Assembly (NCBI GenBank): GCA_001794055.1
Contig: MGJB01000006.1
Location: 26,168 to 90,167, forward strand
Reading direction: 5' to 3'
Source of the DNA: Candidatus Yanofskybacteria bacterium RIFCSPHIGHO2_01_FULL_41_26
GTDB taxonomy: Bacteria; Patescibacteriota; Minisyncoccia; 2-02-FULL-40-12; GWA2-44-9
DNA length: 64,000 nt
Positions within the stretch are counted from its first letter, which is position 1, and every line of letters begins with the position of its first letter. The translations under genes were made by a program, and so were the position numbers. Positions 1 through 64,000 of this stretch are shown here, piece by piece. The notes beneath the pieces were generated by a model, which saw only the letters and a list, made by a program, of their open reading frames with translations, was not told where the DNA came from and did no database searches.

Positions 1-130
1 AGGAGTTAACATTGAAAATCACGGATTGGCCGACAGTATCAGCAGCCGACACACCGGAGAAAACAAAAAAGAACACCGTCAATGCCACAACCACAAAAAT
101 CTTGGATCTTAAAAGATTCATTATATACAT
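1..130 (-). CDS. Partial CDS (N-terminus only, runs off the window start). The predicted N-terminus MYIMNLLRSKIFVVVALTVFFFVFSGVSAADTVGQ... looks like a signal peptide or TM anchor, so a secreted or membrane protein.
   Basis: Reverse-complement reading frame is open from ATG (130 or 121) to the window edge. A hydrophobic stretch follows basic residues, which is signal-peptide-like. No similarity call is possible. Confidence 0.3.
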   Translation of the reverse strand, partial: MYIMNLLRSKIFVVVALTVFFFVFSGVSAADTVGQSVIFNVNS

Positions 131-154
131 TATATACAATTGTGAGGCAAAACA

Positions 155-1123
155 CTAACGAATTTTTTTTCTTTTCTGAACGATAATGTCTTTATTGTGC
201 TTAGACACGTCTTCGATCGTAAGACCCTGCCAGTTGAGCAGTTCCACGTTATAATCTCTGGCCGATTCTAAAACAGAAATTCCCTTTTTCAATATTTGGA
301 CAAAATCTTTGTTTGTTTTTCTTTTTTCAAGGTCTTTTGCAAGCGAGTTCGTAAAAGAAATGAAAGCATTCATATCTTTCGGAAAACAGTATCCTCCGGC
401 TCCGCAATAATTACCATGTGCAACGTTCAACCAAGATGGGCCGATCCTCAAGTCAGCCCCAATAAGTTCCTTGATTTTATCATAATTAACTTCCGTTTTA
501 TCTTTTAATGTCAAAGCGTGCGATACATCTGCGAGAATATTTCCGTAAATTACTTTGAGGAATCCGAAAACATTGCTTGCGTATTTACCCATTTCGGCTT
601 CAGTGGAATTGACAGATTTTTTGGAATAATCCGATGTCCAAGGACGGATAAAATTTTTACAGGGAAGTAAATTCAAAACCTCTACTGCATCTTGTGAAGA
701 CTTAGCGGTAGTTCCTATTATCTGTCGATCAGGGGATAAGAAATCTTCCCAGGCCTGCGACTCGGTTAAGAATTCGGGATTGAAAATAAATCTTTTTTTG
801 GGATATTTATTTTGCAAATGTTGAACTGTCCCCGGGGTCACGGTAGATTTAATGACAACAATCTTTCCGTCTTTGATGGTCGCTACAGCATTTTGAACAA
901 TGGAGACATTACAACTGCCATCGCTGTTGGGCGGAGTCGGTACAGCAACAAAAACAATCTCGGCACTGTTGACATCGTCAAAATATCCCTTTTTTGGATC
1001 AGCATCATAACAAAAAAGATCCTTACCTCTTTTGTAACCGTTAATCTCTTCAAACCATTTCCGTATCGGTTCTCCCACCATTCCAATACCGATAATGCCA
1101 ATTTTGAGTGAAGAATTTTTCAT
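155..1123 (-). CDS. Nucleotide-sugar dehydrogenase of the UDP-glucose/GDP-mannose dehydrogenase family. It is unusually short (322 aa).
   Basis: N-terminal Rossmann motif GIIGIGMVG. Catalytic-cysteine motif GGYCFPKD, matching the family GG(S/Y)CFPKD. Only about 85 aa follow the catalytic Cys, so the C-terminal UDP-binding domain looks truncated. Confidence 0.75.
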   Translation of the reverse strand: MKNSSLKIGIIGIGMVGEPIRKWFEEINGYKRGKDLFCYDADPKKGYFDDVNSAEIVFVAVPTPPNSDGSCNVSIVQNAVATIKDGKIVVIKSTVTPGTVQHLQNKYPKKRFIFNPEFLTESQAWEDFLSPDRQIIGTTAKSSQDAVEVLNLLPCKNFIRPWTSDYSKKSVNSTEAEMGKYASNVFGFLKVIYGNILADVSHALTLKDKTEVNYDKIKELIGADLRIGPSWLNVAHGNYCGAGGYCFPKDMNAFISFTNSLAKDLEKRKTNKDFVQILKKGISVLESARDYNVELLNWQGLTIEDVSKHNKDIIVQKRKKIR

Positions 1124-1145
1124 AATGTAAAAACAATATCAATTC

Positions 1146-1173
1146 TTGATTTTTATTGCAAATTTAGTATAAT
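1146..1173 (+). promoter_or_regulatory. Sigma-70-like promoter: TTGATT, 16-nt spacer, TATAAT. It would drive the sugar-transferase gene.
   Basis: Seen in sequence: ttgatt tttattgcaaatttag tataat, about 20 nt upstream of the ATG at 1194. It sits in the divergent intergenic region. Confidence 0.45.
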
Positions 1174-1193
1174 TTACGTCAGATAATTAACTT

Positions 1194-2507
1194 ATGAAAA
1201 AATTCCTAATCTTCCTCTCGGATGCCGCAATTCTTTACGTTTCCTTGGTTCTGACCCTTTTCATCAGATACCCGGATAATTTTCAGGGACAATATTGGAT
1301 ACACATATATCCGTTCTCTTTGATTTTTATTTTATGGCTTTTGGTTTTTTATATTGCAAATCTATATGAACCAAAATTGCTTAGAAACAATATTCACTTT
1401 TATTCGGCTCTTTTCCAAACAATTACCATAACCGCTGTAATTTCCGTATTGTTCTTCTATGTAATTCCGCTTTATGGAATCACGCCAAAAACTAATTTGT
1501 TGATTTTCCTGGCTATTTTCACCGGACTGGAATTTACAAATCGTTCTCTTTCTAACAACATTTTACAAAAAGGTTTCAAAAAATCTGTGCTGATTGTGGG
1601 AACTAACAATCAGTCTCTTGAACTTGATGTGTTTATAAAAGAGAATCCCCAACTTGGTTACGAAATTAAATCTGTGCTAGATACTTTTTCAGACAAACTC
1701 AAAAACATGAACCAAATAATTTACGAGGAAAAAATAGACACGATTGTTTTAAGTCCGGAAGCATATCAAGCTCCTGAAATAATAGACATTTTTTATAAGT
1801 CTCTTGAACAGAAAGTCAGTTTTATGAATCTTGCTTTTTTTTATGAACGATTGACGGGCATGGTTCCCCTGGGAGCGATCAACCAAATTTGGTTCCTGGA
1901 AAACTTAAATGAGGGAAATAAAAGGGCGTACGAAATAGTTAAACGCGGAAGCGATTTGGTGTTTGCTATTATTCTCGGCGTGTTGAGTCTTTTATTTTAT
2001 CCGCTTATTATCTTCTTGATAAAAACAACTTCACGGGGACCGATCTTTTATAAGCAGAACAGGGTGGGCCAAGCGGGTAAGATTTTCAAAATAATCAAAT
2101 TCAGAACAATGAATCAAGATGCTGAAAAGAATACCGGCGCTGTTTGGGCTTCAAATGACGATCCCAGAATAACCAAAATAGGAAGATTTATGCGCAAGGC
2201 AAGAATAGATGAATTGCCTCAATTGTGGAATATCCTGAAAGGACAGATGGCGTTCATAGGACCAAGAGCGGAAAGACCAGAGTTTAACGAACAATTAAAA
2301 ACAGTCCCCTTCTATGAAGAAAGATATCTGATAAAACCGGGCCTTTCCGGCTGGGCTCAAATAAACTTCCGATATGGTTCATCGATTACCGATGCAGCTG
2401 AAAAATTAAAATATGATTTATATTACATCAAAAACAGATCTTTGATCTTAGACCTAGGGATAGCACTGAAAACCATCCGAATCATGTTCCAGAGGTCGGG
2501 AAAATAA
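1194..2507 (+). CDS. Undecaprenyl/polyprenyl-phosphate sugar phosphotransferase of the bacterial sugar transferase (WbaP/PglC/EpsB-like) family. This is the initiating enzyme of glycan assembly.
   Basis: N-terminal TM helices. C-terminal conserved core GPIFYKQNRVG...KIFKIIKFRTM...DELPQLWNILKGQMAFIGPRAERPEF is typical of the PF02397 family. Confidence 0.85.
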   Translation: MKKFLIFLSDAAILYVSLVLTLFIRYPDNFQGQYWIHIYPFSLIFILWLLVFYIANLYEPKLLRNNIHFYSALFQTITITAVISVLFFYVIPLYGITPKTNLLIFLAIFTGLEFTNRSLSNNILQKGFKKSVLIVGTNNQSLELDVFIKENPQLGYEIKSVLDTFSDKLKNMNQIIYEEKIDTIVLSPEAYQAPEIIDIFYKSLEQKVSFMNLAFFYERLTGMVPLGAINQIWFLENLNEGNKRAYEIVKRGSDLVFAIILGVLSLLFYPLIIFLIKTTSRGPIFYKQNRVGQAGKIFKIIKFRTMNQDAEKNTGAVWASNDDPRITKIGRFMRKARIDELPQLWNILKGQMAFIGPRAERPEFNEQLKTVPFYEERYLIKPGLSGWAQINFRYGSSITDAAEKLKYDLYYIKNRSLILDLGIALKTIRIMFQRSGK

Positions 2508-2521
2508 AATAACCAAGTTGT

Positions 2522-2549
2522 TTGACAAAATTTAAAAAAACTGTAATAT
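2522..2549 (+). promoter_or_regulatory. Sigma-70-like promoter: TTGACA, 16-nt spacer, TAATAT. A GGGAG Shine-Dalgarno follows before the ATG at 2589.
   Basis: Seen in sequence: ttgaca aaatttaaaaaaactg taatat. SD aagggag lies 8 nt before the ATG. Confidence 0.45.
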
Positions 2550-2588
2550 AAGAATATTATCTCTCGGGCACCCCAAGGGAGACCAAGA

Positions 2589-3158
2589 ATGGTTCGTTTA
2601 AAATTATTCGCAATCTTCATTGTTTTATACTGTTTTGCAAACATAATAGTTGATCTTAAATTATACAGTTGTGTGGGTCCAGCAGTTGTCGTTTCAGATG
2701 TTTATGCCAACAAAATCAAGGTGGCAAGAGATTTATTTATAAAGCCAATAAATTTCCCTGAACCAAAATACCGTATAAAAATTACGCAATGCTACAACGC
2801 TTGGGCGAGTTACCAAGACAACACAATCGTCATATCCGAACCCGTTATAAAAAATTTCTCGACGAAAGAATTAGCCGGCATACTAGGACATGAATTGGCT
2901 CATATTCAAGCAGATAAACAAAAAGTAAGCGTAGCAGATCAAATTGATAATCACTGGAAAATAGATGTCATGGGAGCAGAATTAACAAGCAAGGAGGTTA
3001 TGATAAAAAAGTTAAATAGAATGTTGGAAGAGAATGACAATCTTTTTAAAACCAACGGGTTTTTGATGTATTATTTTCCACTTTCTTATCTAGAACATAC
3101 GCTATCCAGAGATGATTTTATGTTCAGAATAAAAAAGGTAAATGATCATTTTAAATAA
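2589..3158 (+). CDS. Hypothetical protein with an N-terminal hydrophobic segment and an HExxH motif. Possibly a small Zn-metallopeptidase-like protein.
   Basis: N-terminus MVRLKLFAIFIVLYCFANIIV looks like a signal peptide or TM segment. Motif GILGHELAHIQ contains HExxH. No further family assignment is possible by eye. Confidence 0.3.
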   Translation: MVRLKLFAIFIVLYCFANIIVDLKLYSCVGPAVVVSDVYANKIKVARDLFIKPINFPEPKYRIKITQCYNAWASYQDNTIVISEPVIKNFSTKELAGILGHELAHIQADKQKVSVADQIDNHWKIDVMGAELTSKEVMIKKLNRMLEENDNLFKTNGFLMYYFPLSYLEHTLSRDDFMFRIKKVNDHFK

Positions 3159-3162
3159 TTTG

Positions 3163-3192
3163 GTGCCGTGAAACGGCATTTTTTATTTTTTG
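3163..3192 (+). terminator. Rho-independent terminator: hairpin tgccg-tgaaa-cggca followed by a TTTTTTATTTTTT tract.
   Basis: Perfect 5-bp GC-rich stem plus T-tract, immediately after the stop at 3158. It overlaps the annotated ORF start at 3190. This argues that the real start of the next gene is the downstream ATG at 3250. Confidence 0.55.
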
Positions 3193-3249
3193 CGCAAGTT
3201 ATCAACAAAAAATATTTCAGAAAAAGATTTTTTGCTCTATGATAAAAAT

Positions 3250-3792
3250 ATGTTGCCTACAAAAATATTTTTTACCAAAGGTTCCGGAACGCACAAAGAA
3301 TATCTCGCTTCATTTGAACTTGCTTTGCGCGCCGCCGGGATTGCTCAATATAATTTAGTTCCCGTATCAAGTATTTATCCGCCCAATGTTAAAAAAGTAA
3401 CCAGGGACGAAGGAATTAAATTGCTTCCGCCAGGTTCGGTTGTACATGCCGTCATTGCTCGCAATGCAACTAATGAACCCAACCGTTTAATTTCGGCCTC
3501 AATAGGTGTTGCCATACCCCAGGATTTTAACCAGTATGGCTATCTATCTGAACATCATCCGTTCGGAGAAACCGATGAAAAAGCCGGCGATTATGCAGAA
3601 GATCTGGCCGCACAAATGCTGGCAACCACCCTAGGAATAGAATTTGACCCAAACACCGCCTGGGATGAAAGAGAACAACTGTTTAAGGCCTCGGAGCAGA
3701 TATTCAAGACAACAAATTATACTCAATCGGCCATCGGCAACAAAGACGGCTTATGGACAACCGTGGTTGCCGCGGCAATATTAATAGAGTAA
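3250..3792 (+). CDS. pdaD: Pyruvoyl-dependent arginine decarboxylase (PdaD family).
   Basis: Motifs [39 protein letters not shown] and [11 protein letters not shown] align with PdaD (VAGSSEG...SVAIPKD). The conserved Ser-Ser region is where the pyruvoyl group is generated. The ORF track gives 3190..3792. The shorter start at 3250 is preferred because the upstream terminator overlaps 3190. Confidence 0.65.
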
Positions 3793-3805
3793 TAGAAATT
3801 AGAAA

Positions 3806-4537
3806 TTAATCCGCCAGCTGGCAGATTAGAAATTTAAGCTTCCAAGGAAGCTTGATTGACTCCCATATTATCTTGGATGACATCTTGGACTGCCCCTCTC
3901 TGCGCTCACTGAACACAATAGGATGTTCCATAAATTTTGAGCTAACCTTAAAAAGCCTGTATTTTAATTCCACCAAAAAAGCATATCCGCTTGAATTTAT
4001 CTTATCCAAGTTTATTTTTTTCAATGCATCCGCACGGTAAGCATTAAAACCGGATGTGGCATCTGTCACAGGAAGACCTAGGATAATTTTTACATATAGA
4101 TTGGCGGCTCTACTTAAAATTCTTCTGAAAAAATTCCAATTTTTTACTCCCCCGCCTTTTACATATCGAGACCCGATTACAACATCAAAGTTATCAAGTC
4201 TTTCTAATAGTGCGGGTATCTCTTTATAATCATGGGAGAAATCCGCATCCATTGTCACTATTTGATTGTAATTTTTTTCTAAAATCCACCTAAACCCCGC
4301 TAGGCTTGAACGGCCATAACTAAAATTACTATCTCTTTCCAAAAGAAACAGCTTCTTAAAATTAACGGTCATAGATTTAATTAATTCTCGTGTACCGTCA
4401 GAAGAATTATCATCCACAACCAAAACGGAAACATCCGGCAATAAATTAAAAATCGCCGGAACAAGATTTTTCAAGTTCTCTCTCTCGTTAAGGGTTGGTA
4501 TTAAAATTATACTTTTGAAATAAATACTCATACACAA
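3806..4537 (-). CDS. GT2 glycosyltransferase, dolichyl/polyprenyl-phosphate hexose synthase-like (DPM1/ArnC-like).
   Basis: N-terminus ILIPTLNERENLKNLVPAIFNLLPDVSVLVVDDNSSDGTRE, with the DDxSxDGT motif of polyprenol-P sugar synthases. Size about 240 aa. The start is uncertain (M1 or M3). It overlaps the upstream GT-C gene by about 44-50 nt. Confidence 0.8.
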   Translation of the reverse strand: MCMSIYFKSIILIPTLNERENLKNLVPAIFNLLPDVSVLVVDDNSSDGTRELIKSMTVNFKKLFLLERDSNFSYGRSSLAGFRWILEKNYNQIVTMDADFSHDYKEIPALLERLDNFDVVIGSRYVKGGGVKNWNFFRRILSRAANLYVKIILGLPVTDATSGFNAYRADALKKINLDKINSSGYAFLVELKYRLFKVSSKFMEHPIVFSERREGQSKMSSKIIWESIKLPWKLKFLICQLAD

Positions 4538-5636
4538 ACAAAATCACTCCTAAATATAATGGTATTAAATAAACATAAATATTCGACCAATAATTATGGC
4601 CAAAGTAATTCCAGATTGGCAGAAACACAAAGAATGAGTCGATGAAGATTAAAACCATAAACCATTTATATTTTAAAAGATAGCCGACTGAAGCCAGGGC
4701 AAAAAGAGTTGTCATAGGTAGTAAATATTTTGAAAAAGAAAATGTTAAACTGCCCACAATCAAAAAGTTAAGTATTATCGCCAGTATCATTTCCTTCCTC
4801 AACTTTAAGTTTTTATTCCACAGCAGAGAAAAAGCACCGATCACAATGACAAACGGTGATATCATTATTTTACGGAAATGCAAAAGCAAATTAGCGCCAA
4901 CCCTTAAATAACCCTTGATCCCGACGGTAAAGCTTTCTACAAGAGGGGGCGGATTGCCCGTATCAAAATTGCCCTGATAAGAATTTATCGCCGCATTATT
5001 AACCAAGTGTCCTGTTTGGTAATAACTGACACCAAGGTATAGTCCCCCAATGATAAAAGCGACTAAAATCCAGATTAATTTACCAAGGTTCAGCCTTGAT
5101 TCAAGGTTGAACCTTGGAATAAAATCTTTAAAAAACAATGGAAACAAAGTTAACGCAAACGGCTTTACAATTCCCCCTATCGCCCAAGAAATTGGAGTCC
5201 AAGTTTTTTCGTTAGCACTTGCCCAAATGATTAAAAGAACAAAAAACAAAAGCGCTGCTTCCTGAAATCCCCGCATCATGGTTGAGTAAGGATAAGGCAT
5301 CAGCAAAAATAGAATCAGGAAATAAATGCCCGCTTGAGAACTCTGATAAAACTTTTTGCCGACGAAATAGGCCAGCGGAACAGAGAATAGAGAAAATATT
5401 GCTGACATAATAATAATTGAGTTATGGGAATGAGTCAGCCAAAAAACAGGGACAGAAAAAAAAGAAAGTCCTTGAAAACCATAAAACGATTTGAAGTTCA
5501 AATGGCCCCACGCCAACGATTCAGCAAATCCTTCATATTTGACTCCGTCATCCATCATAACCGGAGTCGCCGACAGAAAATAATACAACATTACAGCCAA
5601 GGCAATACCTATCAATAAATACTCTCGTTTAGTCAT
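4488..5636 (-). CDS. Polytopic membrane protein, putative GT-C fold glycosyltransferase (ArnT/PMT-like, using a polyprenol-P sugar donor).
   Basis: At least 10 predicted TM helices. An acidic DD motif sits in the first extracytoplasmic loop (VMMDDGVKYEG), as in GT-C enzymes. It is adjacent to and overlaps the DPM1-like GT2. That is the classical synthase/transferase pairing. Confidence 0.5.
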   Translation of the reverse strand: MTKREYLLIGIALAVMLYYFLSATPVMMDDGVKYEGFAESLAWGHLNFKSFYGFQGLSFFSVPVFWLTHSHNSIIIMSAIFSLFSVPLAYFVGKKFYQSSQAGIYFLILFLLMPYPYSTMMRGFQEAALLFFVLLIIWASANEKTWTPISWAIGGIVKPFALTLFPLFFKDFIPRFNLESRLNLGKLIWILVAFIIGGLYLGVSYYQTGHLVNNAAINSYQGNFDTGNPPPLVESFTVGIKGYLRVGANLLLHFRKIMISPFVIVIGAFSLLWNKNLKLRKEMILAIILNFLIVGSLTFSFSKYLLPMTTLFALASVGYLLKYKWFMVLIFIDSFFVFLPIWNYFGHNYWSNIYVYLIPLYLGVILFVYEYLFQKYNFNTNP

Positions 5637-6957
5637 TTTTAATATTTAGTTTTTTCATAAGGTAAGTAAAAGAAATTAAATGGGAAACTGTAAACCAGAT
5701 AGTTACCATCGCTACCGAACCCCAAAGGCCATAGTTTTTAATAAACCAAAGCCCTAAAGGAATCCCCGCCCCCAATACGACAAGATTAATGAAAATAGAA
5801 ACCTTAACGCTATTAATTGTCCGCCACATCGGACCTAAACCCACTCCGATGCCATACAAAGCACCATACACAATCAAACCAGCAACATAGGGCACACTGG
5901 GCAAAAAGTTTTCTCCATAAAGAATCTTGAAAGCAATCGGAGAAACAATAACAGCTCCAACCGTTAACAGTACCGACAGACCAAGACCACACAAAGAAAC
6001 TTTTTTGAAATTTTCAGCTAATTTTTCCCCATTTTCAATTTGCAATTTAGGAAATTCAACATTTAAAAGTATCGATATCGGGCCAAGCAAACTTAAGGCA
6101 AGATTAACATATCCGAAAGCTAATCTAAAAAAAGAAACTTCGGAGACGGTAACATATATACCAGTAAGAATAACCGGCAAAGCCATGAATAAGTTGCCCA
6201 TATTTCTGTCCAAAGCCACCCAAAAAGTAAATCCGAAATATTTTTTAACACTAACGTTTTTTGCATTAACGATGAGCCGGCGTAAATCTGGAAAAACAGG
6301 ATCTCTCATCCTCAAACTCCGGAACAATAATGCCGAAGAAATAAATATTATCAAGGCCCCAACTAAGTGTCCGCTAACCGCTCCAAAAACTCCAAAACCG
6401 ACAATAATCAAAACCAAAGACAAGCCGGACCTCAACGACTGGTCAGTAACTATCAAACCCGTAAGAGACTTGATCCTGCCGGTAACTTGAAAAGCAGAAT
6501 ATGCAAGGGTAAAAAAGAATGACGACAGAACTACTGCAACAACAATAATGGCCGCATAAATACCAATAACCGAATTACCATATAACTTACTGGCGATACT
6601 CGGCAGAAAAAAACTAAAAACCAAAATAAGCAAAGTGGCCATTGAAGTTATCTTAAACATAAAACCAAGAATACTTTCCACTTCAATCTTATCTTTTTGT
6701 GCATAGGCCCTACCCAGCATGCTTGAAACTGCTTCCTGGATTCCCATACCGATTACCAAAGAAGTTATAGCTGCCAATCCAAAAGCAAGCGAATAAATAC
6801 CTAAAAGCTCCGGCTGTAAAAGCCGGGCAATAACTATTCCAACAACAGCCTGGATAATCGTCCCGCTAAAACTTCCGGTCTGGAGAGTGACAACATTCCT
6901 AATGAACCAATGTTGACGATAATAAAAAAATTTATCTTTCAATCCTGAAAAAACCAT
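5629..6957 (-). CDS. Polysaccharide biosynthesis protein / oligosaccharide flippase (Wzx-like, MOP superfamily).
   Basis: 442 aa with about 12-14 TM helices. The N-terminal region has the R/K-rich start and SFSGTIIQAVVGIVIARLL helix typical of the polysacc_synt family. Confidence 0.6.
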   Translation of the reverse strand: MVFSGLKDKFFYYRQHWFIRNVVTLQTGSFSGTIIQAVVGIVIARLLQPELLGIYSLAFGLAAITSLVIGMGIQEAVSSMLGRAYAQKDKIEVESILGFMFKITSMATLLILVFSFFLPSIASKLYGNSVIGIYAAIIVVAVVLSSFFFTLAYSAFQVTGRIKSLTGLIVTDQSLRSGLSLVLIIVGFGVFGAVSGHLVGALIIFISSALLFRSLRMRDPVFPDLRRLIVNAKNVSVKKYFGFTFWVALDRNMGNLFMALPVILTGIYVTVSEVSFFRLAFGYVNLALSLLGPISILLNVEFPKLQIENGEKLAENFKKVSLCGLGLSVLLTVGAVIVSPIAFKILYGENFLPSVPYVAGLIVYGALYGIGVGLGPMWRTINSVKVSIFINLVVLGAGIPLGLWFIKNYGLWGSVAMVTIWFTVSHLISFTYLMKKLNIKND

Positions 6958-7061
6958 TAAAAAATACTAACATTTTTTAGACACTATTTCAATTAACCTA
7001 ACCGCCAAGTACATTGAACTAAAACAAGATTTAGCCTATAATCAAAACACCGATTAAAAAT

Positions 7062-8837
7062 ATGGCGATCAACGTCTCTAAAATCACAAAAGCTACCAAA
7101 TTGCTGCTTTTTGCGTTTCGCAATTACAAAAAGCAATTTTTGGTAATGACAATATTGGGGACGATAAGCGGTTTTTTTGAGAGTATTGGTATTGCCGCCG
7201 TTATTCCCCTTTTCTATCTCATGACAAATACCGGACAGTCCGGCACAGATATTATTTCGCGCACGATACAAAATTTTTTTTCTATCAGCCACATACCCCT
7301 TAATCCACCCGCTATTTTGATTTTTATTTTGCTTCTTTTTTGCGCAAAAGCGGTTGTTTATGTTATAGCCAGATATGTAAACACAAAAGTTACGGGCCAC
7401 TACGAAGAAGACGCGAGAAAAGATCTCTTTAGCCGAACGATGCACGCTTCGTGGAGTTTTATTCTCAACCAAAAAGGCGGCCAATTAGAAAGTATCATTC
7501 TGTACGACATTGAAAAGGCAACTTCAATATTGGGCTTAATCACCGGATTAATACTTACGTTCACCACTTTTTTAACATACGCTTTTGTGGCCTTTAGTAT
7601 TTCAGCCAAAACCACGCTTGCGATAATGGCCATCGGCATTATTCTTTTTTTCATTTATAAACCAATTTTTTACGGGATCAGAAAATTATTCCAAGAAGTC
7701 TCAAGACTGCAAAAAGAATCAAACCACCATGTGGGCGAAAGTATAGCCGGCGCTAAAACCATCAAATCGGCAGCGGTTGAGAAGATAGTGATTAACAAGG
7801 CTTCGGATTATTTTGACCGGCTTCGTAGAGCTAAATTAAGCGCCGCAATTTATAAACAATCCACAGTAAGCCTAATTGAGCCATTGGGATTTGCGGTCAT
7901 TGCTTTTTTGTTTATTACAACTTACCATTCCCCATCATTTAACATCGCCCCATTCGCAGTTATCATGTATTTGATCCAACGAATGTTTAATTATTTTAAA
8001 ACGGCTCAAAATCAAATCCATTCAATTAATGAGGCTGTCCCCTACTTAGGGACGATGTTAAATTATCGTAAAAATGTTGTTGGCAGCAGAGAGATCTGGA
8101 ACGGCGATAAACACTTCTCCCTTAACAAAGAGATCGAATTCAGAAATATTGTATTTGGTTATGTTAAAAATCGGAACGTCCTTTCAAGTTTAAATTTCAC
8201 CATTAAGAAAGGCTGTATTACGGGAATTATCGGAATATCCGGCGCCGGAAAAACAACGATTACCGATCTCCTCCTCAGATTATTCCGCCCTATAGATGGT
8301 AAAATTTTTGTTGACGGTATTGACTTGGAAGATATAGACATTAACGACTGGCGTAAAAATATTGGTTATGTGTCACAGGATATTTTCCTTATGAATGAAT
8401 CCATAGAAAACAATATCCGTTTTTATAATGATAAAATGTCCCAAGCCGACATTATCACAGCGGCAAAAGCCGCGAATATTTACGAGACAGTTCAGTTGTT
8501 TCCGGAAAAATTTAAAACGATCGCCGGCGAAAGAGGGGTTAAGTTATCTGGCGGTCAACGTCAAAGAATCGCTCTGGCCAGAGCGTTGGCCCGCAATCCC
8601 AAGTTGCTTATTTTAGATGAGGCCACCAGTTCCATTGATAATGAATCCGAACAATTGATACAAGAGTCTATACAAAATTTAAAAGGCCGAACAACTATTA
8701 TAATCATCGCCCATCGCTCTTCGTCGGTTATGCAGGCTGATAACTTACTCGTGCTGAAAAACGGACAAATTGTTGAACAAGGAAAACCTTCAGACCTTCT
8801 TAACAACGAAACTTCGTATTTTGCTAAAATTAATTAA
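7062..8837 (+). CDS. ABC transporter, fused permease/ATPase (MsbA/lipid-A-type exporter family).
   Basis: N-terminal 6-TM domain. Walker A GISGAGKTT, ABC signature LSGGQRQRIALARAL, Walker B LLILDEATSSID, H-loop IIIAHR. Confidence 0.85.
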   Translation: MAINVSKITKATKLLLFAFRNYKKQFLVMTILGTISGFFESIGIAAVIPLFYLMTNTGQSGTDIISRTIQNFFSISHIPLNPPAILIFILLLFCAKAVVYVIARYVNTKVTGHYEEDARKDLFSRTMHASWSFILNQKGGQLESIILYDIEKATSILGLITGLILTFTTFLTYAFVAFSISAKTTLAIMAIGIILFFIYKPIFYGIRKLFQEVSRLQKESNHHVGESIAGAKTIKSAAVEKIVINKASDYFDRLRRAKLSAAIYKQSTVSLIEPLGFAVIAFLFITTYHSPSFNIAPFAVIMYLIQRMFNYFKTAQNQIHSINEAVPYLGTMLNYRKNVVGSREIWNGDKHFSLNKEIEFRNIVFGYVKNRNVLSSLNFTIKKGCITGIIGISGAGKTTITDLLLRLFRPIDGKIFVDGIDLEDIDINDWRKNIGYVSQDIFLMNESIENNIRFYNDKMSQADIITAAKAANIYETVQLFPEKFKTIAGERGVKLSGGQRQRIALARALARNPKLLILDEATSSIDNESEQLIQESIQNLKGRTTIIIIAHRSSSVMQADNLLVLKNGQIVEQGKPSDLLNNETSYFAKIN

Positions 8838-10213
8838 ATATTCCTGATTTGGGTCAGATAATTATTAAACCTACGATTTCGAAAGTCCTTAAACTGACCG
8901 GCCTTAAAAAACGCGAGAATTTCTTTAATTCCACTCTGAAGAGAAATCGGGTTATCAAAACCAAGTATTTTTTTAATTTTAGAAAAAGACACTTTGTAAT
9001 CTCTCCTGTCTTTAACAAAATCCGCCTCTTCAATTTTTGAATTTTTAACAAGTTTATTTATTACTTTAGCAATCTGACATATTGTAAAGTTATGGCCGGT
9101 AAAGCCAACATTAAAAATCTGGCCTGAAACTTTTTTTAACGGCGCATCCACTGCCAGCACACAAGCCTCTGCCGCATCATTAACATGTAAAAGCGGCCGC
9201 CATTGCGACCCACCATTGACCATTATTTTATTTTTAAAATAAGCGCTGGCTGTCATCGTGTTGACTACAAGATCAAAACGCATCCGCGGAGACAGCCCAT
9301 AAAGGGTCCCAAATCGTAAAATTACCGGATGGAAATAACTGTTTGCATTTGATAGTAAAAATTTTTCGGAAGAAACTTTTGTTTTGGCATATAAAGATAA
9401 AGGCCTTACCTTGCTCTTTTCGGTCAAGAGTTCGGAACTAGCCCCATAAACACTACAAGAAGATGCAAAAACAAGCCTGGGTACCTGATAGTGACGGCAG
9501 ATCTCAATTAAAGACTTGGTTGAAAAGTGGTTAGTTTCCATTGTATAAACAGGATTAACCGAAGAAGCAGGATCGCCCACCACGCCTGCAAGATGTATAA
9601 CACAATCAACTGACTTAATGCCTTTAATCAATTCCCCTATATTTCTTATGTCGCCCTTTATTAATTTAAAATTTCTTTTTTTTTGTAAATCCATTATTCC
9701 ACGACTGCCAAATGATAAATTATCTAAAACAGTAACCCGATAACCCTTATTCAAGAGCTTGCGAGACAAAATTGACCCAACATAGCCGGCGCCTCCTGTA
9801 ATAAGAACCGACTTGGGAAGAACAGGGTCTTTAATTTTCTCATTAACATAAAGACCGATTAAAACACCCTCTTTATTTAAAATTGGCACTCTTTTTATGT
9901 GACCTTTGAGATAGCCCCTATTTTTAAAAGAAAGATTTATTAGTTCCTCTTTGTTTGTGTCAACACTGGCTGATATAAAATTAGCATTCATAATAGTTGC
10001 AACCGAAGAATCCGGGTCAAAGCCGTCCAAGATTGCTTGTTTTATGTCGCCAATAGTTAAAATCCCCCGCAAGTGATTCTTTTTGTCACAAACAAGACAA
10101 ATCTCAACTTTTTTTCGGTAAAGATCATGAATTGCCTCTTGGAGAGTCGTGGAAGGACTGTAAACATACTTTTTAAATTCTTTTTGTATCATAGAATGTC
10201 TTGATAGTTTCAA
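8834..10213 (-). CDS. CBS-pair domain fused to a GalE-like NAD-dependent epimerase/dehydratase (extended SDR).
   Basis: The N-terminal ~125 aa contain a tandem CBS-like region (HLRGILTIGDIKQAIL ... VPILNKEGVLIGLYVNEKI). Then comes Rossmann motif LITGGAGYVGSIL, and YAKTKVSSE (YxxxK). The 3' end overlaps the ABC gene stop by 4 nt in a convergent arrangement. Confidence 0.7.
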   Translation of the reverse strand: MKLSRHSMIQKEFKKYVYSPSTTLQEAIHDLYRKKVEICLVCDKKNHLRGILTIGDIKQAILDGFDPDSSVATIMNANFISASVDTNKEELINLSFKNRGYLKGHIKRVPILNKEGVLIGLYVNEKIKDPVLPKSVLITGGAGYVGSILSRKLLNKGYRVTVLDNLSFGSRGIMDLQKKRNFKLIKGDIRNIGELIKGIKSVDCVIHLAGVVGDPASSVNPVYTMETNHFSTKSLIEICRHYQVPRLVFASSCSVYGASSELLTEKSKVRPLSLYAKTKVSSEKFLLSNANSYFHPVILRFGTLYGLSPRMRFDLVVNTMTASAYFKNKIMVNGGSQWRPLLHVNDAAEACVLAVDAPLKKVSGQIFNVGFTGHNFTICQIAKVINKLVKNSKIEEADFVKDRRDYKVSFSKIKKILGFDNPISLQSGIKEILAFFKAGQFKDFRNRRFNNYLTQIRNI

Positions 10214-11306
10214 CGATTAAGTCGATCTCTTTTTTAGATATGTGGGAAAAAAGTGGTAACGATAGGACATTATTAGCGACATTATTAGTATTTACAAGCT
10301 GCTTTTTATTTACATAAAATTTATTGTAAGTTTTCTGTAAATGCAATGGCGGATAAAAATATTTTTTTGCGATAATGCCATTTGTTATAAGATGGTCATG
10401 AAGTTGATCACGGTTATAGCCGGTTTTCGACGGATTTATGTAAAGAGAGAAATCTTTAAATGTGCTCTTGCTGTTTTTATGAATGGCCTGAAATTCAATA
10501 TTTTTATCTATCCGTGAAAGTTTATTTTTAAAGTAATTTACAGCAGCCAGACGATCCTTGAGATTCTTATCAATATTTTTTAACGACTCCAGACCTATAA
10601 TGGCATGGAATTCCGACATTCTCGCATTTAAGCCATTGAATTTCGTATTATATGATCCGTCATCGCCATAATTGCGGCCAATCCGGCAAAATTCAGCCAG
10701 AGCTTTATTGTTGGTGGCGATAAGCCCTCCTTCAGCTGCAGTCAAGACTTTTGTCGGACTCAAACTGAAGACTTCGGCGTCCCCAAATACACCCACTTTT
10801 TTACCTTTGAGTTCCGAACCAAAAGCATGGGCAGCATCAAAAATAAGTCTTAAATTGTGTTTATTGCAAATTTTTCTTAGGGCGGCAACATTGCAAGAAT
10901 TGCCAAAAATTTGAGTAGCCAATATGGCACCGGTCTTCGGGGTTATCATCTTTTTAATCGAAATCGGATCTATCTCATAGGTATCTTTTTTTATATCGGC
11001 AAAAACTGGCTTTAAATTATTCCACAACACAGCATGACCAGAAGCAGAAAATGTAAAGCTTGGCAAAACAACTTCGCCCCTGACAGCTAATCCTTTCAGA
11101 ACCAGCATCAAGCCGGAAGTGCAGGAAGAAACTGCTATGCAATACTTGACCCCCAGATACTTGGAAGCATTATCTTCAAATAATTTAACGTATTTACCGT
11201 TTGTAAGAATCCCGCTTTCAATAACCTCCTTGAATCTGGGGGCATATTTTTTGTATTTTGATAATGTTGGTTTTGTTATTGGTATCATGTTTATTAAAAA
11301 TAGCAT
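10173..11306 (-). CDS. PLP-dependent sugar aminotransferase of the DegT/DnrJ/EryC1/StrS family (LegC/PseC-like).
   Basis: The family lysine motif is present: FSLSPTKVLTAAEGG. GxxG PLP region CIAVSSCTSGL. Confidence 0.85.
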   Translation of the reverse strand: MLFLINMIPITKPTLSKYKKYAPRFKEVIESGILTNGKYVKLFEDNASKYLGVKYCIAVSSCTSGLMLVLKGLAVRGEVVLPSFTFSASGHAVLWNNLKPVFADIKKDTYEIDPISIKKMITPKTGAILATQIFGNSCNVAALRKICNKHNLRLIFDAAHAFGSELKGKKVGVFGDAEVFSLSPTKVLTAAEGGLIATNNKALAEFCRIGRNYGDDGSYNTKFNGLNARMSEFHAIIGLESLKNIDKNLKDRLAAVNYFKNKLSRIDKNIEFQAIHKNSKSTFKDFSLYINPSKTGYNRDQLHDHLITNGIIAKKYFYPPLHLQKTYNKFYVNKKQLVNTNNVANNVLSLPLFSHISKKEIDLIVETIKTFYDTKRI

Positions 11307-11313
11307 TAGGCGA

Positions 11314-11721
11314 CTAATGCTGTTTAATTTTCCTTAGAACTTTAACGGGGCAACCAACGGCTATTACGTTATCCGAAATATTGGAGTTAACAAAACTATG
11401 AGCGCCAACAACAGAGTTGGTACCTATCGTAACTCCCGGCATGATCGTGCTGTGCGAGCCAATTCTGCAGTTTCGCTTTAGTATAACCCGGCCCTTTTTG
11501 TGGTCAATGGTGGATAAGGAATAAATCGAACAATGAGATCCTATCTCAACATTATTTCCAATCGTAACACCGTGTTTCGCATTTATGTAAGTAAAAGCAC
11601 CTATGTCTGTTTCCTGACCAAGCTTAAGGTTTTCCGGATGCTGAACCATCCAATTCCACTTGGTTAATTCGCCATGTTTTATCTTCGGCTTTTTCCAGTT
11701 TTTAAATCTCTTTTGAGCCAT
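11314..11721 (-). CDS. Sugar N-acetyltransferase with left-handed beta-helix (hexapeptide-repeat) fold (PglD/LegH/WbbJ-like).
   Basis: Tandem hexapeptide repeats: GNNVEIGSHCSIY, IGSHSTIMPGVTIGTNSVVGAHSFV. 135 aa. Confidence 0.8.
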   Translation of the reverse strand: MAQKRFKNWKKPKIKHGELTKWNWMVQHPENLKLGQETDIGAFTYINAKHGVTIGNNVEIGSHCSIYSLSTIDHKKGRVILKRNCRIGSHSTIMPGVTIGTNSVVGAHSFVNSNISDNVIAVGCPVKVLRKIKQH

Positions 11722-12873
11722 TTAGTAGGTTATCTTCTTTGTTAATAATCTATCGTCAATATTAATATTTTCTAGAATTTTAGCAACCCTTGGTCCAGTT
11801 TTTCCATCACCCCAAGGATTTTTTATTTTAGCTAATTTTGCCAGATATTTTTTATCGTTAAGCGACTTATTTATGGCTCGAAATATTTCATTTTTATCAT
11901 GTCCAACATTTATTACATTTTCCCCACACTGTCTTCCCGCTTGACGAGTGCCAATATTTACAACAGGCGTTTTAAAGGACGGGGATTCAATCATTGCGCC
12001 GCTTGAATTTCCTATCCAAACGACAGCCTCCCTCTCAATAGCCAAAAAATATTTATGATCAAAACTGGGATATATATGAAACAGTGGGTTTGATCTTTCT
12101 TTATTTATAGCCCAAATTATTTGGCTTCCACCCTCATCAGGGTGAGGATAAATAACAACTACTGGCAGATTGAATTTTTTTACAGCCTCGATTGTTGTGC
12201 TCATCTGCTCGCCGGCCCGATCAACTTCTTCGCTTACCGGGTGCTGGATCAATAAGATAAATTTTCCATTCGAATCAATGGCCAATTTTTTAAAAACTTC
12301 TTTTCTGGAAGGAAGTTTTTCGTTAAGCATAACGTCGATAGCCGGAGCACCGACAACGTGAATTCGCCAATTCTCTTCACCCATCTTTTTTATCCTTTCT
12401 GCTGCCTCTTTGGTAGCCGGAAAATGAATATGGGATAATTTAGTAATCGCATGCCTTGCCATATCATCAACAGTCCCACTTTTATCACCGCCATGGGTAT
12501 GAGCCATCGGAATTCTTAAATAAGTACAAGCCAATGCTGTTGCTAAGGTTTCAGGCCTATCGCCTTGAATCAAAACCAAATCAGGCCTATCCTTTCGAAA
12601 CTTGACTGTCAATTCTTTTATAAAATCAGCCACAAACTGAACGGTATCAGAATTGCTACCCATCCCAAAAATCGCTTGTATCGGCTCGGTTTTTGGAAAT
12701 TCGGAAGTAACGTATTTAGCTGTTTTTCCTAATTCCGGCATAAGATGCACACCGGTTGTGTATATCTTCAATTTTAAAAACTCGCTTTTTTTGATGGCTT
12801 TTAAAACAGGCGTTATCAATCCGAAATCAGCCCTAGTTCCAGAAATGTATGCAATTTTTTTAATTTTCCTCAT
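11722..12873 (-). CDS. UDP-N-acetylglucosamine 2-epimerase, hydrolysing type (NeuC/LegG-like).
   Basis: N-terminus IAYISGTRADFGLITPVLKAI. Motif HTHGGDKSGTVDDMARHAITKLSHIHFP (HxHGGE/D-type). Size 383 aa. Confidence 0.8.
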   Translation of the reverse strand: MRKIKKIAYISGTRADFGLITPVLKAIKKSEFLKLKIYTTGVHLMPELGKTAKYVTSEFPKTEPIQAIFGMGSNSDTVQFVADFIKELTVKFRKDRPDLVLIQGDRPETLATALACTYLRIPMAHTHGGDKSGTVDDMARHAITKLSHIHFPATKEAAERIKKMGEENWRIHVVGAPAIDVMLNEKLPSRKEVFKKLAIDSNGKFILLIQHPVSEEVDRAGEQMSTTIEAVKKFNLPVVVIYPHPDEGGSQIIWAINKERSNPLFHIYPSFDHKYFLAIEREAVVWIGNSSGAMIESPSFKTPVVNIGTRQAGRQCGENVINVGHDKNEIFRAINKSLNDKKYLAKLAKIKNPWGDGKTGPRVAKILENINIDDRLLTKKITY

Positions 12874-13919
12874 TAAATTAAATTTCTATTCAACAATGTC
12901 CCTCTTTTTATATATTTTTTAGCCCTCTTCCCAAGTACTTTATCAAAATATTTAGGAGCTAATCCATTGGCTGGTCTTTTGATATCCAGATTGTTCCGGG
13001 TAAATCTTTCGCCTTTTTTGATATCTCGAACAGCAACAATGCTTCTTCTTATCACCAATAACTTTTTCTCCGATTCTGTCGGTTTCTTAATAGCAGAACC
13101 AAGAATGATATTTACAGCTCGTACTTCATCAACCATCTTCTTAAAATCTATTCGATTAGACGAAGTCCTATGATCCGGTCCGGGAAGATTATTATCCAAA
13201 GTTAAGTGTTTCTCAATAACACAGGCCCCTAAAGAAGTGGCCATTACAGCAACCTGCGAACCGTTAGTATGATCTGAATACCCGACCAAAACATTTAGCT
13301 CCTTCATCATGGTTTGCATCGCCCTTAAATTAATTTCTTCAGAAGGACAGGGGTAGTTTGTTGTACAATGCAAAACGATTATTTTATCACCACCGGCTTT
13401 TTTTATTGTTTTAACAGCTTCTTTAACCTCTGCCATTGTTGCCATACCCGTTCCCAAAATCATCGGTTTTCCCAATTTGGCCGCATAGGTAAGAAGGGGC
13501 AAACTCGTCAGGTCTCCTGAACCGAACTTGAACGCCGGAACACTAAAATCTTTAAGCAGATCAACAGAAGCAAAACTTCCATGAGGAGTCGAAAGAAAAA
13601 TTATCCCCATTTTTTTGCAGTGAGCAATAACTTGCGGATACCAACTCTCATCAAATTCCAACTTCCTTAACATTTCTATCTGACTTTCAACTTTACCAAG
13701 ATTTTTCTTTTGATATTCAACCATCTCTCCGGATTCGGTTACCACCTGCTCTGCCCGAAAAGTCTGAAATTTAACCGCATCAGCCCCGGCACTTGCCGCC
13801 GCATCAACGAGTTTCAAGGCCAAATCCAGTTTCCCGTTGTGATTAACTCCGGCTTCGGCAATAATAAAAACAGGTTCATTGTATCCAATTCTGCGGTTTT
13901 GTATTAAAATATTTTTCAT
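12873..13919 (-). CDS. Nonulosonic acid synthase (NeuB family; N-acetylneuraminate/legionaminate/pseudaminate synthase) with C-terminal SAF domain.
   Basis: N-terminal signature IIAEAGVNHNGKLDLALKLVDAAASAGADAVKFQTF. 348 aa. The C-terminal ~60 aa are antifreeze-like/SAF. The start overlaps the upstream gene stop by 1 nt. Confidence 0.9.
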   Translation of the reverse strand: MKNILIQNRRIGYNEPVFIIAEAGVNHNGKLDLALKLVDAAASAGADAVKFQTFRAEQVVTESGEMVEYQKKNLGKVESQIEMLRKLEFDESWYPQVIAHCKKMGIIFLSTPHGSFASVDLLKDFSVPAFKFGSGDLTSLPLLTYAAKLGKPMILGTGMATMAEVKEAVKTIKKAGGDKIIVLHCTTNYPCPSEEINLRAMQTMMKELNVLVGYSDHTNGSQVAVMATSLGACVIEKHLTLDNNLPGPDHRTSSNRIDFKKMVDEVRAVNIILGSAIKKPTESEKKLLVIRRSIVAVRDIKKGERFTRNNLDIKRPANGLAPKYFDKVLGKRAKKYIKRGTLLNRNLI

Positions 13920-14611
13920 TGCGAACGTAAAATGGCTTCAGCCAATTTAAAATCAATGAGTTCATCTATGTCCACAGATCTTTCGCGTGGCATTAGAAAA
14001 ATTTCCGAATTATCGTCAATTATCTTGTCATTTTTCATAAGTATTTCTCTTTTTACAACATAAACAGCGCCGTTTATTTTATAAAGTTTCGGTAATTCTT
14101 GACTTCTTTTTTTTGTTCCAGAACCTCTCAAAAAAAGAACTGCTTTTCCATCTTTGAGTTTATACATCCATTCGGGCCTTTCACTTATTTCGCAAACCCC
14201 GATACACGAACCTGCTTTTGTTTTAAACATCTTTTCTATGGCACCATCGATGTCATCAACCGAAACAAGAGGACTGGTGGGCTGAATAAGGACTATCAAA
14301 TCCGCATCAAAACCATTTGAGGAGAAATATGCAACAGCGTGCTGAAGAACATGTTCCGGCCGAGCGGTATCAGTGGCAAGTTCGGCCGGACGGATAAATG
14401 GAACTTCGGCACCATACTTTTCACTAATCTTAGCAATTATTGGATCATCGGTAGACACAATAATCCTGTCAATATAATCTGACAATAACGCGGCTTTTAT
14501 AGCATAACTAATCATCGGCTTGCCATTGAGCTTCTTTATGTTTTTTCTTGGTAATCTTTTAGACCCACCTCTTGCTGGTACAATGGCTAATATTTTTTTA
14601 TTTTTATACAT
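13916..14611 (-). CDS. CMP-nonulosonic acid synthetase (acylneuraminate cytidylyltransferase family, NeuA/LegF-like).
   Basis: N-terminus ILAIVPARGGSKRLPRKNIKKLNGKPMISY matches the CMP-NeuAc synthetase P-loop-like motif. 231 aa. Confidence 0.85.
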   Translation of the reverse strand: MYKNKKILAIVPARGGSKRLPRKNIKKLNGKPMISYAIKAALLSDYIDRIIVSTDDPIIAKISEKYGAEVPFIRPAELATDTARPEHVLQHAVAYFSSNGFDADLIVLIQPTSPLVSVDDIDGAIEKMFKTKAGSCIGVCEISERPEWMYKLKDGKAVLFLRGSGTKKRSQELPKLYKINGAVYVVKREILMKNDKIIDDNSEIFLMPRERSVDIDELIDFKLAEAILRSQ

Positions 14612-14617
14612 AAAATT

Positions 14618-15871
14618 TTATTTTACCTGATGTCTTAGCTTCAATTTTCCTTTTTCTTTTTTCCACAAATGAGGCGAACGAAATTTGTCAGCTAACTCCA
14701 TAAAATATTTCTTATTCATCAAAGATCGTTTAAACATCTTGGAGGCTTTGGGAAATTCTTTTTTTGTAATGCTTAAATACTCCCACAACTCATCAGCAAA
14801 TCTTTCTGGAAATTCTCCGTCAAATCTTTTTATCAGAGAGACTCCTTCTTCACGGGTTATTTCACCCGAACGAACTTCTTGGGAAGCATCATATGTCGCC
14901 CGGCCGATACCGAATTTGATAAAGGTGGTGTAATAATGAAGATCGTCGACCTTATCGTCAATACTATTATATTTGCTGTAGGTACCGGGTGTTCTTTCCG
15001 GCGAGGCCTGAAAATTGCCATTCTCAACTGCATAATAATATGTTTCTTGAGGGTGCCACTTGATATAATAACCTAGATAGTGAACCTCAACCTTGTTTTT
15101 TAATATATCCTTCGGATTGGCCGGAAGATAAGCATTAAGATCATTTTTACTCACTCCATATTTTTTTATCAGGTCAGAAAAAGAAGTTCCGCCAAGGTAG
15201 ATCTTCGACTTATCTTTGGCAGTAAAATAAGACCAATCACGTTTTGCTTTTTCATTATCAGCAATTGGATTGCCATATTCAGCCTCGTTTTCTCCATACA
15301 ATACCAGGGGTATTTTATATAAAACGGCTAATTTTGGCGCCAAAGCTTTCTGGCCAATAATAAACGGCTGGAAGGGATGGAAGAGATTTTCTGTAGCCAA
15401 ACGTGTAAGCAAACGATGCACTCTTCCGTTTGGAGTAAATAAAATATTATCCAAACCTGAACATATCCACGCCTGAAAATTTTTCCAGCCCCAAGAAGTA
15501 TAAACATGAGGTGCCCAAGTTACCGTAAGAGGATGCATCCCGTATTTATATTTCAGTAAATGTGAAGCATAAAAACTATCTTTCCCCCCCGAACCAGGAA
15601 TAATACAGTCGTAAGAACCGTCATTTTTTCTAAAACGATTCAACAGCCTTAGTAGTTCTTTCTCCCGTTTTGTCCAATCAATTGTTTTCTTTTTATCCAT
15701 CACGCGACAAGCATCACAAATCCCGTTTTTATCAAAATTTATAGTTTCTTTTTTGCTTTCTTTGGTATGAGAATATTCTACTACCGAATTCGGGCGTTGA
15801 TTTGAAATAACACATCTTTTGCAAAATCTAACTTCGGATGGCAAGCCAAATAAGGTTTTTGTTTTTTTCAT
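14618..15871 (-). CDS. N-acetyl sugar amidotransferase (WbpG/PseA-like PP-loop ATP-pyrophosphatase).
   Basis: PP-loop SGGKDS within IIPGSGGKDSFYASHLL. N-terminal CxxC pairs (CKRC...CDAC). It sits directly upstream of HisH/HisF-like genes, which is the classical triad. Confidence 0.75.
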   Translation of the reverse strand: MKKTKTLFGLPSEVRFCKRCVISNQRPNSVVEYSHTKESKKETINFDKNGICDACRVMDKKKTIDWTKREKELLRLLNRFRKNDGSYDCIIPGSGGKDSFYASHLLKYKYGMHPLTVTWAPHVYTSWGWKNFQAWICSGLDNILFTPNGRVHRLLTRLATENLFHPFQPFIIGQKALAPKLAVLYKIPLVLYGENEAEYGNPIADNEKAKRDWSYFTAKDKSKIYLGGTSFSDLIKKYGVSKNDLNAYLPANPKDILKNKVEVHYLGYYIKWHPQETYYYAVENGNFQASPERTPGTYSKYNSIDDKVDDLHYYTTFIKFGIGRATYDASQEVRSGEITREEGVSLIKRFDGEFPERFADELWEYLSITKKEFPKASKMFKRSLMNKKYFMELADKFRSPHLWKKEKGKLKLRHQVK

Positions 15872-16524
15872 AAGGCTTTAACTAAATTAACAAAGTTTTT
15901 TATTATTCGGAGTCCGACTTGGCCGCTTTTTTCAGGATGGAATTGAAAACCATATACATTTCCCTTCTGAACAGTAGAGCAAAATTGATATCCTCCATAG
16001 ATAGTAGTTGTTAAAATCGCTTTTTTATCAATTGGCTCAAGTATATATGAGTGGACAAAATATACATAAGGATCTTTCCCGATAGAGTTGAGAATATCTC
16101 CTTCAGGTTTTGTGCTATTTGAGAGTGTTATTTTGTTCCATCCGATATGAGGTATTTTGATTCCCATTTTAAGCCCTGGGAACTTTACCACTTTCCCAGA
16201 AATTATATCAAGGCCCCTAAATTCGCCAAACTCATATCCCTTTGACAACAGAAGCTGCGCCCCAAGACAAATTCCCAAAATTGGCTTTCCTTTTTCGGCA
16301 AATTTTTTAATTTCCCCTTCTAGCCCACGTGCCTTTATGCCTTCCATTCCCGCTTCAAAAGAACCTACGCCCGGTAAAACTAAAGCATCTAATCGATTTA
16401 TTTCTTCAGTGTTTTCAACGATTACCACATCGTCAATGAATTCTCTTAATGCTTTGCGCAGGCTATAAAGATTGCCTACCCCATAATCAACAATGCCGAT
16501 TTTTTTATTATTAGACCCTGACAT
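15868..16524 (-). CDS. hisH: Glutamine amidotransferase, imidazole glycerol phosphate synthase HisH-like subunit. It is a paralog used in sugar acetamidino formation.
   Basis: IGIVDYGVGNLYSLRKAL, with catalytic-triad context (GICLGAQLL, HSY...FHPEKS). There are no other his genes nearby. Confidence 0.85.
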   Translation of the reverse strand: MSGSNNKKIGIVDYGVGNLYSLRKALREFIDDVVIVENTEEINRLDALVLPGVGSFEAGMEGIKARGLEGEIKKFAEKGKPILGICLGAQLLLSKGYEFGEFRGLDIISGKVVKFPGLKMGIKIPHIGWNKITLSNSTKPEGDILNSIGKDPYVYFVHSYILEPIDKKAILTTTIYGGYQFCSTVQKGNVYGFQFHPEKSGQVGLRIIKNFVNLVKAL

Positions 16525-17269
16525 TGATTTTTTTCTTAAATAAATATTCTTTTAAATTTTTTATTTTAAAATCTCCGTAGTGGAATGAGGTGGCAATGGC
16601 AACAGCATCGATTTTGGTTTTTTTTATTACTTTAACAACAGATTCCTTTGTCCCCGCCCCACCATGAACTACAAGGGGTACTTTACAAAATTTAGAAACC
16701 TCACTAATCAATTCCGTATCATATCCTTTTCGCGAACCGTCTCTGTCAATCGAAGTTATAACCACCTCGCCTACACCTAAAACAAGAGCTTTCCTTATCC
16801 ACTCAACCGCATTAATGCCTGTATGTTCCCGGCCGCCATCAGTATATGCTTCCCAAGTCCCATCATTTCTGTGTTTTGCTTCTACCGAAAGAACAATGCA
16901 CTGGGAACCGAATTTTTTTACCGCTTCGTTCAGAAACTTGGGTTTTTTTATTCCATAAGTATTTATGGCGACCTTGTCGGCTCCAGCTCGAAGAGCATTA
17001 TTTATATCATTAACAGAACGTATGCCTCCGCCAACTGTTATGGGAATGAAAATTTCTTCTGATACTGACCGCAGAAGATCAAAATCAAAATTTCTCTGGT
17101 ATAAACTGGCAACAATATCCATGCATAAAAGTTCATCGGCGCCATCTTTATAATATTTAAATGCAAGCTCTTTAGGATTTCCGACAACCCTAAGCCCTTC
17201 AGTAAAAATACCTTTCACAACATTAGTGCCCTTAATATCAAGACGGGGAATTATTCTTATATTTTCCAT
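16511..17269 (-). CDS. hisF: Imidazole glycerol phosphate synthase cyclase HisF-like subunit ((beta/alpha)8 barrel). Paralog partnered with the WbpG-like amidotransferase.
   Basis: IPRLDIKGTNVVKG...ADELLCMDIVAS...PITVGGGIRS...VVHGGAGT, typical of HisF. Confidence 0.85.
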   Translation of the reverse strand: MENIRIIPRLDIKGTNVVKGIFTEGLRVVGNPKELAFKYYKDGADELLCMDIVASLYQRNFDFDLLRSVSEEIFIPITVGGGIRSVNDINNALRAGADKVAINTYGIKKPKFLNEAVKKFGSQCIVLSVEAKHRNDGTWEAYTDGGREHTGINAVEWIRKALVLGVGEVVITSIDRDGSRKGYDTELISEVSKFCKVPLVVHGGAGTKESVVKVIKKTKIDAVAIATSFHYGDFKIKNLKEYLFKKKINVRV

Positions 17270-17418
17270 TGTCTCAGTTTTTGAAATTCATTTTCTTTTT
17301 CATAATTTATAACATTAATCAACACTTCAGTCCAGAATTAAAATATTATACCTGCCGGTATAAAAATAAATCCCCACATTGACGTGAGGATGATCTTAAA
17401 TTAAACTTTTCTCAAGGT

Positions 17419-18981
17419 TCAGGATTTTATCAATGACAGATTGGATCGGCGAGAAGCGCCTTCCCATCGCACATCTGAAAATTTCGGCTCGCCATGAAGC
17501 TCTCGCCATGTTTTTTCATATTCTTTTATTCGCTTAATATCTCGATTTACCATTAATTCTCTGAGGCCGAGCAGCTCAACAGCGGTGAAGTTTTCGCAAA
17601 TGACAGCCGTCATCTTTGTGGCATCTCCTAGATCTGTTAAAAACGCATCCAGGTCGCCGTCATATTGAGCCAGAATTTTATCTTTATATTTGTTGAACCA
17701 TTCTGTGCCCGGATATGGAGTAGCAAAAAAGGGCATAACCTCAATACCGAGCCGTTCCCAAGCCTGAACACAATCAATCAAGCTGTCAAAAAAGTCATCC
17801 GGAAAGCCCATCATTTGATTAGGAATTGGCCGTATCCCTGCTTCCAGGGTTATTTTCAGAGATCTCTCGTTAGTTTCTGGAGTAGAACCTTTGCCTACAT
17901 TTTTAAGAACTCGTTTGGAAAAAGATTCGTAGCCATAAACTAATTGGCAACAGCCGGCATTATGCATCTGTTTAAGAATTTGTGGATTAGCCAGCGCTGC
18001 ATGACTGGTTCCACCCCAGTGTATTCCATGACATTTTTTCGGGTCATGAGACACGCCATCGCGTACACATTGAGGCTGTAAACCCTCTTTGATCCACAGA
18101 TCGCATAAAGCTGGCAGCCAGGTATTCTTTGAAGCAGAATTCATTGCCAGAAGGTTTTCATCATAGAAAATAATGAAATCAACTCCAAATCTGTCTCTCA
18201 TGTGTTTGACCATATCTACCAGATAACGAGGACTGTGCATTCTATTAATACGGTCGTGAGTAAAAACAACATCAGCTTTATCATTTCTTTGATCTTCATA
18301 CTGAAGGTCTCCTGCCAATCCAAGATGAAAACAGAAACGGCATATAAACGGACAACCGAAACTTCCATTTACATCCATGCGTCTTTTGGCGGTGAAACTT
18401 TCTTCGCTATAAAGGAGCGCACTGTTTTTGAAATATATTTCCATAGGCAGCATATCCCATGTCGGATATGGTAATTGATCAATGTCTTGAACAAGAGGCC
18501 GCGGCGGATTTAAATGTAATTGTCCCCTCTCATCCTTCCAGATAATTCCAAGCGTAGATGACCAATCGGTTTTTTTATCGTCTATTTTTTGCATTATTTC
18601 CGGCAGAGTTAAGAATGCTTCTCCAACAACTCCAATATCGATCTCCGGCAAGAGTTCCATCAAGTCTCGAGGCATACTGGTTAAAAGTCCGCCTCCGACC
18701 ATGCGAAGCGATCGAGGAGAATATTGTTTGGCATACCGGAGGGCTTTTTTTACCCAGCTGTATGTAGTTGTTATGCCACCAAGCCCGATAATATCCCAAT
18801 CATCGGCCTTCAAAATCGCACAAATGGTTTTATCATCAGGCCTCCAAGCGTTGGCATCAAATAATTGGACATGATGCCCCTCTTTATCAGCAATCGCCGC
18901 CAACTGGGCAATTCCGTAAGGAATATGTTTTGGGTTGTCTTCTTGGCGTACAACGGGGTTAATGAGCAGAATTTTGGCCAT
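17419..18981 (-). CDS. Cobalamin-binding (class B) radical SAM protein, copy 1.
   Basis: N-terminal B12-binding Rossmann-like domain (KILLINPV...IIGLGGITT...MVGGGLLTS). Radical SAM cluster motif CPFICRFC (CxxxCxxC). The ORF track start at 18999 is a TTG. The in-frame ATG at 18981 is preceded by GGAGAAAGAG and abuts the upstream gene stop, so it is preferred. Confidence 0.75.
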   Translation of the reverse strand: MAKILLINPVVRQEDNPKHIPYGIAQLAAIADKEGHHVQLFDANAWRPDDKTICAILKADDWDIIGLGGITTTYSWVKKALRYAKQYSPRSLRMVGGGLLTSMPRDLMELLPEIDIGVVGEAFLTLPEIMQKIDDKKTDWSSTLGIIWKDERGQLHLNPPRPLVQDIDQLPYPTWDMLPMEIYFKNSALLYSEESFTAKRRMDVNGSFGCPFICRFCFHLGLAGDLQYEDQRNDKADVVFTHDRINRMHSPRYLVDMVKHMRDRFGVDFIIFYDENLLAMNSASKNTWLPALCDLWIKEGLQPQCVRDGVSHDPKKCHGIHWGGTSHAALANPQILKQMHNAGCCQLVYGYESFSKRVLKNVGKGSTPETNERSLKITLEAGIRPIPNQMMGFPDDFFDSLIDCVQAWERLGIEVMPFFATPYPGTEWFNKYKDKILAQYDGDLDAFLTDLGDATKMTAVICENFTAVELLGLRELMVNRDIKRIKEYEKTWRELHGEPKFSDVRWEGASRRSNLSLIKS

Positions 18982-18982
18982 A

Positions 18983-20050
18983 TTATTCTCTTTCTCCAAC
19001 CCTTGATCCTACTAACTCTTGATTATTTCTCTGACTGAATTTAGATAAGAATTCAGTCAGAGGGACGAAATGAACCAGTTCATCAAAAAGTATGCCGCCT
19101 TCAGTGCAATTGTATGTAATGCAACCAGCATCTTTGGCTAAATCCAGAAAAATATTCCGATACCAAAGATATGCCGGATCGGTATACCATGTCTCATTCA
19201 AGTAGGGATTATAAACCTGTGTAAAAGCCTCTGGCGTTCTATCTCCAAAAAGAGCAACAAGATCTCGGTAGTATTGAGTATTGAGAAGCGGAGTACCAGG
19301 CGCATAGCTTAAATCCATACCAACCAACGCAACATGTTTTCGTTTTAGTATTGCATGCGCAAAAATCCAAGCAGCAGTTCCAACATTGCCGCCGGTAAGC
19401 ATACAAGGTATGTGATTATTCTCAAAAAGCTCCCTGGAAAGACTCTCCGATTTGTCATAATCTTCATAAATAGGATTCCACCAATACAGTTCCATTCCCG
19501 ATTCCACGCATCTTTCCGTAACAGAAATATCGACACTGGTAGATATTATCAACTTGATCTTGGGACCATATCGGTTTACAAGCTCGATAGTTTCACGATT
19601 ATAGCGAATCTGATCTTGGTGATGACCAGGATCAAGATCTTGGCGAAGAAAATAATCATCTTCTAATCCCTTGTCCATTTTAGTATCGCCAAACAATCTT
19701 ACCATGCGGTGGCTTCTACCAAATGCGCCAGGATCAAGCGTAATAACAAAATGAGGAATAAGACCCTTTCTTAAACAATGCCCTAAAGACCCGTCGGCGA
19801 CAATAATATCACCAGAAAATCCTGAAGCCAAAATCTTAGCCACAGGATTTTTTCTATGCAAACTTGGTCCTCCAACAACTACAATAGCGGCTCCTTTCGG
19901 CTCCAAATGTTCTATAACAGACAAATCATCCACCGTTTTACTAAAATATTTTCGATTTTTAGCGGCATTATCCAGACCAAGCCGGCCGGTTTTTATAGCT
20001 GTCGCTTCGCTCATATAACAAGCAAGTTTATCTGCCAAATTAGATATCAT
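18983..20050 (-). CDS. DUF115/MptE-like (Maf-type) Rossmann-fold protein, putative nonulosonic-acid glycosyltransferase.
   Basis: Region GAAIVVVGGPSLHRK...DIIVADGSLGHCLRKGLIPHFVITLDPG resembles the DUF115 core of motility-accessory-factor glycosyltransferases. It is adjacent to the nonulosonic-acid module. The ORF track start at 20104 is a TTG without SD. The ATG at 20050 follows GGAGAGG and is preferred. Confidence 0.45.
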   Translation of the reverse strand: MISNLADKLACYMSEATAIKTGRLGLDNAAKNRKYFSKTVDDLSVIEHLEPKGAAIVVVGGPSLHRKNPVAKILASGFSGDIIVADGSLGHCLRKGLIPHFVITLDPGAFGRSHRMVRLFGDTKMDKGLEDDYFLRQDLDPGHHQDQIRYNRETIELVNRYGPKIKLIISTSVDISVTERCVESGMELYWWNPIYEDYDKSESLSRELFENNHIPCMLTGGNVGTAAWIFAHAILKRKHVALVGMDLSYAPGTPLLNTQYYRDLVALFGDRTPEAFTQVYNPYLNETWYTDPAYLWYRNIFLDLAKDAGCITYNCTEGGILFDELVHFVPLTEFLSKFSQRNNQELVGSRVGERE

Positions 20051-20336
20051 CTTTAGTTCCTCTCCAAGTAAAATCTTTCTTAACAAACGTGATGCTGCCA
20101 CCAAGTTTTTTTAAAGCCGCGGCTTCAAATTCTTCTCCCAATGAAACCGGCTTTTCTTCTTTTGGCGCATCTGTATCTTTTAATCCCGGAATCTTATAGT
20201 TCCCCTTTAAAATTTTGTCCATTGTCCAGTTCCTTTTTAAATTGTCAAAAATCTAAGCTGTCTGTCACCATACAACAAAAACCATCGTTTTTCAAGACAG
20301 GTTGTAAAAACATCTTTTTTGTGAAAGAATTTGGGA

Positions 20337-22112
20337 ATGTATTTTAATTCTCCGGATAATCTTCCAGAATCAGAAAAAAAATATGAATATCTGCATTCGA
20401 AAGAAAGAATAGAACACTTGCGTCGTATTATTAACGGCCGGCCCGTGGCCATTTTGGCCGCTGGCCCCTCAATCAGTGAATTAGAAGCAAGAATCGAAGA
20501 ACTATCTCAAACCGATATTTGTTATTTTGGGATGAATTTCTTTTTTGTTCAAGAAGATAATATTTTAAAAAAGATAAATAAGCGTTTTTCCGTGTTAACT
20601 ACGGGAGCCAATAAGGGTTTGCTCCATGTTTACGGCGGGGCCAGCCTTTTTGATAGGATCACTGATTTTTTGAATAGAAATGATGATAATTTGTTAATTT
20701 CCAGTTTCTACGGAAACCAGCTTAATCTGCTTGGTCCCCACTTTAACCTGCAGGAATTTTTAGATAAATATAACAATAAACTCTTTTTCCCCAGCTATAG
20801 TACCAATAGAACTGTTCCGGACAACAATCGTCCCATGCATTTCTTCGCGAGTAATTCTCTCGCCGGACTAATATATATGGCCATAATCGGCAAGGCCTCT
20901 AAAATTGTTCTGTTCGGATCAGACGGCTACACCCTTGAAAAAAATCCTGAAAAAACGTATTACCGTTCCAAAGAATATCTCTCTAACAAATATGAGTATG
21001 AGAGAAATAATCAACAGAAACTAGTGGAACCGCTTATTAACGACGCTAACAAGCTCTTCAACCCTATTGTTCCCCTTTCTTTGCGAAATATCTACAAAAC
21101 CTACCCCATTAAACCTGTTCCAATTTTAAATTGTTCCGAAGTTAGTTATTATACTCCTTTTCCAAAGACCTCATACAACGACACTTTTGCCTTCTTGTTG
21201 GGTAAAAAGAATATTGAAGAAATTGTTGATCTCCGCATCCCAACAGCCTCAATCATCATTCCGTCTTCCGACGACACAAATGAATTGCGGACCACTCTGG
21301 AAAGTATTGCAAAACAATCATATTCAAATTATGAGACAGTCGTTATCAAAAGGAGTCCAAATTTTTTGGATACTATGGAAAACGCCCTATCCTTGACCAA
21401 AGGAAAATATATTTTCTATTGCCATTCGGGCTACGGCTACCGAGACCAAGATTGGTTAAATTCCTGCATAGCAATATTGGAAAATAGGCCCCGGATTTCT
21501 TTAGTATGCGGCATACCCGAAAACCAGCTTACTGACCCTCCCTGGCCGGAAAAAAAGTTCCTCTATTACTGGCTCAAGAAAAAGATTTTCTTCCCTCCAA
21601 ACACAATTTGCGTACGAAAAAAAGTACTCGAAAAATGCCTGCTCCCCCAGGAAGATAATGCAAAAACCGACACTGAATTGGAAAGTTGGCTAAACTTTAA
21701 TCTGCGCTTTAATATTAACGGCTATCTGCCTACTTTTATTTCGACGGTTTCCGATAATAATCGGAATGACTTCATCGACGGTAATTCGCTAGATATTTTC
21801 AGAAAAAAAATTGCATTCTACAGAAAAGGCCTCATTCTTAAAAAAACCTGTCATCATTTCAGAGACGGTGACGACAACATTTTACCTGGAAAATTCTATT
21901 TGAGCATGTTTTTACTATATAAACCAGCTAAAATAATTGAAACCAAATTACTCTGTCCTTTATATCCTCGTTTAAACATTATTAAGCGAATCGCCAGAAA
22001 TACTGTCAAGCAAATAGTCCTACGGATATTAAGTTTAACTTCGTCTTCCATTGAGCGAAAAGCTGTCAATTTGTATCGATCCCTAAAGAAAAAAAGGTTG
22101 CGCGAAAAATAA
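20337..22112 (+). CDS. Two-domain protein: N-terminal DUF115/Maf-like domain plus C-terminal GT2-like glycosyltransferase domain.
   Basis: The N-terminus GRPVAILAAGPSISELEARIE...GANKGLLHVYGGAS parallels the neighbouring DUF115 protein. The C-terminal half has a GT2 signature: ASIIIPSSDDTNELRTTLESIAKQSYSNYETVVI...GKYIFYCHSG. The ORF track begins at a TTG at 20331. The first ATG is at 20337. Confidence 0.5.
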   Translation: MYFNSPDNLPESEKKYEYLHSKERIEHLRRIINGRPVAILAAGPSISELEARIEELSQTDICYFGMNFFFVQEDNILKKINKRFSVLTTGANKGLLHVYGGASLFDRITDFLNRNDDNLLISSFYGNQLNLLGPHFNLQEFLDKYNNKLFFPSYSTNRTVPDNNRPMHFFASNSLAGLIYMAIIGKASKIVLFGSDGYTLEKNPEKTYYRSKEYLSNKYEYERNNQQKLVEPLINDANKLFNPIVPLSLRNIYKTYPIKPVPILNCSEVSYYTPFPKTSYNDTFAFLLGKKNIEEIVDLRIPTASIIIPSSDDTNELRTTLESIAKQSYSNYETVVIKRSPNFLDTMENALSLTKGKYIFYCHSGYGYRDQDWLNSCIAILENRPRISLVCGIPENQLTDPPWPEKKFLYYWLKKKIFFPPNTICVRKKVLEKCLLPQEDNAKTDTELESWLNFNLRFNINGYLPTFISTVSDNNRNDFIDGNSLDIFRKKIAFYRKGLILKKTCHHFRDGDDNILPGKFYLSMFLLYKPAKIIETKLLCPLYPRLNIIKRIARNTVKQIVLRILSLTSSSIERKAVNLYRSLKKKRLREK

Positions 22113-22147
22113 AAAATTGGTAATTGTTATTAATAGGTCATTTCGAC

Positions 22148-23152
22148 ATGATTATATCTCGAACACCATTCCGAATATCTTTTTTTGGTGGAGGCACCGA
22201 TTACCCTGCTTGGTATAAAAAGAACGGCGGGGCCGTTCTTTCAACAACAATCAACAAGTATTGTTATTTAAGTTGTAGAAATTTGCCTCCGTTTTTTAAA
22301 CATACATACCGTGTTGTTTATTCGCGTCAAGAATTAGTAAATAAAATTAAAGACATAGATCATCCCTCTGTCAGACATGCATTAAATTTTCTGAATATAG
22401 ACGGCGGGGTTGAGATACATCACCAAGCCGATCTTCCGGCAAGATCCGGACTTGGTTCAAGTTCATCTTTTACCGTTGGTCTAGTAAATGCTCTAAGCGG
22501 TCTTAAGGGTGAAGTCAAGAACAAAAGACAACTGGCCCTTGACGCAATAAATATTGAACAGAATTTGATAAAAGAAAATGTCGGTTCCCAAGATCAAACA
22601 GCAGCGGCTTTTGGAGGTTTTAATAAAATAAGTTTTGGAGGAATCCAGGAAATATCAATACAACCAATAATTATAAATTCAAACCGTATTGAATCGTTCC
22701 AAAATCACCTGATGTTATTTTTCACCGGTCTTTCAAGAAATGCTTCTAAGATAGCTAGGGAACAGATTAAAAACATTGAAAATAAAGATAAGGAATTAAA
22801 AATAATGCATGAACTTGTCCATGAAGCGACGAACATTCTTACAAACAACAGAGCAGATCTGGCTGAATTCGGTAAATTAATGGGGCAGGGCTGGAAAATA
22901 AAAAAATCCTTGTCATCCAAAATAACAAACCCGTATTTAGATAATATACACGACGTGGGAATGAGAGCAGGAGCATTGGGATGTAAATTGCTTGGCGCCG
23001 GGGGCGGTGGATTTATATTATTTTTTGCAAAACCGGAAGATCAAGAAAAAATTAAAAAGAAACTAAAAAACCTATTATACGTCCCCTTCCGATTCGATCA
23101 TCTTGGCAGTCAAATAATTTACTACGCTCAAGACAACAATGAAACTTATTAA
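22148..23152 (+). CDS. GHMP-family sugar kinase, D-glycero-D-manno-heptose 7-phosphate kinase (HddA)-like.
   Basis: MIISRTPFRISFFGGGTDYP N-terminus, as in HddA. GHMP motif PARSGLGSSSSFTVGLVNAL. The ORF track start at 22124 is a TTG. The ATG at 22148 matches the family N-terminus. Confidence 0.75.
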   Translation: MIISRTPFRISFFGGGTDYPAWYKKNGGAVLSTTINKYCYLSCRNLPPFFKHTYRVVYSRQELVNKIKDIDHPSVRHALNFLNIDGGVEIHHQADLPARSGLGSSSSFTVGLVNALSGLKGEVKNKRQLALDAINIEQNLIKENVGSQDQTAAAFGGFNKISFGGIQEISIQPIIINSNRIESFQNHLMLFFTGLSRNASKIAREQIKNIENKDKELKIMHELVHEATNILTNNRADLAEFGKLMGQGWKIKKSLSSKITNPYLDNIHDVGMRAGALGCKLLGAGGGGFILFFAKPEDQEKIKKKLKNLLYVPFRFDHLGSQIIYYAQDNNETY

Positions 23153-23174
23153 GTAGTTCTCAATTAAAAAATAT

Positions 23175-23203
23175 TTGACAATACAATTTTTTTTATTTAA
23201 AGT
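23175..23203 (+). promoter_or_regulatory. Candidate sigma-70 promoter: TTGACA, 17-nt spacer, TAAAGT. GGAG SD lies 5 nt before the ATG at 23239.
   Basis: Seen in sequence: ttgaca atacaattttttttatt taaagt. The -10 box is weak. Confidence 0.3.
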
Positions 23204-23238
23204 ATTTCTTATTCTTTAACAATTGCAGTGGAGTAACA

Positions 23239-25122
23239 ATGAGGTCCTCTGATCTGGGAATGATAGCAAATATTTCTCATGCTTTTCGTCCAAATATAAC
23301 CTTAGAAATGTTTCGAAGAATGTGCCTAATCAGATATTTCGAGTTAAATGTAAAGAAAGCATATGACCAAGGATTGATGCCAAAGGCTCCAATTTATCTT
23401 TCTATTGGGCAGGAGACAATTTTTGCAGCCTTATCCATGATTTTTGAAAAAACAGCTTTATTCGGCCAACACAGAGGACATGGCATTTACCTAGCATTCG
23501 GAGGCAATCCAGTAAAACTCATTGACGAGTTACTTGGCCGACCTACCGGTTGTGCCAAAGGCATGGGAGGTTCAGCATCTATTCACTGCCCTGAAATAGA
23601 GATGATCGGTCACGACGGATTGATGGGAACACAAGTTGCTGACGCCGTTGGCAGTACATTGCCTTATAAAGAGACGGCTATTACTTTTATGGGCGATGCT
23701 AGCGCTGAAGAGGGATTTGTTCTTGGGCCAATCGGTTATGCGTTTACCAAACAACTTCCGGTTCTTTTTGTTGTTTGTGATAATGGACTGTCTATTTTAA
23801 CAAAAACAGAAGTTCGCCGAAGCTGGACCATGGCAAGACATGCTCACTTTGGCATGCCATCAATTGATATTACCGACGATCCATGGCTGATAATGCACTA
23901 TGCCAAAGAGTTAAGTAATCCCCTACCCGCTTTAATGAATATTAGAGTTTGCCGAGAACTTTGGCATGCTGGAACAGGAAAAGACAGTGAACCAGAATGG
24001 AATCGATTTAAAATGGTAAGAGAAGAGATGAGACAATTAGACCTTGGCGTATCGGTTGAAACCATAGAAAACGAAATAAAAAGGTGGATAGACAACTTAT
24101 GGGATAAAAAACTTCAAGAACCAACTCCTTGTATATTATCCCCCAGAAAAGTATTTACCATCATTGATCCGAATTACAAATATGAAAGAAACCCGATTCC
24201 TCCACCCAGCAGAATGAAAGTAAAAGAGGTGATTAAGACTTTTACTCGTGATACTTTAAAACGTGGCGGTAAAGCAATGGGCCAATGCCTAACTGCTGTA
24301 GGTTGGGTAGGCGGAACAGTGCCGGAAATGACGGAACAGGAAGGATTGATTGAATTGTCGATGGATGATACATCTGGTTCGGGAATCGCCGTTGGCTGTT
24401 CCAGAAAAGTACCGACTATTTACATAGTCCGCTATCAAGGATTCCAGTGGTTCAACGGCGCATTCATTGCTAACCTTGCCGCAAAATCAAAAGAAATGTG
24501 GGGCATTTCCCGCAGATTATTTGTCCGTTCCATCGCCATGGAGGGCGGTATCGGACCCGTAGCATCTAACAGTCATCACGGAATGTTCACAAGGATACCT
24601 GGTCTCACGGTTGTTGCTCCGATGACACCCGGAGAATACCTACAAATTGTTGAGTATTTTAATAGCCACGATGATCCGATGTATGTAAGCGAGCACAGAA
24701 AAAGTTTTGACATTGATTGTGAGATGCCGGATGTTATAAATCATCCTTCTCACATCACCTTATTTCCAATATCCGCAGCAAGATTAAACACCGCAGAAGC
24801 GGCAAATATTCTTCTGAAAGAAGGGATAATTTGCAACATAATTCATGTTCTTTGGCTTAAACCATTTATTATCAGCAGTGAAATACTGACATCTTTAGAA
24901 AATTCTTACTACGGGGGCGTGGTCCTTGATACCGATTACGAAAACGGAGCCGCAAAATGCATTGCCTGCGATATTATGCAATTTACAAAAAAGAGGGTCC
25001 GTGTTCTCGGTCTTGAAGAAAGAACTGCCGGATTTGCCCCGCACCTTGACAACCTACCGCCATCTACAGAAAAAATATGTGAATGTATACGAAAAATAGT
25101 TGATGGCAAGCAAGAAAAATAA
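23239..25122 (+). CDS. Thiamine-diphosphate-dependent enzyme, a fused 2-oxoacid dehydrogenase E1 alpha plus beta (transketolase-like) polypeptide.
   Basis: N-terminal half has the TPP motif GDASAEEGFVLG...VLFVVCDNG (GDG-X25-NN type). C-terminal half (from about aa 330) has a transketolase pyrimidine-binding/E1-beta-like region (GGIGPVASNSHHGMF...). The fusion is 627 aa. Confidence 0.7.
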   Translation: MRSSDLGMIANISHAFRPNITLEMFRRMCLIRYFELNVKKAYDQGLMPKAPIYLSIGQETIFAALSMIFEKTALFGQHRGHGIYLAFGGNPVKLIDELLGRPTGCAKGMGGSASIHCPEIEMIGHDGLMGTQVADAVGSTLPYKETAITFMGDASAEEGFVLGPIGYAFTKQLPVLFVVCDNGLSILTKTEVRRSWTMARHAHFGMPSIDITDDPWLIMHYAKELSNPLPALMNIRVCRELWHAGTGKDSEPEWNRFKMVREEMRQLDLGVSVETIENEIKRWIDNLWDKKLQEPTPCILSPRKVFTIIDPNYKYERNPIPPPSRMKVKEVIKTFTRDTLKRGGKAMGQCLTAVGWVGGTVPEMTEQEGLIELSMDDTSGSGIAVGCSRKVPTIYIVRYQGFQWFNGAFIANLAAKSKEMWGISRRLFVRSIAMEGGIGPVASNSHHGMFTRIPGLTVVAPMTPGEYLQIVEYFNSHDDPMYVSEHRKSFDIDCEMPDVINHPSHITLFPISAARLNTAEAANILLKEGIICNIIHVLWLKPFIISSEILTSLENSYYGGVVLDTDYENGAAKCIACDIMQFTKKRVRVLGLEERTAGFAPHLDNLPPSTEKICECIRKIVDGKQEK

Positions 25123-25156
25123 CCGTCTTCAGTGACGGTTTTAATTTGCTTTTTTC
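25121..25156 (+). terminator. Rho-independent terminator: aaccgtc-ttcagt-gacggtt hairpin followed by a T-rich tract (ttaatttgcttttttcc).
   Basis: 7-bp stem directly at the stop of the TPP enzyme gene. T-tract downstream. Confidence 0.5.
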
Positions 25157-25172
25157 CTTTATTTCGTATAAT
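25146..25172 (+). promoter_or_regulatory. Candidate promoter TTGCTT, 15-nt spacer, TATAAT. It ends only about 8 nt before the ATG at 25181, so the transcript may be leaderless.
   Basis: Seen in sequence: ttgctt ttttcctttatttcg tataat ttttaaca ATG. No SD is present. Confidence 0.3.
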
Positions 25173-25180
25173 TTTTAACA

Positions 25181-25729
25181 ATGATCAAACAAAAAAAACA
25201 ACTGCGAGCAGTCGTAATAACCGCGGAAGGTTTTGAGGATGAAGAGGTAATTTATCCTGTTATACGCCTGAAAGAAGAAGGATTTATTGTTGATATCGCA
25301 ACCAGGGACGCAAAGTTGGTTCTTGGACGCTTGAATTTTCCGCTTGAACTGATTATCCGTTATTATGGGACGCTCGTTAATGCTAAAAAACTTGAGGCCA
25401 AAAATTATGATTTGGTTTTAATCCCGGGCGGATTTGAAGCCCCGGACAGAGTGAGACAAATTCCGGAAATTTTAGAATTCGTCCGCCGGATGAATAGACA
25501 AAAAAAGATCGTCTCTGCTTTCTGCCATGGTCCTTGGGTTTTAATTTCGGCAGGAATAATTAAAGGAAAAAAAATTACGGGCTATATCGGAATTAAAGAT
25601 GATATTAATAATGCCGGTGCCATATATACCGACCAGCCGGCCGTTATTGACGGCAACATCATAACAGCAAGACATCCGCGCGATGTTACCGATCTGATGA
25701 AAGCTATTTTTTCTAAATTTAAGAAATAA
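25181..25729 (+). CDS. DJ-1/PfpI family protein (class I glutamine amidotransferase-like fold).
   Basis: Nucleophile elbow AFCHGPWVL. 182 aa. Shares the architecture typical of PfpI/DJ-1. Confidence 0.8.
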   Translation: MIKQKKQLRAVVITAEGFEDEEVIYPVIRLKEEGFIVDIATRDAKLVLGRLNFPLELIIRYYGTLVNAKKLEAKNYDLVLIPGGFEAPDRVRQIPEILEFVRRMNRQKKIVSAFCHGPWVLISAGIIKGKKITGYIGIKDDINNAGAIYTDQPAVIDGNIITARHPRDVTDLMKAIFSKFKK

Positions 25730-25734
25730 TCAGT

Positions 25735-26469
25735 ATGCTGAAAAAAATCAAACTATCTTTTGCGGACAAGAAATCTCTTGCAATGAAATCAATTGAAATA
25801 GCTCCAATAAACATTGACTTGTCAAAAATGATAGTTAATAAACCTTGGGGATATGAGTACCTTCTTACAAATACTCCGCTGGTGGAGGTTTGGCATCTAT
25901 CACTTGATTACTTGAAATCAACTTCAACACATTGTCATCCTAACAAAAAAACAGCCCTTGTCGTGTTAGAGGGCAAGGCCCTTTTCTCGACCCTAAATAA
26001 ATCCGTTAAACTCTCCCCGATGGATGCGATAATAATAGATGCTGGTGTTTTTCATTCAACTAAGTGTATCTCAAAAGAGGGTCTTAAATTACTTGAAGTT
26101 GAGACACCCCCGATGAAACATGACTTAATCCGGCTTAAGGATAGATATGGCAGAACTAACGCTGGATATGAAGGCAAAGAAAAGATGCAATTAATAAATA
26201 ACTCTTATGTTAAATTCAAAAGCGAGGAACCTCACGTGGTAAAAAACTTCTGTAATAATTACCTTTGTTTGTCCTTTATACAAAATGACAACGACCTAAG
26301 AATTTTATTGTCCCAAAAGCCAGAGTTGGCAGTAATCTTAAACGGATTCATCAAATCAGCGGATAATAATATCTTATACCGTCTCGGTGATGTCATAAAA
26401 ACCAACACGCTCAAAAACAATAAAATAAAATTTAATAATGTCTCGCTCCTCTCAATTTCAAAAGCCTAA
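25735..26469 (+). CDS. Cupin-domain protein (function unknown; possible sugar ketoisomerase/epimerase-type cupin).
   Basis: Double-stranded beta-helix-like central region with His residues (WGYEYLL...THCHPNKKTALVVLEGKA...AGVFHSTKC). 244 aa. No close family assignment is possible by eye. Confidence 0.4.
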   Translation: MLKKIKLSFADKKSLAMKSIEIAPINIDLSKMIVNKPWGYEYLLTNTPLVEVWHLSLDYLKSTSTHCHPNKKTALVVLEGKALFSTLNKSVKLSPMDAIIIDAGVFHSTKCISKEGLKLLEVETPPMKHDLIRLKDRYGRTNAGYEGKEKMQLINNSYVKFKSEEPHVVKNFCNNYLCLSFIQNDNDLRILLSQKPELAVILNGFIKSADNNILYRLGDVIKTNTLKNNKIKFNNVSLLSISKA

Positions 26470-27103
26470 CAAAAAAGTAATAATTTTCGATTTTGACGGT
26501 GTTCTGGCTGACTCGTTTGACCATTTTTACTCTCTAAACAGGGACGGAATGAAACATGTTGGTCTTTCTTTTACGAAAGAACAATATCGAAATCTGTTTA
26601 TCGGCAATGTCCATCAAGGATTTAAAAATTTTATAAACGATGACCAAAAATATCTAACTTTTTCAGAATTCAGAAACGAAAATTATGACCGAAACTACTA
26701 CAACAAGGAGGGGGGCGTTAAACTGTTTCCGGAAGCACTGACATTTCTGAAAAAAATAGGCGAAAAATACATTCTAACAGTTGCTTCGTCCAGCCACAAA
26801 AACAATATCAAAAATTTATTGGAAAAAAACAAGGTATTAGACATATTTGGGTTAATAATTGCAAACACGACTACAACAAAAGCGGGAATGCTAAATGAAA
26901 TAATGAAAAAATTCAATGCTAAGCCGTCAGAAGTATTGATGATAACCGATACCATTGGTGATATTCTAATAGCAAAAAAGTCCGGTCTTAAAACTATAGC
27001 CGCTACTTGGGGTTTTCATTCTTCAAAATTGTTAAGGTCAGCCAAACCCGATTGCCTTGCCAGTAATTTTAAAATGCTGTATAAACAACTCAAAGCTTTT
27101 TGA
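26438..27103 (+). CDS. HAD-superfamily hydrolase (phosphatase, subfamily IA-like).
   Basis: Motif I VIIFDFDGVLADS. Motif IV ITDTIGDILIAKKSG. It overlaps the previous ORF by 32 nt. Confidence 0.75.
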   Translation: MSRSSQFQKPNKKVIIFDFDGVLADSFDHFYSLNRDGMKHVGLSFTKEQYRNLFIGNVHQGFKNFINDDQKYLTFSEFRNENYDRNYYNKEGGVKLFPEALTFLKKIGEKYILTVASSSHKNNIKNLLEKNKVLDIFGLIIANTTTTKAGMLNEIMKKFNAKPSEVLMITDTIGDILIAKKSGLKTIAATWGFHSSKLLRSAKPDCLASNFKMLYKQLKAF

Positions 27104-27119
27104 AAAATAGGAGAACACC

Positions 27120-28313
27120 TTGACCAGTTACAAGTTCCCCTTGGTCACAGACACAATTACCGCAGAAGACAATATTGCTAGAGCTAATTGGCTAATGACC
27201 AACCCCCGATTAACTATGGGGTCTTTGGTTAAAGCATACGAAAACAAATGGTCTCGGTGGGTGGGCAGAAAATATTCTGTTGCCTGCAATTCCGGATCAT
27301 CCGCAAATTTACTTATGTATGACGCCCTACTTCAGTCAGGAAAGCTGCAAAACAAAAAGATCATCGTTCCAAGCTCCGCCTGGGTTACCACCATAGCTCC
27401 AGCCATTCAGCTCGGGTTTGAACCAATTATGTGTGACGCAGATGAATCTAGTTTTGGATTGGACATTGATCATTTAGAAGAATTGCTACTTAAACATAAA
27501 CCTGGAACCGTGATGCTTGTTCAAGTTTTGGGTGTTCCAGCTAATATGGACAAAATAATGCAACTCAAAGAAGATTATGACTTCTTCCTGCTTGAAGACG
27601 CTTGCGCCGCAATGGGTTCATCATATCGCGGCCGTAAAATAGGCACCTTTGGCGACATGTCCAGTATATCAACCTACTTTGGTCACCAATTCTCAACCGT
27701 TGAAGGCGGCATGGTTTCAACCGATGACAAGGAGCTGTATACAATCGCTTTTATGTTGCGCAGTCACGGCTGGATCAACGGGCTTGACCCAGAAACAAGA
27801 GCTCAATATTTAAATAAGCATAGCATCAAAGACATTGGAACCGGATTCGTTTTTCCTTATGCAGGATATAATTTTCGGCTTACTGACGACCATGCTTTTA
27901 TTGGTTTGAGACAATTAGACAGAATGGAATGGCTTATTAGACAAAGATATGGCAACCACCTGCTTTATCAAAAACTGTTAACGGGCCTCTTTGGCTTCCA
28001 AATGTTTGATAAGGATACGACTGTTTGCAGTATTCACTTTTGTGCATTAGCCGAAAGTGAAGATGAAAGAAATTTCATTACTTCGGAACTTCAGGAAAAT
28101 AGCATAGAAACTAGGCCGTTTACTTCAGGCAATCAAGGCCTACAGCCATATTGGTTCAAAAAATATCCCAAATTTAATGGCCAAACGGCTACTCGATTAT
28201 ATGAATGCGGATTCTTTTTACCAAACTATCCGACATTAACTAATTCTGATATTGAACATATTTGTTCGGTAGCGATAAAAGCCGCGCTGGAACACCGTAA
28301 AGGAGACAGATAG
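27120..28313 (+). CDS. DegT-family PLP/PMP-dependent enzyme with His in place of the Schiff-base Lys, i.e. a ColD/E1-like nucleotide-sugar 3-dehydratase.
   Basis: Family fold with SGSSANLL. The active-site segment reads ISTYFGHQFSTVEGG, where canonical aminotransferases have SF..K..T. The K-to-H switch is the hallmark of GDP-4-keto-6-deoxymannose 3-dehydratase (ColD) and of the CDP-sugar E1 dehydrase. TTG start with AGGAG SD. Confidence 0.65.
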   Translation: MTSYKFPLVTDTITAEDNIARANWLMTNPRLTMGSLVKAYENKWSRWVGRKYSVACNSGSSANLLMYDALLQSGKLQNKKIIVPSSAWVTTIAPAIQLGFEPIMCDADESSFGLDIDHLEELLLKHKPGTVMLVQVLGVPANMDKIMQLKEDYDFFLLEDACAAMGSSYRGRKIGTFGDMSSISTYFGHQFSTVEGGMVSTDDKELYTIAFMLRSHGWINGLDPETRAQYLNKHSIKDIGTGFVFPYAGYNFRLTDDHAFIGLRQLDRMEWLIRQRYGNHLLYQKLLTGLFGFQMFDKDTTVCSIHFCALAESEDERNFITSELQENSIETRPFTSGNQGLQPYWFKKYPKFNGQTATRLYECGFFLPNYPTLTNSDIEHICSVAIKAALEHRKGDR

Positions 28314-29248
28314 TGCCCAAAATCCTTGTAACCGGCGGAGCAGGATATATCGGTTCAGTTTTGGTGCCGATGCTTTTGCGAGCCGGACACGAAGTTTTCG
28401 TGCTGGACAATTTTATGTACGGCCAAACATCTCTTCTGGATTGTTGTCATAATTCCTTTTTTAGGGTTGCGAAAGGAGATGTCAGGAATGAGGATCTATT
28501 GCGACATTTGGCAAGACAGTCGGATATAATTATCCACCTTGCTTGTATTGTCGGCGCACCGGCATGCGACAAAGACCCTGTTACCGCCACAAGCATAAAC
28601 CTAGACTCTGTCAGAAGCTTATTAAGGTGTAGAACCTCAAATCAGCCAATAATTTACCCGAATACAAATAGCGGCTATGGAATAGGTCAAGATGGTATTT
28701 ATTGTACCGAAGAAACTCCATTGAACCCCGTTTCGTTGTACGGCCGACTAAAGGTTGCCGCGGAAAAAGAAATACTTAGTCAAGGAAATTCAATAACTCT
28801 GCGCTTGGCCACCGTCTTTGGCACAAGCCCCAGAATGCGTCTTGATCTTTTGGTTAATGATTTTGTTTACCGGGCCGTTAACGACCGTTTCGTTGTTCTT
28901 TTTGAAAGCCACTTCAAGAGAAACTACATCCACGTCCGGGACGTTGCCAGAGCGTTTATGCATTGCATGAACAATTTTGGCACAATGAGAGACCAGACAT
29001 ATAACGTCGGTTTAAGCGATGCCAATTTGTCTAAAAGAGAATTATGCCTAGAGATTCAGAAACAATTGCCGGGTTTTTATTTTCACGAAGCTCCAATCGG
29101 TCAGGATCCTGATAAACGCAACTATATTGTCAGCAATAAAAAAATAGAAAAAACCGGATTCAAACCGGAAATATCATTACGGGAAGGCATAGCCGAATTG
29201 ATAAAAGGTTTCCAAATCATAAGAAACAATCGCTTTGCGAATATTTAA
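28313..29248 (+). CDS. NAD(P)-dependent epimerase/reductase (extended SDR), putative 4-reductase partner of the 3-dehydratase.
   Basis: [19 protein letters not shown] Rossmann motif, YGRLKVAAE (YxxxK). GTG start overlapping the upstream stop, with AAGGAG SD. Confidence 0.75.
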   Translation: MPKILVTGGAGYIGSVLVPMLLRAGHEVFVLDNFMYGQTSLLDCCHNSFFRVAKGDVRNEDLLRHLARQSDIIIHLACIVGAPACDKDPVTATSINLDSVRSLLRCRTSNQPIIYPNTNSGYGIGQDGIYCTEETPLNPVSLYGRLKVAAEKEILSQGNSITLRLATVFGTSPRMRLDLLVNDFVYRAVNDRFVVLFESHFKRNYIHVRDVARAFMHCMNNFGTMRDQTYNVGLSDANLSKRELCLEIQKQLPGFYFHEAPIGQDPDKRNYIVSNKKIEKTGFKPEISLREGIAELIKGFQIIRNNRFANI

Positions 29249-29276
29249 AAAGAACTCCGAATGAGTTCTTTTTTAT
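29247..29276. terminator. Bidirectional rho-independent terminator between convergent genes: aaaagaactc-cgaat-gagttctttt.
   Basis: 7-10 bp stem flanked by an A-run upstream and a T-run downstream, so it is symmetric. It lies exactly between the stop at 29248 (+) and the stop at 29276 (-). Confidence 0.55.
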
Positions 29277-30643
29277 TATGCAAGAGGATTTATGTCATCG
29301 AACGGAAATGTATTTCTGTTAAGCTCAGATGCGGATAGTCCGGCTTCTTTAATAAACGCGACCAGTTCAAGATAATTATTTACTATTTGTTCATTAGTCA
29401 AGGTTTTTCCCCAAGAAGCGTTTTCGTGATATTGAAAAGTTAACCTGGGTTTTTTATTATCGAGATTATGGATGTGCATTGTATTTTCCCAATCCGTCTC
29501 GATATTTCTTATTCCGAATTTATCAGGGTTGCGAAACACCTCTGTTCCGGGTCTGATAGTAAATAACGAAAGATATATCAAGTCGGGTTGTGTTTCTTTT
29601 ATGAAATTCAGTGTTAACTCAACTATATTGTCTGGCTCGCCAGGAAGACCCATTATTAGATAAATCCTAGCTTCAATGCCATTTGCTTTCAACATTGCAA
29701 TCGTATCTTTGGCTTTCTGAACACTGATCCTTTTGTTTATTAGATTAAGCGATGGTTGCCAGACGCTTTCTACCCCAAGACCGAGGGATATACAACCTGA
29801 TTGAAAGGCTAATCCAGCCAGTTCAGGTGTAATTCCGTCAACACGACACTGGCCACGCCAGAAAATATCTGCCCTTCCGATGGCTTCCAGTTCGGCAATA
29901 GCGCTGGAACGTTTTAATGGCAAAGCAATCTCATCAACTAAAGCTACGCCCTGTATTCCATATTCACGCTTTAAATATTCAATTTCATTCTCGATAAGTT
30001 CCGGAAGGCGAAAACGTATCCCTGGCGTCCCTTCTCTGGCTGTCCGCAAAGCACAAAAATGACAATTATACGGACAGCCTCGGCTGAAAATAACATTCGT
30101 GGAAACAAGGTCATTAAAACCAGGCTTGCTTTTTAAAGTCATCATTTTTCTTCGGGCTGTAGTACTTTTGGGCAGGAATTTTCTGTTTGGATGGCAATAC
30201 TCATTTATATCTATGACGCCCTGTTGCCTATAAATTTGTTGAAGTTTATTACAAGCCAGATCATTAACGGCCGCTATTATCGTTAACTCACCCTCTCCTA
30301 ATATGAGTGAGTCAAATATTCGAAGTGATTCTTGAGGAAATTCAACAGCATGAGGTCCGCCGGCAATGTGAACCGCTCTGGGATATTGCCGGCGCAGCAT
30401 TGCAACAATGGCTTTCTGTTCATTTATATCAAGTGTATAGATTGAATGAAGATAAACATCGCATTCCGGAATATGATAAAGGGCAAATTCTCTTTTTATT
30501 CCCCTTAGATCAGGAAGACAAAGCTCTACTCTGCTTCCAAAATATTCTTCCAAAATCGTAAGTATCTGTAGATGAGTAAAAGGATCCCCTCGGAACGGAT
30601 CATTGAGATAGTGGCTACTTGGTAAGATAAAACCTATCTTCAC
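29276..30643 (-). CDS. Cobalamin-binding (class B) radical SAM protein, copy 2.
   Basis: N-terminal B12-binding domain (KIGFILPS...HIAGGPHAV). Radical SAM motif CPYNCHFC. GTG start preceded by GAGAGGGGA. Confidence 0.75.
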   Translation of the reverse strand: MKIGFILPSSHYLNDPFRGDPFTHLQILTILEEYFGSRVELCLPDLRGIKREFALYHIPECDVYLHSIYTLDINEQKAIVAMLRRQYPRAVHIAGGPHAVEFPQESLRIFDSLILGEGELTIIAAVNDLACNKLQQIYRQQGVIDINEYCHPNRKFLPKSTTARRKMMTLKSKPGFNDLVSTNVIFSRGCPYNCHFCALRTAREGTPGIRFRLPELIENEIEYLKREYGIQGVALVDEIALPLKRSSAIAELEAIGRADIFWRGQCRVDGITPELAGLAFQSGCISLGLGVESVWQPSLNLINKRISVQKAKDTIAMLKANGIEARIYLIMGLPGEPDNIVELTLNFIKETQPDLIYLSLFTIRPGTEVFRNPDKFGIRNIETDWENTMHIHNLDNKKPRLTFQYHENASWGKTLTNEQIVNNYLELVAFIKEAGLSASELNRNTFPFDDINPLA

Positions 30644-30786
30644 CAGAGAATCCCCTCTCGATAATTTTTAAAAAACTGCCTCATTATGCGTCTTAATTCA
30701 ATAGTTGTAAACCTCAAAATTAAGTTGACAAATTAATCGAAGTTCATTACCGTATCTGAAAGTTCATTCAAAAAACAGGAGATAGC

Positions 30787-31368
30787 ATGAACTCGGTAAA
30801 ATCTTGGATTAAGATCGGCAACAAATCAGTTTTAGCCGAAGGTCGCAGCGGAAAAAGATTGATTAGCCAATTGTTCAAAAATCCAGCGAGCGGCCAACTC
30901 ATCGATTACACTCTTTTTGACGCCGATTTTATTTCTGTCATAATTTTCCCTTTGACAACAAACGGGGAGGTAATCGCCGTCCGACAATTCCGTATGGGAA
31001 TAGATAGGGTATCACTCGAATTACCGGGGGGTAATAAAAAAGTTGAAGATAAAAATTTTATCGAGACAGCCGAAAGAGAGCTGAGGGAAGAAACCGGATA
31101 CAAAGCAGGTCAAATAATTCCGTTAGCAGACAAATTGTGGATAGATCCATCATCATGTACACCCTACCTCTATTCATTCCTGGCTCTGGAATGCAAAAGA
31201 ACAGAAAAGACAGAAGAAGATGCTAACGAAATTATAGAAACAGTGACTATGCCGCAATCAAAGTGGATAGACATGATATCTGGAGGTAAAATATCCGATA
31301 TGAAAACAATCGCCATAACTCTGCTTGCTATTTCTCACTTATCAGATAAACTAATAATCAGTACCTAA
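30787..31368 (+). CDS. Nudix hydrolase.
   Basis: Nudix box GGNKKVEDKNFIETAERELREETGY (Gx5Ex7REuxEExGu). 193 aa. AGGAG SD. Confidence 0.8.
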   Translation: MNSVKSWIKIGNKSVLAEGRSGKRLISQLFKNPASGQLIDYTLFDADFISVIIFPLTTNGEVIAVRQFRMGIDRVSLELPGGNKKVEDKNFIETAERELREETGYKAGQIIPLADKLWIDPSSCTPYLYSFLALECKRTEKTEEDANEIIETVTMPQSKWIDMISGGKISDMKTIAITLLAISHLSDKLIIST

Positions 31369-31385
31369 GAATAAGGAGAGATTAG

Positions 31386-32135
31386 GTGGAAGATAGCTTC
31401 ATTCTGACCAGAGAACAAATCCTGTTTTATAGAAAGAACGGATACTTAGTGGTGCCCCATGTCCTCACTTGCGAACAATGCGATAAGATGAATCAAATCT
31501 TTGAACAGTACGCCAAAGATCACGGTGATAAAGAATTCAAAGGCATAATGAATCTCGACAGAGAAGATCATCGAATAAGAGACCTTTTGCGCTATTATAA
31601 AATTGTTTTAATCCTTGACGCTCTTCAGGATGGCGAGGTTGTAGGTCTTCAATCAATGTTTTTATTTAAAAAAGGCGGAACTGATTATGCTCCGCAGGCC
31701 TGGAACCCACATCAAGATAACGCTTACCCTAGAGCTCCCCACGGTATGTATCTAACCGGCAACATTCCTTTTGCCGACCAAGATAGAGAAAACGGGTGTA
31801 TGTATATTTATCCGGGTTCACACATGGAAAGCCTTCTTCCTGCTGATTTCTTCAAAAGCTTCCACGAAGAACCAGGCAAGAATCCTGGACACGATGTTTC
31901 AAGAAGCCTGCCGTTAGACTATCCGAGAGTTGATTTGCCGATGAAAAAGGGCTCCGTGTTGATTCTTCACGGAAATGTAGTTCATGGTTCATATCCCAAT
32001 AGATCACAGAGAGATAGGCCAATGCTCTTGATACCTTTTGGGACCAAAGGTATAACCCAACAGCCAAATTTTATCCCCGGCAAAACCGCTAAGCGTGAAG
32101 AATTCAGCTTAAGACCCTTAAGCTATAAACTTTGA
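31386..32135 (+). CDS. Fe(II)/2-oxoglutarate-dependent dioxygenase of the phytanoyl-CoA dioxygenase (PhyH) family.
   Basis: Facial-triad candidates HQD (WNPHQDNAY) and a distal His (HGNVVHGSYPNRS). Conserved N-terminal YxxNGY (YRKNGYLVV). 249 aa. Confidence 0.65.
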   Translation: MEDSFILTREQILFYRKNGYLVVPHVLTCEQCDKMNQIFEQYAKDHGDKEFKGIMNLDREDHRIRDLLRYYKIVLILDALQDGEVVGLQSMFLFKKGGTDYAPQAWNPHQDNAYPRAPHGMYLTGNIPFADQDRENGCMYIYPGSHMESLLPADFFKSFHEEPGKNPGHDVSRSLPLDYPRVDLPMKKGSVLILHGNVVHGSYPNRSQRDRPMLLIPFGTKGITQQPNFIPGKTAKREEFSLRPLSYKL

Positions 32136-32161
32136 TAAACCCTGTAAAGTGATACAACATG

Positions 32162-32190
32162 ACCGCCCACCCAAAGGCGGTTTTTTAATT
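32162..32190 (+). terminator. Rho-independent terminator: accgcc-cacccaaa-ggcggt followed by TTTTTT.
   Basis: 6-bp GC-rich stem plus T-tract, 27 nt after the stop at 32135. Confidence 0.5.
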
Positions 32191-32269
32191 TGAAAAACTG
32201 GACAAAGAATATATTTTACGATATCGTATTTCAATTCAGTATCTTAAAAATTAATGGAGGGAGGGTCTT

Positions 32270-34153
32270 GTGACTGAACCGATTCAGCTCGGGACAAATC
32301 CGGCAATTCAAAAAATTGCCAACAAAATACGACGGGTCCTTCCTTCAGGTTGCAAACGCGTCTTACTTGTCGAGCCACCTAATGTGCCCGAGGAAGATTG
32401 GGATCCCGATGTAGCCACAAACAACAGATATCCAGTTTATGACCCCAAGGGTCTGGCAGTTTTATCATCTTGCATACAATTAAGAGGCTATGAAACGGAT
32501 GTCATGGATCTCAATTTCATGATCCAAGATAGTTTTAAAAATAATCCGAATGGTTTTGAATATCGAAATTGGGAAAACTGGTTAAGACAAAAATTAGGAG
32601 AGTTTAAGCCTCATGTAGTCGGCCTTACTTGTATGTTCACCATATATCATCGTTCTATGACAAGGATTGCCCAATTGATCAAAGAATATAACCCGCAAAT
32701 AATCATCATCGCTGGTGGCGTTCACTCTACTATGGCCTCATCTGATGTTAAATCGGCTCCCGGCCAATTAGTTCTTGAGGACTGTAAAGAAATTGATTTT
32801 GTCGGCCTTTATGAAGGCAATGACAGTTTCCCGGATTTTCTTGACATGGCAAACAACAAACTGGAACCAGAAAACCTCACTCAAATTGCCACATTAGTAG
32901 ATAATAATTATGTAGCCATTACAAGAAGAACGGAACCAAGAACGGAAACACTGAATGCTTTGCCGAATTATCATGACTTGCCAATTGAAAGATATAGCTC
33001 CCTTGGAAGAATCGGCACTTTTTATTGGTTATTTAAGCCGGATACTCGAGCAGCTACCATCCTAGTAAATAGAGGTTGTCGCGCTCATTGCAGATTTTGT
33101 TCAGTAGAGAAGTTCAACGGCAAGGGTGTCGTGTTAAAACGGGACATAGAGATGATTGGTGATGAATTGGAATTCTTAAGAGATAAGTATGGAATTAATC
33201 ATGTAATGATTCTCGACGATGACCTTCTTAATGGAGAGGAGCGGACTGTTGCTCTTTTTGAAGATTGGCAAAAAAGAAAATTAGGCATTACTTGGGATGC
33301 ATCTAATGCGGTGATCGCATCGGCGCTAACTCCAGAAATAGCTCACGCAGCAGCCGAATCAGGATGTATCGCTTTAAGTTTCGGCATTGAATCCGGCAAT
33401 CCTCAAGTGCTTAAAAATATACCCAAACCAAGCGGAGTGCCTCATTATCTCCGGGCCGGTGAAATAATGAAAAAACACCCTCAAATATTCACTAAAGGAT
33501 TGTTAATGGTCGGTTTCCCGCCTGAACCTGAAAGAAATTTTCCCGGCGAATCAATAAGAATGATCTGGGACACCATAAATCTTGCAAAACAAATGGATCT
33601 GGACTGGTATACTATCCAACCCCTTAACCTTATTCCGGGCGTTGAGATGACCAACCATGCCCTAGTCCGAGGAGAGATAACAAAACAAGAATTAATAGAT
33701 GGATCAGAAAGACCGGTAGTAGGTTCGACCGGCAAACAAGACCGGCGAAGCAAAGAAGAGAAGACAAAAGCCTTGCCCTTTATAAGTCATCTTCATGATG
33801 AGAATTTAGACAGAATTCCCCTAAGAAAAGAACTTATCGATATATGGTTCGTAATGGATTATATGGTCAATTATGAGAAACTCTGGAATCTGGAACTTCC
33901 GATCAAAATACAAATGCTCCACAAGCTGTTCGTCAACATGTGTGACAGGACCCATAAAGAGAATGCTTTGGGTAATTTATTCTTTGCTCTTTTAGAGTAC
34001 CGACTTGGACACAAAAAGATGGCAAATGACAGATTAAGATTAGCTAGAGAATTTTCAGCGACTAACGACTATTGGAGGAAAAGGTTTCCAGTATTAGGAT
34101 TAGACGGACTTGTCGAGAAACTACAGCACATGATAGATCAATTACGGGACTAG
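32270..34153 (+). CDS. Cobalamin-binding (class B) radical SAM protein, copy 3, with a long C-terminal extension.
   Basis: B12-binding N-terminus (RVLLVEPP...IIIIAGGVHST). Radical SAM motif GCRAHCRFC. GTG start preceded by GGAGGGAGGG SD. 627 aa. Confidence 0.75.
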   Translation: MTEPIQLGTNPAIQKIANKIRRVLPSGCKRVLLVEPPNVPEEDWDPDVATNNRYPVYDPKGLAVLSSCIQLRGYETDVMDLNFMIQDSFKNNPNGFEYRNWENWLRQKLGEFKPHVVGLTCMFTIYHRSMTRIAQLIKEYNPQIIIIAGGVHSTMASSDVKSAPGQLVLEDCKEIDFVGLYEGNDSFPDFLDMANNKLEPENLTQIATLVDNNYVAITRRTEPRTETLNALPNYHDLPIERYSSLGRIGTFYWLFKPDTRAATILVNRGCRAHCRFCSVEKFNGKGVVLKRDIEMIGDELEFLRDKYGINHVMILDDDLLNGEERTVALFEDWQKRKLGITWDASNAVIASALTPEIAHAAAESGCIALSFGIESGNPQVLKNIPKPSGVPHYLRAGEIMKKHPQIFTKGLLMVGFPPEPERNFPGESIRMIWDTINLAKQMDLDWYTIQPLNLIPGVEMTNHALVRGEITKQELIDGSERPVVGSTGKQDRRSKEEKTKALPFISHLHDENLDRIPLRKELIDIWFVMDYMVNYEKLWNLELPIKIQMLHKLFVNMCDRTHKENALGNLFFALLEYRLGHKKMANDRLRLAREFSATNDYWRKRFPVLGLDGLVEKLQHMIDQLRD

Positions 34154-34168
34154 ACAGTCCCTTTTTAA
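34146..34168 (+). terminator. Hairpin gggact-agac-agtccc plus TTTTT, overlapping the stop codon.
   Basis: 6-bp stem. The stop codon TAG lies inside the stem-loop. T-tract follows. Confidence 0.45.
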
Positions 34169-34211
34169 TTACTTATAATATCACAAAGCTTTTTAACAAT
34201 GAGGTTGCTCG

Positions 34212-35597
34212 GTGTTGCAAAACGTTGATCCGAACATATTGAAAACAACTAACGCCTTTATGTATACCGAATATCCCCATAAAAGCTTCTGGTCAACTGA
34301 CCTAAGGAGCGACGATTATCACTCGGCATTATTAAAACTGCTTACAGAAGAACCAGATGCTCCACTTTTGTTATATGTTCACATTCTCTACTGTACCCAG
34401 CTTTGTTGGTTCTGCACATGTCATATAGGAGAAATAACCAAAAGTCTGGACAAAAGACAGAATTATCTTGAGATGCTTTATCTAGAAATTAGTCTGTTAA
34501 AAAAAATTATTACTGGACACTCATTGACTCCAAATTTTACGGAAATACACTTAGGTGGTGGCTCTCCAAGCGATCTTGACACGCCTGACTTTGATCGACT
34601 GATAGAAAACTTGGAATCGATGGTAAATATTAGAAATTTGAGCGAATTTTCCATTGAAATAGACCCGAGACACACAACCAGAAAAATGCTTCTGTATTAT
34701 CATAACAAAGGGATAAACAGAATTTCAATAGGCATACAGGACTTCGATCCACAAGTCCAAGCGGCCATTAACCGAGTTCAGTCGATTGAACTAGTAGAAA
34801 ACCTGATGAGTGATGAAACAATCGCTCTTTTTCCAAACGGAGTAAACTTTGACATTATCTGCGGTTTGCCCCATCAAACGACAGATACCATAGCAAGAAC
34901 AATGAATGAATGCGTGCGACTTTCACCGGACAGGATATGCTTAAATTATCTCCACCTAGCTCCTGAGTTTGCAAAACATCAGAACTTGATGTTTGACGGG
35001 AAATACGGCAGACCCAATCATTTGCCCGACTATTACGAAAGGAAAAAACTTTTTGCCGCAGCCCTTGAAATCTTAACCAAAAACGGCTATGTGCGAACTG
35101 GATACGACCATTTTGCCAAATCGACTGATTCTGTGGCGAGAGCAATGTCAGAGGGCAAAATGCATTGGAACTCGTTAGGAGTAACTTCGGGAAGATATAA
35201 TAATGTAATAGGGGTCGGCGTTCACAGTTATAGCACCATTGGAAACAGCTACTTCCAAAACCACTATGATATTCCATCATACAAACACTCGCTTGAACTG
35301 AATACTTTGCCGATATTCCGTGGACACCGGCTGAACAGAGATGACCTGATACGCCGAGACGTAATTCAAACTTTACGCAATTTCTTTTCTGTGGATTTTG
35401 CGAACATTGAAACTAAATACGGAATTATTTTTGAAACCTACTTCAAAACCGAAATAGATACCTTGGACGATTATGTCAAAGACGGACTTGTCAAAATTAG
35501 AGACAGATCAATCGTCATAACGGAAAAAGGATATCAATTTGCCAACACGGTATGCTATGTTTTCGACGCATACAAAAGCCCAAGACCCAAGTTTTAA
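34212..35597 (+). CDS. HemN-like radical SAM protein (coproporphyrinogen-III-oxidase family; HemW / class C radical-SAM-methyltransferase-like).
   Basis: Motif LYVHILYCTQLCWFCTC (CxxxCxxC in a HemN-type context). About 460 aa with a HemN-like C-terminal region. GTG start. Confidence 0.6.
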   Translation: MLQNVDPNILKTTNAFMYTEYPHKSFWSTDLRSDDYHSALLKLLTEEPDAPLLLYVHILYCTQLCWFCTCHIGEITKSLDKRQNYLEMLYLEISLLKKIITGHSLTPNFTEIHLGGGSPSDLDTPDFDRLIENLESMVNIRNLSEFSIEIDPRHTTRKMLLYYHNKGINRISIGIQDFDPQVQAAINRVQSIELVENLMSDETIALFPNGVNFDIICGLPHQTTDTIARTMNECVRLSPDRICLNYLHLAPEFAKHQNLMFDGKYGRPNHLPDYYERKKLFAAALEILTKNGYVRTGYDHFAKSTDSVARAMSEGKMHWNSLGVTSGRYNNVIGVGVHSYSTIGNSYFQNHYDIPSYKHSLELNTLPIFRGHRLNRDDLIRRDVIQTLRNFFSVDFANIETKYGIIFETYFKTEIDTLDDYVKDGLVKIRDRSIVITEKGYQFANTVCYVFDAYKSPRPKF

Positions 35598-35612
35598 AAC
35601 TTGGGTTTTTAC
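35586..35612 (+). terminator. Rho-independent terminator: cccaagtt-ttaa-aacttggg plus TTTTT.
   Basis: 8-bp stem containing the stop codon, followed by a T-tract. Confidence 0.5.
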
Positions 35613-35677
35613 TTGACATAAGCATCAATGTTCTTTAATATTCCGCCAAGTTCGTTGAAATTATACGGGAGGTAGTA

Positions 35678-36484
35678 ATGGATTTAGAGCTTAAGGGGCG
35701 TATAGCTCTGGTCACAGGAAGTTCCAATGGCTTAGGAAAAGCCATTGCCCTTGCCTTGGCGCAAGAAGGAGCCGATGTAATAATTAACGGGCGCAACAGA
35801 GAAACCCTTAACAACACGGCTCTTGAGATTGGAATGAAATCAAATACTAATATCCACAACTGTCATGTTGATGCCACCGACCCGGAGGGTATAAAACAAT
35901 TTTTTAGAATCAATAACTTTTGGCTTAAGAGATTGGATATATTGGTAAACAATGTCGGCAACTTGGAAAAATTTGGAAATTTTTCCAATCTTGAAGATAG
36001 AGATTGGATGAGAAGTTATGAATTAACATTTATGAGTATGGTGCGCTTCACCAGAGAAGCTCTTCCATTGTTGAAGAAATCCCCCGGAGCATCTATCCTA
36101 AACATTGGGAGCTTGGTATCACATCAACCCGGAAAATTCAATCATCATTATGTGGCAGCTAAAGCAGCAATGCTGGCAGTAAGTAAGCAAATGGCCAACG
36201 AATTCGGTGCTTTTGGAATAAGGGTAAACGTTGTTTGTCCAAGTACCATTAAAGATGGCGGTTGGATAAGAAATGTTCAAGATAGAGCAAAGCGGATGAA
36301 TGTTTCCCCACAAGAAGCAGAACAGGCAATGGAAGATGATGCCAAAGCAAGGTCTCCTCTTGGAATAATTGGCCACGCAGACGATGTATCTGGTTTAATT
36401 GTTTTTTTGGCATCGGACAAGGCAAAATTTCTAACCGGCCATTGTTATAATGTAGATGGCGGGATAACCCGCTCTGCAATTTAG
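35678..36484 (+). CDS. Classical SDR oxidoreductase (3-oxoacyl-ACP-reductase-like).
   Basis: TGSSNGLGKAIALAL (TGxxxGxG). NNVG motif. YVAAKAAM (YxxxK). Confidence 0.8.
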   Translation: MDLELKGRIALVTGSSNGLGKAIALALAQEGADVIINGRNRETLNNTALEIGMKSNTNIHNCHVDATDPEGIKQFFRINNFWLKRLDILVNNVGNLEKFGNFSNLEDRDWMRSYELTFMSMVRFTREALPLLKKSPGASILNIGSLVSHQPGKFNHHYVAAKAAMLAVSKQMANEFGAFGIRVNVVCPSTIKDGGWIRNVQDRAKRMNVSPQEAEQAMEDDAKARSPLGIIGHADDVSGLIVFLASDKAKFLTGHCYNVDGGITRSAI

Positions 36485-36498
36485 GGAAAAGGGAAACA

Positions 36499-37482
36499 AT
36501 GAACAAAAGAACGGCGCTTATCACTGGCATTTTTGGATCTGGAGCAAGTTATCTGGCTGAATACATTGTCGCTAATCATCCCAACGTAGAACTTCATGGC
36601 ACTTTTCGTTCGTGTAGTTCCCGCTCTCAAAAAAATATTCAAAGCATTAGAAATAAATTATTTCTTCATAATTGCAACCTGGATGACTATTCCGCCACAT
36701 ACCGATTAATTGCTGGACTAAAACCTGACCTTGTTTTTCACATTGCCTCCTATGCCGACGTAAGGAAATCTTGGGACAAAGCGATCTTTACCCTGCGAAA
36801 TAATATCATCAGTACAGCAAATCTGTTGGAAGCAATCCGATTGGCCAATATACATCCCCGGGTCCAAATGTGCAGTACGCCTGAAGTATATGGTCAAGTA
36901 GATCCCAAAAATATCCCAATTGATGAAAGCTGTCCAATTAATCCAAACAACCCCTATGCCGTATCCAAATTCGCACAAGAATCGCTTGGATATTCTTATT
37001 TCAAAGGCTACGGTCTGCCGATGATTATTACTCGCATGTCCACCTACATCAATCCGAGGCGGGCAGATCTTTTTGCCACCGCATTCGCGATGCAAGTGGC
37101 GCGCATAGAAGCCGGCTTGCAGAAAGAATTGCGACACGGCAATCTTGATTCTACTAGGACCATCCTTGATCCTAGAGACTGCGCCAGCGCCTATTGGGCC
37201 GCCATCGATAAAGGCGAACCCGGCGAGGTCTACAATATTGGCGGGGCCACAATAGTAACGGTGGGGGAATTTCTGGAAATTCTAAAAGTGAAAGCCCTAT
37301 GTTCAGTTCCTTCCAGAGTAGACGAAAATTTGTTTCGGCCGGTAGATGTTACTCTGCAAGTGATAAATACCGAAAAGTTTTTCAAACAAACCAGATGGCA
37401 GCCAAGATTTAGCTTCGAAGAAAGCGTAGAACATCTTCTAAATCACTGCCGGCAGGAAGTCAGGAAAGAACTGCCGAGATGA
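36499..37482 (+). CDS. Extended-SDR nucleotide-sugar dehydratase/reductase, GDP-mannose 4,6-dehydratase-like (Gmd/Rmd-like).
   Basis: ALITGIFGSGASYLAEYIV parallels the Gmd motif [26 protein letters not shown] (YxxxK). 327 aa. Confidence 0.6.
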   Translation: MNKRTALITGIFGSGASYLAEYIVANHPNVELHGTFRSCSSRSQKNIQSIRNKLFLHNCNLDDYSATYRLIAGLKPDLVFHIASYADVRKSWDKAIFTLRNNIISTANLLEAIRLANIHPRVQMCSTPEVYGQVDPKNIPIDESCPINPNNPYAVSKFAQESLGYSYFKGYGLPMIITRMSTYINPRRADLFATAFAMQVARIEAGLQKELRHGNLDSTRTILDPRDCASAYWAAIDKGEPGEVYNIGGATIVTVGEFLEILKVKALCSVPSRVDENLFRPVDVTLQVINTEKFFKQTRWQPRFSFEESVEHLLNHCRQEVRKELPR

Positions 37483-38432
37483 GGACAAAGAGAGTATTAA
37501 TTTGCGGAGCAAGCGGATTTATAGGACGAAATTTGTTTGAACACTTTGATTCCAATGGTTATGAAACTTACGGAACTTACTTAAAAAGTAGGCCGCAAGT
37601 TTTCAATCCCAAAATTATCCCGGTTGATTTAAGGGATAAATATAAGGCGCTCCAAATAATGCAAGGCATGGATATAGTAATTAATGCTGCAGCCATGACC
37701 GCGGGCATAGGAGTATATTCGGAAGAAACAAACGCTAAAGAATTTGTGGAAACAAATAACAGGATCAACGCAAATCTGGTGGAATCAGCTCATGTCAACA
37801 GGGTCGGACATTTTGTTTTTTTAAGCTGTACCATAATGTATCCCTCAAGCATTGTTCCTCTTAAAGAAAACGAGTCTGATGTGGACAGGGTGCATCCGAA
37901 ATATTCTGTTTTAGCTGAAATTAAAATTTTGGGAGAAGAGGGCTGCCAATACTTTGCCGGTATGGGCTCAACTAAATATACGACCGTAAGACACACAAAT
38001 GTTTACGGCCCGTATGATAAATTTGACCTTAAACACGGCCATGTATTATCTGCCACGATCGAAAAGGTTATGACTTCGCAAAACAACGAAATCATCGTCT
38101 GGGGCAGTGGACAGGAATCAAGAGATTTTCTATATATCAACGATCTGATCGAATTCATTAGGAGAGCTGTTAATCTCCAAGCAAACAATTTTGAGATATT
38201 TAATGTCGGCTCCGGAAAAACATACTCCATCAACGAATTGGTTGGGGTTATAATTTCACATTCCGGAAAAGAACTTAAAGTCATCCACGATCTCACAAAA
38301 CCTTCCATTGAAACATATATGAATATAGATGCCGGCAAAGCAAAACGTCTTATTGGCTGGCAAGCAAAAACAAACTTGAATGAAGGCATAAGAAAAACGA
38401 TTGAATGGTACAAAAAAAATCATCCGCATTAA
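37479..38432 (+). CDS. NAD-dependent epimerase/dehydratase (extended SDR).
   Basis: VLICGASGFIGRNLFEHF Rossmann motif. 317 aa. The start overlaps the upstream stop (ATGA). Confidence 0.7.
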   Translation: MRTKRVLICGASGFIGRNLFEHFDSNGYETYGTYLKSRPQVFNPKIIPVDLRDKYKALQIMQGMDIVINAAAMTAGIGVYSEETNAKEFVETNNRINANLVESAHVNRVGHFVFLSCTIMYPSSIVPLKENESDVDRVHPKYSVLAEIKILGEEGCQYFAGMGSTKYTTVRHTNVYGPYDKFDLKHGHVLSATIEKVMTSQNNEIIVWGSGQESRDFLYINDLIEFIRRAVNLQANNFEIFNVGSGKTYSINELVGVIISHSGKELKVIHDLTKPSIETYMNIDAGKAKRLIGWQAKTNLNEGIRKTIEWYKKNHPH

Positions 38433-38448
38433 AAATGCGGATTTTCTT
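38422..38448 (+). terminator. Rho-independent terminator: atccgcat-taaaa-atgcggat plus TTTTCTTT.
   Basis: 8-bp stem that includes the stop codon, followed by a T-tract. Confidence 0.5.
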
Positions 38449-38513
38449 TGACAAACTAGTATTTTTACGATATAAATCCCTCAAAGTACATTGATAATTT
38501 GAGGGGAAAATAA

Positions 38514-40658
38514 ATGTCGCCAAAAATAATACCCCTTTCAGTTGTGGCTGAGAGTCCCCCACCAATGACCGTTACCCGCCCCAATAGAAAAATAAAAATA
38601 GGCCCCGTCCAGCTTAACAACAGTTTTTCAGAACAATCATATTTCCCAACTTCTGTTGGTATGCTTCAAGCATATGGACAGAAGCATTTAACCCATGCTG
38701 ATTTTTTTGAATTTCTACTTATTATAAAAGATTTCATGCCTATATCAGAAGCCGTGGATAGACTACGCGATGCCCATATTTTAGCCCTCAGTTTGTATGT
38801 TTGGAATTTTGAAAACTCTATAGCCATTGCCAAAGAGTTTAAGAAACGTTATCCGAAAAGATTAGTAGTTGTCGGTGGACCCCACGTCCCTGACAGCAAG
38901 AAACAATTTGTCAGAATAAAGAAAACTGACCCGCAATCCGATGAGCTAAAAAGAAAAAGGATGGGAATGACTGAAAAATTCCACAGAGATCATCCAGAGA
39001 TTGACATAGCTGTTCATGGTGAAGGCGAAAGAATTTTTAAAATGATATTGGAGCAGTTCCCCAACAATCTCGCCGATAAAAGCCAAATCCAGTCGATTAG
39101 CTACATAGATACTGAGGGCAACTTCCACCATAATCCAAAGCTTGAGAGGATGCATGATCTGTCCGAAGTTCCATCACCATACCTTACCGGCGTGTTTGAT
39201 CCGCTTATGGCCGCATACCCCGATCAGAAATGGATTGCCATGTGGGAAACTGACCGCGGCTGTCCTTATCAATGCACCTACTGCGATTGGGGTGGTGCTA
39301 TTGAGGATAAAATTAGCCTCTTCGCCATGGATCGTATTATTAAAGAAGCCTGGTGGTTTGCGAATAATAGGGTGCCGTATGTCTTTATTGCTAACGCCAA
39401 CTTTGGTCTTCCAAAACAGGATGTACAAATTGCAAAAATCTTGGCCGAAGTCAAAAAAGCCACTGGATACCCCGAAGGCGTATCCGTTCAGAATGCAAAA
39501 AATCCTAAGCCACACACATTAGAAGCCCTGGAAATTCTCCAAGAAGCTGGACTGAACAAAGCAACCGTAATGTCAATTCAGTCAAAAAACAAAGATACCC
39601 TCGGAGCAGTTCGCCGACAAAATATGAAGCCTGAAGAATATCAGTCAATTCAAAAAAGGTTAAGAGCTCAAGGTGTAAATACAATGACTGATTATATTCT
39701 TGGCATGCCCATGGAAACGTACGAAAGCGTATTACAAGGTGTTTCTAATATCATTGATGACGGACAACATGATAGAATTCAGTTTAACAATCTTTCCATA
39801 CTACCCAATGCAGAAATGGGCGATCCGGAATACCAAGAAGAGTACGGGATGGAAATGATTAGGACACCAATTACGAACATCCACGGCAAGAAAAATGCAT
39901 CCATCAGCGGTATTGAAGAATATCAAGAATTGGTTATTGCAACTAATACCATGCCCCGAGAGGCATGGGTCAAGACTCGTTCATTTTGCTATTTGGTGGG
40001 ATTGATCTACTTTAATAAGCTTCTTCAGATACCCATTATGATCTTACATGAAATTTATGAGATCCCTTACCGCATAATATTTGAGGCTTTTATGGAAAGT
40101 CCGGGACAGTCAGATAAATTCCCAGTTTTTAAAGAAATTCTAGACTTCTTTCAGGAATTTTCTCGGGGCATTCAAAATGGCACAAACGAGGAGTTCTTCC
40201 ACTCAAAGGAGTGTCTGGACATTCTGTGGCCGCCAGACGAATATGCATTTATAAAAGTATGCAAAGATGGCAAGATCAGACAATTTTACGAAGAAGCTGA
40301 GAAAATGATGTTGGATCTTCTCAAGCCTGACCAAACCCCTGAACCCCTTCTTGATGCCGTAAAACTTAACAGCTTACTAATTAAGTTGCCTTTTCAAACC
40401 ACCGATTTGGAAATAAATTTATCTTACAACGTTTGGGAAGTTTACAAGGCCGCCCGCATAGAGCAAAAATTAGAACTTCAACGAGGAATCTACAACTATC
40501 ACGTTGACAGGACAACTAAGTCAATGTCCTCACACATAAATGCAAGGTGGGATTCGTGGGAAGAGTGGTATGAAAAGATGGTCTGGTGGTGCAATCGAGG
40601 GGGTGCTTATCTTTACGGAAACATCAATCCGCATCAAGAAATAGTCGGACATCATTAA
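38514..40658 (+). CDS. Cobalamin-binding (class B) radical SAM protein, copy 4 (714 aa, long C-terminal extension).
   Basis: B12-binding N-terminus (ILALSLYVWN...RLVVVGGPHVP). Radical SAM motif GCPYQCTYCDWGG. GAGGGG SD. Confidence 0.75.
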   Translation: MSPKIIPLSVVAESPPPMTVTRPNRKIKIGPVQLNNSFSEQSYFPTSVGMLQAYGQKHLTHADFFEFLLIIKDFMPISEAVDRLRDAHILALSLYVWNFENSIAIAKEFKKRYPKRLVVVGGPHVPDSKKQFVRIKKTDPQSDELKRKRMGMTEKFHRDHPEIDIAVHGEGERIFKMILEQFPNNLADKSQIQSISYIDTEGNFHHNPKLERMHDLSEVPSPYLTGVFDPLMAAYPDQKWIAMWETDRGCPYQCTYCDWGGAIEDKISLFAMDRIIKEAWWFANNRVPYVFIANANFGLPKQDVQIAKILAEVKKATGYPEGVSVQNAKNPKPHTLEALEILQEAGLNKATVMSIQSKNKDTLGAVRRQNMKPEEYQSIQKRLRAQGVNTMTDYILGMPMETYESVLQGVSNIIDDGQHDRIQFNNLSILPNAEMGDPEYQEEYGMEMIRTPITNIHGKKNASISGIEEYQELVIATNTMPREAWVKTRSFCYLVGLIYFNKLLQIPIMILHEIYEIPYRIIFEAFMESPGQSDKFPVFKEILDFFQEFSRGIQNGTNEEFFHSKECLDILWPPDEYAFIKVCKDGKIRQFYEEAEKMMLDLLKPDQTPEPLLDAVKLNSLLIKLPFQTTDLEINLSYNVWEVYKAARIEQKLELQRGIYNYHVDRTTKSMSSHINARWDSWEEWYEKMVWWCNRGGAYLYGNINPHQEIVGHH

Positions 40659-40663
40659 TGTTT

Positions 40664-40689
40664 AACGGACTTGTAAAAGTCCGTTTTTT
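40664..40689 (+). terminator. Rho-independent terminator: aacggac-ttgtaaa-gtccgtt plus TTTTTT.
   Basis: 7-bp stem 6 nt after the stop, followed by a T-tract. Confidence 0.5.
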
Positions 40690-40722
40690 GTTATTTAATA
40701 AACCCAGTTATTTAACATCGGG

Positions 40723-41721
40723 GTGTGCATGCCTGAAAACAGTAATTTTTTTAGAGGAAAGAGTGTTCTTGTCGCCGGTGGTACTGGTCTTATAGGAATA
40801 CCTTTGGTAAAAATTCTTCTCGAGCAAGGAGCGAGCGTTAGGATTGTCTCTTTGGATAGTCCTTCTCGAGCACATCCTCAAGCAGAATTCATGCCTCTTG
40901 ACCTTACCATACTAGATAACTGCTCAAGAGCCTGTCTGGGAATGGATTACGTTTTTAATTTGCTATGCATTAAGGGCTCACCTAAGACAATGGTCACCAA
41001 GCCTGCCAGTGTGTTTTATCCGATGCTGACATTTAATACTCAACTAATGGAAGCGGCTTGGCGGTGCAAGGTTAACGGGTTTTTGTTTACCAGCTCAATT
41101 GGAGTTTACGAGCCAGCAGAAGTACTCCGCGAGAATGATGTTTGGCAAACATTCCCTTCTCCCAATGATCGTTTTGCTGGTTGGGTGAAAAGAATGGGAG
41201 AACTGCAAGCAGAGGCTTACAGAATAGAGCACGGCTGGAATAATATAAACATTGTCAGACCATCCAATGTTTATGGACCCTATGACAATTTTGATTCAAA
41301 TAGCGCCATGGTCGTCCCATCATTAATCAAAAGAATGACAAGAGGAGAAAATCCTTTTGTGGTTTGGGGAAACGGAACTGCAAAGAGAGATTTTATCCAC
41401 GCAGAAGATGTGGCCAGAGGGATGATTTTGGTGACAGAAAAAAATCCAGGTGTTCCGGTAAATCTAGGCTCCGGAATCGGCACTTCAATAAAAAAATTAG
41501 TCGAAATAATCAGATCAAATTCACCGATCAAGCCAAACATCGTCTGGGACGATTCTATGCCCAGTGGAGATAAAAAGAGAATCTTAGACATATCTCGGGC
41601 AACAAATCTTGGTTTTAGACCGCAAATCAATCTTGAAGATGGAATACGAGATACATATAAATGGTATTCAGTAAATAGGGATAGGGTCGGAAATCGTTAT
41701 GACGTTTTTAATAAGAGTTAA
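40723..41721 (+). CDS. NAD-dependent epimerase/dehydratase (GDP-L-fucose-synthase-like extended SDR).
   Basis: VLVAGGTGLIGIPLVKILL. PSNVYGPYDNF, like the PANLYGPxDNF of Fcl-type enzymes. The likely true start is the ATG at 40729. Confidence 0.7.
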   Translation: MCMPENSNFFRGKSVLVAGGTGLIGIPLVKILLEQGASVRIVSLDSPSRAHPQAEFMPLDLTILDNCSRACLGMDYVFNLLCIKGSPKTMVTKPASVFYPMLTFNTQLMEAAWRCKVNGFLFTSSIGVYEPAEVLRENDVWQTFPSPNDRFAGWVKRMGELQAEAYRIEHGWNNINIVRPSNVYGPYDNFDSNSAMVVPSLIKRMTRGENPFVVWGNGTAKRDFIHAEDVARGMILVTEKNPGVPVNLGSGIGTSIKKLVEIIRSNSPIKPNIVWDDSMPSGDKKRILDISRATNLGFRPQINLEDGIRDTYKWYSVNRDRVGNRYDVFNKS

Positions 41722-41745
41722 ACCGCTTAAAGCGGTTTTTGTTTG
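41721..41745 (+). terminator. Rho-independent terminator: aaccgct-taa-agcggtt plus TTTTTGTTTGTTTT.
   Basis: 7-bp stem at the stop codon, followed by a T-tract. Confidence 0.5.
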
Positions 41746-41790
41746 TTTTCTCCTTTAAATAAAAAAGGGGATGTGCTATGGTATTGAAAC

Positions 41791-42678
41791 ATGAATAATC
41801 CCAAAGTAAGTATCGTCATTCCAACATATGGACGAGCGGAATATATCAAGAACTTGATAAAATCCGTGAGGATGTCGACACCAGAAGAGTCCTACGAATT
41901 TGTAGTGGTTTCTTCAGATTTGCCAGAATCAGAAAAAGTAAAGTGGCTCTCACAGCAAAGCGATGTTAATTTAATCTTAGCCGACACCAGAAAAGAATGG
42001 CAGCTAAGGAAAAGAAGTCCGATCTACTACACAAACATCGGGATCAAAAGGGCTAAATACGAATGGATATTCCTGGTAAACGATGACATACGCTTTGATG
42101 AAAACTGGTACAAAGAACTTCAAAGCTTGCTTGCTGATCCCAAAAATTCAAATGTCGGAATGATAATAGTATTGACACACTTGGGCAAGGTTAAATATGG
42201 TCCCCGGCTCATAAAAATAGGAAAAACAAGGAAAAATGGCAAAGACTGGAAAGATCTGTATTTGTCGGACTTTAGTATTATATCAAAAAGCGTTATGGAA
42301 CAGATTGGCTATTTTGATGAAAAATTGAAATGGCACGGTTGCGGTGCTGACAATTCGCTTGCGGTTGAGTTTTTAACGGACAAAGATACGGTCATATCGG
42401 AAAAGATAAAAATAGACCACCTTATCGCCAATGAAGGCAGGGATACGAATGTTACGGACGAATTTACAGACTTTAATTACCTGCTCAATAAATGGAATAA
42501 TTGGTGCAAAATGAATGGTTGCGAATATGTATGGAATGTAAAAATTAAACCTTACACTTTATACAACAGAATTATTAATTGGACCGAGGGCTCTATCAGA
42601 AAACAATTAAAGACGATAAGATTTTATAAAAAATATATCTTGAAAAACAGAACATCAAAAAACAAAACCCAAGTTTAG
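41791..42678 (+). CDS. GT2 family glycosyltransferase.
   Basis: VSIVIPTYGRAEYIKNLIKSV. DxD-like FLVNDDIRF. Confidence 0.7.
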   Translation: MNNPKVSIVIPTYGRAEYIKNLIKSVRMSTPEESYEFVVVSSDLPESEKVKWLSQQSDVNLILADTRKEWQLRKRSPIYYTNIGIKRAKYEWIFLVNDDIRFDENWYKELQSLLADPKNSNVGMIIVLTHLGKVKYGPRLIKIGKTRKNGKDWKDLYLSDFSIISKSVMEQIGYFDEKLKWHGCGADNSLAVEFLTDKDTVISEKIKIDHLIANEGRDTNVTDEFTDFNYLLNKWNNWCKMNGCEYVWNVKIKPYTLYNRIINWTEGSIRKQLKTIRFYKKYILKNRTSKNKTQV

Positions 42679-43403
42679 TTATTTTTAGGAATATATATGA
42701 ACAGTCCTTGTCCGAATAGGCCCGGCCAAAGACGATTAAGGAGATGAATCCCCTCATAGGTACATAGTTTGTAATTTTTTATTCCCATTTCATTTAGCCA
42801 CCATCTCATATCTTTAGCCGTCCAAAACCTCAAATGCTCTGATGGACGTAAGCGCCACTGTAAAGGAAATCTGCCGAACAATAAACGCAGGCGATGGAAC
42901 AAAAATCCGGTATTGGGTACGGAGAAAAACACTCCTTTTTTTGCCTTATCGAGAGCCCATTCAAGCATCTCTTCAGAATTAGGAATGTGCTCTAAAATTT
43001 CAAACATAAAAATATAATCAACAGACGGAATGTCTTTTAGCGTCTCCTGCTTGGAAATATCCACCCGCATCGCCTGAATTCCGTTTTCTTCGGCCATCTT
43101 CAATGCTTCTTCTGATATATCGGCTACTGTCATTTTGGCCAGAGATTTGGTGTTGTTAATATAAAGCAAAACTCTCCCATTTCCGCCTCCGAGATCAAGG
43201 ACGGAAGTGTTTTTTTCTAAATATCGTATGGCAAGATCGGCTCTCTTTTTCTGAAAACTGTTAAGAGGAGTTTGTGCAGTTAATTTACGATGTCGCCAAT
43301 AATCATCATAATCCGTCCCTCGCCATTGAAGTTTTGGATAATGAAAAAGCGAAACAATAAACTGCTTATAAGGATATAATTTTTCTTTTAGATTTTTAAT
43401 CAT
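42675..43403 (-). CDS. Class I SAM-dependent methyltransferase.
   Basis: Motif I VLDLGGGNGRVL. Acidic residue after beta-2 (ADISEE). Confidence 0.7.
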   Translation of the reverse strand: MIKNLKEKLYPYKQFIVSLFHYPKLQWRGTDYDDYWRHRKLTAQTPLNSFQKKRADLAIRYLEKNTSVLDLGGGNGRVLLYINNTKSLAKMTVADISEEALKMAEENGIQAMRVDISKQETLKDIPSVDYIFMFEILEHIPNSEEMLEWALDKAKKGVFFSVPNTGFLFHRLRLLFGRFPLQWRLRPSEHLRFWTAKDMRWWLNEMGIKNYKLCTYEGIHLLNRLWPGLFGQGLFIYIPKNN

Positions 43404-44350
43404 TTATATGCGATAACAAGAGATATTTCTTTTCTGAATGGATTTAAAAATTTTGTATAGATCCTGTTTTTTACTTCAAGGCCGAATTTGTGATCATATC
43501 GCTTTTCCGGCAAGTATTCATCAACAAATAGTTGAACACGAATAGACAATAAAGATATTATTTTTTTTATTAAAACCGCTAAAAATCCTCCTCCATTTGT
43601 TTTGTTAAGATAAAAATAGTCCATTCTAGAGAATCCCGCTCCTTTTAAGAATTCCTGCCAATCCTTCAGCCGGTATTCCCTTTCGCCATTCATTCTTCTA
43701 GTCAATTTTTGACCCAACGGTAACCCAAATCGCTTTTTATAATCCTCTCCATACTCGGTATCCAGCAATTCATCCAAGTCCTGTTTTTCATAATGATCAG
43801 GTCTGGCTTTATCAAAACAAAAAACAAAACCGTCCTTTTTTAAAATTCTCCGACATTCTTTTAGGGTAATCGCGAGATCATTAGAGTGGTGCAAAGAGAA
43901 AAAATCAAAAATAAAATCAACTGATTCATCAGGCAATTCTATCTCGTCAAAACTTCCCACAACCCCGATGACTTTGTCGGTCTGGCCATTAAAAATATAT
44001 CCTGATATTTTGGGCATCAAAGTTTCCACTATCGGACGGCAGACCTCAACCCCATAGACTTTTTCAACGTTTTTTCTTCCCGCCAGGATCGAACTAAAGG
44101 TTCCGGGCCCAGAACCAACCTCAAGCCCAACTCCAGAAATCTTTCTTTTCAAAAACTTACTCTCAACAAAATCAAACATATTTTCTATATCTTTTACCGT
44201 AACATCCGGAACCACCCCGTCAAACGTAAGCTCTCTGATAATCTGCAGGGGCTCCTTGTCTTTAAGTTTTAGGGCATAGTTGGTCCTATAATTATCATCG
44301 GCCTCTTTTTGTAGCTCCGATTTTATGCGCCAATATAATTTTTCCATCAC
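43400..44350 (-). CDS. Class I SAM-dependent methyltransferase.
   Basis: Motif I GLEVGSGPGTFSSILAG. Motif post-I VYGVEVC. It overlaps its neighbour by 4 nt, so the two are translationally coupled. Confidence 0.7.
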   Translation of the reverse strand: MMEKLYWRIKSELQKEADDNYRTNYALKLKDKEPLQIIRELTFDGVVPDVTVKDIENMFDFVESKFLKRKISGVGLEVGSGPGTFSSILAGRKNVEKVYGVEVCRPIVETLMPKISGYIFNGQTDKVIGVVGSFDEIELPDESVDFIFDFFSLHHSNDLAITLKECRRILKKDGFVFCFDKARPDHYEKQDLDELLDTEYGEDYKKRFGLPLGQKLTRRMNGEREYRLKDWQEFLKGAGFSRMDYFYLNKTNGGGFLAVLIKKIISLLSIRVQLFVDEYLPEKRYDHKFGLEVKNRIYTKFLNPFRKEISLVIAYK

Positions 44351-44408
44351 ATTATTCTACCTCTTTTTTGTCAATAAAAAAAGGGCTTTTCGCCCCTGTA
44401 AAAAACTT

Positions 44409-45554
44409 CTACAGCCTGCCTTCAGCAATAGCAATGAGCTTATCGGCAACTACCTTAGTAGCTTTTTCAGTCGGTGCTTGCCAATTTACAAGTAATTGTT
44501 TTTGAATAGCCGGATCAAGCGCTTTTTCTATCTCCGGACCAACTTGGTCAGCCGACCAGGCGACTAGAGATTGTCCGGTTCGGATATCGGGCAAATATGG
44601 TCTTGTCTGGCCCAATTCTTTCTCGAACCATCTTTGTGCCAATGGCCCGCAAAGATGAACCACCGGCGGCCCGCCCATCATCACATTCTTGATATCTTCG
44701 GTGCAGGTAACGGACAAGATCACATCAGAGGCAAGGCACAAATCTTCAGCTCGCATATTTCTCATGTCGTCGTTATCTTGAACAATAATAGTATCGGGTA
44801 CGCATATTTCCAACATTTTCCTTAATTCCTCTACATAGCCGGCACTTACGGTTTGGTTGAGCTTGGGGTGAATTCTTGGAACAAGCCGAATATTACCCGC
44901 TTTTTCCAATGATTCTAACTCGGAAAGATAGCTTAAACCATGAAACAACATGCATACATCCTCCGAAATTACGTCGAGCATACCTTGCGACCACCAAAGG
45001 ATAACAATATCTTCTTCCGGAAGCCGGCATAATGTTTCACGAGCTTTTAGTCTAATTTCTTTTTTTTGGGGAATATAATCTAGGACACTGTCAAATGCGG
45101 GCTGGCCGACAATTACTATTCCTCGCGGATCAAGTTTAGGACGAAGCCTCCTTATCGCTTGAGCATGACCTTCGTTTATTGCAAACCAATAAAGGCGATT
45201 ATCATAAGGCACGACCCGCCATTTTGAAAAACCATGATTAAATAAGCCATCCGAACCCATCACGACCAAAGCATTGCCAACCGTATCCAAAAGAACCCGC
45301 TCTTCCAGTTTTGAGGCACTGGCGCATGTATTTATAAAAACCAAATCCGCAGAATCGAGAAGTTCTTTTGTTAATTCTGAATTTACATCTGTTCGAAAGA
45401 ATATTCCGGCCTTTTTAAGAACATCGGCTCCGTTTCCTTCGGGATCAGCCAGCATATCAACCGCATGACCCCGAGCGACAAGATCTTGTCTTACCGGCAA
45501 CTGATAGGTAGCCCCACCAATATCGCCACTGACAAAAACAAACTTTTTTGTCAA
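44409..45554 (-). CDS. Hypothetical protein, possibly a GT-B/epimerase-like Rossmann fold. It is conspicuously G+C-richer than its neighbours.
   Basis: 381 aa. Alternating beta-alpha pattern (FVFVSGDIGG..., IVIVGQPAFD...). No recognisable signature. Codon usage is rich in GCC/CGG/CTG-type codons, unlike the surrounding AT-rich genes. Confidence 0.3.
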   Translation of the reverse strand: MTKKFVFVSGDIGGATYQLPVRQDLVARGHAVDMLADPEGNGADVLKKAGIFFRTDVNSELTKELLDSADLVFINTCASASKLEERVLLDTVGNALVVMGSDGLFNHGFSKWRVVPYDNRLYWFAINEGHAQAIRRLRPKLDPRGIVIVGQPAFDSVLDYIPQKKEIRLKARETLCRLPEEDIVILWWSQGMLDVISEDVCMLFHGLSYLSELESLEKAGNIRLVPRIHPKLNQTVSAGYVEELRKMLEICVPDTIIVQDNDDMRNMRAEDLCLASDVILSVTCTEDIKNVMMGGPPVVHLCGPLAQRWFEKELGQTRPYLPDIRTGQSLVAWSADQVGPEIEKALDPAIQKQLLVNWQAPTEKATKVVADKLIAIAEGRL

Positions 45555-45620
45555 TTCTCGTCCCCAGATAGATTGTTAAACAACCCTATGATTATAAATT
45601 AATTTAAACAATCGGTCAAG

Positions 45621-45647
45621 AAAACAAAAAGACCCTACGAGGGGTCT
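45621..45647 (-). terminator. Candidate rho-independent terminator for the minus-strand gmhA gene. Hairpin agaccc-ctcgta-gggtct with a T-rich tract on the minus strand.
   Basis: 6-bp stem immediately 3' of the stop at 45650 (minus strand). The plus-strand A-run aaaacaaaaa gives a T-tract when read on the minus strand. Confidence 0.4.
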
Positions 45648-45649
45648 GA

Positions 45650-46246
45650 TTATAAATCTCTTTCTATCTGATCGCACAATAAATGAATTATCGTCTGGTG
45701 GGCTTCTTGAATACGAGCAGTATCTGAATGAGGGACAATTACGGGTACATCGACAAGACGTAATAGATTTTTAGTTTTCTCGCTAAACAAACCGATGGTG
45801 ATAGCTCCTTGTTTACGAGCAAACAGAAAACCATTTTCTATGTTTTTAGAATGATCTTCGCTGACATCACTCGTAGTTAAACCAACAACCACATCTCCGG
45901 ACCGACATAATGCTTCAATTTGTCTTGAGAAAACAGAACTGAAACCGGAATCATTGCTTTGGGCAGTGATAATTGATGTATCTGTGGTCAATGCGATTGC
46001 GGCAATAGCTCGTCTTTTCTTCCTAAATTGACAAACTAATTCAGCTACGAAATGTTGGGCTTGAGCGGCAGAACCGCCATTGCCGAATATCAGTATTTTG
46101 CTCCCTTTTCTCGCTGTCAACGACAAAATTTCAGCCGCCTCCAAAATTGAAGAATGGAGTATCTGATCGGCCTGCAGGCTTTGAACTAGAAGAACTGACT
46201 CGTCGAACCACCTCACTATCTCCGATAGATTATCTTGTCGGGTCAT
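45650..46246 (-). CDS. gmhA: Sedoheptulose-7-phosphate isomerase (GmhA; SIS-domain phosphoheptose isomerase).
   Basis: ILIFGNGGSAAQAQHFVAEL...DVVVGLTTS. 198 aa. SIS fold. Confidence 0.8.
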   Translation of the reverse strand: MTRQDNLSEIVRWFDESVLLVQSLQADQILHSSILEAAEILSLTARKGSKILIFGNGGSAAQAQHFVAELVCQFRKKRRAIAAIALTTDTSIITAQSNDSGFSSVFSRQIEALCRSGDVVVGLTTSDVSEDHSKNIENGFLFARKQGAITIGLFSEKTKNLLRLVDVPVIVPHSDTARIQEAHQTIIHLLCDQIERDL

Positions 46247-47220
46247 TAGAAATCCTTTATTCTTCGCAATTTTTTCATCGTTTCTTCTTCTGACGGATGC
46301 ACTTTTTTCAGGCCATTGCCCTGCACCACTTCCAGGCGACGTATCTCATCAACTAAATGCTTGAACTCAGCCGGCTCTAGGCTTGCCTTATGATCACTGC
46401 CCGGCATATTCCGATCAAGAGTAATATGTCTTTCAACCATACACGCTCCCTTAGCCACAGCGCAAAGAGACGGCAAGGTGTTGTTCTCGTGTCCACTGTA
46501 ACCAATAGGCACCCCAGGGAACATAATCTTAAGAGTTTTTATCATATTCAGATTAATTTCATCATCCTTGCAGGGATAATTGGCTACACAATGAAGAATA
46601 ACAAGATCCTCGCGACCCAAAATATCAACGGCTTTGGCGATCTGTTCCATGCTACTTCCGCCAGTGGAAAGTATGACCAGCTTGCCATTATATCTCACCC
46701 GCTTAAGAAGGTCACTGTGTGTTAAACACGCCGAAGCAATCTTGTGGCATGGCACGTTAAAACCATTAATGAAGTGGGCGCTCAAGCCGTCCCAGCTTGA
46801 AGCAAACCACATAATGCCCTTTTCCTGGCAGTATTGGTCTATGATGTCGTATTCTTTCATATTAAATTCAAGAGCATACTTAAGATCGCCATTAGTGGTG
46901 TTGGTTATATCCTCACGCAACCTTTGAACCGCGGAATCATCGGGGAAAACTTCCCACTCAACGCCCTCAATATTCATTCTTGCAAAAGCTTTATGAATAA
47001 TACTAGGGTCAACTTTTCGGAACTTGTTCAGCTCTTCCTTGGAATACACAACATTTACGGTTCTTTTTTGAAATTTTACGGCGTCACAGCCGGCCGCAAT
47101 AGCCGCATCAATCAACTTTTTAGTAATCTCCAAACTGCCATTATGGTTAATTCCGATTTCAGCAACCATAAAACATGGATAACCAGGACCAATTAATTTA
47201 TTTCCTATCCTGACAACCAT
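46246..47220 (-). CDS. Second NeuB-family synthase (nonulosonic/ulosonic acid synthase paralog) with SAF domain.
   Basis: FMVAEIGINHNGSLEITKKLIDAAIAAGCDAVKFQKRT. 324 aa. C-terminal SAF-like tail. Clearly paralogous to the gene at 12873-13919. Confidence 0.8.
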   Translation of the reverse strand: MVVRIGNKLIGPGYPCFMVAEIGINHNGSLEITKKLIDAAIAAGCDAVKFQKRTVNVVYSKEELNKFRKVDPSIIHKAFARMNIEGVEWEVFPDDSAVQRLREDITNTTNGDLKYALEFNMKEYDIIDQYCQEKGIMWFASSWDGLSAHFINGFNVPCHKIASACLTHSDLLKRVRYNGKLVILSTGGSSMEQIAKAVDILGREDLVILHCVANYPCKDDEINLNMIKTLKIMFPGVPIGYSGHENNTLPSLCAVAKGACMVERHITLDRNMPGSDHKASLEPAEFKHLVDEIRRLEVVQGNGLKKVHPSEEETMKKLRRIKDF

Positions 47221-47324
47221 TTAATCCTCGGATTTGATGTAAATGAACTTGACAAGAACAATAAGATAAAAAAGCCGGCCTATCAATATTGACTTAGTAA
47301 ATTAATATGGTATTAATTGAGACT

Positions 47325-48164
47325 CTATGTGACGGTCAATCCGCCGTCTATAATAATATTTTGACCGGTAATATAAGAGGATGAGTCTGACGCCAAAAAA
47401 ATAATTGCGCCAGTCAAGTCGGTTGGATGCCCCATTCTTTTAAGTAAGATCTTTTTATAAAGCCGTTCCAAAACTGGATTCTTGGAAGTAATAGAATTAT
47501 AAGTTTTTCCTTCTAAATTAGGAATGGCCCCCGGAGAAACGGCATTGACTCTTACTTCTGGGCTTAAAAAAGAAGCGGAATATTTTGTAAATTGTAACAA
47601 ACCAGCTTTAGCCATACTGTACCCCGGCGGATTAAATTTATCAGTCCCCTCATAAAGGTCTGGGCCTGGAACAACTACTCCGTACATTGAACAAACATTA
47701 ATTATGGAACCAGCACCCCTCTTTTTCATTGGATAGCCTAATATTTGAGTAGCATGAATCGCCCAATATATCCCCGATTCAAAAGATGCCTTAAGCTGAT
47801 CATGGGTCGCATTCTCAAGCTTGCCGCTTGGATCATTAAAACCAGTTTTCAAACTGAAGTCGAAAGCATTATTAATCAGAACATCAATTTTTTTGACTTT
47901 TTTTAATATTTTTTTATACGATGTTTCGGTATTTTTATGGTCATACAAGTCAACCTCGCACCAATCTAGTTTACTTTTTCCGTATTTTTTCCCTAATTCT
48001 TTTTTAAAATCTAAACCTGTGCCAGGCCTGTCTATAACTATTAATCTGTCGGCTCCTTGGTCTAATACTGCCTTAGAAAAATATTTGCCAAAAAAGCCGG
48101 CGCCGCCAGTTAATAAAACCGTTTTCCCTTTTAAGCTAAACGGGGCAAGTTTATTTTTTTTCAT
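47325..48164 (-). CDS. SDR family oxidoreductase.
   Basis: VLLTGGAGFFGKYFSKAVL. YSMAKAGL (YxxxK). Confidence 0.75.
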   Translation of the reverse strand: MKKNKLAPFSLKGKTVLLTGGAGFFGKYFSKAVLDQGADRLIVIDRPGTGLDFKKELGKKYGKSKLDWCEVDLYDHKNTETSYKKILKKVKKIDVLINNAFDFSLKTGFNDPSGKLENATHDQLKASFESGIYWAIHATQILGYPMKKRGAGSIINVCSMYGVVVPGPDLYEGTDKFNPPGYSMAKAGLLQFTKYSASFLSPEVRVNAVSPGAIPNLEGKTYNSITSKNPVLERLYKKILLKRMGHPTDLTGAIIFLASDSSSYITGQNIIIDGGLTVT

Positions 48165-48738
48165 ATTTGTTATAAATATTTTCGTAATCCTCCCCTCTTG
48201 TTTTCATAATAACATCACACACTTCTCTTACCGCATGATCTCCACCCCTCTTTGTCGTTACATAATCAGCAATTTTTTTGCATTGTTCTGCGCCATCAGC
48301 AACGGTAAGAGCCAAGCCGGCATCTTCTAAACAGTCAAGATCGTTCAGGTCATCTCCCATAAAAGCAGCCTCGCTGGCTTTAAGTTTTTCGCGCTTAATC
48401 AAATTCCTAAATATTGGTAGTTTTTCATTACCGACCAAACACTCAATTTTTAGCTTCTCGCAGCGTTTCATTACAATAGGATTAGGCTCCATAGAGATCA
48501 CTGCTAGCTTGATACCAATCCTTTTTAATTGATTAGTTCCCAAACTATCTCGCCGGCTGCAAATAATACTCTCTCGACCATCTTGGTCAATTATAACTTT
48601 CGCATCAGTAAAAATACCATCAAAATCGAAGGCCATAAGTTTTATATTTTTTATTTTTTTAGCAAGTTCGGCTGAAATTTTCACGTAATTAAAGTAGCAT
48701 AATAATCGGTTTCTGTCTACATAAAAAAGCGCCAACAA
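48151..48738 (-). CDS. HAD-IIIA phosphatase, KdsC-like (3-deoxy-ulosonate-phosphate phosphatase family), copy 1.
   Basis: LMAFDFDGIFTDAKV (DxDGxxTDG motif of the KdsC/YrbI family). GDDLNDLDCLEDAG motif. Confidence 0.7.
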   Translation of the reverse strand: MLALFYVDRNRLLCYFNYVKISAELAKKIKNIKLMAFDFDGIFTDAKVIIDQDGRESIICSRRDSLGTNQLKRIGIKLAVISMEPNPIVMKRCEKLKIECLVGNEKLPIFRNLIKREKLKASEAAFMGDDLNDLDCLEDAGLALTVADGAEQCKKIADYVTTKRGGDHAVREVCDVIMKTRGEDYENIYNKYEKK

Positions 48739-48750
48739 ATTAAGCCGACG

Positions 48751-49362
48751 CTATATATTATCCCTATACTTAAAATAAAGAAATACTATCGAAACTAAAA
48801 TTAGGGTATTCATGGAGGAGATTATTTTAAGCGGCAAATTGCCAAAGGCAAAGTAAAAAGTCACCCAGAAAAATGCCCCCACTAGATAAGCCAGGAAAAG
48901 CTTGATATCCAGAACACTGACATTCTTCTCTTTGTATATCTCCAGCGGTTGCATTGCAAAAGGTATCATACGAAGAAAAGCCAGAGCCATAAAAAAACCC
49001 GTCTTGGCTGGAATTAACACCAGTACGGGCGTCATCAGAAAAAATATCGGAATTAACAATTTCTCAATCCTACTGAAACCCTTAAATTTATATAAGCCCA
49101 CAAGTATTGGCACATGCATTGCAGTCAACAAAACACTCGTAATTGGCATGATTATGCTTCCTATAAAATATCCGTAGACACCGTTTAATAAAAAGAATGC
49201 TGGTGTTGAAGAAAATTTTAGTATGGAAACAGATTGGCCAGATTTATTTGACCAGATCAGTTTATTTTGAGACCACAATCCGCATGCTTGCCACAAGGTA
49301 AAAATTAGGGTCGCTATAGAACTTAAGGTAAGAATATTCCAGCCTAAATTTTCCAGTTCCAT
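48751..49362 (-). CDS. Hypothetical integral membrane protein (about 6 TM).
   Basis: Multiple hydrophobic helices. No recognisable motif. Confidence 0.4.
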   Translation of the reverse strand: MELENLGWNILTLSSIATLIFTLWQACGLWSQNKLIWSNKSGQSVSILKFSSTPAFFLLNGVYGYFIGSIIMPITSVLLTAMHVPILVGLYKFKGFSRIEKLLIPIFFLMTPVLVLIPAKTGFFMALAFLRMIPFAMQPLEIYKEKNVSVLDIKLFLAYLVGAFFWVTFYFAFGNLPLKIISSMNTLILVSIVFLYFKYRDNI

Positions 49363-49364
49363 TT

Positions 49365-50114
49365 CTATAGTTTCCTCGCCTGCTCTAGGATCTTGACTGA
49401 TTCGATCTTGCGCTTTTCAGTTTCTCCCTCACTAAGCATGTTTCCGTCCAAGAACGAGAGTACCTCGGTCCGTTGTCGCGCTAATCCAACTGGCGACTCG
49501 TCAGAAGTATTAAGATATAGAGGGACATATCCAATTGGCGGAACCTCGATCTGCCTAGCTCCGCGTAAATAACCTTCGAAGTCAAAAACGCTGGCATTGG
49601 TAATATTTCCCACTGTTTCTATCTCTCTAAGACGATAATTAATTCTTCGCCTAACGGTTTCTAGGTCACAATAGAAATAAATGCATCGAAAATCTACTTC
49701 TACCGATAGTTCGGGCATCGACCAGCCGGCCTGTTCTGCTTCTTCTTTTTCAATAGATTGTAAATAAAAACTCGCGCTTTTGATCATTTCCACGAAAGGC
49801 CTCTGGTGCGCTTCCCGAGTCAGCATTACCATCTCCGTGAAAATGGCGAACGGTCTTTCAACAATCAATTTGGACTTTATTTCAAATCTAGTTGCCTCAT
49901 TCTTGAAAACATGACTGCTTTTTGTTATTTCAGTATCGCTCTTATCGCCCCATAGACGCTTGCGAATATCATCCATGGCTACCATTGAAGCTTCTTTATA
50001 CTCCGGTAAGCCCATTACCCAATTCCTGAAAAATGATTTTCCGCTGAAAACCAAGCCCGAGAAAACGGCAACAAGGATTCGACGCTGGTGGCTAACGACC
50101 ACTTGATCCTCCAT
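49365..50114 (-). CDS. Hypothetical P-loop NTPase/kinase.
   Basis: Walker A-like GLVFSGKS near the N-terminus. Otherwise unassigned. Confidence 0.35.
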   Translation of the reverse strand: MEDQVVVSHQRRILVAVFSGLVFSGKSFFRNWVMGLPEYKEASMVAMDDIRKRLWGDKSDTEITKSSHVFKNEATRFEIKSKLIVERPFAIFTEMVMLTREAHQRPFVEMIKSASFYLQSIEKEEAEQAGWSMPELSVEVDFRCIYFYCDLETVRRRINYRLREIETVGNITNASVFDFEGYLRGARQIEVPPIGYVPLYLNTSDESPVGLARQRTEVLSFLDGNMLSEGETEKRKIESVKILEQARKL

Positions 50115-50215
50115 TTAAGATTTTCAAAGAATTATCATGGTTATAACAATAATTATTTCGCTTGTCAAATCATATTTCTTGTGTTATTTTTCTTGTGTTA
50201 ACTACTCCCCCAATT

Positions 50216-50737
50216 ATGAACTCGGCCAGCAAGAATCTGCTCAAAAAGTTAAAAAAACTTAAGCTCATAGCTTTTGATTTTGATGGTATCTTTACTGATG
50301 GCAAGGTTATTACTAACCAAGACGGAATTGAACGTATACTCTACAGTTCAAAAGATGACCAGGGTATTAAAAATCTAAAAAAACAAGGACTCAGATTGGT
50401 CGTAATTTCAAAAGAACCCAATTCAATAGTTGCCATAAAATGTAAAAAAACAGGCATTGAATATGCCCACAATATTTTGGATAAATTAAGTTTATTTAAA
50501 AAAATACTGCACAAGTATGGAATAAAACCCTCTGAAGCCGCTTTTATGGGAGATGACTTCAACGACTTAGAATGCATGAGATATGCTGGTGTTTCGTTTA
50601 CTGTTGTCGATGCTTATCCGGCTTGCCTTGACGTAGCTGACTATACGACCAAAAGCAGCGGTAACCATACTATAAGTGAAATAGTTGATCTGATTATTGG
50701 CGCCAAACAAAAAGCTCACAGTAAAGTGAGCTCATAA
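50216..50737 (+). CDS. HAD-IIIA phosphatase, KdsC-like, copy 2.
   Basis: LIAFDFDGIFTDGKV. GDDFNDLECMRYAG. The ORF track start at 50162 is a TTG. The ATG at 50216 is in frame and more plausible. Confidence 0.7.
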   Translation: MNSASKNLLKKLKKLKLIAFDFDGIFTDGKVITNQDGIERILYSSKDDQGIKNLKKQGLRLVVISKEPNSIVAIKCKKTGIEYAHNILDKLSLFKKILHKYGIKPSEAAFMGDDFNDLECMRYAGVSFTVVDAYPACLDVADYTTKSSGNHTISEIVDLIIGAKQKAHSKVSS

Positions 50738-50743
50738 TAGACC

Positions 50744-51307
50744 TTAGCGAAGGCTCTTGGCCTCAAGTATTAAGTCGCAGACCTCCCTAACGGCCCGATC
50801 ACCGCCATCTCGCTTTGTAATATGCAGAGAAACTAATTTTGCTTCTGGTAAGGCATCGGCAACCGTAGCAGGAAAGCCAACTGCCCTAAGAACAGGCAGA
50901 TCGCTTATATCATCTCCCATATAACAAACCTCATCGAGACTTATGTCCGGATGTTTTTCATTTAGCCAACTTTGCAGCCCTGCAAGTTTATCACTTACCT
51001 TTACACAGGGAATACCTAGTTTGAAACAACGGGCATCTACATATCCGCTGCGCTGTTTGGTAACAACAACGACATGAATGCCGGCTTCTTTCATTAAATC
51101 AATTCCCTGACCGTCCCGATGGTTAAATCTTGCAATCTCAATTACATGCTGAAACTTACGGTCATTATGCTTCATCGCATGTTCAAGATCCATAATTACT
51201 CCGGTGTCTAAATGAAGCGGGGCCATAATACCATCGCAATCAAGAGCAAGAACTTTTATGTTTCGGAGTTTATCGAGTAATTTTTTGTCCATGCATGACT
51301 CCTTCAA
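50744..51307 (-). CDS. HAD-IIIA phosphatase, KdsC-like, copy 3 (divergent).
   Basis: VLALDCDGIMAP...VVVVTKQRSG...GDDISDLPVLRAVG. Confidence 0.65.
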   Translation of the reverse strand: MKESCMDKKLLDKLRNIKVLALDCDGIMAPLHLDTGVIMDLEHAMKHNDRKFQHVIEIARFNHRDGQGIDLMKEAGIHVVVVTKQRSGYVDARCFKLGIPCVKVSDKLAGLQSWLNEKHPDISLDEVCYMGDDISDLPVLRAVGFPATVADALPEAKLVSLHITKRDGGDRAVREVCDLILEAKSLR

Positions 51308-51419
51308 TTAATTTGGTAAGGTTCAATTTATCCGCAAGATATATCACTAATATTGTGTTTAGTCAACTTTGTGATAGTATGTCCGTAAGCACATTTAAAA
51401 ATATGAGGGAGGACTAGTA

Positions 51420-53144
51420 GTGTCAAAAATAATAACCCTGACTAAGGCCGACAAAAACGGAGATCCGTGCAACACTGTCCACCCAGCCGACATTATCAAA
51501 GACATAAAACCTAAAGACATTGAAGGAGTAAATTTACTTTTTATCAACATGCCTCTTCGGGAAACGGCCGTTCCCAACACTACCCCTGAAGGACCACTAT
51601 TGATGGCGACTAACCTTAGAGACAATTACGGCGTCAACGCTACGATAGTAGACCTCAACGCTTACAGAATAAAAGATGAGACTGCAAACCAAAGAAACTT
51701 GCCCAACGGTAGGCACAAGACCCAGCAAGAGGCTTGTGACTTAATTGAAAAACACACCAAAATCCATGGGGAACCTGATGTTGTAGCTTTGTCGGGAATG
51801 ATCACAACTTTGAGCTGGCAAGAGACCATCTCTCAATTCATAAGACGGTCATTACCAAATTCTTTCCTTGTCTCCGGCGGCGGATTAGCAACTGATCTGA
51901 AAACGGGTCTTTTTAATTACATCCCTGAACTTGATGCCATAGCCCATTCGGAAGGTGACGATGTAATAGTAAAAATTTGCCACGACGCAAAGATTATAAG
52001 ACAAAATGGATTTAACAGCGCTTTAAATTCCAGAAAACTTGATCCGTATTATCTTGGACATATTAATAATCGACACCGTCTGATGTACGCCGGCTACAGA
52101 CCTCGCAGTCTAGATGCTATTCCCTTTGCAGATTTGGAATTCCTGCGGGAAGATGTTAATGGATTCAGAGTGCTTGATTATTATTTGGGCAACGCCGTTT
52201 GGGGCATGTCTGCCAATAACAGTTCGGCAGCGCCATTTACAATGACTATAAGCACGACATCGGTCTCCAGCCGAGGATGTCCGTTTGCCTGTAATTATTG
52301 CGACAGACAAGCTCAGGGCGAGAGAAATTGGGGTATTAGGTCAGCAGAACATATTTACGCAGAAATGATCCATCATTTTATGAAATACCATATTGATTTT
52401 AAAGGTTTTCCGGACGATAACTTCGCTGTCGCAATTCCCAGGATCGAAGAACTTGTACCACTACTCGGGCCTTTGGGGATATCATGGGGAACTCACACGA
52501 GAATGGATGAAGGGGCAGATCCTCGAAGAATCAAGCCCATGGCTCAAGCAGGATGTATTTATATTGGCTTTGGACCCGAGAGTGCAAACGCCAAAGACTT
52601 GGTAGCGATTAATAAGGGCGGTCACACACTTTCGAATGGATTCGAAGAGTGTAAAGTGTTTGGCAAAACATATAACTTTCCTAAATCCATGACGATTGCA
52701 ACAAGAAACTGCCTGGAATTTGGAATTCATGCAAACTGTACCTACATTATGGGAATTCCCGGACAAACATTAGAAAGTTTAAAAGATACGGTGGGTTTTA
52801 TGGCGTGGCAAGAAGAAGAGTATGCAAAATATGGGATCCCGGCTGAAGCAGTAAACAAGCGAATGTTTACCTTAACAGCTTATCCCACAGAACTGATGAA
52901 AGTACCTATAGTACAAGATAAATTACGCAAGGTTTTCGGAATCAATTTTGATCCTGAAACTCATATGCCAATTTGCGACGATAATTTTCATAAATACTGT
53001 CGAGAATTAGATGACGCAACAAAGATAATGCATGATCCGCTAACCGGTGAGCCGTTAAATTACAGTGATATTCCCATAGATCAATTTCTTCAGGCTAGGG
53101 AACATATCGACTCCGGCCAGACATTAAAGATATTGGATATGTAA
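51420..53144 (+). CDS. Cobalamin-binding (class B) radical SAM protein, copy 5.
   Basis: B12-binding-like N-terminal domain (LLFINMPL...VVALSGMITT...VSGGGLAT). Radical SAM motif GCPFACNYCDRQ. GTG start 6 nt after GAGGGAGG SD. Candidate promoter TTGTGT/TAGTAT upstream. Confidence 0.7.
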   Translation: MSKIITLTKADKNGDPCNTVHPADIIKDIKPKDIEGVNLLFINMPLRETAVPNTTPEGPLLMATNLRDNYGVNATIVDLNAYRIKDETANQRNLPNGRHKTQQEACDLIEKHTKIHGEPDVVALSGMITTLSWQETISQFIRRSLPNSFLVSGGGLATDLKTGLFNYIPELDAIAHSEGDDVIVKICHDAKIIRQNGFNSALNSRKLDPYYLGHINNRHRLMYAGYRPRSLDAIPFADLEFLREDVNGFRVLDYYLGNAVWGMSANNSSAAPFTMTISTTSVSSRGCPFACNYCDRQAQGERNWGIRSAEHIYAEMIHHFMKYHIDFKGFPDDNFAVAIPRIEELVPLLGPLGISWGTHTRMDEGADPRRIKPMAQAGCIYIGFGPESANAKDLVAINKGGHTLSNGFEECKVFGKTYNFPKSMTIATRNCLEFGIHANCTYIMGIPGQTLESLKDTVGFMAWQEEEYAKYGIPAEAVNKRMFTLTAYPTELMKVPIVQDKLRKVFGINFDPETHMPICDDNFHKYCRELDDATKIMHDPLTGEPLNYSDIPIDQFLQAREHIDSGQTLKILDM

Positions 53145-53170
53145 CCGATTCGAAAGAATCGGTTTTTTGT
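53143..53170 (+). terminator. Rho-independent terminator: aaccgattc-gaaa-gaatcggtt plus TTTTTTG.
   Basis: 9-bp stem overlapping the stop codon, followed by a T-tract. Confidence 0.55.
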
Positions 53171-53208
53171 GTATTGAAAAAAACGGGATTTACTGTATTA
53201 TTACAAGA

Positions 53209-53931
53209 ATGAAAATTATAGGCATAATCCCCGCCCGGGGAGGTTCAGAAAGAGTTCCTAATAAAAATTTAAAAAACTTCTGCGGAAAACCGCTAGTTGC
53301 CTGGACAATTTTAGGCGCCAAAAAATCCAAACATTTGGACAGGGTAATTGTTTCAACCGACAGTCCAGCAATCGCTAAAATAGCTAAAAAACATGGAGCC
53401 GAAGCGCCGTTTCTAAGGCCTGCAGAATTTGCCACATCAACTATTGGTGTTGAACCGACTCTCAAACATACCTATGAGTGGCTACTGAAAAACGAGGCCT
53501 ACAAAACTGATGCTTTAGTGCTTTTGATGCCTACCAGTCCCCTGCGCCAAACATTTCATATAGATGACGCAATTGAAATTTTCAAAAATAAAAAAGCTGA
53601 CTCGGTTGTTGGGGTTAACGAGACTCCGGCTAACCACACTCCTTACTGGACATTAATTAGATCGCGCAAAGGCAAGGTTGTTCTCTGGGGAGGAATACCG
53701 CTAAAAAATATAATCACCCGCCGGCAGGACTTCCCACAGAAATGTTACGCAAGAAACGACCTTGTTTATGTATTAAAACCTAAAAACCTTTTTGAAAAAA
53801 AGCCCAATCTTTACGGCAAAAAAGTTGAACTTTATATAACCGCTGATCCGGTACTTTATGAAGCTGACATAAACACGCCAGATGAGTGGGAAGACGCAGA
53901 AATAAAATTCAAAAGATTACAAAAAAAATAA
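53209..53931 (+). CDS. Second CMP-ulosonic acid synthetase (acylneuraminate cytidylyltransferase family).
   Basis: MKIIGIIPARGGSERVPNKNLKNFCGKPLVAWTI. The ORF track start is 53167. The ATG at 53209 fits the family N-terminus. Confidence 0.8.
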   Translation: MKIIGIIPARGGSERVPNKNLKNFCGKPLVAWTILGAKKSKHLDRVIVSTDSPAIAKIAKKHGAEAPFLRPAEFATSTIGVEPTLKHTYEWLLKNEAYKTDALVLLMPTSPLRQTFHIDDAIEIFKNKKADSVVGVNETPANHTPYWTLIRSRKGKVVLWGGIPLKNIITRRQDFPQKCYARNDLVYVLKPKNLFEKKPNLYGKKVELYITADPVLYEADINTPDEWEDAEIKFKRLQKK

Positions 53932-53941
53932 ATAAACAATC

Positions 53942-54631
53942 ATGAATCCAAATTTTTCTATTGTAATACCGGCCCATAACGAGGCGGAAAACCTGAAGAT
54001 ATTACTGCCAAACCTGATAAAATCCCTTGGCCCCTTGGGTCCCATGTGGGAAATTGTGATGATAGACAACGCCTCAACCGATGACACGATAAAAGTTATA
54101 ACCAGTTTTTCTGAATACGGCAGAGCCATAAAAATTGTTCAAGAACCGACTCTTGGTTATGGACGAGCCGTATTGAAAGGGCTCCAAGAATCATCGGGAA
54201 ACATAGTCGGAATAATAAGAGCCGACAATCAAGAAAAACCGGAAGATTTAGTCTCAATGTTCCGGTTATTTGTTCAAAATAAATGGGATTTCGGTAAAGC
54301 AATAAGAAAATCGAGAAAAGATGATGGATTAAAAAGAATGTTAATAAGCTTATTTTTTAATACCAGCTTCAGAATTCTTTTCGGCTTAAAAGTAAAAGAC
54401 ATAAATGCTACGCCGAAAATATTCACAAGAAAATTGATGAATGAGTTGAAACTAGAATCAAAGGACTGGTTTATTGACGCTGAAATCGTCATCAAAGCGG
54501 TACGAGCCGAAGCTAAAATAGGAGAGGTTGAAATTGAATACTTGCCCAGATTAAAGGGTAAGTCTTCGGTAAGATTCAGGCACATAATACAATTTATAAA
54601 AAATATGCTAATATGGCGTTTGTTGAAATAA
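53942..54631 (+). CDS. GT2 glycosyltransferase (polyprenol-phosphate sugar synthase-like).
   Basis: FSIVIPAHNEAENLKILLP...WEIVMIDNASTDDT. Confidence 0.75.
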   Translation: MNPNFSIVIPAHNEAENLKILLPNLIKSLGPLGPMWEIVMIDNASTDDTIKVITSFSEYGRAIKIVQEPTLGYGRAVLKGLQESSGNIVGIIRADNQEKPEDLVSMFRLFVQNKWDFGKAIRKSRKDDGLKRMLISLFFNTSFRILFGLKVKDINATPKIFTRKLMNELKLESKDWFIDAEIVIKAVRAEAKIGEVEIEYLPRLKGKSSVRFRHIIQFIKNMLIWRLLK

Positions 54632-54632
54632 C

Positions 54633-55640
54633 TTGGGAATAATTATTAAGATGGTAAACTGGAAAAAAACTAAAGTATTTGTAACTGGATCGAACGGTTT
54701 TTTGGGCAGTCATTTGGTAAAAAAGCTGATCGGTCTTGGGGCAAATCCATTATTGCTAATATACAAAGACCACCCCGGATCTATTTTTAATCAAGAAAAA
54801 CTTGATAAAAAAACTCAGATAATCAAGGGTGACGTCAGGGATCTTGTGCTTATCAAGCATATTCTCAATAAAAACAAGATAGATATAATTTTTCATCTAG
54901 CAGCTCAGCCGATAGTTGATCAAGCCCTCGATGATCCTATTGAAACATTTCAAACAAATATCCACGGAACCGTAAACATTCTCCAAGCTACATTAGTCAA
55001 CCGCGGGGTCAAAAAAATAATCGTTGCATCGTCGGATAAAGCTTACGGCCACAACGACAAACTACCTTACCGAGAAGATACTTCTCCTCTTCGCGGCATT
55101 TATCCTTACGAGGTTTCAAAAACATGCGCTGACCTTATCGCCCAAAGCTATCATAAAACTTTCGGCTTGCCTGTATGTATAACAAGGGCTTCTAATTTAT
55201 ACGGCCCCGGAGACCTTCATTTTAACAGAATAGTGCCAATGACCATTAAACAACTCCACGCTGGTCTTCCTCCCACAATAAGAGACCGGTCAGATTCAGT
55301 CAGGGACTATTTATATATAGAAGACGCCGCAGACGCATACATTAAGCTTGCCGAGAAGATGAATAAATCAATTTTCGGCCATGCTTTCAATTTCTCAACC
55401 AATAAACAGCTCTCTGCGGAAAAAGTCATATGCACCATCTCAAAAGCCATGAATAAGACAGAAATAGAGCCCATCACAATAAAAACGAGAGGTTGTGAAA
55501 TATATAAACAATATGCCTCATTCGATAAGGCCTTGAGGATAATGGGCTGGAAACCAAAACATTCTTTTAAAGAAGGTGCGGCGAAAACAATTCCATGGTA
55601 TGTCGATCATCTCAATAATAAAAAAAATCAAAATATTTGA
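54633..55640 (+). CDS. Extended SDR, CDP-glucose 4,6-dehydratase-like.
   Basis: VFVTGSNGFLGSHLV parallels DdhB-type VLLTGHTGFKGSWL. YEVSKTCAD (YxxxK). 335 aa. Confidence 0.6.
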   Translation: MGIIIKMVNWKKTKVFVTGSNGFLGSHLVKKLIGLGANPLLLIYKDHPGSIFNQEKLDKKTQIIKGDVRDLVLIKHILNKNKIDIIFHLAAQPIVDQALDDPIETFQTNIHGTVNILQATLVNRGVKKIIVASSDKAYGHNDKLPYREDTSPLRGIYPYEVSKTCADLIAQSYHKTFGLPVCITRASNLYGPGDLHFNRIVPMTIKQLHAGLPPTIRDRSDSVRDYLYIEDAADAYIKLAEKMNKSIFGHAFNFSTNKQLSAEKVICTISKAMNKTEIEPITIKTRGCEIYKQYASFDKALRIMGWKPKHSFKEGAAKTIPWYVDHLNNKKNQNI

Positions 55641-56556
55641 TCTCGGAACCTTTCAAAAAATACTTATCACCGGAGGGACAGGGTTTTTGGGAAGCGCAAT
55701 AACCCGCCTTTTATCTGACAACGGTTATAAACTTTTTGTGTTAAAGAGGACCGGTTCAGATACTTACAGGATTAATGATCTTATCAAGGAAGGGCGTGTA
55801 AACCTTATCGATATTGACAACGAAGACCTGTTTGAAGTTTTTAAATTCCAAAAATTCGATATTGTTATTCATGCGGCCACATCTTATGGAAGAAATGACC
55901 AGACCCATGAAGAGATAGCGAAGGTAAATATTGAATTGCCGGCAAAACTTCTTGAGTTTGCAATAGCAAACAAGTCAAAATTATTTATAAACACGGATAC
56001 TTTTTTTGAACTTACCGGCGATGATAACCAAAGAGATCTAGAATACATCAAAACAAAAAAGGGGTTTTTAAAACTGGCAGAAAACACGGCTAAAAATATA
56101 ACCAAATTCGCCAACCTGCGGCTTGAACATGTTTACGGTCCGGACGATAACCCAACAAAATTTGTTCCCTTCCTAATAAGAAAGCTCTGCCACGGAAACA
56201 CCGTAGATTTCAACCCCGGGGAACATAAACGGGATTTTATTTATTTAGAGGACGTGGCCAATGCATTTCTGCAGACAATTAAAAATCTAAAAAAACTCGG
56301 CCCATGGGAGGAATTTGGAATCGGCACGGAAGAGATCCATACAATTAAAGACCTCGGGGAAGAGATAAGAAATCACCTAACCAGATCCGGCGCCATCAAT
56401 TGGGGGGCTAAGCCCTACTCGATCGGAGAAAATATGCACTCAAAGGGCGCCGACACTTCGAACAACCAAAAGATTGGCTGGGGATGCACATATTCATTTG
56501 ACAAAGGTGTAAAAAAAACCGTAGAATCATATTTAAAATCTTATGAAAAAAAATAA
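55600..56556 (+). CDS. NAD-dependent epimerase/dehydratase (extended SDR).
   Basis: ILITGGTGFLGSAITRLL Rossmann motif. The ORF track begins at 55576. Either start overlaps the upstream gene by about 40-65 nt. Confidence 0.65.
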   Translation: MSIISIIKKIKIFDLGTFQKILITGGTGFLGSAITRLLSDNGYKLFVLKRTGSDTYRINDLIKEGRVNLIDIDNEDLFEVFKFQKFDIVIHAATSYGRNDQTHEEIAKVNIELPAKLLEFAIANKSKLFINTDTFFELTGDDNQRDLEYIKTKKGFLKLAENTAKNITKFANLRLEHVYGPDDNPTKFVPFLIRKLCHGNTVDFNPGEHKRDFIYLEDVANAFLQTIKNLKKLGPWEEFGIGTEEIHTIKDLGEEIRNHLTRSGAINWGAKPYSIGENMHSKGADTSNNQKIGWGCTYSFDKGVKKTVESYLKSYEKK

Positions 56557-57748
56557 ACAATTGAGAATCCCTTATGCAATGGCAGTCTTCGGCAAAGAGG
56601 AGATTAGGGCCGTAAACAGCGTTCTCAAAACGCCTCAAATAGTGGCCGGCAAAAAGGCGGAGGAATTTGAAGCAAAAATCGCGGGTTTATTCGGCAAAAA
56701 AAACGGAATATTTGTAAACTCAGGTTCTTCAGCTAATTTACTTGCTCTTGAGGCTTTAAATTTGCCCAAAAATTCTGAAGTGATCACGCCTGTTTTAACT
56801 TTTGGAACAACCGTTGCCCCGATAGTCAAAATGGGGCTCGTTCCAGCGTTTATTGACATCGATATGCGCAAATTTACCATAAAAGAAAAAGATATCGAAA
56901 AACTAATAGGGCCAAAAACAAAAGCTCTGATGATACCCTCATTATTCGGCAATATCCCCGATCTTCCGTTAATAAGAAGAATTGCCAAAAAACACGATTT
57001 GTTTTTTATAGAAGATTCATGCGACACCCTTGGAGCGACCATTGGTGGTAAAAAAACGGGAACTTTTTCGGACATTTCAACAACAAGTTTTTATGCAGCT
57101 CATGTTATTACAGCCGCCGGTGAAGGAGGCATGATCTGTGTAAATAACGATGAATGGAACCAGCGGATTAGAATGTTAAGCGGGTGGGGACGCTTTTCTT
57201 CTCTCAATGAGACCGAGAATATAGACAAGAGAGTAAACAAGAAGTTTTTTGGTTTTGAATATGATTCAAAATTTACATTTACAGAAATAGGATACAACCT
57301 GCGAACCACGGACATAAGCGCGGCTTTTGGTCTGGAACAGCTAAAAAAACTTGATAAAAACTCTTCAATAAGAAGAAGTAATTTTTTGACAATCAAAAAA
57401 TTTCTCTCTGATTACGATGAGTTCTTCTCATTACCGGAACAAAGAAGAGATGTAGAGACCAACTGGTTAGCATTTCCGATAACAATCAGGCCAGGAGCCC
57501 CATTCACGCGAAATGAAATAGTTAAACACCTTGAATACAACGACATCCAAACAAGACCAGTATTCACCGGAAACATTCTCAAACAACCCGGGTTTAAAAA
57601 AATAAAGCATGTCGCTCTCAAAGAGGGATACCCCAATGCTGATTTTATAATGATAAACTCGTTTGTAATAGGATGCCATCATGGACTCCACAAGAAACAT
57701 CTAACCAAACTATTCGATGTTTTTGAAAAATTCTTATCGACTGTATAG
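56543..57748 (+). CDS. Second DegT-family enzyme with a His-for-Lys active site, i.e. a ColD/E1-like sugar 3-dehydratase paralog.
   Basis: Aminotransferase-fold motifs (NSGSSANLL). Active-site segment TSFYAAHVITAAGEGG has His at the position of the PLP lysine. 401 aa. Confidence 0.6.
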   Translation: MKKNKQLRIPYAMAVFGKEEIRAVNSVLKTPQIVAGKKAEEFEAKIAGLFGKKNGIFVNSGSSANLLALEALNLPKNSEVITPVLTFGTTVAPIVKMGLVPAFIDIDMRKFTIKEKDIEKLIGPKTKALMIPSLFGNIPDLPLIRRIAKKHDLFFIEDSCDTLGATIGGKKTGTFSDISTTSFYAAHVITAAGEGGMICVNNDEWNQRIRMLSGWGRFSSLNETENIDKRVNKKFFGFEYDSKFTFTEIGYNLRTTDISAAFGLEQLKKLDKNSSIRRSNFLTIKKFLSDYDEFFSLPEQRRDVETNWLAFPITIRPGAPFTRNEIVKHLEYNDIQTRPVFTGNILKQPGFKKIKHVALKEGYPNADFIMINSFVIGCHHGLHKKHLTKLFDVFEKFLSTV

Positions 57749-60104
57749 TTTCATATCGTCTCGCAAATATATTCTGCTCGTTATTTTGTCGGCGGTTATT
57801 ATTTTTTTTCCGGCTCTCTCCGGACGGAATGTAATATTAAATAAGGATATAATATTCCTCTATTTGCCAGGTCTTCAATTTATATATGACCAGGGATTGA
57901 CGCTACATCCTTACTTGTGGTATTCGGAAATTGTCGGCGGCATACCGATATTTGCCACGCAATTCGGCATTTCTTTCCACCCTATTTATAAAATATTGAT
58001 CTATCTCTTGGGGCCAATTTCGGCATTTAATTGGACAACTTTTATCAATTTAATCGCGGGGATTGTTTCTGCTTATTGGTTTGGCAAAATGGCCTTAAAA
58101 ACAAACTTAGGCGCCGCTATATTTGCCTCCATATTTTCATTTAGCCAGATGAATATGGAACAAATATATTTTCCATCCGTATCTCCATTTTTTTATGTGC
58201 TACCGCTGACTTTCGGCTTTGTTTATAAAATAAATCAAGGCAAAAAATGGTATTCGGTATTTTTGATACTGCTCTGGGCATCAGCTTGGCTTATAGGACA
58301 TCCGCAATTTGCGTTTTATACCGCATCAGCATCTTTGCTGTTCGCTTTATTTCTAGATCTTAGTCGACTATCTTTTTCTATCAAAAAGCCTAATCTAACC
58401 ACAACTGCTTTTCTTGTAGCCGGATTAACGGCAGGAATTTTAATCGCCTCACCGTGGATATTAAGGTCAACCTTTCTCGTTGAATTATCATCCCGTGCTG
58501 AAATAAAAACACTTGACAAGCTTCTTCTAGGCGCAATAAACCCGTTGACGCTTGTTCGTTTTATTTACCCTTCTTTTTTAATTCCTGTTTTTAACATAAC
58601 TTGCTGCGGAGGAGGAGTGCTTTACGTGGGAACCGCCGCTTTGGTTCTGGCATTTTCTTCATTCTTTATGTCGGCAACCAAAATCATAAAATTCTTTAGA
58701 ATTGTCTTTGTTTCATTTTTTATAATCGCTTTACAGATACCGCCTCTAATAAACATTGTCTTCCATTTACCCGTTATAAAATATTTCCTCTACCCATTCA
58801 GGACTATTTTTATATCTAATTTTGCCTTGGCTATGCTTGTAGCCTATGCCCTTGAAACTATTTACGAAAATGGGCTATCACAAAAAGTGCGCAAAACATT
58901 CCATATTGGTTTTATATTTTTAGCATTATCCGGCTTAATAATGCTTTCTATTGGATTTTTACTCCCATATTTTGAAAATATTTTTATAAAAACGGCTAGT
59001 TTCTATCTAACTTCTAATCCGGCCACTGAAACAACTCCCGATCAATATTTCAAGGTTATAGATTCAGTATTTCAAAAAATCCTGTACCAATTTTCTTTCA
59101 CCAACCGCGGTTACTTGGTATCGCTGATATTTCTTTTCGCCCCAAGTGCTCTGTATTTGGTCTCGATATTAAAACGATGGGACAACAAAAAATTAGCAGC
59201 ATATTTGGCTTTTCTTATTATCACCGGGCCAGCTATTGTGTGGCTGCCTTATTACAGATATACCGCAACTGATATTATTAAAAAGATTCCCGATACGGCA
59301 AACTATATTAAATCTGTTAAGGACGGACAAAAATTTAGAGTCCTTAGAATGACCAGACCTCAAGGCGACTATGAAAGATCCGGATTTCACTTGGGAGATA
59401 CCGAGGCTCTTTACGATCTTTACATGGAAAGCGCCATCTCTAATTCCAACATATTTTATGGCTTAGATTCCATAAACGGATATGAAAACTTTATGAGCCG
59501 AAGACACATGATAACCCTGCCCTTTTTAGATGATTTCCCGGCGAATAAGAAAAAACTGCCGGATTTATTAGCAATCATGAACGTTAAATATCTTCTTAGT
59601 TCTTATGATCTGACTGCCCCATTTGAAAAAGTTTACACAAAAAACTTAAAGTATCAAACAAAAATTTATATATATGAAAATAAAAACTTTTTGCCCAGGA
59701 TATACTTCCCTAATAAAATTAAATTTACTCAAACCGAATCAGAAAAAGATCTTTTCAATGAATTACTATCGATAAAAAACAATGCCAGAGAAGCTATAAT
59801 TGAATGTACAAACAAGTGTGAGCCAGGCTTTTATGACCCAAACGATAAGATTGACATTGTTGTTTCAAAAAACGGTTATTATAAAATAAAAACAACTTCG
59901 AAAAATCAAAACTGGCTGATTGTAAGCGAATCATATTACCCGGGCTGGGAAGCAAAAATTGATAACATTCCCACTAGAATACATAGAGCTAATTTTTTAT
60001 TCGGAGCAATTTTGCTGACAAAGGGAGAGCATATAATTGAATACGAATATAATCCGACTAGAATCTTCGACAAGAATACTTTAAAATTGCTTTACAAACG
60101 ATAA
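57717..60104 (+). CDS. Large polytopic membrane protein, YfhO-like / GT-C-like putative glycosyltransferase.
   Basis: 795 aa. More than 12 N-terminal TM helices, then a C-terminal soluble domain. Size and topology resemble YfhO-family proteins that glycosylate wall polymers. Confidence 0.4.
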   Translation: MFLKNSYRLYSFISSRKYILLVILSAVIIFFPALSGRNVILNKDIIFLYLPGLQFIYDQGLTLHPYLWYSEIVGGIPIFATQFGISFHPIYKILIYLLGPISAFNWTTFINLIAGIVSAYWFGKMALKTNLGAAIFASIFSFSQMNMEQIYFPSVSPFFYVLPLTFGFVYKINQGKKWYSVFLILLWASAWLIGHPQFAFYTASASLLFALFLDLSRLSFSIKKPNLTTTAFLVAGLTAGILIASPWILRSTFLVELSSRAEIKTLDKLLLGAINPLTLVRFIYPSFLIPVFNITCCGGGVLYVGTAALVLAFSSFFMSATKIIKFFRIVFVSFFIIALQIPPLINIVFHLPVIKYFLYPFRTIFISNFALAMLVAYALETIYENGLSQKVRKTFHIGFIFLALSGLIMLSIGFLLPYFENIFIKTASFYLTSNPATETTPDQYFKVIDSVFQKILYQFSFTNRGYLVSLIFLFAPSALYLVSILKRWDNKKLAAYLAFLIITGPAIVWLPYYRYTATDIIKKIPDTANYIKSVKDGQKFRVLRMTRPQGDYERSGFHLGDTEALYDLYMESAISNSNIFYGLDSINGYENFMSRRHMITLPFLDDFPANKKKLPDLLAIMNVKYLLSSYDLTAPFEKVYTKNLKYQTKIYIYENKNFLPRIYFPNKIKFTQTESEKDLFNELLSIKNNAREAIIECTNKCEPGFYDPNDKIDIVVSKNGYYKIKTTSKNQNWLIVSESYYPGWEAKIDNIPTRIHRANFLFGAILLTKGEHIIEYEYNPTRIFDKNTLKLLYKR

Positions 60105-61460
60105 CAAAATATTTGCGATCCTTTCTCCCGCTTTCCCGTCTATTTTATATAGATGCTGTTTAACTATTTCGTCTCTCCCGCTTTGATCCAAGGTTGGATT
60201 TTTCAAGTACGCGTTTATTGCCATTATCCATTCTTCTTTGCTTTTTACAACTTTAGTTCCTCCACACCTTACAAGATTATACAAACAATCTTCCCGATTG
60301 TAACGCTTAACGCTCCTTATATACGGTTTTTTTTCAAAACCATCGAAACTAACCATAATCTGGGGCTTATTGAATACGGATGAGTCCAACCCAAGTGAGG
60401 TGGCTACATACATTACAATATCAGAATAATAAATTGAGTTTCTTAAATGTTCACTGTCTTGCGGTCTAAATTCAATATTTTTTCTATCTCCGGCTTTGGT
60501 CATATGTCCAGGATTATCAATGATAAACGAGGGGTCGCCAGCAAACTTAGACAAATCCGCAGGATGTTGGGGATGGTTTCGGACAAGAAATTGTACATTT
60601 TCTGGCAAAGAACCGTTTTCTAGCGCCTCTTTTAATATCTGGCAAAGTTGCCAATCGGTATTCGACAAAACAGCGCCCGCAGGAGCAAATAATATTAGTT
60701 TTTTACTCGGATCAGCGCCTATCCTTGCAAAAAAATGCTCGCGAGTTTCTGTGGGTCCTGATAACCAAACATCAAATTGAGGCAAACCCGCTACAAAGAT
60801 ATCATCCGCCTGATAATCATGAATTTCTATAAGCTCATTTTTAACAGTCGGACTATTTACTATTATTTTATCCGGCATTAAACGCAATATGCCCTTAGTG
60901 GTTGTATTATCCCAAGACCTTACCATTGTTATCAAGGGGGTTTTTCTCGATCTTGCTTCTTTCATAAACCAGATGTCTATTTCACCAAAAGAATCGGCCG
61001 CAAAAACAAAATCAGGATTAAATTTATCAAAATAAGGTTTAAGCGCCCTTCGTTCAGAGAAAAAAAGGTCAAATACTCTGTAGATGGGGTGGAAAATTAA
61101 AATACTGCTAAGGACATAAGAAACCAAACCAACCCACTTATAATTAAGATATCCGGCAATGTTTTTGTTATTTTCGTATCTTTCTAATCGCTGATCCTTA
61201 ATGTATTGGCTGTTTTCCAACAAAAAAGAAAGCCTGTATAATTTTTTATTCCAAGGCCTCCTGATGAATTGATCCATATCCAAACCCTCAAAAGCAACTC
61301 TGGGTCCTCCATAAAACTGTTGAAAAAAGTTAACCTTATCAGGCGGACAAAAAATTACAATATTAAGCCCTTCCTCTTTCTTCAAGATCTTGAGAACGTC
61401 CGTATTGAATAAGTTGCGGGAAATAAAAGTATTGTAAGCCGAAATAATTATAGTTTTCAT
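60081..61460 (-). CDS. Putative CDP-glycerol glycerophosphotransferase / capsule-synthesis GT-B-like protein (TagF/KpsS-like).
   Basis: 459 aa soluble Rossmann-rich protein. His-containing HPQHP segment. It sits between the YfhO-like and GT4 genes. The assignment is tentative. Confidence 0.3.
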   Translation of the reverse strand: MKTIIISAYNTFISRNLFNTDVLKILKKEEGLNIVIFCPPDKVNFFQQFYGGPRVAFEGLDMDQFIRRPWNKKLYRLSFLLENSQYIKDQRLERYENNKNIAGYLNYKWVGLVSYVLSSILIFHPIYRVFDLFFSERRALKPYFDKFNPDFVFAADSFGEIDIWFMKEARSRKTPLITMVRSWDNTTTKGILRLMPDKIIVNSPTVKNELIEIHDYQADDIFVAGLPQFDVWLSGPTETREHFFARIGADPSKKLILFAPAGAVLSNTDWQLCQILKEALENGSLPENVQFLVRNHPQHPADLSKFAGDPSFIIDNPGHMTKAGDRKNIEFRPQDSEHLRNSIYYSDIVMYVATSLGLDSSVFNKPQIMVSFDGFEKKPYIRSVKRYNREDCLYNLVRCGGTKVVKSKEEWIMAINAYLKNPTLDQSGRDEIVKQHLYKIDGKAGERIANILLSFVKQF

Positions 61461-62521
61461 AATAATGCTTTGTAAGCATCCAAGTATTTTGGGATGACGC
61501 CCGATAGATCATTCCATCTGGCCCATTCATAACTTTCCTGACTCATTTTTGCAAACCTGACTGAATCGGAAAGAATAGAAATAATAGCATCGGCGGTTCC
61601 CTGAATATTATTTTGAGATACGAGAATTCCGTTATATCCGTCCCAAACCGCATCTTCGATGCCATTGCCCCTAGTGCCGATAACCGGCAATCCGGCCGCT
61701 GCCGCCTCCAGAAATACCAGGCCATAGCCCTCAAAATGATGGCTGTTGTTTACCGATGTTAATACAAAAACGTCGGCTCGGGAATATAGGTCGTTTAATT
61801 GTTCGTCGGGAATATTCTCCAAAAACTCTACACTAGTCTCTACGCCGTGATCTTTTGCGATTTTTGCCAATGAAGCGAAGTAGTTTGAATCCTTCCGATC
61901 ACCTACAATTTTGTATTTTAAATTTGGTTGTTGTTTTTTTGCCAAAGCAAAAGCGGGAATGGAAATATGATATCCTTTGCGAAATTTCAGCGCGCCCACG
62001 CTTAGAATAAAATTCTCGGACGATTCTTGTCTGGTTTTGTGGAAATTTTGAAAATTAATGCCGGGATTTATCACAAACACATTTCTCAATTCTACTCTTT
62101 TAAGGAGCTCACCTCTCGTGAAATTGCTGATAGCGATAACGGCTTCGGCGGATTTGAAAGCCGTCCCGGAAAGCCATCGTGTTTTTGGGTTATAGAGAGG
62201 CGCCACAGAATATGTCCCCAGAGCTGTTATCATTAATTTTTTATTCAAAAACATATTGGCAAGCCAAGCGATTATTCCATAAGGATACACATCAAAAGCG
62301 TGGACAATGTCACAATCCTTAAAATATTTTCTAACCTTAATAGCCGATAAAAACATCCCCGCTCCCCGTTTTAATACCGGTATTCCATCAAAACCGTCAT
62401 CCCTTTCTTTTAAAATAACCGCTTCGTGTCCGGATTTTTTTATTCCCATTACCAAATCGGAGGCATATCTGCCCCAGCCAGCCTTAGGATCCATATCGTG
62501 AGTTAGATATCCAATTTTCAT
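61457..62521 (-). CDS. GT4 family (GT-B, retaining) glycosyltransferase.
   Basis: C-terminal signature HFEGYGLVFLEAAAAGLPVIGT (EX7E-type motif). Confidence 0.8.
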   Translation of the reverse strand: MKIGYLTHDMDPKAGWGRYASDLVMGIKKSGHEAVILKERDDGFDGIPVLKRGAGMFLSAIKVRKYFKDCDIVHAFDVYPYGIIAWLANMFLNKKLMITALGTYSVAPLYNPKTRWLSGTAFKSAEAVIAISNFTRGELLKRVELRNVFVINPGINFQNFHKTRQESSENFILSVGALKFRKGYHISIPAFALAKKQQPNLKYKIVGDRKDSNYFASLAKIAKDHGVETSVEFLENIPDEQLNDLYSRADVFVLTSVNNSHHFEGYGLVFLEAAAAGLPVIGTRGNGIEDAVWDGYNGILVSQNNIQGTADAIISILSDSVRFAKMSQESYEWARWNDLSGVIPKYLDAYKALL

Positions 62522-62625
62522 ATGTTTAGAGGAGTAGTATTATTATCTTAAAAAAATGACATTTTTTCAAGTCCGATTAGGCCTTGTAAAAATTGAATTT
62601 TTTAACTAGAATTACCTCTGTAATT

Positions 62626-63636
62626 ATGACAAAAACACCTAACCTCAAAATAGCCCTCATTACCGGCCTTACCGGTCAAGACGGCTCGTACCTTGCCGAA
62701 ATTCTTTTGAAAAAAGGTTACGTTGTTCATGGCATCATCAGGCGAGCTTCGACCTTTAACACAGCGAGAATAAATCACCTCTATCAAGATCCCCACAACA
62801 GAAACAGAAAACTTTTCCTGCACTACGGAGATCTTGCTGACGCCGGCACCATCAGAAAAATAATTTACAAGGTCAAACCGGACGAAATTTATAATTTAGG
62901 CGCGCAAAGCCATGTTAAGGTTTCGTTTGAAATTCCTGAATATACGATGGACATCACTGGCAACGGTGCCTTGAGAATTCTTGAAGCAATAAGGGATTTT
63001 CAAAACGAAACCAAGAAAAAAGTAAAATTCTATCAAGCCTCATCTTCTGAAATGTTCGGTTCAGCTCCCCCGCCCCAAAATGAAAATACTCCACTTGTAC
63101 CCCAAAGCCCTTATGGTGCGGCGAAAGTCTTCGCCTGCAATATGACAAAACTTTACCGCGAGGCATATGGGATATTTGCTGTTAACGGAATACTTTTTAA
63201 CCACGAATCCGAGCGTCGAGGTGAAACGTTTGTCACCAGAAAAATCACCAGAGGAATCGCCAGAATAAAAGCCGGCCTGGACAAAAAGTTATATCTCGGC
63301 AACTTAGACGCCAAAAGAGATTGGGGCTATGCTCCGGAATATATGGAAGCCGCCTGGCTGATGATGCAGAAGCCAAAACCGAATGACTATGTAATCGGCA
63401 CCGGTGAAACACATACCGTAAGAGAGTTCGTTGAACTGGCTTTCAAAGAAGCAGGGTTGAGCAATTGGAAAAAATATGTTGAAACTGATCCGCGATATTA
63501 TCGCCCCGCCGAAGTAAATATTCTTATCGCCGATACAAGAAAAGCAAAGAAAATATTAAAATGGCACCCCAAAACCAAATTCAAAAACTTAGTAAAAATA
63601 ATGGTCTGGAACGACATCAATGAACTTAAAAAATAA
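62626..63636 (+). CDS. gmd: GDP-mannose 4,6-dehydratase.
   Basis: [28 protein letters not shown] is a near-consensus Gmd N-terminus. YGAAKVFAC (YxxxK). [16 protein letters not shown]. The ORF track begins at a TTG at 62593. The ATG at 62626 is preferred. Confidence 0.9.
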
Positions 63637-64000
63637 AAAAATATTAGTCACTGGAGGGGCTGGGTTTCTCGGTTCTTTCGTCGTGCAGAAATTACTGAAA
63701 AGAGGCGTACCGAAGAAAAACATCTTTATCCCTCGCTCTAAAGACCTTGATTTGCGTAAATTGGAAAATTGCGTGAAAACAGTCAGGAACCAAGATATCG
63801 TTATTCATCTTGCAGCGATAGTCGGTGGAATTGGATACAATCAAAAAATTCCCGGCCAGATGTTCTATGATAATTTAATAATGGGGACACAACTTATGGA
63901 AGCAGCCAGACAAGGTGGGGTAGAAAAATTCATTGCAATCGGCACAATATGCGCTTATCCCAAATATACAAAGGTTCCCTTTGTAGAATCCGCGCTCTGG
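63620..64000 (+). CDS. fcl: GDP-L-fucose synthase (GDP-4-keto-6-deoxymannose 3,5-epimerase/4-reductase), partial; it runs off the window end.
   Basis: Translation [22 protein letters not shown]...[64 protein letters not shown] aligns with Fcl (HLAAKVGGI...SSCIYPK...P..ES.L). The start overlaps the gmd stop. Confidence 0.8.

Follow-up and report, generated by a model that had tools for sequence, protein, structure and literature searches.

The window analysed here, a 64,000-nt stretch of DNA, comes from a member of the CPR/Patescibacteria whose 0.8-Mb genome is rated 100% complete. Its relevant features are as follows.

7062..8837, plus strand: ABC exporter of the PglK/MsbA/HepA type, convergent with the operon (HepA family 348 bits, PglK 216 bits, both under the cut-offs)
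8834..10213 (likely CDS 8834-10192), minus strand: CBS pair fused to a Cj1427-like extended SDR, predicted to make a 4-keto sugar (PF00571 + PF01370)
10173..11306, minus strand: DegT-family PLP aminotransferase, DesI-like, predicted to make the amino group that becomes N7 (PF01041, 338.8 bits)
11314..11721, minus strand: mini left-handed beta-helix (mini-LbH) acyltransferase, 135 aa (PF00132, Hexapep)
11722..12873, minus strand: hydrolysing NDP-HexNAc 2-epimerase, NeuC/LegG type (TIGR03568, 375.8 bits; cut-off 235.9)
12873..13919, minus strand: NeuB/LegI-type nonulosonate synthase, PEP condensation (TIGR03569)
13916..14611, minus strand: CMP-nonulosonate synthetase, a cytidylyltransferase (PF02348, CTP_transf_3, 101.6 bits)
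14618..15871, minus strand: N-acetyl sugar amidotransferase (NASAT/WbuX/WbpG/PtmG family), ATP-dependent PP-loop enzyme for acetamido to acetamidino conversion (TIGR03573)
15868..16524, minus strand: HisH-like class-I glutaminase, WbuY-type (TIGR01855, 209.6 bits, above the cut-off; PF00117)
16511..17269, minus strand: HisF-like (WbuZ-type) subunit, first gene of the operon (PF00977, 216.7 bits)
17350-17345, minus strand: TATAAT box ahead of the HisF-like gene start
17391-17370, minus strand: terminator-like hairpin downstream of the radical SAM gene that precedes the operon
17419-18999, minus strand: B12-binding radical SAM enzyme, upstream of the operon (PF02310 + PF04055)
18983-20104, minus strand: mini-Maf/MptE-like protein, upstream of the operon (PF01973, 48 bits)

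The nine minus-strand ORFs between 8834 and 17269 are co-directional and tightly packed. In the order of transcription they encode the HisF-like and HisH-like proteins, the WbuX/NASAT amidotransferase, the CMP-transferase, the NeuB/LegI-type synthase, the NeuC/LegG-type 2-epimerase, the mini-LbH acyltransferase, the DegT aminotransferase and the CBS-SDR. The successive junctions are -14, -4, +6, -4, -1, 0, +7 and -41 nt (the HisH gene overlapping its HisF and WbuX neighbours by 14 and 4 nt, respectively), and the last one becomes -20 nt with the ATG at 10192 taken as the CBS-SDR start. All nine ORFs of the module claimed by an earlier, sequence-only reading are present, with their families assigned by profile models. 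That reading listed the genes by ascending coordinates, i.e. in the reverse of transcription order.

The hairpin and the TATAAT box (17345..17391) are slight signs of what is probably the operon boundary, terminator-like sites not being enriched in the region (11 observed, 10.7 expected in shuffled sequence). Among the neighbours, the ABC exporter is possibly the flippase for a lipid-linked glycan; in one related cluster (L010) the next gene after the CBS-SDR is an ABC gene, and a 48%-identical one is found in the CPR cluster L020. The mini-Maf/MptE-like protein is a candidate nonulosonate transferase. Homologues of it (41-42% identical) and of the radical SAM enzyme (51%) adjoin the WbuX clusters of loci L078 and L086.

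The amidotransferase triad

The product of the WbuX gene scores 390.4 bits with TIGR03573 (cut-off 203) and 734.6 bits, over residues 3-416, with the L. pneumophila NASAT of PDB entry 8WEX. It carries the PP-loop SGGKDS and the tetracysteine motif C17/C20/C52/C55. The NASAT family has been described (PMC10607449), and its C. jejuni member PtmG performs the same amidination on Leg (bioRxiv 10.64898/2026.04.20.719630). Orthologues that are 67-76% identical to the CPR protein were found at 80 loci from many phyla, the mean column identity across phyla being 82% within this WbuX subgroup of Leg-type clusters. A HisF-like gene is present at 79 of these 80 loci and a HisH-like gene at 76, and 47 of the 54 loci that span at least 19 kb also encode NeuB, NeuC and a CMP-transferase. 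Among 301 sampled genomes of the phylum, a NeuB-like gene occurs in all six with a WbuX above the cut-off, as against 42 of the 301 overall.

The HisH-like protein contains the GICLGAQ and FHPEKS segments, whose Cys and His/Glu, respectively, we take to be the HisH catalytic triad. The HisF-like protein, proposed to be the ammonia-channel partner of this glutaminase, falls below the cut-offs of both the hisF model (278.4 bits; cut-off 294.55) and the WbuZ model TIGR03572 (266 bits; cut-off 299.7). It retains D11 and has Glu at position 130 (D130E, a paralogue-specific change), as do 73 of the 79 HisF-like orthologues that adjoin WbuX.

The HisH/HisF pair could also be read as remnants of histidine biosynthesis lying next to sugar genes by chance, given that the hisH model is passed and the hisF model missed by only 16 bits. 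This reading is refuted for practical purposes. Profile searches of the whole assembly gave one match each for hisF and hisH, with no second copy of either, no second hisF/hisA-like match and no match for hisD or hisG, in a genome rated complete; the same searches found matches in 14 of 14 control genomes. The pair accompanies nearly every WbuX orthologue, as noted above, and Cohnella has both forms, a canonical HisF with Asp130 (383.6 bits) encoded next to hisA and a paralogue with Glu130 (292 bits). The statement of the sequence-only reading that no other his genes are present thus holds assembly-wide.

The synthase, epimerase and CMP-transferase

The NeuB protein scores 426.5 bits with TIGR03569 (cut-off 399.65) and 318 bits, below the cut-off of 340, with the PseI model; its top PDB match is B. 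subtilis SpsE (225.5 bits). The tree places it as the sister of a synthase from the CPR (Minisyncoccia), within the clade that includes synthases of Legionella and of clusters with HMM-verified LegB/LegC. The top PDB match of the NeuC protein is 5XVS, a hydrolysing GDP/UDP-N,N'-diacetylbacillosamine 2-epimerase (191 bits); human GNE scores 181 bits and N. meningitidis SiaA 60 bits. For the CMP-transferase, the top NCBIfam match is PseF (188 bits, under the cut-off of 205.7) and the top PDB matches are CMP-Neu5Ac synthetases (118-123 bits).

NeuC, NeuB and the CMP-transferase might instead produce ordinary Neu5Ac, with the CBS-SDR, DegT and LbH enzymes making an independent 4-acetamido sugar (possible precursors being GDP-heptose or GDP-mannose from other parts of the island) and the amidotransferase modifying either Neu5Ac or that sugar, much as WbuX acts on FucNAc in E. 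coli O145. We consider this very unlikely, while noting that TIGR03569 does not tell NeuB from LegI, that human GNE matches NeuC nearly as well as LegG does, and that deoxysugar modules, among them an HddA-like heptose kinase and Gmd, are also found in the window, GDP-heptose being the substrate of Cj1427. FucNAm has been attributed to the WbuX of E. coli O145, whose locus makes Neu5Ac as well (PMC10607449), and putative Neu5Am has been reported (preprint 10.64898/2026.04.20.719630). However, the nine genes form one operon packed with overlaps, the NeuB nests with synthases of Leg-type clusters, and the amidotransferase belongs to a tight orthologue group of such clusters rather than to a FucNAc- or ManNAc3NAcA-type context. 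Furthermore, the CBS-SDR/DegT pair accompanies NeuB on contigs of CPR, DPANN (Nanoarchaeota) and Asgard (Hodarchaeales) members with no heptose genes nearby.

The front-end enzymes

The best PDB match of the CBS-SDR is by far Cj1427 (6VO6, 166.8 bits; next match 106.8 bits), to which its predicted model (pLDDT 89) is also closest by fold (TM 0.91-0.93, 34% identity). Cj1427 is a GDP-heptose C4-dehydrogenase that oxidizes C4 without dehydration (PMC10680097). The motif FAS[ST]CSVYG, invariant in the CBS-SDR family, has S/T-C-S where all four dehydratase types compared have Asp or Glu (TSE in verified LegB, SSE in Gmd, DK in PglF-like and CDP-dehydratase-like SDRs), and the segment SPRMR[FL]DL[VL]VN is common to CBS-SDR and Cj1427 and absent from the sequences of those four types that were compared. 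No enzyme of the operon qualifies as a 4,6-dehydratase; against the LegB cut-off of 475 bits, the CBS-SDR scores 109.7. The entry step is probably regulated by nucleotide ligands of the CBS pair.

CBS-SDR/DegT gene pairs lie at the end of nonulosonate clusters in five other contigs (L008, L009, L010, L100 and L101), directly adjoining each other and with NeuB within 10 kb; two of the five also have the triad. The two genes overlap in every CBS-SDR cluster checked and no other SDR is present in these five. The earlier suggestion that the CBS-SDR fills the place of the missing dehydratase therefore stands as to its position, next to a conserved aminotransferase partner. Dehydratase chemistry is unsupported, because the catalytic acid of dehydratases is missing from this family, which is more like a C4-dehydrogenase.

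The DegT protein scores below the cut-offs of all models (DesI 283 bits, PseC 214, LegC 175, the LegC cut-off being 420), has DesI (2PO3, 191 bits) as its top PDB match and shares only 23-34% identity with the LegC/PglE-type proteins of other WbuX clusters. Its SLSPTK segment contains what is presumably the PLP lysine. The mini-LbH, presumed to be the N-acetyltransferase of the 4-amino sugar, matches the NeuD/PglB/VioB model with 60 bits (cut-off 160.8) over its C-terminal part only; a 109-aa Hexapep gene occupies the equivalent position in L101. The LbH fold is there, as was claimed, but the argument that it favours a legionaminic-type product is weak, since this short protein lacks the N-domain of PglD and its best PDB matches are O-acetyltransferases (54 bits; perosamine N-acetyltransferase, 38 bits). 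Because the DegT and mini-LbH proteins reach no curated cut-off for LegC, PseC or PglD-type families, we can only infer where the amine lies and how it is configured. The classification by profile models that had been proposed as a check placed NeuB on the NeuB/LegI side and left the aminotransferase outside both LegC and PseC.

These data bear on another alternative, which we regard as unlikely, namely that the CBS-SDR, like Cj1427, does no more than dehydrogenate C4. The 6-hydroxyl would then be kept and the product would be a 9-hydroxylated 5,7-diamino-3,5,7-trideoxy nonulosonic acid in its acetamidino form. In such a scheme bound NADH could be re-oxidized by the 2-oxoglutarate released from the adjacent aminotransferase; Cj1427 required 2-oxoglutarate in every published assay (PMC10680097). 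The relationship of the CBS-SDR to Cj1427, the shared segment, the S/T-C-S motif, the overlap with the aminotransferase gene and the lack of another SDR in the related clusters all speak for this possibility. On the other hand, dehydration could use the invariant Cys beside the catalytic Ser as a non-canonical acid/base, and we found no paper describing such a 9-hydroxy sugar in a literature coverage that was incomplete. The back-end proteins are also similarly close to those of L020, with its PglF-like SDR and PglE/PseC-like aminotransferase (NeuB 62%, NeuC 60% identity), and of L101, with a CBS-SDR front end (57% and 65%), and the type of front end switches within one tight NeuB clade. This suggests that the same intermediate reaches the back end via either front end.

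Proposed pathway and relation to known systems

The reading that we prefer, with a probability of roughly 0.7, is that the operon directs the synthesis of a legionaminic-type 5,7-diamino nonulosonic acid in CMP-activated form, with one N-acetyl group converted to N-acetimidoyl, most likely that at N5 by analogy with Legionella. NDP-GlcNAc would be oxidized at C4 by the CBS-SDR, transaminated at C4 by the DesI-like enzyme and acylated on the new amine by the mini-LbH. The NeuC/LegG-type enzyme would remove the nucleotide and epimerize C2, the NeuB/LegI-type synthase would condense the product with PEP, and the cytidylyltransferase would form the CMP-sugar. Finally, the amidotransferase would activate the acetamido carbonyl with ATP and replace O by NH, with the HisF-like barrel channelling the ammonia released by the dedicated HisH glutaminase. 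Whether the product is true legionaminic acid or its 9-hydroxy analogue depends on 6-deoxygenation at the first step. The original proposal of an N-acetimidoyl legionaminic-type sugar is supported by the match of WbuX to 8WEX, synteny, the NeuB tree and the lack of a histidine pathway.

The back end (from NeuC to amidination) is orthologous to known Leg5Am7Ac clusters, and in the front end non-orthologous enzymes take the place of LegB/C/H or PglF/E/D. This sialic-acid-like surface-sugar operon in a tiny CPR genome represents a known kind of pathway, the departure being an entry enzyme that resembles a sugar oxidase rather than a dehydratase. In the literature searched, we found no product chemistry for any CPR organism.

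The O-antigen of L. pneumophila is built of Leg5Am7Ac, and its LPS locus encodes HisF and HisH beside an 'LPS biosynthesis protein' and NeuA, NeuB and NeuC (PMC3766260, PMC3694923). That locus (NASAT-HisF-HisH-NeuA-NeuB-NeuC; poly-Leg5Am7Ac) combines the same triad and back-end genes in one cluster, with identities to the CPR proteins of 73% for the amidotransferase (genomic copy), 50% for HisF, 46% for HisH, 41% for NeuB, 35% for NeuC and 37% for the CMP-transferase, and its HisF paralogue likewise has Glu130. Legionella loci have the order WbuX-HisF-HisH and no dehydratase, whereas the CPR operon has its own front end. Legionella places the sugar on LPS; a CPR cell is expected to have neither outer membrane nor LPS.

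The GDP-linked Leg pathway of C. jejuni (LegB, LegC, LegH, LegG, LegI and LegF plus PtmG) follows the same enzyme logic from keto-sugar formation through amidination. Of the 54 long WbuX loci, 30 have LegB-type SDRs, and both loci scanned for LegB and LegC passed the two models. The SDR and DegT of the CPR operon fail these models and share no more than 23-34% identity with those proteins. The CPR SDR carries the CBS pair as a fusion, whereas C. jejuni has CBS domains attached to the PtmE nucleotidyltransferase. Cj1427 shares with the CBS-SDR a Ser at the dehydratase Glu position and the SPRMR..DL..VN segment, but has no CBS pair and acts in heptose modification, where epimerases and reductases, instead of the aminotransferase of a nonulosonate operon, take up its product (PMC10680097). 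In place of the invariant Cys it has Asn.

The same combination of a PP-loop amidotransferase with dedicated HisH and HisF makes acetamidino sugars in P. aeruginosa O5 (WbpG/HisH2/HisF2), E. coli O145 (WbuXYZ) and Methanococcus maripaludis (AglXYZ), although the substrates there are ManNAc3NAcA or FucNAc and not nonulosonates. The models of these triads, TIGR03573, TIGR03572 and NF038364, all match the CPR operon.

Operon layout and the amidotransferase triad

The minus strand between 8834 and 17269 is filled by nine ORFs with no space for further genes, and all the ORFs and families that the sequence-only reading had described there, a nonulosonic acid (NulO) pathway joined to a HisH/HisF/amidotransferase triad, were found. 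That reading had the genes right but listed them in the order opposite to transcription. According to Pfam and NCBIfam, the transcribed order is HisF-like, HisH, WbuX-type amidotransferase, CMP-transferase (CTP_transf_3), NeuB, NeuC, a 135-aa hexapeptide-repeat protein (mini-LbH), a DegT aminotransferase and a fusion of CBS domains with an extended SDR (CBS-SDR). The last three genes form the front end of the pathway and the first six its back end.

8834–17269, minus strand: nine-gene NulO operon with the amidotransferase triad
8834–10213, minus strand: CBS-SDR
10173–11306, minus strand: DegT aminotransferase

The successive junctions are −14, −4, +6, −4, −1, 0, +7 and −41 nt. The last of these, between the DegT and CBS-SDR genes, shrinks to −20 nt with the ATG at 10192 as the CBS-SDR start; the database copy uses this ATG, and the overlap is then equal to that in two related CBS-SDR contigs, L010 and L101. 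Weak evidence for the 5′ boundary of the operon comes from a terminator-like hairpin located after the radical-SAM gene upstream and from a TATAAT box ahead of the HisF start. The upstream genes, a B12-radical-SAM and mini-Maf pair (17419–20104), also occur beside WbuX/HisF/HisH clusters in L078 (13194–15800) and L086 (16954–19500), which come from one Nitrospinaceae MAG and one Alphaproteobacteria MAG; the radical SAM proteins are 51% identical and the Maf proteins 41–42% identical.

The amidotransferase is a member of the NASAT family (TIGR03573, 390.4 bits, cut-off 203.2) and matches the crystal structure of the Legionella pneumophila NASAT (8WEX) with 734.6 bits over residues 3–416. Both the PP-loop SGGKDS and the zinc tetracysteine motif (C17, C20, C52 and C55) described for this family (PMC10607449) are present, and both are invariant in the alignment. 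A scan of one genome per species yielded more than 580 relatives, the best 80 of which (67–76% identical) belong to Pseudomonadota (including three Legionella species), Bacillota, Cyanobacteriota, Nitrospirota, Armatimonadota, Verrucomicrobiota and two other CPR lineages. Among these best 80 loci, 79 have a HisF-like gene and 76 a HisH-like gene, and of the 54 loci that span 19 kb or more, 47 contain homologues of NeuB, NeuC and the CMP-transferase together. Within the phylum, NeuB-like genes were detected in 42 of 301 sampled genomes; WbuX scored above its cut-off in six of the 301, all of which have a NeuB-like gene, at a distance of 4 kb or less in four cases.

Because the amidotransferases are orthologous and the synteny is shared across loci, the tie between the triad and a nonulosonate that had been proposed earlier now stands on more than adjacency. 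This layout is already established in Legionella and Campylobacter: HisF and HisH adjoin NeuA/B/C in the LPS loci of L. pneumophila (PMC3694923), the serogroup 1 O-antigen of the same species is 5-acetamidino-7-acetamido legionaminic acid (PMC3766260), and PtmG of C. jejuni is responsible for the same acetamidino modification on legionaminic acid (Leg) (bioRxiv 10.64898/2026.04.20.719630). The operon is of the same type as these acetamidino-legionaminic clusters but differs from them by its replaced front end, which is the new part. The amidotransferase of Leg clusters is unusually conserved, with a mean column identity of 82% across at least seven phyla (alignment A4, loci L020–L068); at most of these loci, HisF, NeuB and NeuC beside it share only ~30–50% identity with the window's proteins.

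The HisH and HisF-like genes adjoin and overlap the amidotransferase set outside any his operon and are of the WbuY/WbuZ type. The genome contains one match each for hisF and hisH and none for hisD or hisG in searches that matched 14 of 14 control genomes, so that the earlier remark that there are no other his genes holds genome-wide. The HisF-like protein falls below the cut-offs of both the hisF model (278 bits) and the WbuZ model TIGR03572 (266 bits, cut-off 299.7). It keeps Asp11 and has Glu at position 130, as do 73 of the 79 orthologues that adjoin WbuX. In Cohnella cholangitidis, the canonical HisF encoded beside hisA (383.6 bits on the hisF model) has Asp130, and the paralogue in the Leg cluster (292 bits, likewise below the hisF cut-off) has Glu130. 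HisH contains the segments GICLGAQ and FHPEKS, which we take to be its catalytic triad. HisH and the HisF-like protein are paralogues belonging to the sugar pathway and not histidine genes. By analogy with imidazole glycerol phosphate synthase and the WbpG, WbuX and AglX systems, ammonia released by HisH would pass through the barrel of the HisF-like protein and so reach the amidotransferase; complex prediction for the HisF-like protein and the amidotransferase gave a score of 0.28 (mark 0.32), which speaks neither for nor against binding. A 0.8-Mb CPR genome devoid of the histidine pathway would then have kept HisH and HisF solely for surface-sugar amidination.

Identity of the nonulosonate

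The NeuB synthase is of the NeuB/LegI type, with 426.5 bits on TIGR03569 (cut-off 399.65) and 318 on the PseI model (cut-off 340.25); its best PDB match is B. subtilis SpsE (225.5 bits), followed by C. jejuni PseI (199) and N. meningitidis NeuB (191). The 2-epimerase is of the LegG/NeuC type (TIGR03568, 375.8 bits, cut-off 235.9), with the GDP/UDP-N,N′-diacetylbacillosamine 2-epimerase 5XVS as its best PDB match (191 bits) and human GNE near it (181). The CMP-transferase matches PF02348 (101.6 bits) and the CMP-sialate synthetases of the PDB (118–123 bits), as a CMP-nonulosonate synthetase should, and its NCBIfam matches include no LegF-named model. In a tree of 66 synthases from WbuX loci and CBS-SDR contigs, the window NeuB groups with two CPR sequences (support 100), and this group is nested in a large clade with the Legionella synthases and those from clusters that pass the LegB and LegC models. 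The call between LegI and true NeuB is based on the HMM cut-offs, the PDB scores and this context-labelled tree, which is free of Neu5Ac-specific NeuB references. Profile-HMM classification, proposed earlier as a check, thus placed the synthase with NeuB/LegI and not with PseI but left the DegT protein below the cut-offs of both LegC and PseC.

The product is best read as legionaminic-type, and the predicted N-acetimidoyl legionaminic-type nonulosonate is supported by the HMM cut-offs, the tree and the orthology of the amidotransferase; its stereochemistry (Leg, 4-epi-Leg or 8-epi-Leg) is not readable from sequence. The pseudaminic acid pathway was ruled out: PseI, PseC, PseB and PseF are all below cut-offs, Pfam and NCBIfam detected neither PseG nor GNAT in the operon, and the epimerase is of the NeuC type instead. 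The partial literature coverage available to us included no paper on legionaminic, pseudaminic or other nonulosonic acids in CPR/Patescibacteria or on a CBS-SDR in such pathways. Many NeuB-like genes of Patescibacteria lie in open frames of ~625–665 aa, about twice the normal length (e.g. G085:C2:19571–20539 and G061:C2:91055–92017), which suggests fusions with another domain.

The CBS-SDR front end

The operon has one SDR, the CBS-SDR, which with 109.7 bits for the LegB model (cut-off 475) and 49.7 bits for the PseB model falls short of both cut-offs, in agreement with the earlier observation that the module has no obvious PglF/PseB-like 4,6-dehydratase. None of the 10 extended SDRs of the genome passes the LegB or PseB cut-off, and the dehydratase-like SDRs elsewhere in the window sit inside other sugar modules. 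The catalytic motif is S-C-S, at the place of T-S-E in LegB and T-D-K in PglF-like SDRs. The residues after the catalytic Ser/Thr are C-S in all 17 members of the family (from CPR, DPANN and Asgard), S-E in verified LegB and in the window's Gmd, and D-K in PglF-like and CDP-dehydratase-like SDRs; with C-S in place of an acidic residue, the CBS-SDR family therefore lacks the catalytic acid that defines 4,6-dehydratases. Enzymes of the Cj1427 type oxidise C4 without dehydration, and their tightly bound NADH is re-oxidised by 2-oxoglutarate. The closest relative of the CBS-SDR in the PDB is the GDP-D-glycero-D-manno-heptose C4-dehydrogenase Cj1427, both by sequence (166.8 bits, the next match having 106.8) and by fold (AlphaFold model with pLDDT 89.3; TM 0.91–0.93, 34% identity); statements on the Cj1427 active site are based on alignments and PMC10680097. 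The N-terminal 125 residues, modelled as two repeats of a strand/helix pattern, are read as a putative CBS pair.

The DegT aminotransferase, a DegT family member with the segment SLSPTK, is closest to DesI, scores 175 bits on LegC (cut-off 420) and 214 on PseC (cut-off 423.5) and is 23–34% identical to the aminotransferases of other WbuX loci. The mini-LbH has the LbH fold without the PglD N-domain (NeuD/PglB/VioB model, 60 bits, cut-off 160.8).

Among the 54 long WbuX loci, a LegB-type SDR is found in 30, a short PglF/PseB-like SDR in five (one of which has a LegB-type SDR too), no SDR at all in 20 and a window-type CBS-SDR in none; both LegB and LegC models exceed their cut-offs in L021 and L048. 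On five contigs, one assigned to Nanoarchaeota (L008), one to Hodarchaeales (L009) and three to CPR-like bacteria (L010, L100 and L101), a DegT gene directly adjoins the CBS-SDR gene and NeuB is within 10 kb; two of the CPR-like contigs, L010 and L101, have HisF-HisH-WbuX as well, ordered as in the window. The pairing of the CBS-SDR with the aminotransferase is thus conserved. Between NeuC and DegT, the content of the acyltransferase slot varies like a cassette (L008, L010, L100 and L101): mini-LbH; FemAB-like, AMP-binding (adenylating enzyme) and methyltransferase genes; ACP, PPTase, AMP-binding, Fe-ADH, LuxE and LuxC; or GNAT and formyltransferase, PIG-L deacetylase and folate enzymes. The acyl groups at N7 would accordingly differ. 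Of the named relatives, the one nearest to the operon is L020:8582–19204 from a Minisyncoccia MAG, which keeps the HisF-HisH-WbuX order. It clearly illustrates front-end swapping, with a PglE/PseC-like aminotransferase and a short SDR of the PglF/PseB-like kind in place of the CBS-SDR pair. The window NeuB and NeuC show 62% and 60% identity to their counterparts in L020, and 57% and 65% to those in the CBS-SDR cluster L101.

The sequence-only reading had suggested that the CBS-SDR, or else another SDR in the window, might act as the missing dehydratase. The conserved DegT partner of the CBS-SDR fits that role, but the absent catalytic acid and the likeness to Cj1427 do not. These two features would instead suit a pure C4-dehydrogenase and a NulO product that retains its 9-hydroxyl, as would the lack of any other SDR in related CBS-SDR clusters and the aminotransferase gene that always overlaps the CBS-SDR gene and whose product would release 2-oxoglutarate, which Cj1427-type enzymes need (PMC10680097). 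However, NeuB and NeuC are close to those of both the PglF-like and the CBS-SDR clusters, the front-end type changes within one tight NeuB clade, suggesting that the two kinds of front end lead to one intermediate, and the invariant Cys of the CBS-SDR could be a non-canonical acid/base. On balance, we consider a pure dehydrogenase unlikely. We give a probability of roughly one in five to the proposal that a Cj1427-like C4-dehydrogenase is coupled through 2-oxoglutarate/glutamate to DegT and that the operon and its CPR, DPANN and Asgard relatives make a 9-hydroxy 5,7-diamino NulO, here acetamidino-modified; we found no description of a 9-hydroxyl 5,7-diamino (trideoxy-) nonulosonate class in the part of the literature covered. 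Most of the remainder goes to a true 9-deoxy Leg-type sugar made through an atypical dehydratase, and a CBS-SDR that does dehydrate would represent a new, Cys-using mechanistic class of 4,6-dehydratase. The conserved CBS-SDR/aminotransferase entry pair may accordingly stand for a novel class of nonulosonates or for a novel mechanism of dehydration, common to CPR, DPANN and Asgard.

Host assignment and the glycan island

The assembly consists of 18 contigs with a total of 0.8 Mb and is rated 100% complete. Its sole SSU rRNA (C4:1454–3071, L003), on a 5.7-kb contig, scores 1378.7 bits on the archaeal vs 1021.6 on the bacterial Rfam model. An archaeal (DPANN) host was ruled out for the window's contig, C6 (window at 26168–90167), which encodes SecA (1119 bits) 8 kb from the window and whose CBS-SDR has nearest homologues named Parcubacteria or Paceibacterota. 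We therefore take the locus to be that of a CPR bacterium and regard the rRNA contig as probably mis-binned from a DPANN-like archaeon.

All 10 extended-SDR genes of the genome lie in or adjoining the window (8834–64000 and C6 just beyond), in one glycan island that makes up about a tenth of the genome and also contains genes for Gmd, two Fcl-like proteins, a CDP-dehydratase-like protein, two RfbH-like DegT paralogues and a second NeuB paralogue. Together with the retention of HisH and HisF, this share of glycan genes points to a charge-neutralised, sialic-acid-like coat that would be important in the lifestyle of these cells. The presence in the window of Gmd, Fcl-like, CDP-dehydratase-like and HddA-like heptose kinase genes would also be in keeping with a division of the operon in which the SDR/DegT/LbH trio makes a separate 4-acetamido sugar and NeuC and NeuB make Neu5Ac, cf. 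the mixed E. coli O145 locus, but the linkage of the CBS-SDR/DegT pair to NeuB across domains and the tight packing of the nine genes make this very improbable. We accordingly keep to a single pathway leading to an acetamidino legionaminic-type NulO. The HddA-like gene, for a putative D-glycero-D-manno-heptose 7-phosphate kinase (22124–23152; 154 bits, below cut-off), suggests that this island has a GDP-heptose branch; Cj1427, the closest characterised relative of the CBS-SDR, acts on GDP-heptose.

Follow-up and report, generated by a model that had tools for sequence, protein, structure and literature searches.

The 64,000-nucleotide window analysed here comes from the MAG of a Candidatus Yanofskybacteria (CPR/Parcubacteria) and falls within a super-locus for cell-envelope glycan that measures at least 80 kb and runs on past the window. 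Pfam and NCBIfam searches assigned its content to sugar-nucleotide, nonulosonic acid (NulO), glycosyltransferase (GT) and flippase genes, together with six radical SAM (rSAM) genes. One of these is HemN-like and the other five, R1 to R5, are of class B, which combines a cobalamin-binding Rossmann domain with a [4Fe-4S]/SAM domain. In agreement with a preliminary description of this DNA, each of the five encodes, according to Pfam, a B12-binding domain at the N-terminus and a Radical_SAM domain after it, with a single CxxxCxxC motif, and AlphaFold models of two of them (R1 and R5) bear out this order. Although R4 (25.9 bits) and R5 (20.3 bits) fall short of the Pfam gathering score for B12-binding, the alignment of R4 with TokK starts at residue 39 and covers the TokK cobalamin domain, and the R5 model (pLDDT 89.4) matches full-length Cbl-rSAM structures. 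Judged by sequence comparison, the genes fall into three modules (A, B and C) that are conserved independently of one another; orthologs of each of R1–R5 were found elsewhere with 55–84% identity and in conserved contexts.

Gene content of modules A, B and C

A NulO operon of the legionaminic/pseudaminic-acid type occupies 8834..17269 on the minus strand and carries, according to Pfam, genes for a dehydratase, a DegT protein, an acetyltransferase, NeuC, NeuB, a CMP-transferase and a WbuX/HisH/HisF amidotransferase (WbuX TIGR03573, 390 bits, above the cutoff). Its genes overlap or nearly so (gaps of −41 to +7 nt) and lack Shine-Dalgarno (SD) sites, with SD energies near 0. Module A lies immediately upstream in the same orientation, at the head of this legionaminic-acid-type operon, and is a translationally coupled trio of genes encoding a conserved 60-aa protein (20040..20222, minus), a Maf/MptE-like (DUF115) putative nonulosonic acid transferase (18983..20050, minus; PF01973, 48 bits, GA 34.6) and R1 (17419..18981, minus; 520 aa). 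The first gene overlaps the start of the second by 11 nt, that start likely being the ATG at 20050 and not the TTG at 20104, and the second gene stops 1 nt before the ATG of R1, the TTG at 18999 in the R1 ORF not being the start. The 60-aa protein (LKGNY ... KLGGSIxFVxK ... WxG) matched no Pfam family. The small ORF was present in five of five genomes, with homologs of 55–73 aa at the same position in four others of different phyla; 16 positions are invariant in their alignment (A3), and about 20 clusters of stand-alone small homologs were also found. The MptE-like gene stands directly upstream of R1 homologs in four of the five genomes (other loci L018/L019, L020 and L023). Module A is present across several phyla, and its neighbours in the other genomes are always sugar genes (NeuB, NeuC, GTs, a sulfotransferase and sulfate-activation genes).

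R1 itself (Pfam B12-binding 59 bits, Radical_SAM 46.6 bits; motif CPFICRFC) has orthologs of 60–83% identity in CPR, Elusimicrobia, Chloroflexota, Nitrospirota and Rokubacteria, in which M1-A2-K3 is nearly invariant. Its AlphaFold model (pLDDT 88.7) gave TsrM, OxsB, AprD4, MgmA and TokK as top folds. The nearest HMMs were ApyD (94 bits) and BchE, neither a simple methylase, and rSAM_ocin_1 was also matched, all far below the cutoffs.

Module B (27120..41721) is a sugar-nucleotide tailoring cassette of 14.6 kb conserved in CPR, as evidenced by Pfam and synteny. Its 12 genes encode, in order, a DegT aminotransferase, an SDR, R2, a NUDIX protein, a PhyH dioxygenase, R3, the HemN-like rSAM, an SDR, a 4,6-dehydratase-like protein, an epimerase, R4 and an epimerase, with no nucleotidyltransferase or glycosyltransferase among them. 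Syntenic orthologs were found in six CPR genomes (loci L005–L010, from Yanofskybacteria and other CPR MAGs). R2 (29276..30643, minus; 455 aa; Radical_SAM 72.9 bits, B12-binding 32.8 bits) is nearest to the PhpK and BzaD HMMs, far under cutoff, and matched the AprD4 core (E=1e-10) and the TokK B12 domain (E=2e-6); its ortholog in L008 shares 58% identity, and that in L009 35%. R3 (32270..34153, plus; 627 aa; Pfam), with orthologs of 72–76% identity in L006, L007 and L010, scored 117 and 102 bits with the HMMs of two P-methyltransferase families, Sden_1168 and PhpK (cutoffs 575 and 600), and its nearest solved structure is MgmA (9ccb, E=4e-10). The HemN-like gene (34212..35597, plus; 461 aa) passes TIGR00538 hemN with 348.7 bits (cutoff 324.95); the cassettes of L007 and L010 hold 461-aa orthologs, 73% identical, that start with ATG at the same position, whereas NCBI annotates a 445-aa version from an internal ATG. 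R4 (38514..40658, plus; 714 aa, ATG start) was placed in the TokK/CysS/KedN5 clade by structure and HMM matches: TokK 7kdx aligned over residues 39–526 (E=2e-84, 287 bits), CysS 9n1b gave E=2e-47, and the best NCBIfam match was KedN5 (243.7 bits, below the cutoff of 700). Among 2565 R4 homologs, the named ones in the top 120 belong to Yanofskybacteria or generic 'bacterium' MAGs, and all seven genome matches are CPR or unclassified MAGs.

The core of module C is R5 (51420..53144, plus; 574 aa; Radical_SAM 45.3 bits), whose exact sequence is OGM98956.1 (A2915_03260, Ca. Yanofskybacteria). R5 matched the TokK B12 domain (E=4e-7), the top folds of its model were TsrM, OxsB, AprD4, TokK, CysS and MgmA, and the nearest HMM was HpnJ (65 bits), not a simple methylase. 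Immediately downstream, a CTP_transf_3 gene (53167..53931, plus) encodes a PseF/KdsB-like cytidylyltransferase of the CMP-ulosonic-acid type (PseF HMM 144.6 bits, below the cutoff of 205.7). The same adjacency occurs in a Parcubacteria genome (L021/L022), where the R5 homolog is also adjoined by short NeuB, adh_short and Hydrolase_3 genes. The rest of module C (45650..51307, minus; Pfam and NCBIfam) encodes a GmhA-like SIS isomerase, a short NeuB without a SAF domain, an SDR, three KdsC-like HAD phosphatases (one on the plus strand), a SemiSWEET-like protein and a P-loop kinase-like protein. With R5, the CMP-transferase, the short NeuB and the KdsC-like phosphatases, module C is best explained as a CMP-ulosonic-acid pathway.

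Relatedness, base composition and expression signals

The five class-B genes had been described as a paralogous family, a view that the comparison did not bear out. Pairwise identity among R1–R5 is 19–27%, R4 gave no significant full-length alignment with R3 or R5 and is far nearer to TokK than to any locus-mate, and each protein is nearest to a different NCBIfam HMM, with none reaching a curated cutoff. With their low identity, different nearest families and the closeness of R4 to TokK, they do not form a monophyletic or recent paralog group; R1–R5 are five distinct, uncharacterised enzyme families. The attribution of their length range to C-terminal extensions holds only in part, as R5 carries about 115 residues ahead of the B12 domain and the linkers between the domains also vary. 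The suggestion of divergent substrate modules was broadly right but understated, there being five enzyme families in three conserved gene modules.

Base composition had been estimated by eye as mid-40s against mid-30s per cent G+C. Calculated per gene, GC is 0.40–0.43 for R1–R5 (mean 0.416) compared to 0.388 for the other genes (p=0.035). The excess lies in codon position 1 (GC1 0.505 vs 0.452, p=0.005) and so reflects amino-acid composition. Neither GC3 (0.378 vs 0.368, p=0.40) nor synonymous codon usage sets R1–R5 apart; in codon usage, 95% of random gene sets are at least as distant. GC is the same (0.39–0.44) at the loci of related CPR genomes.

The GTG starts reported for R2 (30643, minus), R3 (32270), R5 (51420) and the HemN-like gene (34212) were borne out. 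Since each of these GTGs is the first possible start downstream of a stop codon, an upstream in-frame start, ATG included, is impossible, and the orthologs begin within one codon of the same position (M1 is nearly invariant in alignment A1), although GTG itself is not conserved. Strong SD sites precede R2 (GAGAGGGGA, 30651-30659), R3 (GGAGGGAGGG, 32256-32265), R4 (GAGGGG, 38501-38506) and R5 (GAGGGAGG, 51405-51412) by 4–8 nt, and that of the HemN-like gene is at 34200-34204. The sites are real, but instead of an unusual GAGGG type they follow the canonical AAGGAG, which is the consensus of 56 cassette genes from six genomes, with 4–7 nt spacing. Nor are they, or the GTG starts, a trait of the rSAM genes; they mark the whole cassette at 27120-41721, in which the SD energy is −7.2 kcal/mol compared to −1.9 in the rest (p=1e-4) and GTG starts account for 6 of 12 genes compared to 3 of 47 elsewhere. 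The same SD contrast was observed in five other CPR genomes (p=3e-7). The background of this genome is otherwise SD-poor, as seen in seven non-glycan genes, and the anti-SD motif is detectable in only 48% of Parcubacteria 16S rRNAs (PMC9297842).

The flanking terminators were likewise confirmed as stable hairpins with a U-tract (−9 to −12 kcal/mol, z −3.3 to −5.5). They lie 3′ of R1 (17370..17391, minus; −10.9 kcal/mol, z −3.4), on both sides of R3 (5′ 32161-32182, 3′ 34146-34161) and R4 (5′ 38422-38442, 3′ 40664-40685), and 3′ of R5 (53143-53164). Separate regulation is plausible, given that R3 and R4 are bracketed and R1 and R5 followed by terminators and that the cassette genes have SD sites of their own and intergenic spacers of 14–134 nt, in contrast to the SD-less, overlapping neighbour operon. 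SD sites, GTG starts and terminators probably represent the expression architecture of module B and R5 rather than a foreign origin: these genes would be independently initiated and terminator-insulated, with the rest of the SD-poor genome relying on translational coupling.

Proposed function and alternative readings

Taken jointly, the data make it probable that five non-orthologous class-B rSAM enzymes, distributed over three conserved modules, tailor activated surface sugars using scavenged cobalamin. The most likely function of R1–R5 is radical tailoring, chiefly C-methylation. With a 5′-deoxyadenosyl radical and methylcobalamin, they would alkylate or rearrange unactivated carbons of nucleotide-activated sugars, and the glycosyltransferases, flippase and polymerase-type genes of the locus would then place the modified sugars on the cell surface. 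Cobalamin would need to be scavenged; the window shows neither a riboswitch nor a transporter for cobalamin. The preliminary description, partly confirmed in its observations and partly supported in its interpretation, fared best in proposing an organism that needs cobalamin for glycan synthesis, where cobalamin use is suggested by domain homology; the idea is more interesting than was apparent then because the organism is a CPR bacterium.

It is distinctly possible, though less probable than not, that some or all of R1–R5 are not cobalamin-dependent methyltransferases and catalyse other radical reactions on sugars, such as AprD4-like dehydration/deoxygenation, HpnJ- or OxsB-like ring contraction or BchE-like oxidation, which would leave the locus-level picture unchanged. 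For the R1 and R5 folds, the match to AprD4, a Cbl-independent diol-dehydratase (TM(target) 0.70 and 0.64, respectively), and to OxsB, a ring-contracting enzyme, is about equal to that to methyltransferases, the rSAM core of R2 is closest to AprD4, R5 has HpnJ as its best HMM, and the B12-domain scores of R4 and R5 are weak. However, R4 matches the methylase TokK with its cobalamin domain included, the closest relatives of R3 are P- and C-methyltransferase families along with MgmA, and most characterised class-B members are methylases. Acquisition of R1–R5 as one paralog family from a G+C-richer, SD-using donor, followed by expansion in the locus, is very improbable and largely refuted. The slightly higher total GC, an SD/GTG usage unlike most neighbours in an SD-poor genome and the occurrence of the R1 family in several phyla at 60–73% identity, which implies past horizontal spread, are set against indistinguishable GC3 and codon usage, the low mutual identity and different nearest families, orthologous cassettes in several CPR genomes whose GC is no different, and SD/GTG features common to all 12 cassette genes.

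Module B could instead be a cluster for a secreted aminoglycoside- or nucleoside-like natural product that lies in a glycan locus by chance, given that its closest characterised relatives (TokK, CysS, KedN5 and AprD4) come from antibiotic pathways and that it combines several rSAMs with a PhyH-type dioxygenase, a NUDIX protein and SDRs, without an internal glycosyltransferase and with individually terminator-insulated genes. We consider this unlikely, because NulO-synthesis, amidotransferase, GT or flippase-type genes flank the cassette in six of six CPR genomes examined, a GT2 gene directly follows at 41791, the cassette contains no scaffold-forming enzyme (2-DOI synthase, PKS or NRPS), resistance gene or dedicated exporter, and the named carriers are CPR MAGs, CPR being generally regarded as small-genome symbionts. 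Similarly doubtful is a RiPP-like or protein-modification role of module A, with the 60-aa protein as substrate of R1 or the MptE/Maf-like enzyme. Such a role would accord with the coupling and cross-phylum conservation of the trio, with the RiPP enzyme ApyD and rSAM_ocin_1 among the HMM matches of R1, and with the glycosylation of proteins (flagellins) by the Maf family. Against it, the small protein is conserved over its full length, which typical RiPP cores are not; neither a peptidase nor an exporter is linked, sugar genes are the invariable neighbours, and every HMM score is far below its cutoff.

Comparison with characterised systems

TokK/ThnK (carbapenem C6 side-chain methylases), CysS (cystobactamid) and KedN5 form the clade of iterative cobalamin-dependent rSAM C-methyltransferases, adding methyl groups to sp3 carbons, to which R4 belongs. 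About 490 residues of R4 align with TokK, a stretch that takes in the Cbl-binding domain and rSAM core and reaches into the C-terminal domain; R4 differs in an insertion of about 24 residues (132–155) and about 190 C-terminal residues past the aligned part. As R4 is located in an NDP-sugar cassette in CPR, and not in a β-lactam or aryl-ether antibiotic pathway, its substrate must differ. For R3, MgmA (the methyl-coenzyme M reductase glutamine C-methyltransferase) and PhpK/Sden_1168 are the nearest relatives, far under the family cutoffs, and R3 is longer by about 200 residues at its C-terminus; the annotated ORFs of the window include no gene of a phosphonate pathway, for example PEP mutase. 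GenK and GenD1 (gentamicin) and Fom3, which has a CMP-activated substrate, are sugar-modifying class-B rSAMs of antibiotic pathways. By description they represent the same enzyme class on amino-sugars or cytidylylated substrates, and the conserved adjacency of R5 to a cytidylyltransferase recalls the Fom3 logic, but they reside in antibiotic clusters whereas R1–R5 reside in surface-glycan loci.

Flagellin glycosylation islands of the Campylobacter/Helicobacter type combine Leg/Pse pathways with Maf transferases. The window resembles them in its complete-looking Leg/Pse-type gene set, WbuX/HisH/HisF amidotransferase and MptE/Maf-like proteins; unlike them, it has no flagellar genes, within it or in its flanks, and the FlagModPseD HMM scored only 25.7 bits (cutoff 670). 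In the searchable literature, no mention was found of rSAM genes as partners of Maf-like genes. The gene at 34212-35597 resembles HemN (oxygen-independent coproporphyrinogen III oxidase) and the HemN-like class-C rSAM methyltransferases in its TIGR00538 match and HemN_C domain. In contrast to HemN, it is conserved as part of the sugar cassette elsewhere in CPR and has no haem-pathway neighbours, so a non-haem role is likely.

Domain architecture and relationships of the five radical SAM proteins

Pfam scans and motif analysis confirmed that the five genes coupling a B12-binding to a radical SAM domain (class-B radical SAM enzymes, here R1-R5) are real: R1 (17419-18981, - strand), R2 (29276-30643, - strand), R3 (32270-34153, + strand), R4 (38514-40658, + strand) and R5 (51420-53144, + strand). 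Radical_SAM (PF04055) was detected in all five (E = 1e-11 to 4e-20), and each protein carries a single CxxxCxxC motif (CPFICRFC, CPYNCHFC, CRAHCRFC, CPYQCTYC and CPFACNYC), which is invariant across the R1 and R5 families. The B12-binding domain (PF02310) lies N-terminal to the radical SAM domain, scoring 59 bits in R1, 44.1 in R3 and 32.8 in R2, all at or above the GA threshold of 32.1, and falling below it in R4 (25.9 bits) and R5 (20.3 bits). AlphaFold models of R1 (pLDDT 88.7) and R5 (pLDDT 89.4) superpose on full-length TsrM, OxsB, TokK, CysS and MgmA, and residues 39-526 of R4 align to TokK including its Cbl domain. No DxHxxG motif is present in R1-R5; this motif is usually absent from class-B methylases. 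Homology suggests that R1-R5 may use cobalamin. AprD4, an equally good structural match, is reported not to use this cofactor.

All-against-all BLASTP of the five proteins gave only 19-27% identity, with R4 essentially unalignable to R3 or R5, whereas each has orthologs in other genomes that are 55-84% identical. For none of the five was a curated NCBIfam cutoff reached, and the nearest family differs from protein to protein: ApyD/BchE for R1, PhpK/BzaD for R2, Sden_1168/PhpK for R3, KedN5 for R4 and HpnJ/BchE for R5. R4 matches TokK from Streptomyces (287 bits, E = 2e-84, over R4 residues 39-526) and CysS (165 bits, E = 2e-47), and is therefore far nearer to methylases of antibiotic pathways than to its locus-mates. 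Its score of 243.7 bits against the KedN5 NCBIfam model, below the 700-bit cutoff, indicates a distinct subfamily of the TokK/ThnK/CysS/KedN5 clade. The family of paralogs seen in the preliminary description thus dissolves: judged by sequence comparison, R1-R5 are not paralogs in any useful sense and appear as five distinct, uncharacterised subfamilies.

The same description had taken these genes to be separately acquired, with a GC content in the mid-40s against mid-30s percent for their neighbours, figures that proved wrong. Total GC of R1-R5 is 0.40-0.43 (mean 0.416) compared to 0.388 for the remaining genes of the window, and the excess sits in codon position 1 (GC1 0.505 vs 0.452, p = 0.005), while GC3 is alike (0.378 vs 0.368, p = 0.40). 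In synonymous codon usage, R1-R5 lie well within the null distribution. Module B (27120-41721), the cassette that holds R2, R3 and R4, is equally ordinary, its codon-usage distance ranking 16 of 47 among contiguous 12-gene blocks, and orthologous loci in other CPR genomes have a GC of 0.39-0.44. There is no compositional evidence of a recent foreign origin. As neither GC3 nor codon usage deviates and the five are not each other's closest relatives, the idea of a separately acquired paralog family was rejected.

Conserved gene modules around the radical SAM genes

Module B is ordered as DegT aminotransferase, SDR, R2, NUDIX, PhyH dioxygenase, R3, HemN-like, SDR, 4,6-dehydratase-like, epimerase, R4 and epimerase. 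Varying versions of it are present in six CPR genomes, in which the orthologs are 72-76% identical for R3, 73% for the HemN-like protein and 55-81% for R4. The species-representative genomes with R4 relatives are Yanofskybacteria, Nomurabacteria, a Saccharibacteria-labelled MAG and an unclassified 'bacterium'. The HemN-like gene (34212-35597, + strand), a sixth radical SAM gene, scores 348.7 against TIGR00538 (cutoff 324.95) and is annotated at NCBI as a 445-aa coproporphyrinogen III oxidase starting from an internal ATG. The upstream GTG, giving 461 aa, is backed by 461-aa orthologs and by an SD site at 34200-34204. As regards function, the gene lies inside the sugar cassette both here and in two of the comparison loci (L007 and L010), and no haem genes were found in the window; a haem role is doubtful because the gene is a conserved member of this cassette.

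Module A consists of a 60-aa protein, an MptE/Maf-like gene and R1. Homologs of R1 (60-83% identity) occur in CPR, Elusimicrobia, Chloroflexota, Nitrospirota and Rokubacteria. An MptE/Maf-like gene directly precedes the R1 homolog in four of five genomes examined, and in the fifth the R1 homolog precedes NeuB and NeuC. The MptE/Maf-like gene of the window (18983-20050) scores 48.4 bits against PF01973 (GA 34.6) and 25.7 against the flagellin-modification PseD model (cutoff 670). Just upstream, a conserved ORF of 55-73 aa with the invariant pattern LKGNY ... KLGGSI.F..K...W.G is present in all five genomes (window 20040-20222, - strand; comparison loci L018, 6781-6987; L020, 52-219; L023, 4777-4986; L024, 5730-5951), spanning at least four phyla. 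In the window it overlaps the start of the MptE-like gene by 11 nt, and the stop of the latter lies 1 nt before the ATG of R1. The small protein matches no Pfam family and has about 20 clusters of stand-alone homologs. A pairing of MptE-like and B12-radical SAM genes could alternatively be read as part of a pterin pathway, in the manner of methanopterin methylation. As the context is a glycan or NulO locus in each of the five genomes, the pterin reading was rejected as less likely than a glycan-related one.

Two side observations concern this module. The C-terminal half of the small protein weakly resembles a strand motif that is repeated in giant Ig-like surface proteins; such matches were set aside, as a short strand-like motif is too weak to interpret. 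Divergent from module A, a 593-aa protein (20331-22112, + strand) shows a Maf/DUF115-like nucleotide-binding motif ('AAGPS') in its N-terminal region and a weak match to GT2 at the C-terminus, and by sequence may be a second Maf-like transferase.

Module C comprises R5, CTP_transf_3 and a short NeuB neighbourhood. All R5 homologs are from CPR where a source is named, and in a Parcubacteria genome (L021/L022) R5 is next to CTP_transf_3, short NeuB, SDR, KdsC-like HAD and Glyphos_transf, as in the window. Here the module contains the window's second NeuB-like synthase, which has no SAF domain (46246-47220, - strand), three KdsC-like HAD phosphatases (48151-48738, - strand; 50162-50737, + strand; 50744-51307, - strand) and a SemiSWEET-like membrane protein (48751-49362, - strand). 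This gene content points to a putative further ulosonic-acid pathway of an unusual kind, in addition to the Leg-type one. Two R5 homologs, P0136 (919 aa) and P0141 (913 aa), are some 340 residues longer and contain LAGLIDADG_3 (PF14528), suggesting intein insertions in this radical SAM family.

Translation initiation and terminators

The GTG codons assigned as starts of R2, R3, R5 and the HemN-like gene were confirmed. Each is the first possible start of its ORF, so that no earlier in-frame start exists, and agrees within one codon with the starts of the orthologs, which are mostly ATG. GTG is not a conserved trait, being used by 6 of 44 cassette orthologs and 5 of 64 other ORFs in other genomes; in the window itself it starts 6 of 12 cassette genes and 3 of 47 genes elsewhere. 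The G-rich SD sites previously noted at the radical SAM genes are indeed real and strong (-8 to -12.5 kcal/mol), but they are canonical AAGGAG sites and a feature of the entire cassette plus R5. The mean SD energy in the window is -7.2 kcal/mol for the cassette compared to -1.9 kcal/mol for the remainder (p = 1e-4), and no SD sites were found at the flanking housekeeping genes SecA, S30AE and PurD. The same difference was observed in five other CPR genomes, where cassette orthologs average -6.4 and other ORFs -2.8 (p = 3e-7), with sites of -5 or below at 75% of cassette orthologs, 28% of other ORFs and 11% of random positions. Across the six CPR genomes the consensus lies 4-7 nt before the start. 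Such an SD-led cassette against an SD-poor background bears on translation initiation in Parcubacteria, some of which reportedly lack the anti-SD: the motif could be detected in no more than 48% of the 16S rRNAs from Parcubacteria, in a text that makes no statement on the anti-SD of Yanofskybacteria (Tsurumaki et al. 2022, PMC9297842).

Spacers of 14-134 nt, several with terminator hairpins, lie between the cassette genes, so that in our interpretation each gene would need de novo initiation; the adjacent Leg operon consists of overlapping, coupled genes with no SD. Terminators had been proposed to flank the radical SAM genes, and this holds for R1, R3, R4 and R5. Hairpins followed by a U-tract are located 3' of R1 (17391-17370), on both sides of R3 (32161-32182 and 34146-34161), on both sides of R4 (38422-38442 and 40664-40685) and 3' of R5 (53143-53164), with energies of -9.4 to -12.3 kcal/mol and z-scores of -3.3 to -5.5, supporting gene-by-gene transcriptional insulation. 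Region-wide, terminator counts are modestly above shuffles, and promoter-like sites are not clearly above shuffled sequence (64 vs 51.9 ± 7.3; 51 vs 44.6 ± 6.7) and were given no weight. Across the 64 kb no Rfam family, including the cobalamin riboswitch, scored at or above its gathering threshold.

Proposed sugar chemistry and the wider glycan region

ORF listing and Pfam scans indicated that the entire 64-kb window is one glycan-biosynthesis region. It holds a complete-looking legionaminic/pseudaminic-type pathway with a WbuX/HisH/HisF amidotransferase, a heptose-type branch (GmhA-like SIS, GHMP kinase and HAD), GDP-mannose dehydratase, two SAM methyltransferases, two CMP-transferases, GT2 and GT4 transferases, a Wzx-like flippase, an ABC exporter-type protein and YfhO. 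The contig encodes SecA, a hibernation factor and PurD upstream of the window. The glycan locus extends past the window, with no fewer than seven further GT1/GT4 genes (within about 10 kb after the window's end), a GT11-like gene and a DUF268 methyltransferase. In all, it spans more than about 80 kb, a considerable part of a genome of CPR size. Proteins identical to window proteins are encoded on MGKG01000028.1 (GCA_001794675.1) and also on a number of metagenome contigs, among them some from anammox-reactor samples. R2-R5 are deposited from two Candidatus Yanofskybacteria MAGs (tags A2915_ and A2649_) as hypothetical, uncharacterised or 'radical SAM core domain-containing' proteins. Together with the taxonomy of the R4 relatives, this places the window in a CPR/Parcubacteria genome.

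In the most economical model, R1-R5 and the HemN-like enzyme would tailor nucleotide-activated sugars by radical chemistry, and the tailored sugars would then be assembled into a surface glycan or glycoprotein. For R4, homology to TokK and CysS supports a putative methylation of sp3-carbons, possibly iterative. Fold data for R1, R2 and R5 would fit methylation, AprD4-like dehydration or OxsB-/HpnJ-like rearrangement alike, and cannot separate the three. The cobalamin-requiring glycan synthesis suggested in the preliminary description survives as an inference, to which the CPR host adds interest. If cobalamin use is real, the cofactor must be imported; to our knowledge, corrinoid synthesis is generally absent in CPR.

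A broader picture, which we regard as speculative and rather unlikely, is that in Parcubacteria-type CPR with genomes of ~1 Mb, conserved SD-driven radical SAM cassettes would make radically C-alkylated or rearranged surface sugars. Among these would be multiply methylated branches of ethyl or isopropyl type, produced by an iterative methylase resembling TokK, and altered nonulosonic or ulosonic acids; the surface chemistry would then depend on B12 from the host or community. In this picture the small protein, Maf/MptE-like protein and B12-radical SAM enzyme would also constitute a system for modifying glycans or proteins that spans phyla and has so far gone unrecognised.

Class-B radical SAM enzymes have mostly been described in pathways for antibiotics, cofactors and lipids, and the enzyme class itself is not new. 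What is new is that five distinct, uncharacterised subfamilies and a HemN-like enzyme have been recruited to a surface-glycan locus of CPR, that synteny is conserved for each of modules A, B and C, that the trio of small protein, MptE-like protein and R1 spans phyla, and that SD usage is cassette-specific. In an incomplete literature library, where absence of evidence is all that can be claimed, no description of these modules was found, nor any relevant paper linking B12-radical SAM enzymes with CPR, Patescibacteria, nonulosonic acids, flagellin glycosylation, legionaminic acid or MptE-like genes. If true, such cassettes in surface-glycan loci would point to an NDP-/CMP-sugar chemistry of C-alkylation or rearrangement not described in the open-access literature searched, and would imply that organisms regarded as metabolically minimal depend on cobalamin. 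This would hold above all for ultra-small CPR bacteria, whose cell surface mediates host attachment. Three syntenic, uncharacterised families, with hundreds to thousands of homologs, are targets for enzymology: R1 together with the Maf-like and small proteins, R5 with the CMP-transferase, and the R2/R3/HemN/R4 cassette.

Several further genes of the window were observed. Two ORFs of ~380 aa each (44409-45554 and 4488-5636, both - strand) match no Pfam or NCBIfam family; the former is relatively GC-rich (0.444) and the latter probably encodes a membrane protein of polymerase or ligase type. Among the glycan genes at 2589-3792 (+ strand) lie a gene for an M48-type metallopeptidase, preceded by a GGGAG SD, and one for a pyruvoyl-dependent arginine decarboxylase. 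A fused E1-alpha/E1-beta-like thiamine-diphosphate enzyme (E1_dh and Transket_pyr; 23239-25122, + strand) is encoded beside GHMP kinase, DJ-1, cupin and HAD genes. Two-carbon branching of keto-sugars is known from branched-sugar antibiotic pathways, and by analogy this fused enzyme could catalyse such a step here.

Follow-up and report, generated by a model that had tools for sequence, protein, structure and literature searches.

The window, that is, the whole stretch of 64,000 nucleotides that was analysed, comes from the genome of a tiny groundwater bacterium of the CPR, Candidatus Yanofskybacteria, and carries an island of surface-sugar genes larger than 60 kb. Two genes in this island, A2915_03100 (gene A) and A2915_03110 (gene B), are transcribed divergently. 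The features that concern them are listed below with their positions in the window.

8834..17269, minus strand: legionaminic-acid-type CMP-nonulosonate module with acetamidino genes (Pfam/NCBIfam profile matches)
17370..17391, minus strand: terminator-like hairpin directly 3' of the radical-SAM gene (pattern scan only)
17419..18981, minus strand: B12-binding radical-SAM gene, third in the cassette (PF02310 and PF04055)
18983..20050, minus strand: gene A, 355-aa "mini-Maf" with the MptE-like/DUF115 catalytic core only (PF01973 above threshold)
20040..20222, minus strand: small-protein gene A2915_03105, 60 aa (open reading frame reading)
20223..20336, no strand: divergent spacer between the small-protein gene and gene B, 114 bp (from sequence)
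20337..22112, plus strand: gene B, 591 aa
20337..21230, plus strand: N-terminal domain of gene B (about residues 1-298), a remote MptE/sialyltransferase-like Rossmann domain
21231..22112, plus strand: C-terminal domain of gene B, GT2-like (GT-A), with a basic/hydrophobic tail
45650..53931, no strand assigned: second ulosonic-acid module (profile matches of window genes)

Both open reading frames described in an earlier note on this DNA are present at their positions, and two details of its map are revised. The start of gene A had been placed at TTG 20104; the real start is ATG 20050, and the resulting 355 aa agree in length with the database protein. The region 20105-20330 had been taken as intergenic; it holds the conserved 60-aa gene on the minus strand (20040-20222), and the true spacer is 20223-20336. 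The adjacent nonulosonic-acid module was recognized correctly. It includes CBS and dehydratase genes, the aminotransferase DegT, a hexapeptide acetyltransferase, NeuC (TIGR03568), NeuB (TIGR03569), and the CMP-transferase CTP_transf_3, together with WbuX (TIGR03573), HisH, and HisF, and it is likely the donor pathway for gene A. The second module encodes an SIS isomerase, a short NeuB, an SDR, three Hydrolase_3 phosphatases, a B12 radical-SAM protein, and a second CTP_transf_3. Pfam scans of the window genes also revealed an initiating phosphoglycosyltransferase, a Wzx-like flippase, an ABC exporter, YfhO, and a TagF-like protein; the set for lipid-linked glycan assembly and export in the island is complete.

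The assignment of gene A as a DUF115/Maf-like protein holds. The match to PF01973 has an e-value of 1.2e-12 and 48.4 bits, above the gathering cutoff of 34.6, and the Rossmann motif that the earlier note attributed to both genes is complete in gene A, where it reads GAAIVVVGGPSL...ADGSL...TLDPG. The AF2 model (pLDDT 90.3) consists of a single domain. Its best Foldseek match is the Maf structure 5mu5 (E = 9.9e-7, prob 1.00, 288 columns), the second is MptE (8sd5, E = 1e-4), and ST8SiaIII is matched at E = 0.02. In the sequence-profile search against PDB, the best match is MptE (E = 1.9e-5), and Maf 5mu5 is found with E = 0.47, which is not significant alone. The NCBIfam PseD profile is matched weakly (E = 3.4e-6). 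In the HMM alignment, Asp106 and Asp246 of gene A correspond to Glu324 and Asp415 of Maf, and NCTEGG corresponds to NCSDG; Asp86, Asp106, and Asp246 are invariant among 44 sequences of family A. Glu324 and Asp415 were essential in the mutagenesis of the M. magneticum Maf (bioRxiv 10.1101/2020.06.03.131540). Such acidic residues are common to the kinase (MptE) and transferase (Maf) types, and therefore they do not distinguish a kinase from a transferase in gene A. By profile and predicted structure, gene A is a genuine PF01973/DUF115 protein of the Maf type.

Mafs, such as those of M. magneticum (5mu5), C. botulinum, and G. kaustophilus, and PseD, PseE, and Maf4 of C. jejuni, are nonulosonic-acid glycosyltransferases of flagellin. 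Gene A shares with them PF01973 (Maf_flag10), the modified GT-A fold, the GPS motif, the acidic residues aligned with Glu324 and Asp415, and the NC(S/T)(D/E)G motif, and it is genomically tied to CMP-Leg synthesis. The cited Mafs are 441-822 aa long with N- and C-terminal domains, whereas the 355 aa of gene A cover the core only. The flanking and TPR flagellin-binding domains of Mafs are absent from gene A, and the C-terminal part of gene B is GT2-like, not TPR. Gene A is a minimal Maf-type catalytic core devoid of the acceptor-binding domains of flagellar Mafs. Mafs sit in a flagellar setting, while gene A has no flagellar locus and is accompanied by a B12 radical-SAM gene and the 60-aa protein gene in nearly all loci. 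The non-flagellar context and the tie to CMP-ulosonic acids proposed in the earlier note hold for both the A and B families; of 80 family-A loci, only 3 have flagellin within 10 kb, and no flagellin-family match was found among the window genes scanned against Pfam.

The genes conserved with gene A constitute a cassette in the order of small protein, A, and B12 radical-SAM enzyme. The stop codon of the small-protein gene overlaps the ATG of gene A, and the radical-SAM ATG starts 1 nt past the gene A stop codon. A small-protein homolog is directly upstream of the gene A homolog in 76 of 80 genome loci, and it is fused to the A homolog in P0027, P0034, and P0036. The search with the small protein yielded 149 cluster representatives, nearly all of 45-120 aa, with an N-terminal LKGNY motif and a C-terminal FEAAALKKLGGSITFVKK..F.W motif; no Pfam match was obtained for it. 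The radical-SAM ortholog, whose CxxxCxxC motif reads CPFICRFC, was found in 78 of the 80 A loci, including 45/45 loci with full flanks, and shows a mean column identity of 67% across phyla. Among the full-flank loci, NeuB or a CMP-transferase is encoded within 10 kb of A in 44/45, and NeuC in 36/45; PtmE-like, LegB-like, DegT, and Gfo/Idh/MocA genes are also common around A. This cassette of a small protein, a mini-Maf, and a B12 radical-SAM enzyme is undescribed, embedded in legionaminic-acid clusters, and widespread: it was detected in 155 species-level genomes that span about a dozen phyla, and one of its cultured carriers is Paramagnetospirillum caucaseum SO-1. Gene A most likely works with the small protein encoded upstream of it and the B12 radical-SAM enzyme encoded downstream, rather than with gene B.

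A comparable partner is known for GlfM-Maf-2 of Shewanella oneidensis, in which a short Maf lacking an acceptor-binding domain needs a small conserved protein encoded in cis; GlfM, an 89-aa predicted four-helix bundle resembling FliS/FliT, bridges the enzyme to flagellin, and bipartite and tripartite (partner-dependent) Maf arrangements both exist (bioRxiv 10.1101/2023.12.03.569772). Like GlfM, the small protein of the cassette is conserved and encoded in cis beside a short Maf-like protein, and in some genomes it is fused to A. Unlike GlfM, it is 55-70 aa long, its motifs (LKGNY...LGGSIxFVxK) are unrelated, no flagellin is involved, and a radical-SAM gene is obligatory in addition.

Gene B is a different case. 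The window copy scores 16.7-18.7 bits against PF01973, below the cutoff of 34.6, while 44 of 60 gene B relatives match this family at E ≤ 0.05 (best 7.5e-7) and no competing family appears. Of the motif ascribed to both genes, gene B shows G..V.ILAAGPS alone; D(G/S)...LDPG is missing. The invariant residues of the N-terminal domain are the GPS motif, Glu50, Cys62, Arg114, His168, and Asp196 (GADG). At the position of Maf Glu324 there is no acidic residue, and Asp196 is the only one present; with Mafs, gene B has in common only the GPS and G-x-D motifs. The AF2 model of this domain (pLDDT 87.1) matches best to 8sd5 (E = 3.5e-3, prob 0.97), and ST8SiaIII is matched with E = 0.011 (prob 0.92). 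The comparison with Maf structures, which returned 5mu5 at the top for gene A, gave no Maf among the best 50 Foldseek matches of gene B. The best sequence-profile match in PDB is likewise MptE (E = 5.6e-4). MptE (8sd5), an archaeal 6-hydroxymethyl-7,8-dihydropterin pyrophosphokinase, belongs to the same Pfam family as gene A; it is about 230 aa and functions in pterin biosynthesis, whereas A and B are larger and are encoded in glycan loci beside CMP-sugar synthetases.

The earlier note had considered that the N-terminal domains might belong to another Rossmann family such as a sialyltransferase. In gene B, the similarity to GT29/GT42 sialyltransferases is at the fold level only (ST8SiaIII, 5bo8): no match to the sialyltransferase families PF00777 and PF06002 was seen among 60 B members, and by the tests run the domain falls in no recognized CAZy sialyltransferase family. 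The comparison with a provisional CstII sequence by hhalign was not significant (probability 1.5%). The GPS-type N-terminal motif of gene B presumably resembles that of CstII. The profile matches indicate that the N-terminal domain is a remote relative of PF01973, not a formal member. In the B family, this domain is found not only fused but also split off as a stand-alone gene and as a tandem triplicate.

The C-terminal domain of the window copy is also below the threshold (20.0 bits against 23.3 for PF00535), while 41/60 gene B relatives match PF00535 (best 1.2e-15). The GT2 profile of the B family matches K4CP, 3bcv, and SpsA with e-values of 2.4e-16 to 3.4e-11; the window domain by itself found no sequence match in PDB with phmmer at E ≤ 10. 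In the Yanofskybacteria clade, about 22 residues are deleted from the GT2 domain, including the "DD" segment after beta-2. The DxD position reads HSGYGY in the window copy, and a single D, N, Y, H, or S is observed there in the family. As judged from these residues, the GT2 domain is degenerate in this genome. The matches of the family to PF01973, PF00535, and GT2 structures support the fusion of a DUF115-like and a GT2 domain, which the earlier note had proposed, as real at the family level; the window copy itself does not reach either threshold. The family of gene B is rare, and its fusion partner is a degenerate GT2-like domain.

SiaD of N. meningitidis W/Y is a two-module capsule polymerase with a hexosyltransferase and a sialyltransferase. 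Gene B likewise joins a sialyltransferase-like and a GT-A (GT2) domain in one chain, and the best PDB sequence match of the B-family GT2 domain is the E. coli K4 chondroitin polymerase K4CP (2z86/2z87; E = 2.4e-16). Unlike these two-module enzymes, the GT2 domain of gene B has no canonical DxD across the family and is truncated in this genome.

Genes A and B had been regarded as a pair of related proteins, and this view is abandoned. No similarity between them is detectable with BLASTP (E = 4) or hhalign (probability 3%). A gene B homolog was found in 0/80 A loci, and a gene A homolog in 2/66 B loci. The adjacency of A and B is lineage-specific and gives no functional link. B has its own usual neighborhood of short NeuB, CTP_transf_3, Hydrolase_3, and B12 radical-SAM genes, which the module at 45650..53931 matches; a CMP-transferase occurs in 20 of the 36 B loci that span at least 6 kb, and NeuB likewise in 20.

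Most probably, A and B each act as a CMP-ulosonic-acid transferase within a large glycan island, with a protein or a glycan as the acceptor. In the reading we favor, which has about an even chance of being correct as a whole, they are independent and very distant members of an MptE/Maf/sialyltransferase-like fold, each with its own CMP-ulosonic acid pathway. A would take CMP-legionaminic acid, which in this genome is probably the 5-acetamidino form, as its donor and move the sugar to the acceptor. The small protein may bind A as an adaptor or specificity subunit, as a functional analogue of GlfM for Maf-2. The small protein, A, and the cobalamin-dependent radical-SAM enzyme form a conserved, translationally coupled cassette that travels with legionaminic-acid clusters. 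Within it, the radical-SAM enzyme would tailor either the sugar or the acceptor, most likely by C-methylation. For the N-terminal sialyltransferase-like domain of gene B, transfer of the island's second ulosonic acid is the probable role. Since the GT2-like domain of gene B has no canonical DxD and, in this genome, has also lost the nucleotide-binding segment, acceptor binding or scaffolding is a more likely role for it than a second glycosyl transfer.

The proposal of the earlier note, that A and B together perform flagellin-type direct O-glycosylation of a pilin, an S-layer, or another surface protein, is very improbable. The Maf-like fold and catalytic residues of gene A, the non-flagellar setting in a CPR organism, and the adjoining nonulosonate genes are all consistent with it. 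Yet A and B co-occur only in close relatives, neither has a recognizable domain for protein binding, TPR for example, the window genes scanned include none for a Ser/Thr-rich surface protein or another candidate acceptor, and the island carries the complete lipid-linked set. The acceptor or carrier could instead be the small protein itself, to which A would add the nonulosonic acid, for example, at the Ser of LGGS, and which the radical-SAM enzyme would modify; the outcome would be either a small protein or peptide that bears the sugar, or a carrier-bound intermediate for sugar tailoring. The small protein is the sole non-enzymatic gene conserved with A, its LGGS Ser and KGN motif are invariant in the family, it is translationally coupled to A, an ABC exporter gene is directly downstream in 18 loci, and flagellar Mafs act as protein Ser/Thr O-glycosyltransferases. 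However, a protein that can be fused to the N-terminus of A is more readily understood as a subunit or domain than as a product that is released. The small protein is conserved at both ends across phyla with no leader/core pattern, and no signal peptide or hydrophobic segment was seen in it. The exporter, a stop-to-stop open reading frame of 649 residues, has no N-terminal extension of C39 peptidase size; its 644 aa match only ABC_membrane and ABC_tran in Pfam. We regard this alternative as rather improbable.

A tailoring complex, in which A holds CMP-legionaminate or a precursor for the radical-SAM enzyme, or is a kinase or pyrophosphokinase like MptE, and other glycosyltransferases of the island do the final transfer, is unlikely but has several observations in its favor. 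The GPS..DG..PD motif of gene A is by sequence nearer to the pterin pyrophosphokinase (HPPK) MptE than to Maf. The closest solved relatives of the radical-SAM enzyme are AprD4, TokK, and CysS (E about 1e-5), which modify small molecules including sugars. Rokubacteria-type loci have genes for a class-I methyltransferase and a CE4 deacetylase in the interval that separates A from the radical-SAM gene, and two CTP_transf_3 paralogs are present in many A loci. All three cassette proteins are extremely conserved across phyla, a pattern at least as compatible with a conserved small-molecule substrate as with protein acceptors that are specific to lineages. Against this alternative, the fold match of gene A is better and longer to Maf, including the C-terminal NC(T/S)(E/D)G motif, and there are no pterin or folate genes near gene A or gene B. 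No nonulosonate pathway is known to require a pyrophosphokinase.

A bolder extension of these readings, which is doubtful, is that the cassette is an unrecognized phylum-spanning system, in which nonulosonate is placed on a small carrier and then radical-methylated, or C-methylated Leg is displayed on surfaces, and that B is a new glycosyltransferase family. The carrier mode would mean a new carrier-protein-based or RiPP-like sialic-acid chemistry, and the second mode a C-methylated legionaminic-acid derivative on the non-flagellar surfaces of many uncultured lineages. In addition, gene B would stand for a new family of sialyltransferase-like glycosyltransferases that use an ulosonic acid tailored by radical-SAM chemistry.

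Promoter-like hexamers are present in the spacer 20223-20336 and are not enriched relative to shuffled sequences. The number of terminator-like sites in the region is not above the shuffled expectation in the pattern scan. The hairpin at 17370..17391 may mark where transcription of the three genes ends.

Two divergent genes, designated gene A and gene B, occupy this part of the window together with a small ORF.

18983-20050, minus strand: gene A, a short DUF115 protein
20040-20222, minus strand: ORF of 60 aa, also annotated as a gene in the public record (A2915_03105)
20337-22112, plus strand: gene B, start ATG at 20337, 591 aa, a DUF115-like domain fused to a GT2-like domain

Proteins A and B have the same sequences as the database proteins A2915_03100 (355 aa) and A2915_03110 (591 aa), respectively. 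The most plausible start of gene A is the ATG at 20050 (355 aa), rather than the TTG at 20104 (ORF listing and translation). The region 20105-20330 had been described as intergenic in an earlier note; it contains the 60-aa ORF, and therefore the true divergent spacer is 20223-20336. The stop codon of this ORF overlaps the ATG of gene A (ATGATATCTAA). The small ORF, gene A and a B12-binding radical-SAM gene constitute a cassette, and the junctions across the three genes in the window are an 11-nt overlap and then a 1-nt gap. A terminator-like hairpin with a T-run was observed at 17370-17391 on the minus strand, directly 3' of the cassette radical-SAM gene; at the level of this pattern, it would make the three cassette genes one transcription unit. 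The promoter and terminator scan did not yield more sites than shuffled sequence.

Gene A matched PF01973 (MptE-like/DUF115) with the E-value 1.2e-12 and 48.4 bits, above the gathering threshold of 34.6, which bears out the DUF115 likeness noted earlier. A weak match to PseD of NCBIfam was also seen. Family A proteins, ~340 aa in length, are tightly conserved (884 matches in the protein search), and the GPS motif, D86, D106, D246 and the C-terminal NCTEGG motif are invariant. The AlphaFold model of gene A is confident (pLDDT 90.3). In the Foldseek search against PDB, it is most similar to 5mu5 (E = 9.9e-7, 288 aligned columns), the Maf glycosyltransferase of Magnetospirillum magneticum, followed by 8sd5 (E = 1e-4), the archaeal pterin pyrophosphokinase MptE, and then by SteA and ST8SiaIII. 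With the sequence profile of gene A, MptE was the better match (E = 1.9e-5) and Maf alone was not significant (E = 0.47). In the alignment with Maf, D106 corresponds to E324, D246 to D415, and NCTEGG to NCSDG. A passage in a preprint (bioRxiv 10.1101/2020.06.03.131540), citing Sulzenbacher et al., describes E324 and D415 of Maf as essential for activity. The PF01973 match, the fold match to 5mu5 and the aligned acidic residues therefore identify gene A as a bona fide DUF115 protein of the Maf type, cut down to the catalytic core. Flagellar Mafs have N- and C-terminal domains, while gene A lacks both.

Scanning of one genome per GTDB species revealed gene A in at least 155 species-level genomes. 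Co-occurrence was counted in the best 80 loci of the 155 genomes, using the window's own proteins as queries; 45 of these loci have complete 10-kb flanks.

Genes accompanying family A (best 80 loci; then the 45 loci with full 10-kb flanks, where counted)
Small ORF adjoining gene A: 76/80
Radical-SAM ortholog: 78/80; 45/45
CTP_transf_3 CMP-sugar synthetase: 64/80; 40/45
NeuB: 54/80; 40/45
NeuC: 45/80; 36/45
WbuX/HisH/HisF acetamidino genes: ~20/80

NeuB or the CMP-transferase lies within 10 kb of gene A in 44 of the 45 full-flank loci. Neighbor clustering and Pfam further revealed Gfo/Idh/MocA oxidoreductases, PtmE-like CBS-nucleotidyltransferases, LegB-like dehydratases and DegT aminotransferases, as well as a MarR-type regulator (immediately upstream) and an ABC exporter (immediately downstream). 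Taken together, these genes make up a typical legionaminic-acid biosynthesis set. Flagellin was found near gene A in only 3 of the 80 loci, and family B genes in none of them. The order of small ORF, gene A and B12-binding radical-SAM gene recurs in three other genomes that were looked up, of which one is from Yanofskybacteria, one from Elusimicrobia and one unclassified. The best 80 loci are distributed among CPR, Elusimicrobia, Dehalococcoidia/Chloroflexota, Methylomirabilota (Rokubacteria), Nitrospirota, Planctomycetota, Acidobacteriota, Omnitrophota, Latescibacterota, Myxococcota, and Alpha- and Gammaproteobacteria; among the carriers, Paramagnetospirillum caucaseum SO-1 and Rhodospirillaceae bacterium LM-1 are in culture.

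Some loci deviate. In loci of the Rokubacteria/Methylomirabilota type (L034, 10843-12929; also L032, L037, L041, L058 and L062), gene A is separated from the radical-SAM gene by an inserted class-I SAM methyltransferase and an inserted CE4 polysaccharide deacetylase. At locus L004 (1-21038), IS elements with DDE and rve transposases flank the cassette, the radical-SAM gene is truncated to the B12-binding part, and nonulosonate genes are absent nearby; this cassette looks like a decaying copy. The sole archaeal case, locus L038 from a bin named "Nitrosotalea" sp., is probably a mis-binned Rokubacteria contig; its small protein is nearly identical to those of the Rokubacteria loci L026, L042 and L060.

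The small protein is conserved at both termini: the N-terminal motif is M..(F/L)LKGN(Y/F) and the C-terminal one FE..AL..LGGSI.FV.K..F.W. Its family includes 149 cluster representatives, nearly all of 45-120 aa. In three proteins (P0027, P0034 and P0036), it is naturally fused to the N-terminus of A. The best match of the small-protein profile search, P0248 (1287 aa), includes 13 repeats of NCGGTITYTKTSGxF, aligns only to profile positions 36-54, and was rejected as a false positive inflated by repeats, not a homolog. The sequence ...KLGG|S could be read as a RiPP double-glycine leader; this reading carries little weight, since the hydrophobic spacing deviates by one position, the exporters lack a C39 peptidase domain, and the small protein is fused to A in some proteins. 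The cassette radical-SAM enzyme has the canonical CxxxCxxC motif and 67% per-column identity across phyla. Among solved structures, its profile detected only the distant relatives AprD4, TokK, CysS and TsrM, and the matches to the first three are too weak for substrate inference. The phmmer search of the enzyme against PDB returned only one spurious match, to OMP decarboxylase.

Gene B alone is below the Pfam thresholds, with 20.0 bits against 23.3 for PF00535 and 16.7-18.7 bits against 34.6 for PF01973. The DUF115-like plus GT2-like composition proposed for it holds at the family level: 41 of 60 members match GT2 (best 1.2e-15), and the N-domains of 44 of 60 match PF01973 (best 7.5e-7), with no competing Pfam family for the N-domain among the 60. 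Family B is rare (93 matches among 5.8 billion clusters). Its profile is similar to the solved GT2 enzymes K4CP (2.4e-16), 3bcv (3e-12) and SpsA (3.4e-11), and to MptE over the GPS motif (5.6e-4). Foldseek matches of the gene B N-domain model (pLDDT 87.1) include MptE (E = 3.5e-3, prob 0.97) as well as ST8SiaIII, a GT29 sialyltransferase (E = 0.011, prob 0.92); Maf is absent from the top 50. The Rossmann motif reported for both genes is present in A, but in B its D(G/S)...LDP part is absent, and there is no counterpart of Maf E324. Residues E50, C62, R114, H168 and D196 (GADG) are invariant in family B, which is a candidate new sialyltransferase-like module.

The GT2-like domain of family B carries the canonical DxD motif in no member. 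In the Yanofskybacteria clade, ~22 residues including the 'DD' nucleotide-binding segment are deleted, and HSGYGY occupies the DxD position of the window's gene B, whose C-terminal domain had zero phmmer matches in PDB. This degeneracy argues against a classical bifunctional polymerase in the window's genome. The domain has many invariant residues and is under selection despite its degeneracy. The N-domain also occurs alone, and the following architectures were observed at individual loci.

Three tandem N-domain-only genes: L124-L127, e.g., L127 9968-12479
N-domain and GT2-like domain split into neighboring genes: L116, L118, L121, L129, L134, L145
Fused gene, then an additional stand-alone GT2-like paralog: L095-L100

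The context of family B was analyzed with two look-ups and 64 metagenome loci. Family B lies downstream of an ulosonic-acid module unlike that of family A; its genes are a short NeuB that lacks the SAF domain, CTP_transf_3, a Hydrolase_3 phosphatase, aminotransferases and at least one B12 radical-SAM gene. Among 36 loci of at least 6 kb, NeuB and the CMP-transferase were each found in 20. NeuC was found in only two B loci, and the A cassette in only two, both from close relatives of the window. The window contains a module with the make-up usual near family B, which differs from its legionaminic-type module at 8.8-17.3 kb.

45650-53931: second ulosonic-acid module, with a SIS isomerase, a short NeuB without SAF, an SDR, three Hydrolase_3 phosphatases, a B12 radical-SAM gene and a second CTP_transf_3

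A and B had been presented as a divergent pair of DUF115/Maf-like proteins, and no kinship between them is detectable. The hhalign probability between the two families is 3%, and BLASTP of gene A against gene B gave E = 4; recent paralogy is therefore rejected. In an hhalign comparison of both families with a CstII sequence, only motifs were aligned, and thus no GT42 membership is claimed for either family. A and B are most likely two independent candidates for CMP-ulosonic-acid-dependent transferases, each with its own donor pathway. Beyond fold, conservation and gene association, we infer the mechanism throughout.

The closest functional precedent for A and its small partner is Maf-2, a short Maf without the acceptor-binding domain, which requires the small cis-encoded specificity factor GlfM (bioRxiv 10.1101/2023.12.03.569772). 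The cassette differs in that its small protein carries other motifs and a radical-SAM enzyme is obligatory. The small protein itself could be the acceptor or a carrier, given the invariant Ser in LGGS and its status as the sole conserved non-enzyme gene of the A loci; the natural fusions with A favor a subunit or adaptor role. The cassette could also tailor sugars as a complex and not serve as the final transferase, as suggested by its extreme conservation across phyla, the small-molecule type of the radical-SAM relatives, and the methyltransferase and deacetylase inserted in some loci. The earlier note proposed protein O-glycosylation by A and B. This is possible, but it is not favored over glycan assembly. 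The island encodes a complete set of lipid-linked glycan machinery and lacks a candidate for the acceptor protein.

To our knowledge, transferases for legionaminic and pseudaminic (sialic-acid-like) sugars have been little characterized outside flagella, and the Maf studies found in the literature search all deal with flagellin. Neither the Maf-type fold nor the nonulosonate context is new. The search of the open literature encountered DUF115/Maf proteins almost throughout in the flagellin context, and it yielded neither a combination of nonulosonic acids with radical-SAM enzymes nor a description of the cassette. The features that appear to be undescribed are the cassette that joins a small partner and a radical-SAM enzyme to A, its phylum breadth, and the B-type DUF115-like plus GT2-like architecture. 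Legionaminic-acid clusters of many phyla contain this minimal Maf core accompanied by a 60-aa partner and a cobalamin radical-SAM enzyme, a combination that represents a concrete, testable candidate for tailoring and installing sialic-acid-like sugars on non-flagellar surfaces.

The whole 64-kb window is a single glycan island. It encodes an initiating phosphoglycosyltransferase, a Wzx-like flippase and an ABC exporter for assembly and export, several GT2 and GT4 genes and a GDP-mannose dehydratase, besides the following genes.

17419-18999, 29276-30643, 32270-34153, 38514-40658, 51420-53144: five B12-binding radical-SAM genes
34212-35597: HemN-like radical-SAM gene
57717-60104 and 60081-61460: YfhO-like GT-C membrane protein and TagF-like glycerophosphotransferase

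Six radical-SAM genes in one CPR island suggest unusually heavy radical tailoring of surface sugars. Through its five B12 radical-SAM genes and its two pathways for ulosonic acids, the island illustrates the share of a ~1-Mb CPR genome given to exotic surface glycans. Downstream of gene B and a GHMP (HddA-like) kinase, 23239-25122 encodes a 627-aa fusion of E1 dehydrogenase alpha-like and transketolase-pyrimidine-binding (beta-like) parts; related split E1/transketolase genes neighbor B at locus L005. Three sizeable minus-strand ORFs of the island (4488-5636, 44409-45554 and 48751-49362) had zero Pfam matches. The first, which has a GT2 gene on one side and the Wzx-like flippase on the other, could encode a polymerase or ligase. 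The YfhO-like and TagF-like genes point tentatively to decoration with teichoic-acid-like polymers in this CPR bacterium.
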